The notes beneath the pieces are model-generated. The model was not told the DNA's origin, searched no databases, and was given only the letters and a program-made list of their open reading frames with translations. This document shows, in pieces, positions 1 to 64,000 of a DNA stretch of 64,000 nt (within the stretch, counting starts at the first letter, position 1; each line of letters starts with the position of its first letter). The stretch is from Podarcis erhardii (lineage: Eukaryota): the NCBI GenBank assembly GCA_964252035.1, contig OZ176211.1. One strand, written 5' to 3'. The translations under genes and the position numbers were made by a program.

Positions 1-50
1 CGGTCCATCTGTCTCTTACACCACTCATGCCACTTCTGTCTTTCCTCCTA

Positions 51-276
51 CAGTGGTACCTCGGGTTACAGACGCTTCAGGTTACAAACCCCGCTAACCC
101 AGAAATAGTACCTTGGGTTAAGAACTTTGCTTCAGGGTGAGAACAGAAATCGTGCAGTGGCAGCACAGCGGTAGCAGGAGGCCCCATTAGCTAAAGTGGT
201 GCTTCAGGTTAAGAACAGTCTCAGGTTAAGAACGGACCTCCAGGATGAATTAAGTTCTTAACCCGAGGTACCACTG
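51..276 (+). mobile_element. Tc1/mariner (pogo/Tigger-like) MITE
   Basis: TIR CAGTGGTACCTCGGGTTA...TAACCCGAGGTACCACTG with TA on both sides. Confidence 0.92.
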
Positions 277-309
277 TATATATTTCCTTCTACTGTATCT
301 CCTTCTGAG

Positions 310-477
310 CAGTGGCGTAGCGTGGGTTGTCAGCACCCGGGGCAAGGCAAGTAATTTGCGCCCCCTAACCTGTGGATTTGCGCCCCCTAACCCGTGGATT
401 TGCGCCCCTAACCTTAACCCCCAGATGTTGCGCCCGGTGCGGCCGGCCCCCCCTGCACCCCCCACGCTACGCCACTG
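310..477 (+). mobile_element. hAT MITE
   Basis: TIR CAGTGGCGTAGCGTGG...CCACGCTACGCCACTG; 8-bp TSD CTTCTGAG at 302-309 and 478-485. Confidence 0.93.
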
Positions 478-1004
478 CTTCTGAGACCACTATGTGCACA
501 GCAGACAGGAACTTAGAAGGACTCCATTCTCTCTCTCCTGCTCCCTGCTTTCAGCAACCTTCTGGAGGTTGTGGTAGTAGCACAGTGTGGTCTCTTTAAT
601 GAAAGTCTGGGGGAATGCATGGGCCACAAAGAAGGCATGTATCTCTTGCTGTTCCTGCCATAGCTAAGGACCAGGCCTGATGTCAGGTGGGCATGGCTTG
701 GCCAAAACAACCTGGTTGGCCAAATGAAGAGTCCTGGCAGGCCTTAATCAGGACCATGGGCTGGAGGTTCCACACCCTTGGTTTACAGGGATGTGATGAT
801 CTTTTCCCTAGAGTGACCACCACCACCATGAAAATGATTCTGAAGATTAGTCCTAAGAGACACAGAGAGAAAGTGAGCGGCTGCAACGTCAATGGTTAAA
901 GCTCAGCCCTTGGTTTGGCAGTAGATCAGCCAGCTAAGAGCACAATCTACCTGAAAATTGTGCTGTTCTATTTTTCTTTCTTTTGAATTTTGAATTTTTT
1001 TATT

Positions 1005-1379
1005 TCTTTTGAATTATGGTGCTGGAGGAGACTCTTGAGAGTCCCATGGACTGCAAGAAGATCAAACCTCTCCTTTCTGAAGGAAATCAGCCCTGTGTGC
1101 CCACGGGAAGGACATATCCTGAAGCTGAGGCTCCAATACTTTGGCCACCTCATGAGAAGAGAAGACTCCCTGGAAAAGACCCTGATGTTGGGAAAGATGG
1201 AGGGTACAAGGAGAACAGAATGACAGAAGACGAGATGGTTGGACAGTGTTCTCGAAGCTACCAGCATGAGTTTGACGAAACTGCGGGAGGCAGTGGAAGA
1301 CAGGAGTGCCTGGCGTGCTCTGGTCCATGGAGTCACGAAGAGTCAGACACGACTAAATGACTAAACAACAACAACAACA
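1005..1379 (+). mobile_element. Bov-B (RTE) LINE, 3' fragment
   Basis: Encodes LKLRLQYFGHLMRREDSLEKTLMLGKMEG; (CAA)n tail. Confidence 0.92.
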
Positions 1380-2636
1380 TTTTTCTGTCCTATTTTGCAC
1401 TGGATATTGTGCTGTAAAGTTTTGTTAGTGAGGCGAAGTTTTAACTGGTAGGGCTGCAAGTTAAATATACACACTCCCTGTTTTTGAGTCTGTTTTGTTT
1501 CTGGTATACAGTAGGAGAGAGTGAAAAATAAAACATTAAAATGGCCTTTCTCTCTGGCTATGAGGGGAAATGTTTGTTTATTAAATTATAATTTGCTTTT
1601 CCTTTCAATAGTCGCAGTATTGATCCGTTTTTGGTAATACGCACATTAATTTTTTTGAATTGGTCAGAAGGTGCATGGTTAAGCCACTCAAAATACTCTG
1701 GTAAGTTGTTGCCGTAAAATATGATATTAAGGTATTTTTGTGTCATCTGCAGAAGATTCTCTTTTACTTCTGTCTCTCTGTAGTAACTTACTTGGGTTGC
1801 CAGGTCGCTTCTCTACTGACAGCTGTACCCGTTGTTCTGTTGTGAAACAGCACTTGTTTAAAGAAGAAAAGGTGTATTTTGTCTGCTGAGAGCTACCAAT
1901 TGCTGTGGAAAATAGTCTTTCCAACTCCATCTCTAGGTACAAGTGTCACTCATTATCTCATGCACCTTTGCTGAATTGAGAAAAAGTGGCTGCAATTCTG
2001 ATTTGGGAAAAGTGGCTGCAATGTGAGTCCAACAAAACTGCTATTTTTCAAAGTGCGGATCAATCGCTTATACAACACTAAGGACAATTTCTCTCTTTTT
2101 CAGGGCAGAGATCATCTGGCTCAGAAGATAACCTGCTCTCTAATGTGTAATAAGGACTGTTTCCTGGACCATGTAAAATAGTTATTATTTTCTCCTCTGA
2201 AGACTTATGGCTTAGATTTTCTGGTTCTCTCTCAATAGGCAGTTGACCTAGTCTATCTGGGTTTCAGAAGAGCCGTTGATATGATATACTCTGCAGAACA
2301 CCACATCATACAGAGTATTTCTGCCAGTGTTAAACTTTATAGGAAACCATTAAAGGAGAGGTGGGACTACAAGCCCAGGGACCAAATGCAGCTCTCTGGA
2401 TTCCTCTATCAGGCTTTCGAGACTCTATCCAGGCCACACCTATCCCCTCTCAAGGCCATGCCACTCACCCACCCTGCCCCACCCTGCTTTTGCCTGACTG
2501 GAATGTGTTTTGAACTGTGACACTTGCTTCCTGGGTTGCGGTACTGTGGCTGTGTTCACAAGACAGTTTATTCTGTTTTCCTGAGATTTCCCTAACTGTT
2601 GATTTCTGCATTTATACTTGATGTATACCGCATTTT

Positions 2637-2994
2637 GGGATGCGGGTGGCTCTGTGGGTTAAACCACAGAGCCTAGGACTTGCCAATCAGAAGGTCGGTG
2701 ATTCGAATCCCCGCAATGGGGTGAGCTCCCGTTGCTCGGTCCCTGCTCCTGCCAATCTAGCAATTCGAAAGCACGTCAAAGTGCAAGTAGATAAATAGGT
2801 ACCGCACCGGCGGGAAGGTAAATGGCATTTCCGTGCGCTGCTCTGGTTCGCCAGAAGCAGCTTAGTCATGCTGGTCACATGACCCGGAAGCTGTACATTG
2901 GCTCCCTCGGCCAATAAAGCGAGATGAGCGCTGCAACCCCAGAGTCGGTCACGACTGGACCTAATGGTCAGGGGTCCCTTTACCCTTTACCTTT
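2637..2994 (+). mobile_element. Sauria SINE (Squam1)
   Basis: tRNA-like head (GGTGGCTCTGTGG...GATTCGAATCCC), Sauria core GTAGATAAATAGGTACCGC, (ACCTTT)n tail. Confidence 0.92.
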
Positions 2995-3106
2995 ATACTG
3001 CATTTTACATGATGTAAAAGCCATTTCTGGAAATATAGCAGAACACAGGGCAAGTTCAGTGCTCATTTCTGTGTTATTTGCGCTCTCCTCCTCTGGAAGT
3101 CTGTCT

Positions 3107-3456
3107 AAGGTAAAGGACCCCTGGACTGTTAAGTCCAGTCAAAGGTGACCATGGGGTTGTAGCTCTCATCTCACTTTCAGGCCGAGGGAGCTGGCGTTTG
3201 TCCACAGACAGTTTTCTGGGTCATGGGCCAGCTTGACGAAACCCCTACTGGCACACAGAGGACCAGGACGAGTGCTAGAGCACATGGAAACGCCATTTAC
3301 CTTCCTGCCGCAGCGGTACCTATTTATCTACTTGCACTGCTAGGTTGGCAGGATCTGGGGCAGAGTAACAGGAGCTCACCCCGTCGCGGGGATTCGAACT
3401 GCTGACCTTCTGATCGGCAAGCCCAAGAGGCTCAGTGGTTTAGACCGCAGTGCCAC
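3107..3456 (-). mobile_element. Sauria SINE (Squam1)
   Basis: Reverse-complement copy of the same family, tail-to-tail with the previous one. Confidence 0.9.
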
Positions 3457-4335
3457 TATAGCTCAACTGAAGAGCACATACCTTGTATGCAGAGGGTTTG
3501 AGGCAAAATCCCCAGGTAGGGCTGAAAAAAAGTCCTTACTGGAAAACCTGGAGAGCAACTGCCTGTCAGCATAGGCAAAATTGAGAGAAATGGGCCAATG
3601 GTATGATTTAGTACACAGCAGCTTTCTGCCACTCATGCCCTCAACTTGCCTCAGTTTTCTCCCTTGCATAATCTTGTCTGCCAGCATAACATTGCTCTCT
3701 GCAGGCAAAAGGGGGTTCAAGAAGAGCTATCCTATCCAGCACAGCAGAATTGACTTGAGGATAGGCTGACTCGGTTAAATTATTAGATCTTGTTATATAA
3801 TGCCTCTCTGTAATTATAACTGCTACCCTGTTTGTGATTACAGAGGACTTACATTACAGCCTCTCCCTCCTGCTTCTAAATAATCCTCATCTTTCCATCT
3901 TTGGTGTTTTCAATTAAGATTTAATGCATTGAAGCTATATTTCCCCTTCCCTTCATGGTATTCATTAGAGGACCTTATATTTTCCAAACTCCACTCTGCT
4001 GAAAATAATTACATTAGATCAATATAGGGATGCCCAGTGGATTGTATTACACAGCTCATCGGAAAGTAGTGCAAATATATATATTTCCCCCCATAAGGTC
4101 TGCATTAACCAGCTCAGTGACCAGAAGTGGGTTGATGATCTAAGGCTTTTATTTTTAGTGCCTGAAACTTCCACTGAAGGCACCTTGAAGGGAAAGAGCT
4201 GTTGGGGGACTGTTCTGCAGCAGTTAAGTGGTCTTTCAATTTTGCTTCCTGAAAGAAGATGCAAGTTGGGTTATTGCTATCACAGTTTCTCCAGAGAACT
4301 TGGTTGCAACCAGGGTTGCTGCGCTGTAAGATCTT

Positions 4336-4778
4336 AGGTCCATATAGTTAAAGCCGTGGTTTTCCCAGCAGTGATGTATGGAAGTGAGAGCTGGACCATA
4401 AAGAAGGCTGATCGCTGAAGAATTGATGCTTTTGAATTATGGTGCTGGAGGAGACTCCTGAGAGTCCCATGGACTGCAAGAAGATCAAATCTATCCATTC
4501 TGAAGGAAATCAGCCCTGAGTGCTCACTGGAAGGACAGATCCTGAAGCTGAGGCTCCAATACTTTGGCCGTCTCATGTGAGAAGAGAAGACTCCCTGGAA
4601 AAGACCCTGATATTGGGAAAGATGGAGGGCACAAGGAGAAGGGGACGACAGAGGATGAGATGGTTGGACAGTGTTCTCGAAGCTACGAACATGAGTTTGC
4701 CCAAACTGCAGGAGGCAGTGGAAGACAGGAGTGCCTGGCGTGCTCAGGTCCATGGGGTCATGAAGAGTCAGACATGAC

Positions 4779-4827
<49 letters not shown>
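4336..4827 (+). mobile_element. Bov-B (RTE) LINE, 5'-truncated
   Basis: RT C-terminal frames (GTRRRGRQRMRWLDSVLEAT), (CAA)n tail, and an imperfect 18-bp TSD at 4328-4345 and 4826-4843. Confidence 0.93.
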
Positions 4828-7800
4828 GATCTCAGGCCCATATTCTCACAAGCAGGTATTAACTGAACATCCCACAGCAGCACTGATAATATCTGGTGAG
4901 TGTGTGAAGGCAATATGTCATGAGCAGGGAACCTTTGACCCATAGGACATTCTTAGATTCCAACTCCCATCAGTCCCAGGCAGCAAGGGGCAATGGTCAA
5001 AGATGAGGGGTGTTGTAGTGCCAGAGCATCTGGAAGTACACAGTTGCCACATTTCTGCTTTCGCCCAGTTGTCTCCCTTCCCTAGGTCAGCTTTTCAGGT
5101 TTGAATGCTCAGAAAAACCTATCAAAGTTTTTCAACAGATTGATTGATCCAGTTCGGGCAAGCGAATGGATACTTTGCTGGTGCTTTCCTGATTATACAT
5201 TGTACCCAACAGCACTGTTGTCCCAATGCCTCTTTCAGTCTTAAAGTTTAAGACCAAGGATGGAGAACCATTTGTGGCCCTCCTGATGTTCTCAGACTCC
5301 AGTTCCCATCAGCTCCAGCCATCATGGCCAAGGATTATGGGAGGTGAAGCTCAAGAGCATCGAATGTAAGAGACTTTGAGTTTGATAGGTCTGACTAGGT
5401 AGTGTGGTTAAAGCTACACCATAAATTCGGCTCCTTTTCACTGTGTTTCATTGTCCAAGGGTTTAACCTCAAAGCCAGCAAAACGCTGTTTGTATGCGGC
5501 AATAGTGACACCTGGCGGCTGTTTGCATTCACCACAATTGTTTTGCAATACACAACCTCTGTAATAGGATTGTACAAAAGACTTAACCAGATTACGGTTC
5601 TTGTACAGAGCACAGCACATTTTCATGTTCTTGTTGTTGTTTTAAAGAGAGCACACGCCTCTCTCAACAGCAAGATTACTCCCTCCCGTCTAGGGATGAG
5701 GATTTTTTTTTTGATTCAGTTCATATTTAAAGACAAACCTACCTAATTCCTGATGAGTGGAGGATCCAATCCTGCTTGTGTCTGCTTCTGCAGAGCATTC
5801 TTTGTGGCAAACATGGTGTGGAAGCAGACCCCTGCAGCCAGCAGGATTTCACCCTCCACTCACCAGTAGGTTTAATCCTCCTCAGTTTGACTGTGTGTGT
5901 GTGTGTTTTCCCTTGCTGGGAACAGGCACATCCAGCCAGTGCTCACAATGCATCATGGTTTTTGTTGTCAAAAGGTTGCATTAGTGCTTAGTCATCGTCC
6001 CCCCACCTCTTTGCTTAGCATCATACTTGGGGATTGTCATCCTCAGGCAACTGTCAAGGTCCCAGCATTCCTTGCCACCATCTCTGGACCCAACACTTCT
6101 GACCAGTAGTGTCTGAGGGGGCCCTGGACAAGAGGTGCTGAGTTGAAGGCATGGTTTCAAATACAAGCTGAGTTAAATGCATATCTGATGGATTTAATTC
6201 TGATATACCAAACTAAAGAGATTTCCCGTCTATTCAGAGGTCATTCTGGTATCTATAGTGAGAATTGCATCATGGACCTAATAGTCTGAAATTGAGCAAA
6301 TGTGTTTAAAGCCTTAAATATATTGCAAAATAGGTGAAAAGCATATGCTTTGTGAATTTTCCCAACCACTGAAAGAATTGTGTGGCTACTCTTCTGGTGC
6401 AATTTACAGCTAGGGATGTGTGAATCTGTCAATTTCCAGTTTCTCTCAGATTCTCATTTTTCAGATCACTAAATTTCCACATCAGATGATGATGATTACT
6501 ATTATAAAATCCTAACAAAAATACGTCACCATTTTAATGAACATTTCTCTTACTAAACACATTTTTTTTGTATGCAGCTTTGACTAATGCACACATATTG
6601 GGAAGTAATTTCCCCTATTGTAATACACTTGTGTATTCCCACTAATATAGGCATTTTTAATAGGGTTGTGCATTGGGACTGATCAAATTCTGGATCCTGA
6701 AATGAACCAGGGTGATTCAAGCCAACCTGGGTTTCCCCCAGAATGGATTGAGTCAGCCCTGGATTACTCTGGGTGCATCCAGTGCAATCCAGGGCTGTCA
6801 AAAGGATGGAACAGTTGGCAGTGAAGTGGCTGAGAAGGAGGCATGAACAGGTTGCCAGCAAGCATCTTCTCCCCATATTCTCAACTGCATGTTTACTGTA
6901 GTTTGGGTTTTCTGCAAACTCCACTCTAACATTTACAATTTTGTACACATTGTTTCGTCAGTGAAACAAAATTCAGAGATGGGTGAATTTAGAAAGACAG
7001 TCATCTTTCAGCTTGCCCACTGGTTCAGGAAGAGCAAATTAAGTAGTTCCTCATTAAAATGTAAACAAAGCCAAGTGTTTCCCTGCCCCTATTTATGACT
7101 AATAGCATCTAACCCCCCTAAATGGCTGAGTGGGGACTTAGAAACATGCCCCCTCACGCAAAGAGCTAGCTCTTGAAATATACTCGAAAGGAAACCATCC
7201 CTTTCACTAGCTATAGGAACTGAAAGACCACTAGTTGACTTTGTCTTATTTTCTGCTACGGAGATGAAGGCTCAAATGGGAAGGGGAGATGTCCGCTGTT
7301 GCCCTGAGCTCATCAAAACTCATTCCAGTTAGGAGGGCTCCAGAGACTTGCGCTGAAGCAATTAGAATTACAAGCTTTGATGAAACTAGTTCACCGCTGC
7401 ATTCTTCATTAGTCATTTATGATAAATAGTTCTCAAGCTACTTCAAGCATCCCCGAGCTACCTATTTTTTCTCTTCTCGTGTTGGAAACGCCTCCCGAGA
7501 TCAAGCCTATCTGCCACATTCCCAGTTTCCACAGCAGGGCTGGGGGACCTGTGACCTTCCAGATATTGTGGGACTGCAACTCCCATAGAGATGGGTGAAA
7601 CTGTCAATTTTACTTTCATTTCCCCCATCTTAAACACATTTCATGTGTGTTCATACAAAGAATCCACAGTCTATGCAACAAATAAAGCAGTGTGCTTTTG
7701 AGCAGTGCTGCAAAGGCTTTCCACACAATCTGGGCTAATCCAACCATTTCAGTTTCTCTTTTCTCCAATCTTAAATTGTGGAGAGAACTACATCTTCTGT

Positions 7801-10519
7801 ACATATACCACATCAATTTGTACAGGTGTCTCTCTTACCTTGAGTGTTGATTTGTACTGTTTTTAAACCTGTTTTCTTTTGTTTTTGTTGTATGATTGCA
7901 AATCGCCTTGGGACTTGCATGAAGGGAGATTAATGGATTAATAAAACAACAACAACAAGAATAAATCTCACTCTTACATTTTTTTCTGGCTAGTTTAGAA
8001 GAGACAGCTTTTAGTCCATCTGAAACTAAGTCAAAATTGGGCATATTTGCACATCCTTTTCATCCAGCTGTTTTCCATGTTTTATTTGCACTGATTCAGG
8101 ATTGCATTTCTGGAACAATCTTAGGAACATAGGGCTTATCCTTACTTATCTTTTGCCCTGCAGTTTTCAGGCACAGGTCAGTGCTAAAAAAATCTGTGTG
8201 TGGTTTTTGGTTTGTTTTTATCCTGGAGCTTTCCCCGTGAAAACCCACTCTTTATCACCCATTTGGAACAAACATCAATTCAGGTTTTCTGCGGATTGCT
8301 ATTTGCTCTGATTAAGCTTTAAAGAACAGGTTTTCATGGGGAAAGCTCCATATGAAAAACAGGGCACCCTGACATGGAGCTTCAAAACACAGAGCATGCC
8401 TGGAAAGAGTGGAGGAATGGTACGGGTGTTATGATAAGGCTTCAGTGAGACCATTGGTCCATCAAGCTCAGTATTGCCCACACAATGTTCTCAGCAAGGA
8501 GTCTCTTCTGGTCCAACCTGGAGATGCCAGAGATTGAACCTGGGACCTTCTGAGTTATGGCTCTTCTCCATCCTGAATAGCCTTTTTAGGGGTGTTCAAA
8601 TGAAACACCTTTCATGCACTGAGAGAGAGCCTGGGGTCTTGTTTGCCAGAACAAGAAATGTCATCCCAGAGCTGCAACCATATACATGTCTATCTGTTTC
8701 TTGTAATGTTTTCCTGAATGGATTCCTTACATTTCTCAATCTGCATAGTTTGGTGTGTGTTGTCAGAATTATTTTTTGCAACAAGAACACGGAGTAAATT
8801 AAGCACAGAGGCTTTACTGATCCAAAGTATCTGTTTCTCATTGGTGAATCAAACACTCTCCAAACCCAGTTTTATGCTTGTCTATCTGTCTGTCTCTAAA
8901 TAATATATTTGATGGCTGCTTAACCTTCTGTTAACCTGCTCTATTAAAATTCTTCAGACACACAGTAGCAATGTTCATAATCTCCAGTTCATTATCTTAA
9001 TTAGATCTGTCCTATATTGTCCCACTGTTCGTTCTCATTAGTTTTTAAAGGTGATCAGCCTCCAAAAAGGAATATGAGCGGAATTCAGTGGATTCTATTG
9101 TGGCTGTTTGGCTCTCATCTACGTTTGGATCTTTCAGGTGTAATAATGACAGCGCTACTGGTACATTTAATTAAAAGTTACTTTCAAATGACGCGAATGC
9201 CCATTTTGGAAAATGAAGACAAAATTAACTCGGGGATGTAAAAGGCCTGTAATGGAACTGAACTGAACTGGGCTCTGTATCAAAATATAAATGAGATATG
9301 AAAAATGTTGCAAAAACGAAGAACCCCAGAAACACTTTTTAAGCAAAATTCTTGCCTGTGCCGAGAGCAGTTCGTTAAGGGCAAGTGACAGTTTGTGTCA
9401 AGAGGACAATGTATGATTATGTCATTCATTTCATTATGGCCCCATTAACCATTTCCCCTATGTATCATCACAACAGTCATCTGAGGTAGGGTAGGCTGAG
9501 AGAAAGTCACAGCTAAAGGCCAGCTACTGCTATCAATGGTTACCTGCCATGATGACTACATTCTACCTCAACTTTCAGAGGTGAAATCTGAGGTTATCGG
9601 TGTGCCCTCAGACAACAGCTCCTGTCCTCCCTAACCTCATGCAACACCGGCTGGGGCTGATCAGAATTCAACACCATTTGGAAGGCACCAAGATGGCTAC
9701 CCTTGCTTTAGATTACAGAGAAATTGTGGACTTGTTTACAGGCAAGTCTTATAAGCCTTTCTCTCCGATGCAAGCTCCTGCATGAAAAGATTAATGTGAT
9801 TAGAAATTTAGAACACTTTTTTTTCTGGGAAAAGGCTTCCACTGGCTTTCTGTAGTCAGGCTATTATGTTTCTGCATCGACCAGATTGCCCACTGCCTGA
9901 TAGTTAACCTCGAGTAGGTAATTAAATAAAATGAAAGAAAAAAGAAGATGAGTGCATCCTGTCTGCTACTGCATCAGGATGAGTCTCTTTTCTTCCCCCT
10001 CTGAATCTGGCAGTGGGGAGGGGCCGGGGGGGGAGGGGAGTGCGTTTGATTTCCCTTTGTCAAGAGGCAATTGCAACATTCAGCGAGCAAAGACAAGTGT
10101 CACTTTAAGCACAAAGTCCAGGCTTGTTCAATCCATAGCTGAGAAAAGGGTGAAGTTGTGCAGCTGGGTGGCGATGCTTCTTCTCAGCAGCTGTCAGTGA
10201 AAAAAGGACACAAGCTCTCTCTAGATGTCAAAAGCTTCATCTGAGGATATCATGCGTATCTTCAGATAATGGCAGACGTTTTCAATGCATCCCAAATGGT
10301 TCCATTGGGACCGGTTCTATTCAGATCTTTGTAGCTTTCCTGTGTTTTTATTCCTTGGAATCCAGGGGTTCCAGAGGCACCATTTCAGATTTAAGTAGGT
10401 GATAAACAGACACCTACATCTCTATTTGCTTGTCGGGGCAGAAGACCATGGATGTCATGGGGTTCTGAGGAAGAGTGGGCAGGGAAAGATGCAGACCACC
10501 ATGAGCCCAGAAAGCTGCC

Positions 10520-10695
10520 TTATCCTGTCAGACCCTTTGTCCAACTAGCCCAGTCTTGCCTACCCTGACTGGCAAATGGCTCTGTGAGATTTCAGGCACT
10601 GAGTCTTTCCCAACCTGAATTGGAGATACGGGAGATTGAACCTCTGAACTTCTGCATGCAAAGCAGATGCTCTACCACTGAGCCTTGGTCCCTAT
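10520..10695 (-). mobile_element. tRNA-derived SINE, degenerate
   Basis: Reverse-complement A/B boxes (GATTGAACC...CTCTACCACTGAGC). Confidence 0.6.
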
Positions 10696-10866
10696 GTATG
10701 AAGTGATTGCTCAATGGAAGAGGACACAAAGTCGTGGTCACATTGTGCCTCTTCTGCTTCTGAACACCTGGCACAGCTGCTGACTCAGCCCGACCTTTAA
10801 CCAACCTTCTCTACTCTACCCCGTACTTCTTGACATTAGTCATCCTTGCAGAGCTTGGGAAGTTCA

Positions 10867-10867
<1 letters not shown>

Positions 10868-10913
<46 letters not shown>

Positions 10914-11432
10914 TTATTTTTATCCCGCCCATCTGGCTAGGTTTCCCCAGCCACTCTGGGTGGTTCCCAGCAGAACACAATAAAACATCAAACATTAAAA
11001 ACTTCCCTAAACATTGCTGCCTTCAGATGTCTTCTAAAAGTCAGATAGTTGTTTATTTCCTTGACATCTGATGGGAGGGCGTTCCATGGGGTGGGGGCCA
11101 CTACTGAGAAGGCCCTCTGCCTGGTTCCCTGTAACCTCACTTCTCGCAGTGAGGGAACTGCCAGAAGGCCCTCGGCGTTGGACCTCAGTGTCTGGGCTGA
11201 ATGATGAAGGTGGAGACGCTCCTTCAGGTATACTGAGCCAAGGTCATTTAGGGCTTTAAAGGTCAGAACCAACACTTTGAATTGTGCTCAGAAACGTACT
11301 GGGAGCCAATGTAGGTCTTTCAGGACCGGTGTTATGTGGTCTTGGTGGCCGCTTCCAGTCACCAGTCTAGCTGCCTCATTCTGGATTAATTGTAGTTTCC
11401 GTGTCACCTTCAAAGGTAGCCCCACATAGAGC
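10868..11432 (-). mobile_element. L2 LINE 3' fragment with (TTA)n tail
   Basis: ORF 10988-11275 (FKALNDLGSVYLKERL...RAFSVVAPTPWNALP) is an L2 ORF2 C-terminus. Confidence 0.88.
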
Positions 11433-11566
11433 TGGTTCTAAAGTTCAGGTTCAACATGTCCACGAAGGAACTCAAACCAGTTCACAAGCATCCCTTTAGA
11501 AAGCGAACTAGATAGAACTTTCATGGCTTTTTTTGTTTTTTTAAACCTTTAAGCTCTTTGGGTCAT

Positions 11567-12772
11567 AGAGTCATAGAACTGTAGAGTTGGAAGGGATCCT
11601 GCGGATCATCTAGTCCAACTGCTTGCATTGCAGGGATATGCAGCTGTCCCATACAGGGAACAAACTTGCAACCTTGGCATTCTTAGCACCACACTCTTTT
11701 TTTTTTTATAGAATATTTATTAAAGTTTTCCAAAAATAATACAATGTGAAATAAAAAATAAATAAAAAATAGCATAAATACAAAAATATAAAAATACAAA
11801 AATGATTAAAAACACATAGAATTCCCATTACTTATTTTCTTGTAACTTATTTTCCAGACCTCCTCATACCTCCCTTTCTTGTATTCCAATTCAAATTGTT
11901 AGTTCAGCAAATCCTCACCATTTAGTTTTTACTTATTTCTGAACCTTATTTTTCATATCTCTTAAGCATTACAGCTGGAAACCCCTTAATTTCTGTCCAA
12001 CATCATTCTAACATTCATTAATTTTGCAATATTTCTGTAAATAGTCTTTAAACTTCTTCCAGTCTTCTTCCGCCGACTCTTTTCCCTGGTCTCGGATTCT
12101 GCCGGTCATTTCTGCCAATCCCATATAGTCCATCATCTTCATCTGCCATTCTTCCAGAGTGGGTAGATTGTGTGTCTTCCAATATTTTGTGATGAGTATT
12201 CTTGCTGCTGTTGTGGCATACATAAAAAAAGTTCTGTCCTTCTTTGACACCAATTGGCCGACAATGCCCAGGAGAAAGGCCTCTGGTTTCTTCAGGAAGG
12301 TATATTTAAATACTTTTTCATTTCATTATAGATCATTTCCCAGAAAGCCTTGATCCTTGGGCACGTCCACCAAAGGTGAAAAAATGTACCTTCAGTCTCT
12401 TTACATTTCCAACATTTATTATCGGGCAAATGATAAATTTTTGCAAGCTTGACTGGGGTCATGTACCACCTGTACATCATTTTCATAATATTCTCTCTTA
12501 AGGCATTACATGCCGTAAATTTCATACCTGTGGTCCATAACTGTTCCCAGTCAGCAAACATAATATTATGTCCAACATCTTGTGCCCATTTAATCATAGC
12601 AGACTTCACCGTTTCGTCCTGAGTGTTCCATTTCAGCAGCAAGTTATACATCTTTGACAAAATCTTAGTTTTGGGTTCTAACAATTCTGTTTCTAATTTT
12701 GATTTTTCCACCTGGAATCCAATTTTCTTGTCCCTTAGCACCACACTCTTAACCCGCTGAGCTACCCAGGCT
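11567..12772 (-). mobile_element. tRNA plus CR1-tail SINE (POM-SINE-like), split by an L1 insertion
   Basis: Head CCTGGGTAGCTCAGCGGGTTAAGAG (rc of 12746-12770) joins the CR1-type tail GGACTAGATGATCC...TTCTATGA (rc of 11567-11697) once the L1 is removed. Confidence 0.85.
11698..12733 (-). mobile_element. L1 LINE, 5'-truncated, ORF2 C-terminus
   Basis: ORFs 12292-12744 and 12008-12253 contain the L1 CCHC motif (CWKCKETEGTFFHLWWTC); poly(A) tail; exact 16-bp TSD CTTAGCACCACACTCT at 11682-11697 and 12734-12749. Confidence 0.93.
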
Positions 12773-14189
12773 GACAGTCTTAAGGCTTAAAGAGCATAAT
12801 GGTTAGGTAAAATAAATTGGACACTTCACATTCACACTGTGGGTTTCTTTTGCCTTAAGTATGTTTTAATAGCCCAACACAACAACTTGTAACATTCTGA
12901 ATGCTGATCAGAGTATTGCTGTTGTTTACTGCTGCCAGATAAGCCCATGGGAACTTACTGATGAAGGAAGGGGCCCACCAGAGAATGCTTTGCCAAGCCC
13001 CCCACCCACAAAAACTGGATCCATTTCTTCTTTTCTCCTTCCAAAAGAACATGGCCTCCCCACCGCAATGAGCATCAAGAGAGATCTGTCATGGACATAA
13101 GAAGGCTTTTTTTAAAAAAAAAATGCCTGTGACTGATCCGTTGGAAAATATTTTATGTGACTTTGACCAACTGAGACTTTTTAATGTTAATATCTGCAGG
13201 TGACAGAAGAAATGCATCAACTTTTTTTTTTGCCACACAGTTTTGATCTACAATATCTCTTTGAAGATTGGGAGAAGCATAGCATACTCACTGAAACAAG
13301 CTCTTCAAGGAAATAAGAAAGAGTGAGAGAGATCGAGAGAGGGAGAGAATTTGATCGTCATGCAAGGAAAATATCAAGATGGATAGAATGCAGAGATGAA
13401 CACTAAATGTCAGTTTCTGGACTATAATGAAAATGGCCTGCATTCCTATTATTTCCTGTCCTCAGGTCTCATTATAGTCATTTTACCAATGAATACATGC
13501 ATAGTATGCTATTTCCTTTTCTCATTACCATCTTTGTCATGGAAAAGAGGCTATCAGAATCTTAATGACTCAGTTATTTAAGCCATTTCTGTATTCTTTA
13601 TATTTTGAACAACCTCTCTGTTTCACTTCTTCCCCACAGGTTATTAATGCCGAGAATGGGAATTGCCATCAAATTGCTGAACAATGAAAAGGCCAAAGTA
13701 TCAGGATTGCTATTATCTCCGCAACAAAGATTATAACAAGAGCGAGAAAGAGGGCCAGGATGAATTCAGCGCGTGTCTCCCCAAGGCAACTGACATTAAC
13801 AAATATGATAAAGAGCTAGATCTGAAGTCCGTGGAAGTGAAGGGAAAGACTTCCAAGGTCCCAAAGTTACTCACCCTGATGATGAGGTGCTGTGTTAGCG
13901 TTGTTTTGTTAGCTCCCTACTTCTGCGAATGGTGTGGAAGTTCCAGGGGCAGTTTGGCTTCCTTTGAAAGCAGAGCTCACTAGAGGCAGAGGGCTAAGCA
14001 GGAAGACAGCCTTGGAAGAGAATGGCATCAAACATCCGCCTCCCTATATATCTTTTAGCTAAATCCCATTTTGAAAACACACATTTAAATGTGGTGTGTG
14101 TGTAACAGGATTTCCTTGTGACTGGTTTCCTTGTGACTGAATAAAATTATACTGTGGTCCAGGTTGTATTGGTGTTTCACAACTTTGAC

Positions 14190-14578
14190 CTGTTGCAGGA
14201 CCTTAGCCAGACCTTAGCAGAGCATACGCAGAGTTCCAGAAAGCAATCATTGCAGGCAGGATGGACGAAGCAGGAACAAGAAGCTGCTGCTAGTAACTCT
14301 AGTTACTTAGAGGTGTTTATTATTTACAGCAGTCTCTACAAGTTACTATATACAAGAACAGAAACGGATCTTAACTAGCTCTCTCTTAACAAACTCCAAA
14401 TGACTCTCAGAACTCAGAACACCACACTGACCAACAAACACTCCAGTCAGTAAGGTCGTAAGTCATCATGCCTCTGTGAGACCTCCAAGGCTTCATATCT
14501 CTAGGCAGAATAACTCCTCTCTGCTCAGTCATCTTGGCTTTCGGCCAACGCTTAATTTACTCTGTGTGAAGCTGCACA
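14190..14578 (-). mobile_element. Possible LTR remnant
   Basis: TG...CA ends, with TATA-like and AATAAA motifs on the minus strand; no TSD found. Confidence 0.3.
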
Positions 14579-14825
14579 GAATGGCACGTAATCAAAAATC
14601 CCAACAGGTTGTGTGTGCTGATCGCGGAGGGATGAATGTCTTGCTTTGCCTTGTAGATCCCTGGAGGGTAGACTTCATGACTTTGGGGTTCATCCCCATA
14701 CTATGCTTCTCTGATTTCTGATGGAGCCAAAATGGCACCGCCAACATGCAAGATAAAAATATTAGTGTGCTTGGAGGAGCCCCAAAGTTTGCAGAAGTAC
14801 AAGGAAATTAGAGTTTTGGAAAATA

Positions 14826-15604
14826 TGTAAGACCTCCCCTTCAGAAAAAAACCCAAAAACATTATCACTCAAGATGACCCTTCTGAAGACTCCTTCCAGT
14901 TCCTACAGAAGATATTGAACCTTCGCCCCTTATGTCTGTTGTTTTGCTTCCTGTCCAGCAGCCCTCCCATTCGCTAACTCTTTGGACTTACTGGATCAGC
15001 TCCAACCTCTTCCTGTTCCGACAGACTGCTTCTGTGTCTGTTTGCACCTGTTTGAGCTTCCTGAGAGATTTGGCTGTGTCCCAGCCCACTCTCAGTTGTT
15101 CCCTTGGCAACTGGCCATCCAAGGTCTGAGGGAGTCGGTGTTGGCAGCTCTGGCCTCTGCTCAGCCTGCGTCAATTCTAAACCTCTCTGTTCCTGCCCGT
15201 ATTCTGCAGCTGGCTGTAAAGTTCCCCTTGGAGCTGGCTCATTCCTGACACCTTCCTAGCAAACAGCATCTTCCCTTATGGTAGCTACTCATGGCCAAAT
15301 GTCTTTGAGTCCTTTGTTTCTGTACTCTTAACGAATACCACATTCTGGGAGAAGGGGGATCAGAAATACTTTCCAGTGACAACGTGTCATCTGGTTGCCC
15401 GGCTGCAGTTCCCCCCACTTCTTCTAACACTTCCCAACTTTTCAGTTTCTCTCTCTCTGAGCTGTGACTTTCCTCAAACCCCTCAAACCCCTGCTGTAAT
15501 TCAAGGCTGTCTCCCTCTTCTCCTGCAGCGTCTGGAGAAGGGGTGTGTGTGATCTCCACCATTCCTTCTCCTCCTTTTCACCCTCTTGAGTCCAGTCCTT
15601 GACA
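14826..15604 (-). mobile_element. Solo LTR (Gypsy-like, GA-rich), containing a nested LTR
   Basis: TGTCAAGG start at 15604 and ...CTTACA end at 14826; its frame is homologous to that of the LTR at 25295-25765. Outer TSD not found and the left end is uncertain. Confidence 0.65.
14884..15250 (-). mobile_element. Solo LTR nested in the previous LTR
   Basis: TG...CA ends; 5-bp TSD CCTTC at 14879-14883 and 15251-15255. Confidence 0.65.
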
Positions 15605-16957
15605 TCAGGGCACCTTGTTGGCTACCCCTGCTGTAGCATTTTGTCCCATGTCTGACTTCTTCTTCTCTTGCTTGGGCATCAGAGCCAGTTCAAATGTTAT
15701 ATTGTACCAGGCACAATATTGCAGAGCTGAGATTCACTAGCACTCTCTCTCTCTCTCTCTCTCTCTGTGTAAATGCTCATCAAATAGTAAAATCCAGATT
15801 GCTGGCGCATGGATCTCACCCACAGTCAGATCCAAGTGCTCCAGAGATCACTTCAGGTCACTTTGAGAGAATCATGTTGAGATGCGTGAGTCAGCAATTT
15901 GGTGTTAACATTATTAGTGGGTATGCAGGAAAGCACAAGTAATTTGTGTGCATTCACCATGCCTCCCGCAGTGTAAAATTCAAAACAGCCCTTGGGCTGC
16001 CTATGTATTAGGGGAGATGACTCTCAAAGGGTGAGTCACCCAAACAGCCACAATAGCCCACCAGGACTACAATGTCTCATTGCAGATCTGTAAAAAGAAG
16101 AATGGAGAAATTAAAAGTGACATTTTTAAAGCCCTACCTTTATAATCCAAATGTATGTGCGGAGAATTTAATTAGCGTCATAATTTTTCTAAGTTCAAGC
16201 CATCCCCAGAGTAACTTTAATGTAACTTCTGAAATTAATTAGAGCATATTATTTCTTAGAGGAAACAACCCTTTACAGTCTGCTTTGCAGTCACTGTTTC
16301 TTCATGTTATCTTTGAAACATTCTCGTGATCTTCAGCAGAAACGCCAACTTAATAAAGTTCTTAGTATTAAGTGAGGCTGCTTGAAGCCTGATGAGCCAA
16401 AACTGTGTATGCCATTTCTCTCTATTGCTAAGCCGGAGTTTCTGAAATACTTATTAAAAGGGTTTGAAAATGAGACAGAAATCAGCGTATTTTATGAAAA
16501 GAATTACTCATTTTCTGAGCCCTCCAAATTGTCCTAAAGAAGTTCCATTTGTCGTTTCCAACCCTTTATTTCCCCTGAAACGGAACCATAATTCAGTTAT
16601 CTGCTTAACTCCCTTTTTAGAACATGCACTTTTCTTGATGGCAATAATAATCAACAGAGATAAATTAAATTAATATCTTTACTGATGCAATAAATTAAAT
16701 CACTGTCTCCCTTTATCTGTCATCGGAGTGCAATATCACACGACAGGCTATCAAAACATTCATTTCTGGGTCAGAGATTCATGTATTAAGTTGGAAGCGT
16801 TCCTTATTTCATCTACTATTGTTACATAAATAGTAATGATAAGGACAAGCTGCAATAAAATGTTGCTGTGTGAACAAGGTCAGCTCACTTATAAGCTAAA
16901 GTGAGCTGCTTGCCTCAAGTGGTTGGTTACCAGGGTGGCGGATCAATGCCTCTAGCC

Positions 16958-17208
16958 CAGGTGTCAGCAAACTTTTTCAGCAGGGGGCTGGTCCACTGTC
17001 CCTCAGACCTTGTGGGGGGCCCGGACTATATTTTTTTTGGGGAAATGAACAAATTCCTATGCCCCACAAATAACCCAGAGATGCATTTTAAATAAAAGGA
17101 CACATTCTACTCATGTAAAAACACACTGATTACAGGACCCTCTGCGGGCTGGATTTGGAAGGCGATTGGTCCAGATCTGGTCACCTGCCCTTAGTTTGCC
17201 TACCCATG
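16958..17208 (+). mobile_element. hAT (Charlie-like) MITE, short version
   Basis: CAGGTGTCAGCAAACT...AGTTTGCCTACCCATG; TSD CTCTAGCC at 16950-16957 and 17209-17216. Confidence 0.88.
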
Positions 17209-17216
17209 CTCTAGCC

Positions 17217-17664
17217 ATGGGTCAGCAAACTAAGGCCCAGGGGCCGGATCAAGCCCAATTGCCTTCTGGATCCAGCCCGTGGATGGTCCAGGAATTGCTG
17301 CGCGGATCATCAGCGTGCACAGGTTGTTTCCCTCTCTCTCACATGGCAGTGGTGGTGTTTCCTCCCTCCCTCCTCCTGGCTTCTCCCCGCCCTGCCTACA
17401 GGAGGAAGGGAGCTGGGCTTTGTTGGTGCCAGCAGCAGCAGTGCTCGAGCAGCAGCCATTTAAAGCAGCCATTCTCCGGAGCCCTTTCAATCACCGCTCA
17501 TCGTCCCTCCGCTGCCAGCCCCTGCCGCTCGCAAGACACAGGTAGGCAGCCACTGGGGCTCATGGTGCTCTTGCATCATTTTTCCCCCAAAATATAATCC
17601 GGCCCCCCACAAGGTCTGAGGGACAGTGGACCGCCCCACTGCTGAAAAAGTTTGCTGACCCTTG
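17217..17664 (-). mobile_element. hAT (Charlie-like) MITE, long version, inverted
   Basis: Its right end is the reverse complement of the left arm of the previous element; flanked by CTCTAGCC and CTCTCGCC (17665-17672). Confidence 0.85.
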
Positions 17665-17894
17665 CTCTCGCCCATCACCAGAGGTGCCAGCTTCTCAGGA
17701 TGATGAAGCTGATACATGCCCTTACATGGTGTGTGTAATGTGTGAGAAGCCAGGGGGCGGAGCCAAATGCCTTCTGAACATTGAGGGGGCCCAGCTCCCT
17801 CAAAACCCCCCACATTTTGGGGGCACTGATGCTTCAGCCCCTAGGAGCCGGTGCCTCTGTCCATTACCCACTGTTTTCACCCTCCATCCCATGC

Positions 17895-18133
17895 AGAGCT
17901 GCAGTGCCTTTTCGGTGGTGGCGCCCACCCTGTGGAACGCCCTCCCAACAGACGTCAAAGAAATAAACAACTATATGACTTTTAGAAGACATCTGACGGC
18001 AGCCCTGTTTAGGAAAGTTTTAAATGTTTGATGTCTTCCATTTTTAATCCATTTTTAATCCCCAGAGTGGCTAGGGAAACCCGGATGGGTAGGGTATAAA
18101 TAATGAATTATTATTATAATATTATATTATTAT
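17895..18133 (+). mobile_element. L2 LINE 3' end
   Basis: AFSVVAPTLWNALPTDVKEINNYMTFRRHL plus TTA-rich tail. Confidence 0.85.
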
Positions 18134-18186
18134 TGACCACTTGCTGCTGCTGACCAGCCAGTCACTCCCCAATATAAGAACAACAA

Positions 18187-18335
18187 TAACTTTATTATTT
18201 ATATGCTGCCCATCTGACTGGGTTTCCCCAGATACTCTGTGTGGCTCCCAACAAAATATTAAAAACACAGTACAACATCAACCATTAAAAACTTCCCTGA
18301 ACAGGCCTTCAGATATTTTCTGAAAGTCAAATAGA
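18187..18335 (-). mobile_element. L2 LINE 3' end (inverted relative to the previous copy)
   Basis: Reverse complement of the same 3'UTR (GCCCATCTGACTGGGTTTCCCCAG...AAAAACTTCCCTG). Confidence 0.8.
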
Positions 18336-19232
18336 TCCAGTGGTTATAGAAATAATCTACTATTTTCCCATTCCAGCTAGGACTGATGGGAGCTGGAATC
18401 CACCAGCACCCTTATTTTAAACAGAGATGCTGTGCTCTTCTGCCTGCCAAGCCGCTGCTCTGTAACTGAGACATGGTCTATTCCCTGCCCCCCAGCCCCG
18501 GCCCATCAGCTGATCCCCACATCTTTCCATGCCGTTCCTCTCCTTCCGCTCCTTGGGGACCAGCCATGGACTGTGACAGAAGGAAAGCACGTGCTTCTTC
18601 CAACTCGTTTTCAATGGGTTATAAATAGAAGCAGAAGACTAAGCTTAAATAAGTGCCTCCTTTAATAAAAGTGTCCCATGTGCCGAAATAGGAAGAGGGG
18701 GGAAAAAACTGTTTTCATGGAAATGTTCAAGAAGTGATTTCAGGAACAATATCGGAAGAGTGATGAGATTATTAATGAGTCAGGCTCACACAGCTGGGCC
18801 TGAAAAACAGACTCCGACACTTTCCATTTTAAGATGATTTCCCTCTCTCTCTTTCTCTGTGATTTACTTTGCTTCAGTCCGGTTCTGAATGGGTTTGTAC
18901 ATTGGATAACAGCCAGAATAAGAGAAACACATTTTTTAAAAAATGCAGTTGTAGCCTGTCCATCTCCCAGGGAAGGGATGAGGCACCTGTGGTCCTCTAA
19001 ATGTTGCTGGACTACATATCCCATCATCTCCTGCCCATTGGCTATGCTGGCTGGGACTAATGGGAGATGGAGTCCAATACCATCTGGAGGGCCTCAGGTC
19101 CCTTGCCCCGCCCCAAGGTGCTGGACAGGGTAAATGCATTGTAATTATCTTACCCTAGACAGGGCTACTGCAGGTTTTGAAGGGGGCTTGGGCAAAGTGT
19201 TCTAAAGTACATCCCCCTCACAAGTTAGTGAG

Positions 19233-19505
19233 CTCAGACTGAGTCCAGACCAAAGGCCAAGCGGAACAGCTCTGTCTTGCAGGCCCTGCTTAAAGATGTT
19301 AAGTCTCGCAGGGCCCTAGTTTCTTGTGACAGAGCGTTCCACCAAGTTGGGGCCAGTACTGAAAAGGCCCTGGCCCTAGCTGAGACCAATCTAACCACCT
19401 TGTGACCAGGGACCTCCAAAATGTTGTCACTTGTGGACCTAAAGGTCCTCTGTGGGGCATACCAGGAGAGGCGTTCCCGTAGGTACGTGGGTCCTAGGCT
19501 GCATA
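19233..19505 (-). mobile_element. L2 LINE fragment
   Basis: LGPTYLRERLSWYAPQR...RAFSVLAPTWWNALSQE; a + strand copy of the same subfamily lies at about 24105-24482. Confidence 0.85.
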
Positions 19506-19597
19506 GTCCAGCATCTTCACTGTGGCCCATCTAGACCAGCATCTTCACAGTGACCAACCAGATGCCCATGAGGAACCCTCAAACAGTACCTGAGCAC

Positions 19598-19761
19598 CAG
19601 TGGCGTAGCGTGGGTTGTCAGCATCCGGGGCAAGGCAAGTAATTTGCGCCCCCTAACCTGTGGATTTTAGCAGGGGGCAGAGAGCTGCGAGTGCGAGCGC
19701 CCCCCCAGATGTTGCGCCCAGTGCAGCCGGCCGCCCCTGCACCCCCCACGCTATGCCACTG
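19598..19761 (+). mobile_element. hAT MITE (same family as 310-477)
   Basis: Same TIRs; 8-bp TSD CTGAGCAC at 19590-19597 and 19762-19769. Confidence 0.92.
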
Positions 19762-22700
19762 CTGAGCACAAGAGCTCTCTCGTCTCCTAGGGTTTCCAGC
19801 AACTGGTATTTCAAAGCATTACTGTGTAGAGGAGAAGGAAGAGAAAAAGCACATAGCTTAGAAGCCCTCTTCACACCTTCACAGAGGTGGGGCACACGGG
19901 GCATTGTGGGCGGAAGGAGGTAACACCACTGTATTAGCTACTCATCTTTACACATGTTATTCATTCATAAAACCAGAACAGAACTTCTGGGGTTTATTCA
20001 TTCCTGACCACTTCCTCCCATGTTTTGGCCTTGCATTTGCAACAAGAGCATCAGGATACGGTGTGCTTATGTTCGTAGGAAGTAGTTAAAGGAAAAAGAA
20101 AGAACAGTTGTGTGCATTTGATACTCTTTTTTTTATTGGGATAAGGAGGGCGATGGGAAAATCTGCATTTTGGTTGAGAAGGGTCATGGCTATCTTATTC
20201 CCTATCTCATTCCTTCCTAGACAGCTCTCTTTGATGTTGCAGTTCAAGCATATCACATCAAGCTCTTGTGACACACAGCCAGATGGGAGAGGCTAAAAGT
20301 CAGCCCAAGCATCGATTTTGAAAAAAACACACACCCTGGCAGATTCCAGGGATCCATATTTAGCGCCGCTCGCCTGCAGCAAACATCTCAGGCTAGCAAT
20401 GTTCAGAAACCAATGGGTGGAAGAACAAAGGAGGCAACCTCTTGTAAGGTTCTCGTTGCCAGTGGTCATTTGTCTTTTCATTGTTACAAGCAAAAGCAGA
20501 CAAACTGTTGGAGGCGGTATGTGCCTGAATGCCAGTGTCTGGAAGCCACAGGAGGGCAGAGTGCTCTTGTGGTCAGGTCCTGCTAACAGGCATTGTTGTC
20601 AGGAGCTCAGCCTACACTCGAGTAGGACCCTGGCAGAGACACATGCCTGACTGGCATGTTCTCTCCCTCCTGGTCGATTGTTTGGGAGCTTCAGAAGCTT
20701 TCTTCAGCCCGAACATCACAGCGACCAATGCCAACCAACACCGGCAACCTTAGGGATCGGTAGAGTCTTCGCAGTTCGCGTAACATACCTCAGCAACTCA
20801 GCATTTTGGCTAATCTACTTTATTTACATATAAACACACATGGAGCACTGCAACATGGCTCCCCCTCTCTCTAGCATCAGACAGCAACGAGATGGAACAA
20901 AGGACAATAATCCCACTTCATGGGACACAGTAACACAAACCTCCTGTCTCCATCACTTCCCACTTTGTGGAGTCAAAACATACCACGTCATGTGAAAGAC
21001 AACAATCCCATGACTGCAGCCAAGGAGCAGGAATTCTAACAGGCATCTGGTTGGCTACTGTGAGAACAGGATGCTAAACTAGATGGGCCAATGGCCTGAG
21101 CAAGCAGGGCTCTTACGATAAAGATGATAAACTAGAGAAAAGCACATGCAGAGCAACAATGCTGGTATCTCAAGTAATATCTCTTTGATTCTTCATTTTG
21201 GCTGATTAGGTTTTTAATATGTCATTAGCAGTGTATCCTCTATCCTGGTCAACATCTGAATTTATTTGAAATTGTTACACCCACACCTGATTTTATACAT
21301 GCAATTGTTTTAATTGTTTTTACGTTTGCAATTACTTTGTATATGGTTTATATTGTATTGTGAAATTGCTTTGAGATGCTTCATAGGAACCAATTAAGAA
21401 ATGAAATAACAACCAAACAAATAAACAAGCAAACAAATAAAAGTGTGTAAGTAACTCTTAACAGAGAACAGTGAATCATGGTGAGGGAAAAGCATTAATT
21501 TTCTGAACTTCTTCTTAGATTGGAGGGGTGGTGGAATCACTTTCCCTCCAGATCTTTTCTTTTTGGACGAAATGCTTTTGGCACAAGATGGTGCCCTTCA
21601 CTATATACACACACACAAACACACACGCAGGTGCTGACAGCCAAGCTCCTGCTAGGGACTTCTTCTTTGTTCCGGACCAGACAGTCTATTTCTGCTTGGT
21701 AACAGCAAGCCTAATGGACCCTTATTATATAGCTCTCTCTGGAAATCATGCCAGTGCTCCTTCAGAATTGGCCGAGAGCTGTGTTGAATCAATGAGGCAG
21801 CTGGCACCCTCCCCGGAGACTGAATGCTTTACCTTTTTGATTCATGCAGTCTATGCGAGCAGAGATCCAGGATGCCATGAGTGATTTCTCTTAGAGGCAG
21901 GTGAGAACAAAAGAGCTTTGTAAACCCAATTCAATAGAAGCGGCAGACATGGTGCTCTATTGATTACGAAAATACATACGCAGTCCAGAAGCATTTTCTC
22001 CGTAATTGATTTCTGGGCGAGGTGGAGCTGAGAGTCCTAACAAATAAAACATTCCATACCGGGATTGCCCTGCCTATATCAGCAAATGTGTAGGATCGGC
22101 CGCAGCTTCTTATAAGCCGAGTTCTTTGCTGAACAACATTTGCCCACTGTAGATTATATACTCAGTCCTAGAAATGATAGATGGAGAGAGATGGATTCTC
22201 TTGCATTTCTGGCCATATAAATTCCAGAGAAATGATTACAGATGCATAGAAGTTCTGGGAGGGAGTTGCCCAAGAGTGATAAAGAGATCTTGGGGAAAAC
22301 TTACTATTATTGTTGTTATCTTGATTTATGTCCTCTCAAGAAAGCATGTAGAGTTTTATCCTCCTGCTGCTTTTACGGTTCACAACAGCACACTACCCTC
22401 AGGTTTGAAGATGGCACGGGAAGCAGTCTTGAACCAATGCCAGCAGTGACTCTCTGTCAGTGCCCAAGAGGTTTGGTAACAAAGCTGAGAAATATGGCTG
22501 GGTCATGTTTGACTGAAGAGACCAGACCTATGAGAGGGTGGCTGAGGGCAAAGACTAACTACTTGCCGCCTCCTAGTTAGGTTTGTCTTTTTTCTCTGGA
22601 AGCAAGCTTGAATAGCTGCCAAAGCAAACTCTTTTTCATCCCTACCTCCCTTTGTTTCTGGAGAAGATTTATATAATTGCTTGCATTTGGGCCAGGCTTC

Positions 22701-23206
22701 TTTTAAATGTGGCTGGTGTTTCTGTTTTGTTTTGTTTTGCATGACTCGGGGATAATGTCCATGCAGTCTGAAGGTGAGGGTGCTGGGAGGCAATCGCTCA
22801 GTGCTGCTAGGCAAAGAAGCAAATTGTGATTGCAAACCAAAGAATATTTGTCAGGCTGTACAAAGAGGGCGTCTCTTCTTTAGGAAGGCTGGAGTCCAAC
22901 ACTTTGGCGTAGCATATAATTTTCTTATGCTGAGGGTTCATGCTGTGGTTCCAGCAAATATACCCTTGACTCGCATAATCCTTTAATATGCATTTCAGGA
23001 AAGGCTTTTAACACATAAAGGATGCTAGACAGAAGTTATGAAGAATGCTGATCCTTTCTGTGTTAAGAGAATTAAGCTGAAAGAGCAAAATCTAGCCTGC
23101 CAATGCTTATGTTTACCAAAGTACAATAAGCATTTTAAAGACTTTTATTGCCTCCTTTATATAACCTATTTATTAAATTATGCCCTTGCTCGTGACCTTT
23201 CTTGTA

Positions 23207-23448
23207 CAGTGGTACCTTGGGTTACAGACACTTCAGGTTACAGACACTTCAGGTTACAGAGTCCGCTAACCCGGAAGTAGTACCTCGGCTTAAGAACTTT
23301 GCTTCAGGATGAGAACAGAAATCGTGTGCCGGCGGTGTGACAGCAGCAGGAGGCCCCATTAGCTAAAGTGGTACCTCAGGTTGAGAACAGTTTCAGGTTA
23401 AGAACGGACCTCTGGAACGAATTAAGTACGCAACCAGAGGTACCACTG
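23207..23448 (+). mobile_element. Tc1/mariner MITE (family of 51-276)
   Basis: CAGTGGTACC...GGTACCACTG with TA TSD. Confidence 0.92.
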
Positions 23449-24104
23449 TAGATGGATATCCAGGTTGTCATTTACAGGAGGGTGCTAGCTGGTGTCTAAC
23501 TCCAGCTGCCCATGTTGTGCACAGGACATAGTATGAGAAGAAGTCTCAAGTGAGACTCCTCTAGCCTTGTTTAAACTAAAGCACATAAAAAGCCGGCTGG
23601 ATCAAGTCAATGACAAATGACAACATTCTGTCCTCACAAGTGGCCAAGCAGATGCCCGTGGGAACCAGCAAGCAGGACTCAAGCACAAGAGCCCTCTCTC
23701 CTCCTGGGGTTTCTAACAACTAGTATTCAGAAGTGTTACAGCCTCCAACCATCTAGGCAGAGTATAGTCATCATGGTTAGTAGCTCCATTTTGAAAAATA
23801 AGCATATCTTTCTGCATAATTTTTGCCCGGCTAATTGTTAAGTGGGCCAAGGATGTATACATGGCACTGATGCTCCCGCCCACCCACTTTTAAATATATA
23901 TACAGAGCCATGGGTTCTAGAAACTTGAATTCCTAGTGAAAGCTGAGCTTCTGCACCCACGCAGAAGTCATGGCCCACACACAGACCAGCCGTAAACTTC
24001 TTGGCCATTTCCCCTTCCACCCACTACAGCTTTTATTTCATCTCAATAGGATGGAGGTGTGTTTCTCCTTCCCAAATTGATGATGGCATCTAAAACACAG
24101 GGTA

Positions 24105-24435
24105 GCCCATCCCAGGCACTGGTAATCTCTTTAAGTGGTTCCATATTTCCCAGGCACCTTTCTTCTTCGATCTTTCTGCAGGGCCTGCAAGACAGAGCTG
24201 TTCCGCCTGGCCTTTGGTTTGGACTCAGTCTGACCCTTATGTCTTCCCTCCCCTTACGGTTTTGATCTATGGGCTACTTTTAAAATGAGGCTGCATTTTA
24301 AATTGCATTTTAACCTGTATTTTAAATTGTTTTTCTGTTCTTTTCTCCCCCCCCCCATTATGTTTCTATTGTAATTTTACTGATGTTGGCCGCCCTGAGC
24401 CTGACTGTGGCCAGGGAGGGAGGGGTATCAATAAA

Positions 24436-24481
<46 letters not shown>

Positions 24482-24482
24482 T
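24105..24482 (+). mobile_element. L2 LINE 3' end with (TTA)n tail
   Basis: GGGCCTGCAAGACAGAGCTGTTCCGCCTGGCC, 3'UTR and (TTA)n tail. Confidence 0.8.
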
Positions 24483-24964
24483 CTCCCACCTAATTTTCCT
24501 TGCATGATGTCACTTTCCTCTCCGCCTTTGCTTGCCATCTCATTCCCTATCAGCCGATACACGGTGGTGCAACAGGTGTTTCGATTTTGAGCCTTCTGCG
24601 GTTGGACATCAAAAGATGTCTTTCCTCATGTTCTCTTTCTTCTCTGCCAGTCCCTGCTTCTGGGCCTTCCCTGCTCCCTGTTTTTTTACAGTGGCCTTTC
24701 CTTGGTTCCACCCCACACCTTGCCATCAACTCGCATGCATTTTCTATTTGCGCACCTCACCTTTGCCAGGAGGACTTTGCTCTTGCCACATCAGACATTT
24801 TCCCTGCCTTATTCGAAACACTGCCTGCATCCCCCTTTACACTTGATAAGAACCCCTCTTGTTGGCAATTCATTTGACACTGTTTAGCATTTCCTGGAAG
24901 AGTGGTAGCATCCAGAGTGGCTGCACAGAATAAGACAAACAACTAGTGTTATGTATGCCAGGCA

Positions 24965-25108
24965 TAGCACTGCTCACAACTCTGTGAGGTAGGTTAGGCC
25001 CAGAAGCAGGCTGGCCCAAGGTCACCTAAGGTCAGCTTTGGGACTGAGTGGGGATTTGAACCCATGTCCTGTTCTGACACTAACCACTGCACCACATTGG
25101 CTCTCAAT
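24965..25108 (-). mobile_element. MIR/CORE-like SINE
   Basis: CTGTGAGGTAGG...CCCAAGGTCAC...GGGATTTGAACCC; similar copies at about 43480-43630 (-) and 48590-48720 (+). Confidence 0.65.
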
Positions 25109-25198
25109 GGCTCCCAAGACATTTTTTTGCTGCTTGAGTCAAAGGACTACTTCTCTATTCCACATACAGAATCCAAAGAGATGGACCATTGAATCTTC

Positions 25199-25870
25199 TT
25201 TAAGAGCATGAGAAGAGCCTGTTGGATCAATCCAGTGGCCCATCTAGTCCACCTTCTTATTCTCACAATGACCAGCTAAGTGTCTATGGGAAGCTGTCAG
25301 GCTTCAGGGAAATGAATCCCTCCCCCAGTGGCAGTAATTAAGCAGTTCAAATGAAAGGAGCGCTGTTACTAGATAGTTCTTAATAATCACAGCGAGAGAC
25401 AAGGAATGAATCTCTCTCTAAAATGGCGTTGCTCCCAGTTAAGGTTTACCCCCTCCATCCCCATTAATCTACGTCACTCCTACGTCATGTAATTCGAGTT
25501 TGTTGCCTCTGAGCTTTCTATTCTATCACTCTCAGAGTCCGTCTAGTCCTAGGCGAAGGGGAGTCCAAGGACACTGAATCTGCCAGCTCTCTCTTTCCTG
25601 GTGTTCAAATACTGTTCCTCACCTAGTATTTCCCAGCTTTTCCCTTCTGAACTATGCCCCTCTGCAAACCACTGTTCTAAATCAATACTGTCCTCCTGTC
25701 CTTGGGAAGGTTCAGGAGAAGAGAGGGGTGGCTCCCACCATTTCTCCTCAGTCCAGCCCCTTACAGAAGCCCACAAACAGGCCCTGAGCACAGTAGCACT
25801 CTCCCCTCCTGTGGTTTCCAGCAACCGGTATTCAGAAGCATACCTGCCTCTGACCATGGAGGCAGAGTAT
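25199..25870 (-). mobile_element. CR1-tailed SINE/LINE end split by a solo LTR
   Basis: TAAGAGCATGAGAAGAGCC...CTATGGGAAGC continues as CCACAAACAGG after the LTR is removed; other copies at about 21040-21120, 29085-29210, 36975-37085, 44990-45150 and 52330-52480. Confidence 0.75.
25295..25765 (-). mobile_element. Solo LTR (471 bp)
   Basis: TGT...ACA ends; exact 5-bp TSD GAAGC at 25290-25294 and 25766-25770; cleanly interrupts an older SINE. Confidence 0.9.
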
Positions 25871-25975
25871 ACACATCATGCTAAACCATGGTTTCAGCCT
25901 CCAAACAGGGGCAGACTTTGGTCTTTCAAATTTCAGTGGCACCCTGATTGAGGCCAAAATTTGGCACCTCCACCA

Positions 25976-26270
25976 GAGAGCCAGTGTGGTGTAGTGGTTA
26001 AGAGTGGTAGACTCATAATCTGGTGAACAGGGTTCGATTCCCCACTCCTCCACATGCAGCTGCTGGGTGACCTTGGGCCAGTCACACTTCTTTGAAGTCT
26101 CTCAGCCCCACTCACCTCACAGAGTGTTTGTTGTGGGGAAGGAAGGGAAAAGGAGATTGTTAGCCGCTTTGAGACTCCTTAGGGTAGTGATAAAGCGGGA
26201 TATCAAATCTAAACTTCCCCTCCTCCTCCTCCTCCTCCTCCTCCTCCTCCTCTTCCTCTTCATCTTCTCC
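25976..26270 (+). mobile_element. tRNA-derived SINE with (CCT/CTT)n tail (Squam3-like)
   Basis: A/B boxes TGGTGTAGTGG...GGTTCGATTCCC, CORE-like GGGTGACCTTGGGCCAGTCAC, (CTT)n tail. Confidence 0.85.
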
Positions 26271-26457
26271 CAAGTACACATTCCCAGCACGTTTGCACTC
26301 TGTCTCAGTGACATGGTCATGTCCACAGGATCCACAAAGACGTGCTCTACAGGGAGCTGGTTTCAGGCACCGGGCCAATCGGCAGACCAAATCTGCACTA
26401 TAAACAGGGCTTTTTCAGCCGGAACTCACTGGAACTGAATTCCAGCACCTCTCAGTT

Positions 26458-26711
26458 AAGTGGCGTGGGGCAGCAGGGTGCCAAGTTCTGGAGGGTGCCA
26501 GGGAAGAGGCGGAGGCTGGATGCGGTGCCTCCCGGCATCAGCTCGTTGCCCTCGCCCACCTCACTGAGGCTGTGCCACGTCTGGAGCCTCCACCTCTTCC
26601 CCCCGGAGGAGCCGCCCTCCAGCCACTGCCCGCCTCCTCGAGCCCTGCAAAGTTGTTGGCAGTGCCGTAGAAAGGTCGGCAACTCTGGGAAATGGGGGGG
26701 GGGCGCCACTG
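26458..26711 (+). mobile_element. GC-rich hAT MITE (segment Y plus Z)
   Basis: Ends AAGTGGCG...CGCCACTG; no TSD; the first 174 bp recur at 32264-32438. Confidence 0.7.
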
Positions 26712-29700
26712 GAGGGATATTTGCACCATGGCACTGGATATACTGTACTTAAGACAACCCTGATCCTGTTCTTACAATGGCCAATCAGATGCCAATGGGA
26801 AGCCTTAAATATTGGAGATTGGACAGCATCGTCTGTTGCATCTGAGTACGGCAAGGTAAAAGGAGCACCGGACAGCAACCCACATGGCTGTAGTCTTGCC
26901 AGTGCCTCTGTTCAACACAATTCACTGCCCAAGGCATTTTCCTCCCTCTCCCTAGTGATAAGCCAAAGATATTGCTATATAAAGCAACATGCTGAAACAC
27001 GGGCAATGCAAGAACAATAACCCATTTGTGGAAAGAGCAGCTATAGGAAAATTAGTTTGTTGGAACAAAGGGGTGGCAAAGTCCATTAAAAAAACCAACA
27101 ACTTTTTGTGCAAAATATACAAAATATTGTTATAAGCAGAAAGATATACAACAGATCCACAGATAAAATAATCATATAAACTTACAGAACCACTTACAGA
27201 TTTACGATAACAATCTAATAGCTCATCTTCATTTATATGGAATGGTGTGATTGTTCTGTTTTTTATGAGTACAAAGAGACTAGGAAAAAATTATTATGTT
27301 TATATTTCAATTACTCTAAGTTTATGGAAAGATTTTGCAAGAACAAGGTGGATTATATTCTATCATACTATGTTATACTATAGCTGTGTCTTCTGTGTAA
27401 AGAACATAGATTAATTTGATCTTGTGCTTTATTGTTCTGATAAAATACAAATAAACTCTATTTTTCAATGACCTGATTGCCTTTTTGTCAGCCTCTTCTA
27501 AATCTAATAAAGTCACCCATCCATTCCCCAAACTTTAACCAATCAGGAAGTAAGAGAAGGTAGCATGGTTTTTTTTTCCATTTTTGACAGGTCACCTTAC
27601 AGAGACCATTGTTAAAGGGAGCAAGGATTTTGCATTGCACACTGAATACAAATACTGTATACTCTTGACTGGAAAGCAGAGGCAGAGAGACTGGTGTAGA
27701 AGGGAATATTTTAGGAGAGCACTCGCTATCCCTCACACCTCTTGAAATCATTTCTAAGCCTGTCTTCTTTACATAAATAAATGCCATTTAGATTATTTAG
27801 GGTTGAACGGTGAGCTATCTACAAATTTGGTTTAGTATAAAATGAAATTCTAATAATTTGCCATCACTTTCAGATTTCAGACTAAGAAGCAGTGTGGTAA
27901 GTCTAATATGCCTAGCACAAACAGACTGGCCTTTTCCCATTCTGGATCAGTTTGTTCTGATGTGTTCACTTGCAGCTCCATCGTGTCCCATTTTTCCCAC
28001 AGATTTGTTTTTTTAAACATGAAAAGTTTGCATTTAAATTCTACACCTTTCCTCGCAAAGTATGCATTTTCCTGTGCTTTTGGGGAGTGGGGGCACAGAA
28101 TCAAAACTGCATCGCAACATTCAGAGAAACGTGTGATCTGATTGATAGATGCATTCTGATTACTATGTAGTCCTGGCCAGTGAATTAGGCTTTAAATTGC
28201 AGACTGACTCAACACATTTCTCCTCTTTCCTTAATACAATGCAGCAGATAGTTACAGAGATACAATACCACTCTGTCTCATTAGATGATTAAACTTCTCC
28301 AAAGTGGGATATACAAGAACAGGGTCAAGAGGCATTATTTTGGAAGTGATGCTATTCCCTGCCCCCATGGTCCCTTCCCATCCCTTATGTGCGCTGTCTT
28401 CTTCCAGTTCCCTTCTTCATTGTGTATGGAGATGATGAAGTTCCTTGTTCAAAGTCTCCTGCTTCCTCTCCCCTTCTCCAGCATCCCCTTGTCACGCGAG
28501 TCTCCCCTCCATACTTTGCATTAGCAATTTCCTGCTTGGCTGCTCCTCCACTATAAAACAAGCTGGGAGATTTAGTGATCTCGCAGCACAGGTTGAGTAA
28601 CATCTCTTCCATTTCCTTTTCTGACAAAAATCTGCACCTCTCTCTCGTCTCACGGAAGCCCTCGGCCTCTGTAAGTTCAGACTTCAGAAGCGTTGAGAGC
28701 AGAACAGCCAGGAAATCTGGCGGGGAGGGAGAAAGAGCGATGTCAGCCATTTTAAAAAGGCTTTGTTCGTTCCCATCTCCTCCACGCCATGGCTTGATTC
28801 TGTGTAACGTGCTTCTAATTGCCTAAGCACCTGCACTATGAAAAGAGATGTATTTTCAGTGCCGATGAGCTATATATAGTAAGCACGCAAATATTGGCTT
28901 AATGCAGTCGTTTAGAAAAGGCTCCATTTTGTGTACATGAAGGTTTGTGCCCCAGCTGAAGCCTTGCCTTATGTTTCCGAAGGCAGCTGGAGTCAGACAT
29001 CAGGGGAAATTCCTAGGCTGGTCTAGTGAGAGTTTAGCGAACCTGGATTTCTCTCTCTCTCTCTTGGATGTCCTATTAATGTAAGAAGAGCCCTGCTGGA
29101 TCAGACCCAAGGCTTATCCATTCCAGTGTTTGGTTTCCTACAGTGGCCAACCAGATGCCTAGGAGAGGCCCATGAGTAGGACACCAAGGTCTCAGCCCTC
29201 TCCTGCTCCACAAATTATGCTATGGAGCCCAGGGACAGTTTGAATTTTGGGTACCCCACTTCCATTGGCCGATTTGGCTAAAAACTAGAACTTTCCTAGG
29301 GCTCCAGAGGCTCCCCTGACAGAGTAGGCCTGTCTAAAGGCTTTCTGTGACAGTGTGACAGCATGATGTCAACGTATCAGGGTGGTTTAGGAGGCCGCTG
29401 CCCATATATGGTGTGATGATATAATAACATCTTCAGTGCAGGAAGCTTCTGCCTAAGCTGCTCAGAACTGTGAGCAAAACTGTCAGATTCCGTTAACGCC
29501 TGAAGTGAAGCCAAGTCCAGCTAAAAATCTTGTCTTCAAATCTCAAAAACTGAATGTGTGAACCTGCTGGTCATCTACAATGTTCTCTATAAGGAATTAA
29601 TTCTCTTGCTAACAACCTGGAAGGGCTGTAAAACTGTCTTTCATCATGCTTTCAGGATTTCTGCATGGAATAATTTTTCTGACAATCAGATACATGATTT

Positions 29701-29922
29701 TTTGTTTTTTGTTTTTTTAAAATTAGGCTTTTTGTATTTAATACCATTTTAGGCTTTGTTTTTCACTCTGCTCTAAGATTTGAATTACGCAGGAAAAGTG
29801 GGGTAGAAATGCCTTTATTTTATTTTAAGACAAAATAAAGTAGCTTTTCTTTCTTCTTCATGTAAGTGGGGACTCAGCTTACGTTAGTCAATAAACAGCA
29901 TTTTGAATGCATTTTAAACACG

Positions 29923-29942
29923 CAACACCAGATGGTGCTGTA
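29923..29942 (+). promoter_or_regulatory. CTCF motif
   Basis: CAACACCAGATGGTGCTGTA compared with the core CCASYAGRKGGCRS. Confidence 0.5.
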
Positions 29943-30805
29943 GAGCAGAAAACTTTTCTATGCGGTTTTGCATAGTGTTTTTCTTCTTTTGTTATAACGA
30001 TTTGATTTCTGACTTATTTACATCGGGTTTTCTTCCAGGATAGTGCCAGAATGGGAGAAAAGAGGAAGTGGGTGGTTCAAAGTGGCACACAATGTATCAA
30101 CTGAACAATAAACGTAGCAAGTAAAAAATACTGGAAATGGTCGCAAATAATTATAATATCAAAAAGCTGTGACCGTTCCTGGACTGGGATAGCCTTACCA
30201 CAGTTGTCCATGCGCCAGTAACCTCATGCCTTGATTACTACAACACATTTTACATGCAGCTGCCCTTGGATCTGGTCCAAAAGCTGTCTCTAGTGCAGAA
30301 TGCAGTGGCCAGACTGCTCACAGGACGGGAATTTCATTAGGTAATGATGTCCCTAAAAAGATGGGTTTCTGCTAGGTCATGGTGTTCTTTATTGGCTAGT
30401 TTTAATTGCCAATTTTAATTGCCAATTATTCTTTACGTTGGATGGTGAGGTAAGTGTTGTTCGTTCTAAAGATTTATGGCTTACCACAGATACTGTAGAA
30501 GCTCTTAAGGCTTAGTTATAAGAAAGCTAAGTGTTTCTTGGGTTGCTTGTGTGTAACATAGAGAGCTGGATTTGAATCTGGCTGAGGAAAGTTTGCTATC
30601 CCAGCAATGAGGTTTGGGACCTGTTCCATTTCATGTGTCATTTGCTCAGACAGAGGTAGAAAAACTCGGGGCATCTGTCACACTTCCTTCTCTAGATCCT
30701 ATTAGCATCCTCTGCATCACCCTGAAAAGCCCTTGGTTTTAACATCAACCAAATGTACTGCCTAGAAAGTGCTGCCACAAAAAAGATGTAATACTGGATT
30801 AGGGG

Positions 30806-31301
30806 CAGTGCCGGATTTATGTATGGGCTAAGTAGGCTGAAGCCTAGGGCCTCTAAATCTAGGGGGCCTCGCCAGCCTGCCCACTCTCCAGCAGGCAGTT
30901 TCCCCTCTCCCAAAATTGCAAACCTAAGGCTTCATGCAAAGGCAGGGCAACTCAGGCCCAGCAACTATTGGACTCAGGGCTAGCCAGTGGGGACCAACTT
31001 CTTGTTGTTTTTTTGTAGGGCCCCAGTTTCACAGCCAAAGTCTGCAAAATCTTATAGATATAAATAAAATCCATCTAGATTTCCCTGGTGCAGGGGCCCC
31101 CTAGGAGCAGCCCGCGGGGCCCAATTTGGCCCAATTGCTCCAATTGCCTCCAGTCTGCCCTGCCGGCAATTTTGTTAATAACTGTCACTCAATTTTGTTT
31201 ATAACATACTTCCATTTACTTCTAGTTGTGAGGGTGGGGGTTGGGGAGGGGCCTCAGAAGTGGAGTAGCCTAGGGCCTCTCTTCATCTAAATCCGGCCCT
31301 G
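30806..31301 (+). mobile_element. hAT MITE
   Basis: TIR CAGTGCCGGATTTA...TAAATCCGGCCCTG; 8-bp TSD ATTAGGGG at 30798-30805 and 31302-31309. Confidence 0.92.
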
Positions 31302-31653
31302 ATTAGGGGACACACTTCCGTCTTTGGCCATTACAACACAAAACACTGGCTTGCACCAATGGTGGTTAGAACTGATGGCAGGCTGCTGGTGAGCAACATC
31401 AAGCCAACTGATGCTTGCTAGGCCATCTTAACCCTTTCTTTAATCATTATCTGAGACTGGTCAGAATAGGCTACTGGGGGCCAAAACCTATTGGCTCTGC
31501 CATAACAGGGCAATTCTCGGTCTTTCCTTTCCCCCCTGATAACAACAAAACAAAATGATCTTAAATGTCAGGTGCGATGCCTCAATGCCGTCCCCATCCG
31601 CTGCGTCAGGAGGATTTGGGGTATCACATGGCAAAACAGAATTCCAAAGATGT

Positions 31654-31934
31654 GAGAGAGCAGTGTGGTGTAGTGGTTAAGAGTGGTGGACTCAGAATCT
31701 GGTGAACCGGGTTCGCATCTCCGCTCCTCCACATGCAGCTGCTGGGTGACCTTGAGCTAGTCACACTTCTCTGAAGTCTCTCAGCCTCACTCACCTCACA
31801 GAGTGTTTGTTGTGGGGGAGGAAGGGAAAAGGAGATTGTTAGCCACTTTGAGACTCCTTCGTGTAGTGATAAAGTGGGATATCAAATCCAAACTCCCACT
31901 CCTCCTCCTCCTCCTCCTCCTCTTCTTCTTCTTC
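31654..31934 (+). mobile_element. Squam3-like SINE
   Basis: Same family as 25976-26270 with different flanks. Confidence 0.85.
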
Positions 31935-32479
31935 GCCTTTGCCTTCTCACCTTCTCGCCTTCTGTTCTGCTCAATTCAGTATGACAGAGTTATGACGCCC
32001 TACAGTACCCCCTAGGCTTGGCACCCAGTGCGGAGGAACTGCTCGGGTTGCCCTAAATCTGCCTCTGCTCTAAACTATCATGCCATTCATGTTGCAAAGT
32101 TGCTTCTGTGCTTCCATTTTCAGTCTGCTCTGCTTAAGTCAACTCAATTCAGGCTTGAACTTGGAGATGAGTGGGGGAGACATTAAGAGCATCAGATGAG
32201 TCTGTTGGGTCAGGCCAGTGTCCCATCTAGTCCAGCATCCTGGGGTGTCTTGCCCATAGAGGCAAGTGGCGTGGGGCGCCAGGGTGCCAAGTTCTGGAGG
32301 GCACCAGGGAAGAGGCGGAGGCTGGATGCAGCTCCTCCCAGCATCAGCTCGCCCCCCTCACCCACTTCGCTGAGGCAGCGCTGTGCCTGGAGCCTCCACC
32401 TCTTCCCCGCTGGAGGAGCCGCCCTCCAGCTGCTGCCCGGGATATCAAATCCAAATTCCCCCTCCTCCTCCTCTTCTTC

Positions 32480-32935
32480 ATCTTCTCCCAAGTACACATT
32501 CCCAGCACGTTTGCACTCCGTCTCAGTGACATGGTCATGTCCACAGGATCTACAAAGACGTGCTCTACAGGGAGCTGGTTTCAGGCACCGGGCCAATTAG
32601 CAGACCAAATCTGCATTATAAACAGGGCTTTTTCAGCCAGAACTCACTGGAACTGCATTCCAGCACCTTTCAGGTGGGTGCCATTGCCATTGTAAGAGGA
32701 CAAGGGTGGGTTCTGGAGCCTCTTTTTCCAGAAAAATAGCACTGATTATAAAGATGCCTGCAAACGTGACATGAAAGCTGGCAACATTAACCCTGCCGTG
32801 TGGGGGCAACCCTTGCAGATGACTGCAGTGCCTGGAGACCGGCAGTCAAGTCTTGTATCCATAGCAGTGCCCAGAGGAGAAATGACCGCTGGGAGGAGTG
32901 CAGAGAGAAGGAACGCCATGGTGCATCTGCAAGAG
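32480..32935 (+). mobile_element. RTE LINE 3' fragment interrupted by a hAT MITE
   Basis: KDVLYRELVSGTGP...NLHYK|DACKRDMKAGNINPAVW reads through once the MITE and one TSD copy are removed. Confidence 0.8.
32623..32744 (+). mobile_element. hAT MITE (122 bp)
   Basis: CAGGGCTTTTT...AAAAATAGCACTG; 8-bp TSD ATTATAAA at 32615-32622 and 32745-32752. Confidence 0.9.
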
Positions 32936-33462
32936 CACAACCAAACGCCTTCATCTGCCCCAGCTTCAATAAAACATGTCTCTCCTGCATCAGTCTCTAC
33001 AGCCACAGCAGGCGCTGCAACCTTCCAACAGCTTGACCTCACCCCCAAAAGTGCATTTTTTTCATTGTTTCCTGAGAAAGGCAGATGCCAACCTTAACTT
33101 CTGTAAACTTTTTGGGATGGGGAGGGGCTGTATTGTTCAGAATTAAAGACTGGCTGAGGTTTCTTTGTTCAGAGCACAGGCATTTATCATTTTTAAAAAA
33201 TACTGTACTAGAGAATGCTTGAGAGTTTCCTTTTCAGGCTCTGAGTAATTGGGCTCGAACTCTGATAGACAGTTTCAGTCTCTGTCTTTGACTGCCAGGC
33301 TTGTGGGCTGTTGATAATAGTTTAAAACGTAAATGTTTCAAAACAATTGTGTGTATGTGTGTGTATTAAAATCAAAGTTATCCCGCGCCACAGCAGCTAC
33401 ATCTAGATCTGCATGTTATCCTGTTGTCTGGCGGACGGATATTACTACATGATATTAAAGAT

Positions 33463-33480
33463 TGCCACAAGATGGCGGTA
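33463..33480 (+). promoter_or_regulatory. CTCF / YY1 motif
   Basis: TGCCACAAGATGGCGGTA; contains the YY1 core AAGATGGCGG. Confidence 0.5.
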
Positions 33481-34559
33481 AAGGATTATAGCAATGCCGT
33501 GCAATTAAGAGGGCTTTGTAAATCACATCCTTGTCCAAGTCAAAATAAGAAAGGACTTTTACATTAAATGATGCAAGTCTTGAAAATCGGTCGTTGCTCT
33601 TTATTCAGATGTGCCTTCGCTGCCTCAACTGTTGTTTTTTACAATTCTGTAAAAAGTGACACAAAGAAGGAACAAAACACTGTACAGAACATTTCAAAAC
33701 ATATTTCTTTTTAAAAATGTGATGTATACCTTTTTTTTGCTACTTATCTGTTGTCAAGAGCTGCCTTTCACTCCCTTTGGTGAGGAGGAAGGGCTGGTCA
33801 CAAATTTGAAACAAACAAACAAACAAACAAACAAATAATAAAAGTAAAATTGGTTTAGGGGAAGAGGGAGGTGAGTTGAATACCATGCTTGAGCTCTTTA
33901 TGGTCTGGCTGGTGGGATTCTCAAACAGCAGCACTCCTGCTGGGAGGAAAAGTTACACTGCAGCTTTTTGTTGCAGCGCCAACTTGTGTCTAGAAGATGC
34001 CAAATATTGGAGTCAGAATAATGAAACCATAGAATTGTAGAGTTGGAAGGAACCCCGAGGTTAATGTACTTGAAATGTTGATTTCAGATCTCCAGTGTGT
34101 ACACGTTGGGCTCCTTGGGGAGAAGGAGCCATTCAGCCCAGCTCTGCTGTATTGCCTTTCCAAGCCAGAGGGACACAATCTCTCATGGACAACCTTCCAG
34201 GGGTGAGGCTGACTAGAGACAAAAATGGACAGAGCAACGTATCTTTGTCCAGGAGGCTCCGTTCCAGCTATGCAAAAGGCAGAGCTTTCTACACACACAC
34301 AAGCACACTTGTCCCTCCATCCAAGCAAACAAGCAAAAAAGCATCACCCCAGTTGAATCACCCATTCCAGCCAGGCCAAATCACCAGCATGGGGTGGCAT
34401 GGAAAGAATCTCAAGGGTCAAACAGAGAGGCCCGGAGGGCTGGGTTGGGGGCCACACCTGCTGCATAGTCTGTGCCCCTATCAAGGTGGCTTGAGTAGGG
34501 CTCCTGCTTCAATCTCTGTTCTCTTCAGCAGCAGCCATCTGGGAAGAGTGGGGAAGGGC

Positions 34560-34866
34560 AGCCTGTTGAACAGCTCTTACTGTCAGAAAGTTCTTCCTGA
34601 TGTTTAGTCGGACCCTCCTTTCATGTAACTTGAAGCTCTTGGTTCGAGTCCTACTCTCCAGAGCAGGAGAAAACAAGCTTGTTCCCTTTTCCACATGACA
34701 GCCCTTGAGATGGGTATAATATCTCCTCTCAGTCTCCTCATTTCCAGGCTAAACATATCCAGCTCCTTCGACCGTTCCTCATAAGGCTTGGCTTCCAGAC
34801 CCTTGATCCCTCCTCTGCCCACATTCCAGCTTGTCAATATCCTTCTTAAACTGTGGCGCAGAACTG
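34560..34866 (-). mobile_element. CR1 LINE ORF2 3' fragment
   Basis: GLEAKPYEERSKELDMFSLEMRRLRGD and SFKLHERRVRLNIRKNFLTVRAV are typical CR1 C-terminal motifs. Confidence 0.88.
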
Positions 34867-36291
34867 TGGGTGACCTCCACGTTGGAAAGCCAAGTGAACG
34901 AAGTCATGGATTCTATTGATGCAACTTGCGGTTCTCTAGCAGCAAGGCCTGTTGGATTCCTCCCATCCTGGGTAGGGCAGCTGAAACAAGCCGATGATCA
35001 GAAAAGGTCTCGGTTCATTGCCTCTATGAATGCACGCAACTAGCATTTCTATTAAAATGTCCAGAAAAAAATTATATTTTTAATGTGTGGCATTCAACCG
35101 TGAAAAGGGACACTAGACAGGATTAAAAAAGAAAGAAAAAGTAATGTAATTTCAAAGTCAGAAGAGACGGGGATGGTACTAAGGGTGAGAATGGTTTCCT
35201 TGCTCCGTAATTCAAATCATTTTCATAAATTAAATTAAAAGTGAGCAGGAAGCAGAAAAACATGTCGCCGGCTTTTATTTATTTATTCTGACTTAGCCAG
35301 ATGTGCTGCAGTTTGGGGAGAAACTGCAAGCAATGGATTGATGGCAACTGCATCTATTGACCCAGACAGGGGACTGAAGTGGGCTTGGCAATCGTTCACT
35401 CACTGAATTACAGCAAAAGGGTAAGGATTCATATTGTTTCAAAAAGATATCACACAGAATGTGCACATGGTGGTTTCAATTTACGGCTAGCCATGGAATT
35501 GGCTCCATCAATAACATCAGGAGGGACAGGACTGGTGGATAGATGTCCAATACTCTTCCTTGAGCCACAGTCACGTTAATCTGAAGAGCTAGTATCTAAA
35601 ATAGCTAAGGGTGTTTTCACAATGAAAGCTAAAATGCACCCTTTAGACCAAATCAACCGCAGGGCTAATTTAATGCTTTATGACATACAGCTAATAACTC
35701 AATTAGTTACTTAGCAGCCCAGCCGTACCCATGGCTACTTAAAAGGAAGCCCCATCGAGTTCAGAGAAACTGAGGGGTCATATACCCTTTTTCTTGACCT
35801 GTATTTTGATCATATCATGTACTGATTAATTCCCCCAGGTCCAAGAGCTTTCCTCGTTGCCTCGTGAAAAATTGCCTGCTGAAATGGGTCTTATCAGATG
35901 CATGGAAAAATCTGAAGAGAGGTTTTGCTTACCAAGCTATTGATACAGTGGGCAAAATCAGATTTTCCTAAGTCACAGCCACAGAAAAATGAGAAAAGCT
36001 CTTGGACCCCGGGGGAATTAATTGGTATACAATCTGATTACTATATGGGGCAAATGAAGGTGTGGCTGAGCCCTTACTCTCAGGCAAGTAGGTTTAGGAG
36101 TGCAACCTAATTGATTTTTTAATTTTTTTGATAAATTAAAAAAGGCAACTGGATATTGCTAACAAGCCTCACCCTTCACACCACGTCATGGCAGCAGCAC
36201 TGCTTGCTAGGGATGGAGAAATCCATTGTTTGCAGTTTCTAAGTCCTGCCCCCAATCTGCAGTTTGCCACATTTCAACATCACTTTTCAAT

Positions 36292-36722
36292 TTATGTTGT
36301 TGTTGTTGTTTAGTCGTTTAGTCGTGTCAAACTCTTCGTGACTCCATGGAGCAGAGCACGCCAGGCACTCCTGTCTTCCACTGCTTCCCGCAGTTTGGTC
36401 AAACTCATGCTGGTAGCTTCGAGAACACTGTCCAACCATCTCATCCTCTGTCGTCCCCTTCTCCTTGTGCCCTCAATCTTTCCCAACATCAGGGTCTTTT
36501 CCAGGGAGTCTTCTCTTCTCATGAGGTGGCCAAAGTATTGGAGTCTCAGCTTCAGGATCTGTCCTTCCAGTGAGCACTCAGGGCTGATTTCCTTCAGAAT
36601 GGATAGGTTTGGTCTTCTTGCAGTCCATGGGACTCTCAAGAGTCTCCTTCAGCACCATAATTCAAAAGCATCAATTCTTCGGTGATCAGCCTTCTTTATG
36701 GTCCAGCTCTCACTTCCATACT
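36292..36722 (-). mobile_element. Bov-B (RTE) LINE 3' fragment
   Basis: Open ORF 36310-36639 (RVPWTARRPNLSILKEISPECSLEGQILKLRLQYFGHLM...); (CAA)n tail. Confidence 0.93.
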
Positions 36723-37530
36723 GTATCTATTTTAAAGATCCGAATGAAAATCAGTGTTTCTCCCAAAGTGTACATTTCGGCAAGCATACCAACCGAACTG
36801 ACTTTCTCCCTGCCCTGACTTGTAATGGCTTATAAAGTTCACAAGATGGTGAAGTTCACCTGGGTAAAGGGAGACCAACAGGAAGGGCTAGCAGGAAACG
36901 CCTCCAGGTGTGCCAACATTCCAGGCTATTGTTAGAGGTATTATGCCTTTGAATCCCAGTTTCTGGGAGTCACAGGTGGGCAGAGTGCAGGTTTCCCATG
37001 GGCATCTGGTTGGTCACTGTGAGAACAGGATGCTGGACTACATGGGCCATTGGCCTCAACCAGCAGGCTTGCCTTATGTTCTTATGGAGAGTAAAAATCA
37101 CAGCTTTTCCTGAGAGTGTTTTGAGAAAGCTGTTAGTTTCATAGACTTCGATCCCTGAATGACAACAGGTTCTATGAGGGTCATTTCCCATCTTATACAG
37201 TCACAACACAAGACTGAGGCAGCAATTTGGGGGGCAGTCTTTGCCAAATCTAAGCATATAATAAGGAAGGGCTAATAATACACACTAATATTTCCCACCC
37301 AAGGGCATGTGTATGACTAACAAGCCTCTTCTAATCTCTTGCCATTCCTAAATTTTCTTTGAGAAAACATGTTCAAGCTCTCACCAACACAATAGCATGT
37401 CTCATTAAACAGGAGAATATGTCTATATCTGTTTCTATATGTACACTGTGCTGTACCCCACAACCTTACTGTATGCTTGAGAAATGTGGACCACTTATAA
37501 ACGCCATCTCCAACTCCTTGAAAGATTCCA

Positions 37531-38320
37531 TCAATGCTGTCTCTGAAAATTTTTACGCATCTCTCGGGAAGACAGGTGAATTAATGCCAGTGTACTGGAA
37601 GAAGCAAAGTTCACCAGTGATTCTTCAACATCAACTTTGTTGGACTGGTCATGTTGTGTGAATGCCTGTTTATCGTATTCCAAAGCAATTACAGTGGTAC
37701 CTCGGGTTAAGTACTTAATTCATTCCGGAGGTCCATTCTTAACCTGAAACTGTTCTTAACCTGAAGCACCACTTTAGCTAATGGGGCCTCCTGCTGCCGC
37801 CGTGCCGCCGGAGCACAATTTCTGTTCTCATCCTGAAGCAAAGTTCTCAACCCGAAGTAATATTTCTGGGTTAGTGGAGTCTGTAACCTGAAGCATATGT
37901 AATCTGAAGCGTATGTAACCTGAGGTACCACTGTACTCTATTCTGAACTTAAAAATGGAAAGCGAAATGCTGGTGGTCAACAAAAAGACTTGTCTCAAGG
38001 CAAATTTTAAAAAATGTAGTATAAACACCAACAATTGGGAAACACTGGCCCGTGAGTGCTCCAGTTGGAGAACAGCCTTTACCAAAGGTATCATGGGCTT
38101 TGAAAACACTTGAACTCAGGACGCAAGGGAGAAACGTGCTAAGAGGAAGGCACGCTTGGCAAATTCACACCATGATCAACTCCGCCCGGAAGCCAATGTC
38201 CCCACTGTGGAAGGACGTGTGGATCCAGAATTGGCCTCTACAGTCACTTACGGACTCACTGTTAAAACTGTGTTCATGGAAGACAATCTTACTCGGCTAC
38301 GAGTGATCACCAAAGAAGGA
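37531..38320 (+). mobile_element. RTE LINE 3' fragment split by a MITE
   Basis: WTGHVV...PKQLLYSELKNGKRNAGGQQK is rebuilt across the MITE. Confidence 0.82.
37692..37933 (-). mobile_element. Tc1/mariner MITE (family of 51-276)
   Basis: Same TIRs, TA TSD, reverse orientation. Confidence 0.92.
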
Positions 38321-39833
38321 GGAGGAGGCCCCACATGAACTGACACATCAAAGGAGGTACATTGCAGAAGTCCCATTGACTGCGCCTGACTATAGCGTTA
38401 AAGAAAGTCACATCTAGCCTGCTGCAAGGTAGGCCAATGTTGCTTCTTCACATTCCTGCTTCTGCCTATCACCCAGGGAACTTTAACTGATAAGCAAAGT
38501 TTTTCAGCTGGCTTCCTCTCCTGGTGTGGCTGCTTCAGTGTTGTTCCTTCTCCAGAGCTTCCACTCCTGTCTCCTCAGGAGTAAATTGTGGTCAGTTGCT
38601 GGCTGATGTTGACCCATGACAGGGTCTTTTCGGTGGTGGTTCCCCAATTGTAGAATGCCCTCCCTGGTAAGGTGTACCTGCCTCCTTCATTATTGACTTT
38701 CAGAAGAAGCTTAAAATCATTCCTGCTTACCCTTATTGATTTATTTCTGTAAAGACTAATTTTTCTGTGGGGACTGCCCAGGAGAACACTGACCTAAACT
38801 GATATCCCTCCCCACCCCAGCAATGCCCTTGGCCCTAAACAGTTACATGACAGGGCAAAGTTCAGCATGTGCATCTTTCTCTTGGCATGCAGTTGCTGTG
38901 CAGGAGAAAGATTTGCCAGCTGACTTCCTGCCTGTTTTTTTTTGTTTTGTTTTTAATAGCAGGGACAATTAAAGGCACAGGAGTCCTGCCAGGAAAAAGT
39001 TGGCAACCTACTGGTGTATGACACTCAATTAACCTCTATCCAAAAGCTGTGGCTTAACCAGGCCAGGGATCAAGTCAAATGAACTATGGATTGACTCAGA
39101 CTAAACCAGTCATGCTTTAGTCCTGTCCAGATCAGTGGGACAATTTAGCTGACCAGCTTAAGTGCCGTTGACATCAATAGGATTACAGCATGACCAACTC
39201 AGTGTAGATCCAATGCTATGATAATAATGTTTGTTGTCAACTTCTCTTTGCCTTGGGAAACCTGTCAATTAATCGTCCCTAGGGTGACCAACATAAAGAA
39301 TCCCACTAATTGGATTTTAATGACAAACTTCACTTTAGTCACACAGCAATTTTTGAAATCTAATTATCTCTTTAGGAGGACCACCCAATTCATTGCTTTT
39401 CTGCAATGTATTCTTTGCTCGCTCCTCACAAGCCTCTCCTTGTAATTTTGCTGTAAGGTATTTTCTTGTACAAGTGTGCATGAGTAATTAAAAGTGTGGC
39501 ATTCCACAGAGTACTGCTAGAGAAGACCTCTCGTATCTAATAAATTAACTATGTGAGATGTTAAAAAAAACAAAAACCCCAAACAAAGATGCATTGTATA
39601 TTTTGCACTTCAATCTTTTTCACATCGGCTTTCTGGTGAAGGAAGCCCATGAAGCTGGAGCCTGAGGTAAATTTACAGTGCAATGTTATACATCTCCACT
39701 CAGAAGTAAGTCCCATTCCGTTTATGTAAATGGCCTTTGGGGTGCAACATTTTTATACATGACCTCAACAGCTACTGCTGAGTTGTTTGTTTCTAAGTAG
39801 CTTTGGAACGCGGACTTTTCTTTTCCAAACTAT

Positions 39834-39835
<2 letters not shown>

Positions 39836-39877
<42 letters not shown>
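39836..39877. repeat. (TG)n microsatellite
   Basis: Direct observation. Confidence 0.98.
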
Positions 39878-39879
<2 letters not shown>

Positions 39880-40170
39880 CTAAATTAATGCACTCAACTG
39901 AAGACACTTCATCATACAGTGGTCTAGTTTTCATGTCATGCAAAACCAGAAGTGGCTTGCTTGATGGCTGTTTTGCCCCACTTCAACTCCTCTGGAAGTT
40001 GCATGCCCAATGGTGGGTGTGGTCAAAAGCGGGCATGACCACCCTGACTTACTGACCATCAAGCACATCTACCATGTCATCATGCCTGAGAAGGTGGAGC
40101 TGGTCACCAAATTCCCCTGATGCTGTTGCTCACATGTAGCTCTGGTTTCATTACTCTTTTTGCCTTTTTG

Positions 40171-40437
40171 GAGAGCCAGTGTGGTGTAGTGGTTAAGAGC
40201 AGTAGACTCGTAATCTGGTGAACCGGGTTCACTTCCCTGCTCCTCCACATGCAGCTGCTGGGTGAACTTGGGCTAGTCACACTTCTCTGAAGTCTCTCAG
40301 CCTCACTCACTTCACAGAGAGTTTGTTGTGGGGTTGAAGGGAAAGGAAAATGTTAGCTGCTTTGAGACTCCTTCGTGTAGTGATAAAGCGGGATATCATA
40401 TCCAAACTCCTCCTCCTCCTCCTCCTCTTCTTCTTCT
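40171..40437 (+). mobile_element. Squam3-like SINE
   Basis: Third copy of the family. Confidence 0.85.
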
Positions 40438-40676
40438 CTGCCCAGAAATTTTTGCCATTGCTGCTCCACAGGCACCCTTGGTATCTTGACTGGGAGTGGA
40501 ATTATGGTGCTGCCTTTTAACAATGCTTTTTAAAAAAGACAGCATTGCCCTGTTGAGTGTGGTGGTTGAATTCACACTGAAATTGAGAATGCCTCGATTT
40601 TACTGAAGGCTTTAACATTGGGATTTTCCATAGGGCTATATTAAACTCTCTGAGCTCCTATATGGGTTGATAATTA

Positions 40677-42075
40677 CCGTATTTTCCCGTGTATAAGGTG
40701 ATATTCCCCCCCCCAATTTTTTAAGTTTAAAATTGGGGGTCGTCTTATACACAGAATGTCGCAATTCTGCCGCCATCCATATTCTCTCTCCCCCAGATTC
40801 CCCTCACTATTGGCTTCACGACAAACCCTCGTCTGGCACTCCCCCCCAGCAGCTCCCACTCAGGACATTGTCCCTTCCACCCGCAGCTGCCCTCTGGCTA
40901 CCCAGACCCCACATTTCCCAAGTGCATGCACTCAGGCAGCTCTGGCAGTCACAGCTTCTTGATCAGCATTTGCATGTGCTGGTGCTCATGGAGTAAATAT
41001 GGTACATACCGTAAATACTAAGACAAAAGTGCAACACAAAGGTGGGAGAGCTGGAGCTGCAGCTGCAGTAGAGTTACACTGAGCTGACAGGAGCAGCCAG
41101 CATTACACAGTTTGCCTCACTGTTTGATGTTTAAATATACGGTACTAAATATACTGGTTGTCAGGGGTTCAGGGAGAGAGGCGCAGATGAGGGAGGAGAC
41201 AGAGAGTGAGGGGGAAGGATTCCAGAGTGACGAGGAAGAGGATGACAATGACCCAAGATTGTCCATGAGTCCGTCCAGTGAATCGGAGGACTCCCAAAAG
41301 GGAGCCCCTCTGGTCAAGCCAAGGGGAGCTAGAGGGGGAAGCAGTCAGGAGCAGGGAAATGAAGGGGGAACCCCCAGTGGGAGTTGGAGAGCGAGACCGG
41401 CTGCTCCGCTGGAACGGAGTGAGGGGGGAGGAGTGACCAGTGTGTCAGAAGGAGCAGAACAGGAAGCAGAGAGGGGAAGGAGATCAGGGCAAAACGTCCT
41501 GCCGGAAGGGGAGGAAAGTAGTATCGAGGGCAGTGTAACTGTCGAAGGGAAGGTCAGGAGCAACGTACGCGCGCCAAGTTCAAAATGGGAGGCTCGCGGA
41601 AATGAAGAGAGTCCTGGGGAGGAGCCTGGTCCCAAAGCCCGAAGGAGGGGGGAGGAGGCGGCAGAGGATTCAGCCTCTGGAGAGTCCCGAAGGGAGAGAA
41701 CACAGGGGGGCAGAAAGACCCTGCGGAAAAGGAAAGCGAGAAAGAGGTGGACCAGTACAAGCCTCTTAAACTGGTGTAGAGGGGGGACCGACTCAGAGGG
41801 GACTTCAGCGGTCTAAGGGTAACAGACGTAGAGTCACGGAGCTCGGATGTGAAGCTAATAATGTTCTTCAATAAAAGCTTTTGTACATAAGCTGGAGCGG
41901 ACTTTGGTCTCTTGTGAGCTGGGACCACGGGTGACTCTGACACTGGTGTTTTGAATATTTAATAAAATATCAAAGTTGTTCTGTTTGGTGTTTAAAATAT
42001 TTATTTCTTAATTTGGGGCTCAAAAAATAGGGGTCGTCTTATACATGGGTGCGTCTTATGCACGGAAAAATACAG
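40677..42075. mobile_element. Non-autonomous TcMar (Tc2/pogo-like) element, interrupted by a solo LTR
   Basis: TIR CCGTATTTTCCCGTGTATAAG...CTTATGCACGGAAAAATACAG; TA flanks; subterminal GGGGTCGTCTTATAC repeats. Confidence 0.85.
41159..41942 (+). mobile_element. Solo LTR (784 bp) containing a long ORF
   Basis: TGTCAG...CTGACA ends; 5-bp TSD CTGGT at 41154-41158 and 41943-41947; AATAAA near 41870. Confidence 0.92.
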
Positions 42076-44090
42076 TAACTGCTGCTGTTCTCTGCTAGTT
42101 CTGATGTGGTCTTTAACCTTAGATCAGGTGATTAAGGTATTGAATTGCAAATAGCCATTTTGAAGGGAGTTATGTTTGGTCATTTGTTCCCAGCCAGAGT
42201 GGAAGTAAGATGGGATAAGGGTGCTCTTCTGGAGCTGCCTAGCCCCTTGGGGCTGGAAAAAGGCTAATGAAGGCTGGAATGGGGGAGAGACACAGTTTTG
42301 ATTTCTGGAAGAAGTAAAGTTATTTCTAAGATGCTGAACTTGTTCTGGGCATGTACAAGATCTTATGGAACTGTTTGGATACATCGTTTACTGTATTTTG
42401 TTCTGTTCTGAGGAAAGTTCTGTAAGTAAAGCTTTGAATCAAGCTTGTGGGTGGGCCTGGGCAATGTTTGCTTCCAAAAGGAGTCAGCTTTTATGCATCC
42501 AGTCGCTTCTAGCTATGCAGTCTTAAGATCTGCAATATGCCCTCACTCTTAACTGGCTTCAGAACACGGCTGCTTGAAACTAAATGCTTCCTGCCCTTGC
42601 TCCAAGGGGTTCCTGGAGAACAGAAGTGTTGGCCGGGTGTTGTTATGAAGCAGCCAGAGCCTTAAAATAAATAAGGAGCATGGGTGGGTGGGCAACATTT
42701 GCCCTCCTTCAGTAACTGCCCAAAGTTTGAGTTAAAACACGTTAGTTGCAAGCGTGCAGAAATGCCCTCCTTATTTTCCTTTCTGAAGTGGCAGAGAGTC
42801 TGCCTTTTTTTACTTCCACATTTCACAGATGGGGATTGGTCTTCTTGCTTGCTCTGGTATCCGTCTGACTTCTTCGCTTGCAGGCAATAAAAGTCACCCG
42901 TTGTCCCTCCACTTTCTCCAGCCATTCCTCCTCCTGGGGCGAGAGCTGCCTGCTGTGGAAGATCTAGGAAAAGTATTGCTGTGATAATCAGAATCTGGCG
43001 CTCGAGGGACTAAGTGCTACATTGCTGGGATGTCATTGAGGGAGTGAGGCTGGGTCTTATTTGACTCTAGCAAGAGGTGAATTGAGCCTTGATCAGGGAG
43101 AACAATTTTAACACATTTGGCTGCATGCACACTGTCTTTTATCTGCGGAAGGTTTTGACTGTAACAGGAAAAATGAGCATGTTATTCCTGTAGCGCATGT
43201 TTCTGAGCTCATTTATCAATGGAATGAGAAAAGTTGCAGAAATGGTAAGAAAAGGAAAAGGAAAGTTATAATACCCAAATCAGGCTTCTGCAATGTGTGA
43301 CCCACTGAGGACTGTGCCCTACCAAGGCTTCATTTATCCCTCTGAGGTTTTTTCCGCTGACCACCCAAGGCTGCAACAGCAGAGAAATTATTATTGTTGT
43401 TGTTGTTATTACTACATTTCTACCCCCACTTTTCCTCCAAGGGTCTCAAGTTGGCATACATGGTTCTTCCCCATCTCACTTAATCCCTCACAACCACCCT
43501 GTGAGGTAGATTAGGCTGAGAGGCAGCGACTGGTCCAAAATCACACCCAGTGAGCTTCAGGGCCAAGTGGGGATTCGAACCCTGATCTCCTAGGTCCTAG
43601 TCAGGCACTCTGACCACTGCACCACACAGGCTCAGGCTGTCAAGCGCATGACAACTGGCTAGTGTTGCTACAGATTTTGCAAGGCTGCATTGAATCAAGT
43701 GACTTGGGACTGAGCCAGTCCACACCCCCTCTCTGTAGGCCACACCCCTTGCTGGCTCTGCCAGCGTTTTTGTCCAGCAATAACTTTTGCTTCTCTGCCT
43801 AGAGAGCAGTATGTGGGTAGAAAACAGCTTGTTGTACAAAGGTAAAATTTACATTCACCGGTCTGCCCTGGCCCCTCCACCCTTGACCTTGGGTTGAAAA
43901 TTGTTCCCTATCACTGATTTTAACCCAAAGCAATTCACAGTCTGATTCTCTCAGCCAGGCGCAGTCAAACTGGTCCTCTCTGTATGTTTTGCACTCCTTC
44001 ATTTGCAGCCATAGGCTTTGCAGGTTGTTCTGTGTCACAGGAGCACGTCAGTCAGTATTCACAAAGATCAAAGGTGGAGTTAGCTCTTTA

Positions 44091-44316
44091 CAGTGGTACC
44101 TCGGGTTACATACGCTTCAGGTTACACACTCCGCTAACCCATAAATAGCGCTTCAGGTTAAGAACTTTGCTTCAGGATAAGAACAGAAATCATGCTCTGG
44201 CTGCGCGGCAGCAGCAGGAGGCCCCATTAGCTAAAGTGGTGCTTCAGGTTAAGAACAGTTTCAGGTTAAGAATGGACCTCGGGAACGAATTAAGTACTTA
44301 ACCTGAGGTACCACTG
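44091..44316 (+). mobile_element. Tc1/mariner MITE (family of 51-276)
   Basis: TIRs and TA TSD. Confidence 0.92.
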
Positions 44317-44354
44317 TATTAGCAAAAACGTGACCTCCACAGACTTGGTTGGAT

Positions 44355-44847
44355 TGTCAGGCCTAATGAGAACAGCAGCTCATGCCCAGTGGTCTTCCTC
44401 CATGAAAATCATTTGCCAAGACTGAACATTCCCACCTCCTCACCAGAGCTTTCCCCAAGCAATTGGAGACTGAACCTGTATGCAGCCAACCTCTCCTCCA
44501 CCCTCTTCATGTCTCTTCTGGTTCTGGAGACAAGCAAGGATGGGAGCTTGTCATAGCAGAAGCGGGGAAGACATCTGTGACTCTTCACCAGCCTGACTCA
44601 TCTCTGCCTCTTCATCCCACTCTCTGGTTTCAGCTTCTGCCTCTGATTCTGGTCTTCTCACTGCCACCAACTCTTCCAGCTCACTAAGCCCTTTTAGCTC
44701 TTTAGCTTCTTTCTCCCAATCTTCTCTCTCTACCCCCTCCCTCCATCATTGTCCCACCACTACTCCCCAGGCTCTGAGCCTTCTTCCCTTGGTGGTTCTC
44801 CAGCTGGAACCTCCCACCATTCCTCTGTGTCCAACCAGTCCATGACA
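44355..44847 (-). mobile_element. Solo LTR (MDWLD subfamily)
   Basis: TGTCATGGACTGGTTGGAC start and ...GCCTGACA end, like the LTR at 25295; no TSD match. Confidence 0.7.
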
Positions 44848-45686
44848 TTCTGCTAAGGCACTTTGTCCTTGCAAGTTAGCGGCAGCTCCCCCTCCCACAT
44901 CCTAGCCTGGTATAACAGCTGCCTTCAGTTCAGCTGCATTGCGATCCCTCTCACCCTGGGGCCATGTAAAATTCACTGCACCACAATCAGAGGCAAGGAT
45001 GCTTCTGAATATCAGTTGCTGGAAGCCACAGGTAGGCAGAGGAATGCTTGCACCCAAGTCCTGCTTGCAGGTTTCCCATAGGCATCTGGTTGGCCAGATG
45101 CTGGACTAGATGGGCCATTGGCCTGATCCAGCAAGCCTCTTCTTCTCTTCTGGCAAGGAAGGACCAGTTGCCCACCATCTGCTATTATGAAGGATTTTAT
45201 GAAGCTTTTTTGCCTGTTTCATAACAGCCACAAAACCGAGCCATAACATAAAGCAAGGAAGAGGATAGAGAAGCTTCCTTGGCATGGCACTGTGCTCTGG
45301 TTGCAGATGAGCAAGCCACTGCAGCAGCTTAGAGTGATACATTGGGTCATTGTGGCTTCCATTGTCATTTAACTCAATGAAGCGAAATCGGCATAAAGTT
45401 ACAATTCCAAGGAGACGCAGTAGGGAGTAAGCCCCATTGAACTCAGGCTGGGTTTACTTCTCTCGGTAAACATGGTGGGATTGAGCTGTCAGTTGTACCG
45501 TTTTACTTCATTGGGTTGTGGATCGGGCTGTCTCTTATTACAAAATAAAACAGTATATTCTTGGTCTTCTTAGGTGGTAAATGCTAATTGTGTGGATTAA
45601 AGAGGCGGCAAGAGGGCACAGCTTGTATAATGATATCACACTTACAACCTTTAAAGATTCTTATCTTAGGTATGCAGATTTCCCTG

Positions 45687-45836
45687 CATAGAACCATAGA
45701 ATTGCAGAGTTGGAAGGGACCATGAGGGTTATCAAGTCCAACCCCCTGCAATGCAGGAATCTTTTTGTCCAACGTGGGTCTCAAACCCATGACCCTGAGA
45801 TTGAATGTCTCATGATCTACCAACTGAGCCATCCCA
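45687..45836 (-). mobile_element. tRNA plus CR1-tail SINE (POM-SINE-like)
   Basis: tRNA head plus GGACTTGATAACCC...CCAACTCTGCAATTCTATG tail; + strand copy at 49507-49642. Confidence 0.8.
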
Positions 45837-46194
45837 TATGCTCTAGATAAAAGTTGCTTGTTCAACAGGCATACACCTGGTAGTCATCTTTGATGATAGG
45901 ATAGGCCTGGTTTGGGAGCTCCAGTTGGTGCAGAATGATGCAACCAGACTGCCGTTGGGGGCGCATGGCCAACAGAGTATGTGGCACCGTTGTTGAAACA
46001 TCTATACTGGCTACCCATCTACTGGTAGTATCATGGTTTTGCTGAATTGTATTCATTTTATTGATTAATTTATTGCTGTTTGCTTTATGTAGATATTATT
46101 GTGATTATTGTGAGCTGCTTCGAACTCAATGTTTGTTGTTGGAAAAGTGGAATACAAATATTAAATCAAAATCAAACCAAAATCCTGTGGAAGT

Positions 46195-46650
46195 GAGTTC
46201 CATAGTTTACCTAAACGCTGAGTGAAGAAGTACTTCCTTTTATCTGTTTGGAATCTTGTTCAACTTTGTTAGATGTCTATGAGTTCCTGTATTATGAGAG
46301 AGGGCAACAAAACTTTTCTCTATCTACTTTCTCCATGCCATGCATAATTCCATAAACTTCTAACATGTCACCTCTTTCTTAACTAAAAAGTCCCAGATGC
46401 TGAAACCTTTCTTCAGAACATTGTCACTCCATCCCCTTTATCATTTTGGCTGCCCTTTTCTGAACATTTTCCAACACCACAATATCCTTTTTGAGGTGAG
46501 GCAACCAGAACAGTAGACAGTATTCTAAATACACTTGCACCATAGATTAGTATAACAGCATTATGATGCCATCGGTCTTGTTTTCAATTCCTTTCCCAAT
46601 GATCCCCAGCATGGAATTTGCCTTTCTCACAGCTGCTACACTCTGGGATC
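46195..46650 (-). mobile_element. CR1 LINE ORF2 fragment
   Basis: Degenerate RT C-terminal region (TTTTAGTTAAGAAAGAGGTGACATG; GTCTACTGTTCTGG). Confidence 0.75.
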
Positions 46651-46779
46651 AGCATCTCCATTGAGCTATCTGCTACAACGCCAGAGTCCCACTTCTGGTC
46701 AGTCATGAGTCACAACCAGCTCAGACCCCATGAGCACTTTTTCCCCCCATTAGAACAGGGCACTTGGGTGGGACTACAG

Positions 46780-46940
46780 CAAGCCCTGTTACCTTTTCAG
46801 CTTCTGACACCTCTTCTTCCCAGTCTTCTGCCTCTGACCACTCATACTTGTCCCACCACCATCACTCTGAGCCTTTCCCCCTTGATGGTTCCCCAGCTGG
46901 TTCTTCCCACCACTCTTCTGCGTCCAACCAGTCCATAACA
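46780..46940 (-). mobile_element. Truncated LTR (MDWLD subfamily)
   Basis: TGTTATGGACTGGTTGGAC start; colinear with the 44847 end. Confidence 0.7.
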
Positions 46941-48718
46941 TCTCCTTGCTTACAACCATTCAAACATTAGCACAGTCAAGGTCAGTCTCATCCTCCTAAA
47001 TTTCACCATTGCCTTGATAAAACACAACAAGGAGATGGGTGGGGACAAAACCAGCATTAGTTGGATCTACCTATCATTGACTCCAGCTCTTCCTGCCATT
47101 GGCTTCATCTAATCTTGCCCGCCCTGCCTTCACCCAATGGGCAGCTGCCTCCCCTGGTGGTCAAGCATCCACTTTGCATGCTGAAGGTCCCTCATATCTC
47201 CAGGAATGGTTGGGACAGACCTTTGCCTAAAACCCTAGAGAGACATTGCTGTAGACACTGCTGTAAATGGACCCATTGTCTGATTCCAAGGCAACTTCCA
47301 AGTCTCCTCCGACCCTCCTGTCCTTCTGTGTTAAGATATAAGACACTTTCCATTTAAACCTGCATTTCTTCAGTAATAGAGGCAGACTCCAGGTGTTTTT
47401 TTTTGCTCACTTCCCAAGATTGGTTCCCCCCCTCCCCACCACAAAAGGATAGGAATGAAAAGTTACTCTAGATTTTCACACAACTTAACTTCCCAGCTGC
47501 TTCGTTGTTGTGATTCTCCCTTGAAGTCAATGAAGCTAAACTGATTTAAATCTGGTCTGTAGTTCTGAATTATACAGATTGTCTCATTCCCCCTACTTTT
47601 TGAGCTCACTTCAGAGACCAATTTAAATCAGAATGCCTGGAACGATATAGGCACACTTCAGCAGTAAGTTCCATTGCAATCACTGAAGCTTACTTCCAAG
47701 TAAACACCCCTGCTCTCCAATTCCAAAGCTAGGCAAACACATTTTTTAAAAAAGGTTTCCAAAAGGCATCTCCATTTTCTCCATTGGAGGGGGAAATGGC
47801 ATGGGTGATAGGGCACACATCTCTTCATTTAAATCTGAGGTGCGGAACTTGCAGCCCTCTGATTGTTAGACTCCAGATCCCATCAGCCCCAGCCCAATGA
47901 CCAATGGCTAGGGATGATGGGAGTTGTAGTCCAGCATTGCAACTGAACTTCTTGAATGCATAAGGCATTCAGGTGGATCAGGAGACCTCATCCAGCTTGC
48001 CAAGCTTTCCCTGGTGGCCCACTGGGCCCCCAAACCATTTTTTTTTGCAGGGATGAGTAGATTTATTGTGCTTTTCACCATAGCACTGGGCTGGGCAGAG
48101 ACGTTTCTGCCCAGTCCAGCACTATGATGGGGATGCAGATAATCATCCCACTCCACCATGACATTACATTATCTGATGGAGTGGGGGAAGGGACACTTGT
48201 CATTCTCCCTGATAGAGTGCTGCTGCAGCAGCAGAGTGGAGAAGAGGGAGATGGAGAGGAATTTTTTTCCCACTCCAGCACCCTAATGGGGAGGGACAGT
48301 TGTCCTGCATGCAGGTACCATTGTCTGCCTGCATGTGCACAATTGTCTGTCTGTCCATCTGTGCATTGTGTGTGTGTGAGGCTGAGTATGGGTCAATCAC
48401 ACCCACTTTGACAATGCTCTTCTTTGCTCTGGTCTTGCCCATGGTTGGCTTGTGGCTGTCAAAGGGTTGGCCAAGAGCAAATGTGGTCCTTGCGGAGGGG
48501 GGGGGGAGTTGGCTACTCCTGATTCAAATAGAATTCTGTGCTTGCCTTAACAATCCCATGCATGTGATGTTAAGAGAGCCAGGAAGATGTGAGGGTTACA
48601 GTGGGGGATGAGGACTGAAGAGACCAGGTTCAAATGACTACACCATGGTGATCTCTGGGGTGACCATGGGTCAGGCACCAGTTCCATGCCTAACCTCATC
48701 AGGTTGTTGTGAATATAG

Positions 48719-48768
48719 AAGGAAGGAAGGAAGGAAGGAAGGAAGGAGGGAAGGAAGGAAGGAAGGAA
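48719..48768. repeat. (GGAA)n microsatellite
   Basis: Direct observation. Confidence 0.97.
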
Positions 48769-49506
48769 GATTTTGGTGTGCTACCACAAATGTTCAAAAC
48801 ACTATGTTTCTGGTGGCATGTCAAAAGCTGAATTCAGCGCCTGGGTATAGCATGTACACAACCTGTCTGACACTGGCTGACACAATTAAAAGGATTGTAT
48901 TTTACTTTTAAGTCAATGACAAGCAGCCTACGCTTTTCTCACCATGAGGCAATGTCTGGCAACAATTCAGGTCAACAGCCAGTTTGAAATTGTGCCAAGA
49001 GCCATTTGACTCCTGTTGCCCCATTGGATGATTAAGAATTTTAGCTTTCATTCGAATCAATTTTCTAGTCCTCGTGATTCGTTCAGTAAGATTAAAAAGT
49101 GCCAGGAAGTACAGTATTTGCTTAAAAAAAACAACCATAGACACAATACAGAGCTATTGGTAATGGTCCTAGGAGAATGTATACAAATCACTCTAAGTAC
49201 CCAGGGAAATTTCTATATAAATATAATAGTAATCACTACGATATTTTACTGCAGGTGTGGAAACCTGTGGCAGGGAGTTCCAATATTGAGGGTGTGGACT
49301 AGGCAAGATCCCTTCTAACTCTAGGAATCTAAATAGGACCTTAAAAATGTTGCCTTGTGGAATGCTCCTGTTCTGGGTTCCAGCCACTTCATTCCATGGC
49401 CCCTCCCCAGCAGTCAGCCAGCCAGCATTTAGTGACCACTGAGCATGCTCAGTCCACATGTGGCTGTTTTGGGAGAGTTCCCTCTCCCTTTTTTTCTTCC
49501 CCTCCT

Positions 49507-49642
49507 ATAGCTCAGTCAGTAGAGCATGAGACTCTTAACCTTAGGGTTGTGGGTTTGAGCCCTAGACTGGACAAAACAACCACCACCTCCAAGGGATTGG
49601 ATGACCCTCGTGATCCCTTCCAACTCTACAATTCTATGATCT
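49507..49642 (+). mobile_element. tRNA(Lys)-like plus CR1-tail SINE
   Basis: TAGCTCAGTCAGTAGAGCATGAGACTCTTAA head; CCCTTCCAACTCTACAATTCTATGA tail. Confidence 0.82.
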
Positions 49643-50608
49643 AATAAATATTTTTTTGTACTTCTGCAAAAGCCATGGGTTCCCTCAAAGCTGCTGATAC
49701 AGTACCTCATTCTTGTGTGTGACCGTTCTGGCCACATGAGCAGTGACATCATGACCCGAACTTTGGAAATAGTAGGAATGATGGCTTATTTTATCAACTT
49801 GACTTCCTGTCATTAATCAGTGACTCTTACTTTTTTCCAAGGAGAGGGTTGTTCATCTACCCTTAGTGGTGAGGGATATTAGCTTGGCCATTACCTAGGG
49901 CTCTTAGGAACATGAAATAGACAAGGCTGGAGCCTGACTGTATAAATGAAGTTGTTTTCTGGTGGGTTCAGGGCGCCAGAATAGGGGGTTCCACACTCAA
50001 GGCTGAGAAAAGTCCCCATCATGGCCTTCATCCTGGTCACATCCAGATTCCAGCACAGTTTATCTTAAAGGCCTTTAAATCACCAATCAGCGTTTTTTTA
50101 TTACAATGTTCTGAAGCAAGGCCTCTGAGTTGAAACAATATTTTAGAGATTAGTATCAAAATGTCAAGCGGAGGTATTAATCACCCCGACGTGTTCCAAG
50201 GGAGCAGGTACTTGGCAGGACAAATGAAGTCCTTTTCTTTTCTGCTAGAGCATTCATGGGATGACTGTCTCCTGGTTTCCTCCTTTGGAAGATGATAAAT
50301 CACAGCCTTCATCAACAAGTAATGAGAAGAGGCTGAGCTTTGGCTTGTTAGACTTTACCCAAGCAAATGCCAGACTCCCACAGCTTCAAAGGCTGGGACT
50401 CTGGTTTTTAACAAAATTATTGTGATTATTTCAAAGGCCAAGGATTGCCCTTTTCCCTTCCCCACTCCCCCTCACTCTGAAGCCGTTTTGTCCCACCAGC
50501 AGGTATGAAAGATCATGATAATAAGAAAGCAGGTACCTCTCATTCTGGGCATCAAAGATGAAGATAGTCGGATACACTGCAGGGTGATGATGTATGTCCC
50601 AGGTAAAG

Positions 50609-50610
<2 letters not shown>

Positions 50611-50668
<58 letters not shown>
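50611..50668. repeat. (TATC)n microsatellite
   Basis: Direct observation. Confidence 0.98.
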
Positions 50669-50669
<1 letters not shown>

Positions 50670-50722
50670 ATCATCTGCAGATCCACAGCATATATTTAAA
50701 GCCCATCCAATTTACACCAAAT

Positions 50723-50998
50723 GCACATGACTTTTCCTCAAAAGTATTCCTGGGAATTGTAGTCTGTCAAGTGTGCTGGGAATTGTAGCTCGGTGAGAGG
50801 GAAACTGCAGTTCCCAGGATTCTTTGGGGGGAAGTCATGTGCTTTAAATTCATGGCTGCCTACAGACCATGCATTTACAGCACATGGCTTCCCCCAAGGA
50901 CCTTGGGAACTACAGTTTACCCATCAGAGAGCTACAGTTCCCAGACTCTTAACAAACTACAGTTCCCAAGTTTCTCTGGGGAAGTCATGTGCTTTAAA
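50723..50998. mobile_element. Two adjacent palindromic MITE-like elements
   Basis: Each runs GCACATG(A/G)CTT...AAGTCATGTGCTTTAAA with internal GGGAA(T/C)TGTAG repeats (50723-50848 and 50880-50998). Confidence 0.7.
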
Positions 50999-51425
50999 TG
51001 TATGTGCATTTGTATGTAGGACCTATTTTGCTAAGGCAAAGGTGGCCAGTCCGTGACCCTCCATTTTCGGTCAGCCACCAACCCCAACAAACATGGTCAA
51101 CGTCCAGGGGGTGGGAACTGTAACCTATCAACTCTGGAAGGACCACAGGTTCCTCAGCCCAACTCCAGGATGATGCAGCTCTTCCAGGTCTGAGGCAGAG
51201 ATCACCTGCAACCCAATGTTAGGCAGAGTTGCCCAGAATTGGACCTAGGCTTTTATATGCACACCCCAGGAATATTCTAGATTGCTTTTATTCTGGGATA
51301 GTCCCATGGTGAGTGGGAGAAACAAGTCAGACATATTTGCAAGCGGGCAGATGTGAATGAATACAAACCAAGCCTGCCCCTCGCACCCTGTACTCCGCAA
51401 ATCTAGATGGTGGGAATTTTAATAA

Positions 51426-51465
<40 letters not shown>

Positions 51466-51773
51466 GGAAAGTGCCAAAAATGAGAGCTGCCTGAAAAAAA
51501 CAACACTCTAAATATTAGGTTTTACAATGCTTTCTAGGCAAGGTTTTCTGTTTGTTTTAGAAAGAGCAGTGGGATTTTGTGTAGCCCGAACAGCAAGTGT
51601 GTGATTTATTAGGTCTTTCTGGCCACTTAGCTGATATCCAGTATGCACCCTGCTACAACAAACACCCAGTGCAATCTTATACATGTCGGCTCGGAAGTCC
51701 CACCTGAGTTCAGTGGTACTAACTCTTGAGTAACTATAGGTAACAATCTGTGTCTCCCTTGACAAGCCTGGGG

Positions 51774-51906
51774 CATGGGCATGTTAGGGGGGCAGGTTTT
51801 TTGTTAGGGGGGCCAGAACCTCGGTTTGCTATGTAATTTTAATTGATTTTTATTGATTTAAGGGGGGAGCAGCTGCCCCCCCCTGCCCCCCTTGGCTACA
51901 TCCATG
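51774..51906 (+). mobile_element. hAT MITE
   Basis: CATGG...CCATG ends; 8-bp TSD GCCTGGGG / CCCTGGGG (7 of 8 match). Confidence 0.75.
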
Positions 51907-52831
51907 CCCTGGGGAGTGGAAAAGAGAGAGAAAGAAACATCCCTCCAAAATCAAGATGTGACATCCACACTCATAGATTAATGGCTTCTTATCAGCTTTC
52001 CCTCTCTCACAAACACTTTTTACTATGAATTACAACCCATAATCACTAATCTTTTTTTTTTTAATCCCCTGATGCATAGACATACACTAACAGTGAATAT
52101 ATATGAAGGATTACTCTTTAGTACAGTACTCCAGAATGGTGCTGTAGGACAACTGATCTGTGGTACACCACCTTAAATTTGAGACTCCTTTAAACAGCCT
52201 CCCCCCCCCAAAGGCATTGACTGGTGATTCCATAAACTACGGAACTCCCTCCCACAGGGTGGCCACCAGTTCCGATGGCTTTGAAAGAGGATTGAACAAA
52301 TTCACGGAGAAGTTTGTCAGAGGCCATGATGTCGGAGGCAGTCAACGCTTCTGAATACCTGTTGCTGGAAGCCACAGGGGGAGAGTCTTGTGTTCAAGTC
52401 CTACTTGAGGGTTTCGTAGGGGTGGCCACTATAAGAACAGGACGCTGGACCAGAGGGGCCGTGGCTCTGATCCAGTACGGGGAGGTGTGTATATACTGGG
52501 CAAGGAGAAAGGGTTTATTTTTCATTCCATACTTTCAGTGCTCTTCCATGGCTTCAACGCTCTTCTCTGACTGAAGCCAGGGTTACTCTCGCCCTGGCTT
52601 GAGCGGAGCACAGAAGCAGGCGAGGTAATGATTCCGAAGTAACTAACGCGGAGTTAAAGCGAGTTAGGGGAGGCCTCTGAGCCCAACGGAGGGGTGTGCT
52701 ACAGGGAGGGCAGCGACACGTCGGTGCTCTCAGAAATCCAAATTCCCGAGTGCTCACTCCCTCCGTCCCCCCGTCTCTCAATTCCCGCCCCGCCCTGGAA
52801 AAAAAGGCAGTCCCTCCGTCTCCGAAGGGAC

Positions 52832-52835
<4 letters not shown>

Positions 52836-52884
<49 letters not shown>
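52836..52884. repeat. (CT)n microsatellite upstream of NXPH1
   Basis: Direct observation. Confidence 0.98.
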
Positions 52885-52887
<3 letters not shown>

Positions 52888-53065
52888 GGCCCTGTAACCC
52901 AACTTCTCTTATCTCGGGTGCCAGACTTCACGCCCCATTTCTCCAGCCATCTCGCAGCCCCTGCAGTCATCTCCAGGAAACCATCGGAAGGCATCAAGCT
53001 CCCCTTTCAAGTGCTTTATTATTTGTGCGGGAGCCAAGGGCGACGTCATTATTCATATTCATGGG

Positions 53066-53262
53066 NNNNNNNNNNNNNNNNNNNNNNNNNNNNNNNNNNN
53101 NNNNNNNNNNNNNNNNNNNNNNNNNNNNNNNNNNNNNNNNNNNNNNNNNNNNNNNNNNNNNNNNNNNNNNNNNNNNNNNNNNNNNNNNNNNNNNNNNNNN
53201 NNNNNNNNNNNNNNNNNNNNNNNNNNNNNNNNNNNNNNNNNNNNNNNNNNNNNNNNNNNNNN
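53066..53262. other. Assembly gap (197 N)
   Basis: Run of N inside the promoter. Confidence 1.
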
Positions 53263-53299
53263 GTGTGTGTGTTTATGTGCGCGCTGAAGAGCGGGAAGC

Positions 53300-54186
53300 G
53301 ACGCAAACTCTCCTGCTCTCTTTCTTTCTCCCTCTCCCTCTCCCTCCTTCCTGCCAGGGCGTCCTTTTCCTCCTCCCTCCGCAGCCGCGGAGCTCCGCGT
53401 GCGGAGGGAGCCCCCTAGCGGCAGGGCAGCGCGCCGCAGCGCGCCTTGGCACGGCTCTGATTCGTCGCCCGCCCGCCCGCCAGCCAGCCAGCCAGCCGGT
53501 CGGACTTGGAGAGGCTGGGACGCGGCTGCCTCTCTCGCAAGTCTCGCCGATTCTTCTTCTTTTCTCTCTCGCTCCTCCTTGCAGCTGGAATGACTCTCGG
53601 ACAGCGCTCGAGGCGGCTTTTCGGCGCTTCTCCTCCTCCAGCGCCGGCCTCCTTCTGCAGCCTCGCTTTGCCCTGGAAGGGATGATCGGCCGAGGGCTTT
53701 GCAGCTGGGCTGCTTGATCCCTTGTCCAAAGTTAAAAAGAAGAAGAAGAAGAAGGCAACAAGGAGCAGCTCCCGCTTAGCCAAGAAGTCCTTCTTCTTAT
53801 TTATTTATTTTGCAAGAGACAAATCGCTCGGCACGCCCGGACTGCCTCTGTGCCAAGACAGAGACGCTAGGAAGCGGTCGTGCGCTCCGGGCCGCCTTCT
53901 TCTCCTCCCTCCTTGGCGAAGTTTCCTGCCGCCGTGCCCGTCCGCGGGGCGCCTCCCTTGCGCAGGCTGGCTCCGCGGGGGCGCCTGTTTCCGCGGGACC
54001 CCGCTGGCCACAGCATGGAGCAGCAGCAGCAGCAGCCGCGCCGAGGCGGGGATCCTCGCGCAGCCCTGGGCGCTGCTGCCGAGACCCTGTAGCTTGCTTG
54101 ATTCCCTCTCTCCTCGCCTAGCCTCTCCTCTTCCCATGGACTATTGCCAGAGATCGGCGCCTGCTTTCGGACCCTCCATGCAGTAG
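53300..54186 (+). other. NXPH1: NXPH1 non-coding exon 1 (start approximate; donor at 54183 or 54187)
   Basis: GC/CpG-rich leader ending in ccatgcagtaggtagcc, which has two overlapping candidate donors (CA|GTAGGT and AG|GTAGCC). The TSS cannot be fixed from sequence, and an N gap lies just upstream. Confidence 0.55.
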
Positions 54187-54968
54187 GTAGCCCCGTCTAC
54201 TCTTGTTTTTGTGGGTGGTGGGGAGGAAGGAAATCGGATCTGATTTTCCTTCCTTTTTTTTGTTGGGAAGGAAACGAGGGGCGGGGTGCTGGGAGCTCCG
54301 CCGTGGGTTGAGGGCGAGCTGGCGGAGGCAGAGACGGGAGTTGGGAGACGGGCGAGGGATCTGTGCGCGCGCGCGCGCGCGTTTGCGCGGAGACGGGGCG
54401 CGGGAAGGAGGCGTATGTGCGCGCCCGAGCACCCCTTGGCACCTCTGGGGCACCTTTTGCCTGGAGCCTGGATCTGGGGCTTGATCCGAGACCCTAGACT
54501 AAGCTCCATCCCTCGCCCCTCCGCCCCCTCCGCCTTTACTTTCCACGCGCCTGGCTGCGTGTGAGTCTCTCTCTCTGATATCTGGGGTGGCTGCGCTGGC
54601 GATGATGCACCAGCCGTCCCCATCTTCCTTACAAGAATAAGCAGTCAGCTCTGGACCCCCACCCCGCCCCTGCCCAGTCCTGTCATTCCGCACCTCCCTT
54701 GCTCCGGAGTCCTCCGCAGCTTAGGGGTAGTAGCTTGGCCCGCGGCGCGCGAAGCCCTTCTCACCCCGCCCTCTGCCCTGTAAATGGATTAACTCGGATC
54801 TGAGACCTTCATCGCTCAGCGCCCCCCCCCCGCACTTCCCTGCCCTCTCCGGGTCCGTGTGTGTGTGTCTGTGTCGCGCCCCTCCCTCTGCTCTCTCTCT
54901 CTCCCCACCTCGAAGCCCTCACCTCGCGTTTTGCGGTCATGGAGTCTATAATTTCCTTTTTGGTCTAG

Positions 54969-55130
54969 GCTGGCGCGAGCTCTCCTGGTTCTATAAAGTG
55001 GATGTCAGGTGGATCTATGTTCCTGGAGGAACAAAGAGCAAGCGAAGGCAACGCTGTGGAAGTTTGAGCTGGGAGGATGCAGCCTGTGTACTGGTACGCG
55101 GTGCTTCTGTTGCAACCAGCACTCTACCTG
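54969..55130 (+). other. NXPH1: NXPH1 exon 2 (108 nt 5'UTR plus 54 nt CDS)
   Basis: Acceptor ttcctttttggtctAG at 54967-54968 and donor GTAAGT at 55131. Same layout as mammalian NXPH1 (non-coding exon 1, short exon 2, very large intron 2). Confidence 0.85.
55077..55130 (+). CDS. NXPH1: Neurexophilin-1, first coding segment (signal peptide, 18 codons); the rest of the CDS is beyond the window
   Basis: Translates to MQPVYWYAVLLLQPALYL, followed directly by the donor GTAAGT at 55131 (phase 0). It matches human NXPH1 MQAACWYVLFLLQPTVYL, which ends at the same intron position, better than NXPH3 (MQLTRCCFVFLVQGSLYL) or NXPH2. Recognised from memory. Confidence 0.93.
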
Positions 55131-56445
55131 GTAAGTTTTGCAAGGAGCCTCCCTCCCTCCCGCTTTCTCTCCCCCCCCCCGCCCCGCACACTAACTTGGG
55201 CTGGTTTGGGTGGAGGGCAGGAGAACCCCGAGCAAAGGCCTTGCGGCTGGCCTCACTTATTCACGAGTAGACCCACTGGGTCCAGCCCTACCGAGCCAAA
55301 GGGTGAGAGACTGTCTTGAGAGACTCCTTCCAGATTTCTCCCCTCGTCTCCGTCTCCCGTGGGGTGTGTTTTCCCATTTTTTATTCATTTGTTGGTGGAC
55401 GGAGTGTGTGTTTTGGGTGACTGTGGGTTCGACGGAAGTTTGGCAACCTTACTGTAGGCGTGCGAGAAGGTGAGAAGATCAATTCAAGGACGTTGCCACA
55501 GCGTCTCTTGGAAAGCTTGACGAGCGGGGCTTGGCAGGGTTGGTTAGGAGAGAGAACTCCGGCAAAACTTTTTTCTTCCACGATCTACCAATTGGAGCTC
55601 CATCCGTTCATACGAGAGACCAAGCCGGCGGTCTAAAAAAACAACAACAAACAGTCCAGTGTAGACAGCAAGGTGTAATACCCGGGGTCTCTCTCTGACA
55701 CGCGCTAGAGCTAGTTCAAATCCGCGAGGGACCCTTCCTGCCCGATCATAAACTCTGTGAAGTGACAACTTGGGCTATGTCGTGGGTATCTCACCTCCTC
55801 TATCTGCCTAGCTCCTTGTGACCCCTGGGTGGGTGGGGGGTCAGTTATTGCGTCCCCAAGGTGTCTTCAGCTCTCCTCGGGGCAAGAGGGGAAGTTTTCG
55901 GTGGCGCCGGCGATCCAGGTGATGAGAGGAGGGGATCGCTCTCACGGTCACTGTTGTGCCAGCACACGCACACCCTTTAGGGGGCTTTTCCGTCATGCAC
56001 AGGTGTCAACATCCAGGTATAGACACCACCCAGCACTTACCGCACACCACACCCCCGGGCCACGTAAAACCAAACCACCTAAATTCCACTGAATCAGTCC
56101 CGTGGCACAAACAGATGACCAGAGGGGACGCGAAACCACACAACCTGGGATCTCCTCCTGGGATCCAGCTCACAACGATCCACAGATAAGCACAGAGACC
56201 GTCATCTGCTTTCTGAGCAAGGGGATCGAGAGTGATCGGCTTTCAGGTTGGAAAAACGGTCTAGGATCAGGCAGGACGGGGAATAATGAAAAAGAAGCGC
56301 CTGGTGCTGGCTGAAAAAAAATGGTGTGGTTCTACACGCATACAAACCTTGAAAACCAACCGGGGCAACTCTTTTTTTTTGTTTTTTTTTACCCTCTCTG
56401 TAACAAGCCTCTTCCTTGCGCTATTGGTCTGCGGTTGCAGCTCTT

Positions 56446-56463
56446 GGCCGCTGGAGGGCGCTG
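56446..56463 (+). promoter_or_regulatory. CTCF motif in NXPH1 intron 2
   Basis: GGCCGCTGGAGGGCGCTG. Confidence 0.5.
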
Positions 56464-57066
56464 CGCGCCAGTCTCAGCCCCGCTCAGGACACCTTGCGGG
56501 GGGGAAGCAGGTGAACGCAGGGGCAGCCCTTGCAGACGGGAACAAGCGCTCTGGCGTGCCATCACCTGCTGTAACACCCCCTACAAACAGACCGGAGCCA
56601 TAGTTTAGAAGTCAAGAAGTCTTGGGGATTTATTTATTTTTAAGAAGAAGAACATTATTCTGGTTTCTATTCATTCGGATTCCGCCCCCCCAATAGAGGT
56701 GAGGATGGAGGCCCCTCCAAGATCCGCAGAACGATGTCAAGAACTAACCCCCCCCCCAATGTTATTTGGGGGCCAGCGACCTAGGAAGCCTTGACTGGCT
56801 ATGCATCCTTGAAAGGGTCATTTGGTCACCTATGGGGGGGGGTGTTGTGTGCGCGCATGGCGCCATTGCACCGCTCTCTGATTTATTTATTTTTAAATAG
56901 GTGGGGGCCAGAGAACTCCAACACACGTAATCTCTCCCATCCAGGCACAAGATCAATAAGCTGCGTGGTTCTCTCCCCCTCTTCCTCCTCCCGCCCTGGG
57001 TTTGTTGGCACTTAAACTCTTTCCCACTCATGGCAACAACGGCGCGGGATTTATTCTAATGCGCGG

Positions 57067-57206
57067 NNNNNNNNNNNNNNNNNNNNNNNNNNNNNNNNNN
57101 NNNNNNNNNNNNNNNNNNNNNNNNNNNNNNNNNNNNNNNNNNNNNNNNNNNNNNNNNNNNNNNNNNNNNNNNNNNNNNNNNNNNNNNNNNNNNNNNNNNN
57201 NNNNNN
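57067..57206. other. Assembly gap (140 N)
   Basis: Run of N. Confidence 1.
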
Positions 57207-60200
57207 CTCTCCCTCCCCACCCCCAACCAGGATTTGGCAAGCGGGGGAAAGAAGAGGAAGGGAAAGAAAGAGTTTTCAAAACAATGCGAAATGTGACTGA
57301 ATGCAAATTGAAAATCAGCAACAGTTTAGGGCGGTTGTCAGCTGAGAGAGTGCTTCGTATAGGATCCCGCAGGCTGATCTACGACTTTATTTGCAAGTCG
57401 ATATAGCCCGTTGATACTTGCTCTGCATATTCCTTGAGTTTTCTTAGGGACTAACTATCCTGTGCTAAGCCTGATATTAGCCGTCAACCGCTAAGCTTTG
57501 ATTTAAAGCTTTAATCAACCACAGGAACCAACAAGGTGTTAGGTTTTGCTTCTTCCTAGATGGATCTACAGGGTGGCAGGATAGGACCGCCTTGTAGAAC
57601 TGAAGCCAAATGGAGTGAGGGAGGCGAAAACGGAGAGATCCGTTTTCATGGAGAATCGGTTTACGCTTGGGACGTATAAACACAGCGTAGATGGTACAGG
57701 ATCCCAAATCTGTGTTTCTGGAGGATTCGGGCGATAGGAATACTTTTTTTCCTTTTTTTTAAAGAATACGTTTACCTCTCAGTAGCAGGACGTGGGAGAA
57801 GCTAGTATGGATCTCACCGTTCCCCACCTCTGTCAACTGCGTTGCAACCACACTGCAGTCAGTCAGTGCAACGCCCGTGCTTTTGTATTTAGTGTGGACA
57901 GGAATCCAGGCCACTCTGCCTGCTAACAGGAAAATGGCAAGAGGTCACCGCTGAAACAGACGGAACTCGAATGACTAGGAATGTGAGGACAGGCCTGGTG
58001 GATGATATGCATTCAGTTAAACCCAAGAATGCTTTTGTCGGTGACTCTCCGGATCGTTGCTGTCCTTTTTAGATTTTTCAAAGGGAATTCACGAAACGGT
58101 CCGCGTTCAACAAGCTTTAAGGTTTTTTTGGCCTACTCGCGATTCTCTCGATATCTACTTGGACGTATTTGGAGCTTAAAACATATTTCTGATTTCTTTA
58201 CACAATTGGGCGATAGGAACCCCAAGAGTATGCTGAATAGCTGAGCTGTTTATCTTGGGGCCTCCCCCACCCCTTAAACCGATTTTCTTCCGATGGGTTT
58301 TTGGAGTCTACCCCCTCCCCCCAGTTTTAAAAATGCCAAAGAAATTATGCAGCAAACATGCCTGTATACGAATACAGACGGTCATATATATTGTGGTTGA
58401 CCTTGACGCTTCCAGTGGTGGAAGAGAATGAGACGGATTATTGGAGCGCTGGAATAATTCCTAAACGGCAACTGGAGTCTGATGTCATTTCTGGACATTT
58501 TCCAGTAGAGTCCTAGAATGGAACTTGTGTGTGATGTATATAGTAGCTATAAATAGATCTATGCGCTCCATACCCTGATATGTGATAATATAATGTAGGT
58601 TCTATATACAGCTCACAGGTTAAGGTATAGAACGGTTTATAGAGAGACATTCAGAGAGAGCATGACAACACATCATATGCTATCTGTTTCATATATGAAA
58701 TGCACACACATGTATCTATTTGGAATGTGTGGCTGTATAAAATGTGCCTGTACATCTACAATGCTATTTTCTCTGTCCTAGACACACTATTCGAAATTAT
58801 ACGTTTAAGCATCCTAGTATGTGGCACGTTTTTACTGGGAGAGAAATCCCTCTGACTTCACTGGGACTTGCCGTCAAGTCAATCTACACAGGACCGCAGG
58901 CTAAACTCAGGATTGCTTCCAAGCTGATTGTAAACTCTTTCATATCTATCCCAAACACAAAAAGCAAATTTCTGTGAAACCGGTTGGACTTTTTCATTCA
59001 TATTATTGCTTTAAATCTGTGCGTTCGCATCGCTGATCTGCGTGGGATTTAAACCGGCGCGCTGGCTTGTGTGAACTGGGCTGTCGGCGATGTTTTGGTT
59101 TAGAGCGATCAATATGCTTCAGAAGCATTGTGTGTGTCTGTGGCAGCGTCTCCCCTCTTTTTTTTCTTCCTTGAAGGGGTGAGGGAGGAGGCAAAGGAAA
59201 GCGGAGACCGTAGCTGAGAACATTTCTCTCCGGGATAGGCTCCAAGTCTGGCCAAAGGTGCGGCGCTGTCCCTCCTATTTTGACACTCGCCGGTCACTCC
59301 AGAAATCTTCTTGTTAAGAGCGGGGCAAAACAGCGAGATCGCTTCTCTTGCCAATGGGACAAGAATAACGTGCTTTCTGTACTACATATTTGGGACGGGA
59401 AGGCCCACATTTTCGGAGAATTGCATGCAAATACTTAAAGCACCGGGGCGTGCTTTTCCATCGCACATTTGGCACGGGGTGGCCTTAGGAGTCGGTTGAC
59501 ACAACACTTGTTTTTTGTTCGTGTGAATGAACCGCGGATTTTTAAAAAAACTCTGATCGTGCCAAGCCACCCAAACCGACCTCTTCGCTCGATAAACCCC
59601 TGATCTCTCAAAGATTTCTCTCCAGAACTAATTGTTCACAGGAAGGTGCGAAAGGACAGGTGGAAGTTGGGTGGGTGAGTGGAGGAAGACCATTTGATTT
59701 GTCCTTCATTTCCTCTCTCCCACATTTAGTTTAGGCCGTGTATCTACCACTCTCGAACCTTGAAGCAACGTACCCTGTCGGGGTAAACTGCATTTATTAC
59801 TGTACTTAGGAGTGTGCGCGCGTGCGTCCAAGGCTGAATTACGCCACAGCTTGATTCAAAGCCCAATGAAGCCAGCGACACCCCTATTTAAGCTCCATGC
59901 TCAAATTCTGAGCTGCCATCCCCAACATGACTTGGCGGTAGCCAGTTTCGCTGTGTGTTTCGCTTTGCTTGGAAGTAAGCCCTATGGACTTCAAGTGAAA
60001 CTTCTGAGTAAGTGCGTTTAGCACCGCACATATCATACATATTTAGGAGCACCAAAACTCTGTTTAGCTCTCATGGTTGGACTCGAAGACCTCAAGGCCA
60101 CCCAACGGGACGTCCATTCCAGAACCTGGTCTTTCCTGGGTGACGGATGGGTTTGCAGAGGGGGGAAAGAGAGGGGGGGAGGGAGGAAGAGGTTTCTGAT

Positions 60201-60297
60201 CCAGAATCATAAACTGGTGTAAGAAACGGGAGGAAATGTGCATTCTTGAAAACACTCGACTGTATTAGGTTATTGACTGTTCCACATCTCTGTATGA

Positions 60298-60299
<2 letters not shown>

Positions 60300-60354
<55 letters not shown>
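60300..60354. repeat. (TC)n(TG)n compound microsatellite
   Basis: Direct observation. Confidence 0.97.
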
Positions 60355-60355
<1 letters not shown>

Positions 60356-61982
60356 AACACTAGGCAGAATCGTGTACCTTCTTCTATATGAATTGCGAAG
60401 ATTACCCAGCTTACCTGTTTAACCTCAGGGTTTGAATGAAGTGTACATACGTATTCCTGATTCATGCCGTTTTGGGGTGGCCTGTTGCTAAAGCCAGGTG
60501 CATGTTGTGCTGTGAGAGACAAGTCGAGGGCTGCTGGTGGTGTCACTCAGAATGCCTTAAGACTCGCGACTGCCTCTATTACCTGCTCCCCAGCTGCAGA
60601 TTCTAGAGTTGGTGTCGCTCTGTTCAGTCTGGCCTCGATTGTGGTCATTTTTTTCTTCCTGGTAAACGTCAACCTAAGGGCGGAATGTGCCCATCCTTCT
60701 TCCTCCTTCCAAGCTAGGTAAGCATCTCCCTCAGACTGCAGGGAGACCATCCCCAACCAGGCAAGCATTGTCCTCCACTAACCATTCTTTACACGGGTTT
60801 TCAAAGGGTTTTTTTCTGTTCTTTTCTTGGCGCTGAAAGCATTTGGCTATTACTGGCTTGTTTTCCCCGCTCTTTCTTCTTTTTGAAGCGATTTGCTGTA
60901 CTTTGCAGGTGGAAAAAGAAAGATCAAAACAACTCGTGGCGCTGGTTGTATATTGGGCATCTCACACAACACGGTGGCAACAATTTGTTTTCATTTATTT
61001 GTGTTGGAAAGTTTGGGGAGAAAGAAAGAAAGAAAGAAAGGCGCAGCTTAAATTCTCTAGGAGCAGAAATCTCCTAGGAAGACTCTGAGTTTGAACAATG
61101 TTGCAACAGGAGACAGGCATGCGTATGTAGAAAATGAGCTGTCTAGGACTAAGGGTACATTGTGTATTCCTACTTATACAACACGTGCACACAAGCTATT
61201 TAGACTCAACACATGCTGTAGGATACAGGTTGTCTTATATCTAAACTGATCAATATACTCTTTCTGTATCCTCTCAATATCTTGTTTTTATACCAGGAAA
61301 TCCATGTAAGTTCTCACAATCAACAGAACCACCCCAGCACGCTAACGCCGTCTCTTTTTGAGGATAAATTGGAGCATTTTCTTTGAGTTTTATTTCTTTG
61401 GGGTCTTATTTACGTCTTCTTATTCACCTTATTTCACCCCCTCTTCGGAATCAAGAGGTTTATCGTAAATATATATATATTTACGATATATATATATATG
61501 GGTGGACCAACTTCCACCATCGCATAGGCCCACTGATTCCAACGGAGCCTACTCCTAAGTAAAACTCCAAGCGGCTCGAGCCTTGATAGGGTTACTTGGT
61601 GGAACCAAGCCCCACGGTGTTCGGTGTGGGACTTACTCCCGAATTAGTTCCCGGGATACTGCAGCCGAAGACCAGCCGATGTTATCTCTGTTCACACCCA
61701 CCTTTTAAAAATGGGGCGTAGGGGCGGAAGGGTAGTTTTCCAGGTGTGTTAACATCGCCTCTTTCTCTTCTAAATCAGCACAGACTCGGGTACCTGAAGG
61801 AGCACTGAGGCGAGCTGGGCTAGCCCCCCCTCTCCATCCCGCCCCCCCCACCATTTTGAATGTTCAGAGAGGGGTCCCTACTTGTACAGAGACAGCAGCT
61901 CTCCATTTGAGTGATTAGCTAAATCTTCCGAGCTAGGAGTAATGTTCATTTCAGCCCTTGTGTAGCCCGCTTTGCCTCTAGA

Positions 61983-61984
<2 letters not shown>

Positions 61985-62035
<51 letters not shown>

Positions 62036-62045
62036 CAACAATAAT
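61985..62045. repeat. (TAA)n/(CAA)n microsatellite
   Basis: Direct observation; another (TAA)n lies at about 51420-51463. Confidence 0.97.
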
Positions 62046-64000
62046 AGAAAAGCCATTTTCCTTATTAGCGATGGCAGTCAGAGGCTAAGCAGGTTAGTCA
62101 CCGCCTTGCTGGGAATCGCCGATTTCGCAAGCTCTGTCCCCCACCCCGTTTAGGATCTCTTGTCCCGTCCTTCCTTCCTCCTAGTAGTAGTTTGGGCGAA
62201 GCTCGCCGGGTGATTTGCCAGCCAGTTTAACTCACAACCGGCTCTTGTAAGTCAGCATTTAAAGCACCCCCCTGGGTGCTTGGTAAATAGGACTTGAGCC
62301 ATTTTTTATGCGGCAGATTGACATGTTGACGACTCTGCTTGGAGGAAGCTTCTTCCTCCTCGCTCCCCCCGCTTTTTTTTTTTTTTTTTTGCAAAAGCTT
62401 GGCAAGCACTTCATCAAGGATAAAAAGGTTCTGCCGTAAGGATGTCACTCAATTTATTGTGAAAGTCGAATGAATTACGTTTAATGAAAGTGCTCCCCCG
62501 ATGAATATTACCAGCCATTTTCTGAGTTGGCTCTGTCAGATTGATGGGAGGAAATGCCAGGCGGCCTCCCTGCCGCCACTACCACCAAGATCTCCAGCCT
62601 CAATGACGGACGCGAGCTAATCGAGGGCTGCTGCTGCTGCTATTACGCATAGGATCGAGAGGGCGGAGGATTCCCAATACGATGCGCAAGTTAACAAGGC
62701 GACGTTCCATTTCGCCTCCATTAGAGCTTCGATCCTGCCCATCGTCAGCCGTTGCACCAATTTCCGTGGGGCTGTTTTGCTTCTGGGTGAATATATGAGG
62801 TTGTGGAAATGCTATGCTTGCTGACACTTCCAGCCAGCCAGCCAACCCAATCTATAAACCGGAATTTGGCACCTCCCCTCTCCAATTTATTTATTTTTTT
62901 GAGAAGTTCTACCGAAGACATTTGGCAGGTTCAGAGTACACAGTGGCACTGGCTTCCCGATAAACTTAGCCTGTATGCAGCGATGCCTGGCTCAAGTACG
63001 CAAGGTGGGAAGGCACGCTCTATGTGAGAGCGGAGTAAACACAGCCAGTCTCTCCCTTAAAGGGGAAGACCTGGAGGGTTTGAATGTGTGACTGGCTTCC
63101 CCAGAAGTTCTCCAGCGTTGGCGTCTTATCTCACTAAGCACTGCAAAAGGCCCATCCACATATAAATCGCCCGAACACATTCATTTAATCGGAGCGAGCT
63201 CCCATAGTGTTAAGTGGGCTATTCACAAACCATGGGACTTGCTCCCGTGTAAATGCGGAGAAAATCGAGCTTGCACATCCCATTGACTTCACAATGGTTG
63301 GCAGCTAGACTGCATTGGTCCTGGTCGTTCTGGCTTGTAGTTACTGGGAATAGAGCTCCAAGCCAATGCATTTAAGATGGAGATGATTGTCCTATTAGCT
63401 TCTATGGAGTTTTCTCTCTCAAACATTCCCTCCCCTGATATGAGGTCCCTTCACTCCTTTTCCTTGAATGTAGCCCTCCCACTTCAACAAGGTTTGAAGC
63501 CCAAATTGCGTCAACTTATCCGAGTTGTGAATAAGACCAAATATTCCTTTGGGATTTCAGACTCCCGCGCACATTTTATGAGCTGCGTTAGCGTTTGCAT
63601 TAGTTCAATCGCTGGCCACAGTCTGATCTTAATCGAAGAGGATCTATCCTGCCATTCTAAAGGCAGCAGGGTCACGGTCCTGTTAGGTAGGGCTGTTGAT
63701 GCAGGAAGTTCCGGGTTCGGTCTCAGAAGTTCAGAATTACACTTTGTAGATTGGTTCTTAGTCTTGGGGTACCAAGGCGCTCCTCCATTCAAAACACTTC
63801 AAATTGAAATTAAATCTGCGATCCTACCCACACTTAAGAGTGAGTCCCATTGTAGACTGTTGGATTTACTTCTGAGTAAACCTGCACAGAACTGGGCGGC
63901 AAAGGTCTTAAAACATGCTAGTTTTCCTGGGCCTATTTCAATTTTGTCTGATGTATGCGGGCACTGAGTGTCAATACTTTTCTTTCATGGAAGTGTTTTC

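Follow-up and report, generated by a model that had tools for sequence, protein, structure and literature searches.

LTR copies in the window

The window analysed here is a stretch of 64,000 nucleotides from the Podarcis erhardii contig OZ176211.1 (assembly GCA_964252035.1). Its six LTR copies, named here by their start positions, come from Ty3/Gypsy chromoviruses that show Tf1/Sushi features. The copy at 41159 belongs to a young family (C1), and the others to the old families A1 (25765), A2 (15604), G (15250), and B (44847 and 46940). The features are as follows.

41159..41942, + strand: complete solo LTR of young family C1 (784 nt), with TSD CTGGT
41160..41816, + strand: frame +2, comprising the last 218 pol codons and the stop; in full-length copies, pol runs on into this frame
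41796..41805, + strand: self-priming site inside the ORF and putative R start; in full-length copies, the primer site that follows the 5′ LTR is its complement
41870..41875, + strand: AATAAA polyadenylation signal of the family C1 LTR
25295..25765, − strand: complete old solo LTR of family A1 (471 nt), with TSD GCTTC
15251..15604, − strand: 5′ portion of an old solo LTR from family A2, the sister of A1; the nested 15250 copy cuts into it, and frameshifts break the frame
14859..15250, − strand: nested old LTR of family G, with 392 nt present out of about 504, breaking off at 14859
44033..44847, − strand: old solo LTR of family B, with TSD CAGAA and another repeat inserted at about 44089–44319
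46781..46940, − strand: fragment of 160 nt from the 5′ end of a family B LTR

The original prediction described these copies as six TG...CA elements. An LTR does begin at each of the six positions, with TGT as its first letters, but both ends are present in only three (25765, 41159, and 44847), and the 5-bp TSDs claimed for three elements flank exactly these. It also described a long frame from LTR nucleotide 2 in each copy; the phase is correct, but the open length of frame +2 is only 25–218 codons (15604, 53; 15250, 91; 25765, 71; 41159, 218; 44847, 28; 46940, 25). The valine at nucleotide 2 carries no weight as evidence, because the TGT terminus forces it. The 15604 and 25765 proteins, as proposed, both read across frameshifts. 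In the 25765 copy, frame +2 is broken near codon 50. The mainly synonymous changes reported for the HSSE..KSWE block are present.

At the family level, frame +2 is mostly open. Its first stop-majority codon column lies at LTR nucleotide 317 or later in A1, and none occurs before nucleotide 425 in B. Family G has such columns at nucleotide 278, probably through CpG decay, and then at 380; its family frame is open for about 126 codons. Homopolymer runs make the column count drift in A2, but individual natural copies of that family stay open over 100 codons. In the 25765, 44847, and 15250 families, frames +1 and +3 contain many stop-majority columns. The copies of C1 are 99% identical and are open in frame +2 for 218 codons in 30/30 loci, while all 11 of the C-type natural copies carry 7–10 stops in frame +1 and 3–5 in frame +3. 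When the 41159 copy and one natural copy per old family, selected as the most open of that family, were shuffled, 1, 15, 9, 4, and 36 of 5000 shuffles stayed open. Composition alone rarely yields these open frames.

Pol reading through the PPT into the 3′ LTR

In these elements gag is followed by PR-RT-RH-IN, the order of the Tf1/Sushi group. In full-length natural copies from the 41159 family and three others (D, E, and F), a single ORF encodes PR-RT-RH-IN-SH3-chromodomain-acidic linker-tail and crosses the PPT, uninterrupted by any stop, into frame +2 of the 3′ LTR, which adds 71–218 residues. The extension of pol/integrase that was originally proposed as one option is therefore seen in natural copies; the other option, a separate accessory protein, is not needed, as the frame is the in-frame end of pol in four families. 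The ORF spans the junction with 1329 + 218 codons in natural copy L094, with 1273 + 96 codons in family D and with 532 + 109 codons in family E; copies L092 and L095 also have one ORF across it, and family F contributes 71 LTR codons. At least 500 open codons lie upstream of the junction in 22/40 cases for frame +2 and in 0/40 for the other two frames. The junction residues are G-x-x-D followed by the V of the LTR, and the phase is fixed by the terminal TGT together with two bases between the PPT and the LTR. The junction and tail are also in frame in three of five close matches among UniRef proteins of Podarcis muralis. A control sister family, which has a canonical chromodomain, ends pol ahead of the PPT, and frame +2 of its LTR runs for just 10 codons before closing (3/3 loci). 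No env-like ORF is found between integrase and LTR. The idea of a spliced accessory mRNA was dropped, as families D, E, and F do not retain the splice-donor-like sequence that follows the 5′ LTR in C1.

In families C1, D, E, and F, a stretch of 10–11 nt that follows the 5′ LTR is complementary to a site within the LTR, the arrangement of self-priming. The ORF stop lies about 20 nt past this site, and in C1 about 55 nt separate the stop from the downstream AATAAA. If the self-priming site marks the RNA start, the U3 so defined would therefore be coding throughout. The chromodomain after integrase scores 41 bits in family D (cut-off 25.1); that of C1 scores 16.3 bits, under the cut-off, and its fold is confident in AlphaFold. 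The 5-bp TSDs are accompanied by Sushi-type LTR termini, as defined by the motif in Table 3 of PMC3601003.

No internal region was recovered for the old families in flank comparisons of the 158 copies that have a 5′ end (0/158) and of 20 additional B copies (0/20). Two junction-pattern searches returned 2 and 4 matches, none with a PPT or pol, and a third returned 15 matches against 27 in the control. Searches for longer proteins of these families found none, which is weak evidence. For A1, A2, B, and G, pol read-through is thus something we infer.

Selection on the tail and its predicted structure

As anticipated for a coding frame, dN/dS in frame +2 is below 1 in the read-through families. 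A codon model of 11 natural copies gives omega 0.447 for the LTR tail (2ΔlnL 47.7 against omega = 1) and 0.122 for the integrase core. In families D/E, omega is 0.347 for the tail and 0.239 for its last 45 codons. Of 15 pairwise bootstrap intervals, 13 exclude 1. The tail is under purifying but loose selection, an omega of about 0.45 being weak. Between old subfamilies, column-wise pN/pS in frame +2 is 0.43 for A1 versus A2 (P = 7e-6), 0.38 for G, and 0.36 for B, where the minor clade comprises only 6 copies, some chosen at the protein level; shifted frames give 0.92–1.93 in the same comparisons. Within families, no synonymous excess clearly tied to the frame is seen among shared variants when copies are selected by DNA, with synonymous:nonsynonymous counts in frame +2 against the other frames of 7:13 vs. 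7:13 and 4:17 (A1), 6:28 vs. 10:25 and 11:21 (B), 13:28 vs. 12:25 and 6:29 (G), and 17:29 vs. 9:37 and 12:33 (A2). A stronger signal from a test of singleton versus shared variants was rejected as biased; it came from protein-selected copies, and DNA-selected ones gave no clear signal.

The C1 tail consists of an acidic, Ser-rich part followed by a basic C-terminal motif, in which Arg and Leu-Leu are invariant in 6/6 aligned proteins. The first part is acidic and the last more basic in 11/11 tails, and the net charge is positive in 10. Tail length varies threefold, and the tails of distant families have only the short motif in common. AlphaFold models the chromodomain with confidence and the tail with low confidence, and the tail is predicted to be disordered. 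The 218-residue C1 tail matched no Pfam family, an ESM Atlas search gave no usable match, and scans of viral and metagenome contigs with queries P0115 and P0120 gave no matches.

Interpretation and known systems

The most probable explanation is that pol of a lizard Ty3/Gypsy chromovirus runs through the PPT and so adds a selected, predicted-disordered tail to integrase, likely as a nuclear-import or chromatin arm, and that the window copies are solo-LTR remnants of such elements. The pol frame continues through the PPT into the 3′ LTR and encodes an acidic-then-basic tail, which would remain on integrase, uncut by protease. This putative arm likely aids the element in reaching chromatin or holding on to it. 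Neither solo LTRs nor 5′ LTRs would make the tail protein, because their U3 lies upstream of the presumed RNA start.

Long 3′ UTRs trigger nonsense-mediated decay, and read-through might instead protect the RNA by moving the stop beside the poly(A) signal, with a tail that is merely soluble and harmless. The short distance from stop to AATAAA in C1, a stop kept relative to the self-priming site while the tail spans 96 to 218 codons, and the modest omega with predicted disorder suit this idea; the basic/Leu-Leu motif kept across families, the omega of 0.24 in D/E, and a control family that does without read-through make it unlikely. Release of linker and tail from pol by protease, as a small chromatin-tethering or regulatory protein, has a retroviral precedent in MLV p12 and would fit the long, predicted disordered linker between chromodomain and tail, but in the plant precedent the LTR-coded part stays on integrase, and we regard such release as improbable.

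For the old families, the frame could be a separate LTR-borne gene, or a dead frame inherited by non-autonomous families. Their missing internal regions, the lack of a selection signal within families, and a Met as the second codon of the family B frame point that way. Against this stand the phase and the acidic-then-basic layout, both as in the read-through families, the Sushi-type termini, and the synonymous excess between old subfamilies, and we consider it quite unlikely. Chance opening of frames by a purine-rich, T-poor LTR is extremely improbable. The T fraction is only 0.11–0.18, and family B also has an open antisense frame of about 130 codons, but this reading is refuted by the continuity with pol, by openness of one frame on the strand (stops interrupt the other two in all 11 natural C-type copies), and by omega below 1.

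HIV nef, MMTV sag, and foamy bel2 are separate genes that overlap U3 and are expressed from spliced mRNAs of enveloped retroviruses; the lizard frame likewise codes for protein inside U3, but as the in-frame end of pol. Closer parallels occur in plants. In the centromeric elements of CRM group A, pol coding continues beyond the PPT, and the 3′ LTR supplies the C-terminus of integrase, with a CR motif proposed as a targeting domain (PMC3059260, PMC5818461). Those accounts share with the lizard elements a Ty3/Gypsy chromovirus, a 5-bp TSD, and a pol ORF entering the 3′ LTR. They differ in that the CR motif replaces the chromodomain, whereas the lizard elements keep theirs upstream of the PPT, followed by the acidic linker and a tail of 71–218 residues, and in that CRM group A primes with tRNA-Met, the lizard elements by self-complementarity. 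The hosts are plant and lizard, and the likeness drawn here is one of layout. Among beet Reina-clade elements, the portion of PMC3605345 consulted describes an ORF extending into the LTR in Bingo1–4 and Bingo7, and not in the sisters Bingo5 and 6; it states neither a length nor a function for the extension, nor any test of selection. The chromodomain upstream of the PPT and an extension present in some families and absent in sisters are common to both, although Bingo is a plant lineage and the lizard families are vertebrate. The Tf1/Sushi V-clade (Sushi-ichi, Amn-ichi/ni/san) comprises vertebrate chromoviruses that share self-priming, a chromodomain, and TGTYANR...CNTNACA termini with the lizard elements, and the sections available of its accounts make no mention of pol passing through U3 (PMC2774666, PMC6317226, PMC4131045, PMC3601003).

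No vertebrate description of pol read-through into the LTR was found in a search of the open literature. On that search, the novelty originally suggested may stand for vertebrates; it does not for the layout, which is already known from CRM group A and some Reina elements. A bolder reading, which we hold to be rather unlikely, is that vertebrate chromoviruses independently evolved the CRM solution, an LTR-encoded tail that would steer insertion. In some subfamilies the target would be the centromeric end of acrocentric lizard chromosomes, and a single piece of DNA would serve as promoter, primer, att site, and code for the targeting peptide.

A pol tail would explain thousands of lizard solo LTRs that resemble protein fossils, and an LTR promoter region can evidently be coding end to end under purifying selection. 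For annotation, pol models that end at the PPT would be incomplete, and an open frame in a solo LTR is not necessarily an accessory gene. A single genome offers natural contrasts, between tail and no tail, among tails of 71–218 residues, and between dispersed subfamilies and the young ones that are in some cases clustered at chromosome ends. These contrasts are useful for insertion-site choice by vertebrate chromoviruses, a subject for which plants and yeast have supplied most of the work.

Pol read-through into the 3′ LTR

The reading frame that the window LTRs share from nucleotide 2, proposed in the original prediction as a possible pol/integrase extension through the PPT or an accessory protein, is confirmed, in families with full-length copies, as a C-terminal extension of integrase encoded in the LTR. 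LTR pairs of family C1 (41159 in the window) are spaced 5.7 kb apart, and in three of the five natural paired-LTR copies examined, a single ORF of 1413–1547 codons crosses the PPT to LTR nt 656–658; the remaining two carry a frameshift upstream. The C1 element has Pfam protease, RT, RNase H, H2C2, rve and SH3_Tf2-1 domains, and its LTR-coded part has no Pfam match. SH3_Tf2-1 is followed by a chromodomain with a confident predicted fold, which scores over the cut-off in family D and under it in C1, then by an acidic Trp-containing linker and the junction G-x-x-D|V.

Further families, retrieved by an SH3 domain search, read through in phase for 96 (D), 108–109 (E) and 71–92 (F) LTR codons. Five C-related subfamilies do so for 207–210 LTR codons, with the junction present in 29/30 loci. 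The junction pattern gave 48 matches over 45 long loci, of which 40 were kept after exclusion of eight not at an LTR start. An upstream ORF does feed frame +2, which is open for 500 codons or more ahead of 22 of these 40 junctions, the other two frames ahead of none. In a control family whose chromodomain is canonical, the pol stop precedes the PPT, and LTR frame +2 is shut after 10 codons (3/3 loci). The gag and pol genes overlap in different frames (L091:1055–2272 and 2110 onward), which implies a ribosomal frameshift for pol. Loci L205, L218, L219 and L095 have a near-identical LTR pair and a large internal deletion (LTR spacing 3.0–5.3 kb), and their integrase end and tail are both still in frame.

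Window LTRs and selection on the frame

All six window starts proved to be LTR starts, of five families, but only three are complete with a 5-bp TSD; the other three are truncated. In a first look at the 1.5-Gb genome, candidates, which are not copy numbers, amounted to 2133 for A1 (25765), 1017 for A2 (15604), 502 for G (15250), 3786 for B (44847, 46940) and 2338 for C1. A1, A2, B and G, at 77–92% identity to their best other copies, are old, and C1 (99%) is young. The valine at LTR nt 2 is dictated by the TGT terminus and is no sign of coding. The shared frame is real at the family level; of 5000 same-composition shuffles, between 1 and 36 kept it open. A short repeat with TACAGTGGTACC-type ends, which we take to resemble a Tc1/mariner-type MITE, lies at window 44089–44319, 49–279, 23221–23451 and 37690–37936, and one copy interrupts the 44847 LTR.

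A codon model run on natural intact copies bore out the expected constraint, putting omega for the LTR portion of the ORF at 0.447 (206 codons in 11 copies; 2ΔlnL 47.7 vs. omega 1), or at 0.466 without C1. Omega was 0.122 in the integrase core and 0.347 in families D/E (final 45 codons, 0.239). Pairwise values for the LTR-coded part were 0.25–0.66, with 1 outside 13 of 15 intervals, and were similar in the linker outside the LTR (0.26–0.52). Synonymous divergence among C subfamilies varies strongly by region, as in C2 vs. C4 (chromodomain 0.07, linker 0.39; L299–L328, L091–L095), hinting at recombination that may exchange chromodomain, linker and LTR modules.

In the old families, differences among subfamilies, counted per column, favoured synonymous change in frame +2 only. 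A1 vs. A2 gave a pN/pS of 0.43 in this frame and 1.11 and 1.93 in the shifted frames; the frame +2 values were 0.36 for B (40 vs. 6 copies) and 0.38 for G (4 vs. 25). Shared variants within DNA-selected sets had no clear frame effect, and a stronger within-family signal was set aside, since selecting copies by protein had inflated it. Under mixed ascertainment, indels of at least 2 nt were multiples of three in 10/12 shared by at least four copies and in 68/141 private ones. Of 179 copies of A1, A2, B and G, 158 had a 5′ end, and none of these showed an internal region, nor did 20 additional B copies; for this reason, we infer their read-through from phase, layout, termini and selection. The 10-mer just before the family B stop is often identical to the C1 self-priming site.

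Known systems and the likely role of the tail

The arrangement itself is already known, and the lizard elements vary it. As in these elements, pol is described as entering the 3′ LTR in plant CRM group A, whose LTR carries the coding sequence of the CR motif (PMC3059260), and in beet Reina families Bingo1–4 and 7 (PMC3605345). V-clade chromoviruses are known from fish, amphibians and reptiles (PMC2774666, PMC4131045), and the accessible text of a review of additional ORFs covers separate ORFs only (PMC7264820). No vertebrate description of pol entering the 3′ LTR was found in the literature, subscription papers and Repbase being outside the search. Among named proteins, the nearest come from Podarcis muralis. 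In a Vipera latastei protein model (P0115, KAM3854145.1), SH3 and chromodomain are accompanied by an acidic stretch and a basic end with Leu-Leu; in a Prochilodus fish model (P0123, KAI4897596.1), a G-G-G-D-V-T stretch lies behind the chromodomain. Such public protein models suggest that read-through may extend beyond the Podarcis erhardii genome. In P0115, P0123, P0120 and P0011, the chromodomain precedes an acidic/basic tail or a D-V junction-like stretch.

Each tail begins with an acidic part rich in Ser and Gly and finishes with a basic one. Structure prediction on a six-sequence alignment returned disorder except for a weak short helix at the Leu-Leu motif. Arg and Leu-Leu are invariant in a comparison of six proteins. 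These features fit a flexible arm whose terminal motif might serve import or chromatin binding. That the read-through instead serves RNA stability seems unlikely, and release of the tail by the protease would be quite improbable.

Self-priming and chromosomal distribution

No tRNA primer site was found behind the 5′ LTR in families C1, D, E and F, where 10–11 nt, located 2 nt past the 5′ LTR, are complementary to an LTR-internal site. The pair lies in the outer stem of the C1 leader fold (z −2.0), and self-priming is a hallmark of Tf1/Sushi elements (PMC6317226). In C1, D and E, the self-priming site is 18–22 nt upstream of the pol stop. By analogy with Tf1, the LTR-internal site is presumably the RNA 5′ end; with that end so close to the stop, the whole U3 would be coding, its ORF overlapped by PPT, att site, promoter and primer, and the tail would not be expressed from solo LTRs.

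Internal-bearing C2–C5 matches lay no more than 1.2 Mb from a contig end in 42/68 cases (contig C19 excluded; 2.6 expected), counted over 19 ends, mostly one per chromosome. The corresponding figures were 2/105 for family D among the matches listed (contigs C1–C5), 0/29 for family C1 and, with two rows on an unplaced contig excluded, 4/39 for LTR-only rows, of which all 20 checked were subfamily C2. LTR-pair identity of end-located copies was 99.4–100% in five and 97.6–98% in two, and several lie amid tandem repeats. Lacertid chromosomes are mostly acrocentric (PMC7290949), so the ends carrying clustered copies may be centromeric. The clustering may reflect insertion preference, via tail or chromodomain, or differential survival. 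Near chromosome ends (~1 Mb), the young C-related subfamilies occur with nested copies and 51-, 101-, 133-, 274- and 496-bp tandem repeats (e.g. L341–L350, L355–L360). Contig C19 (30 Mb), likely the W chromosome, holds 31/99 internal-bearing C2–C5 matches and many decayed elements.
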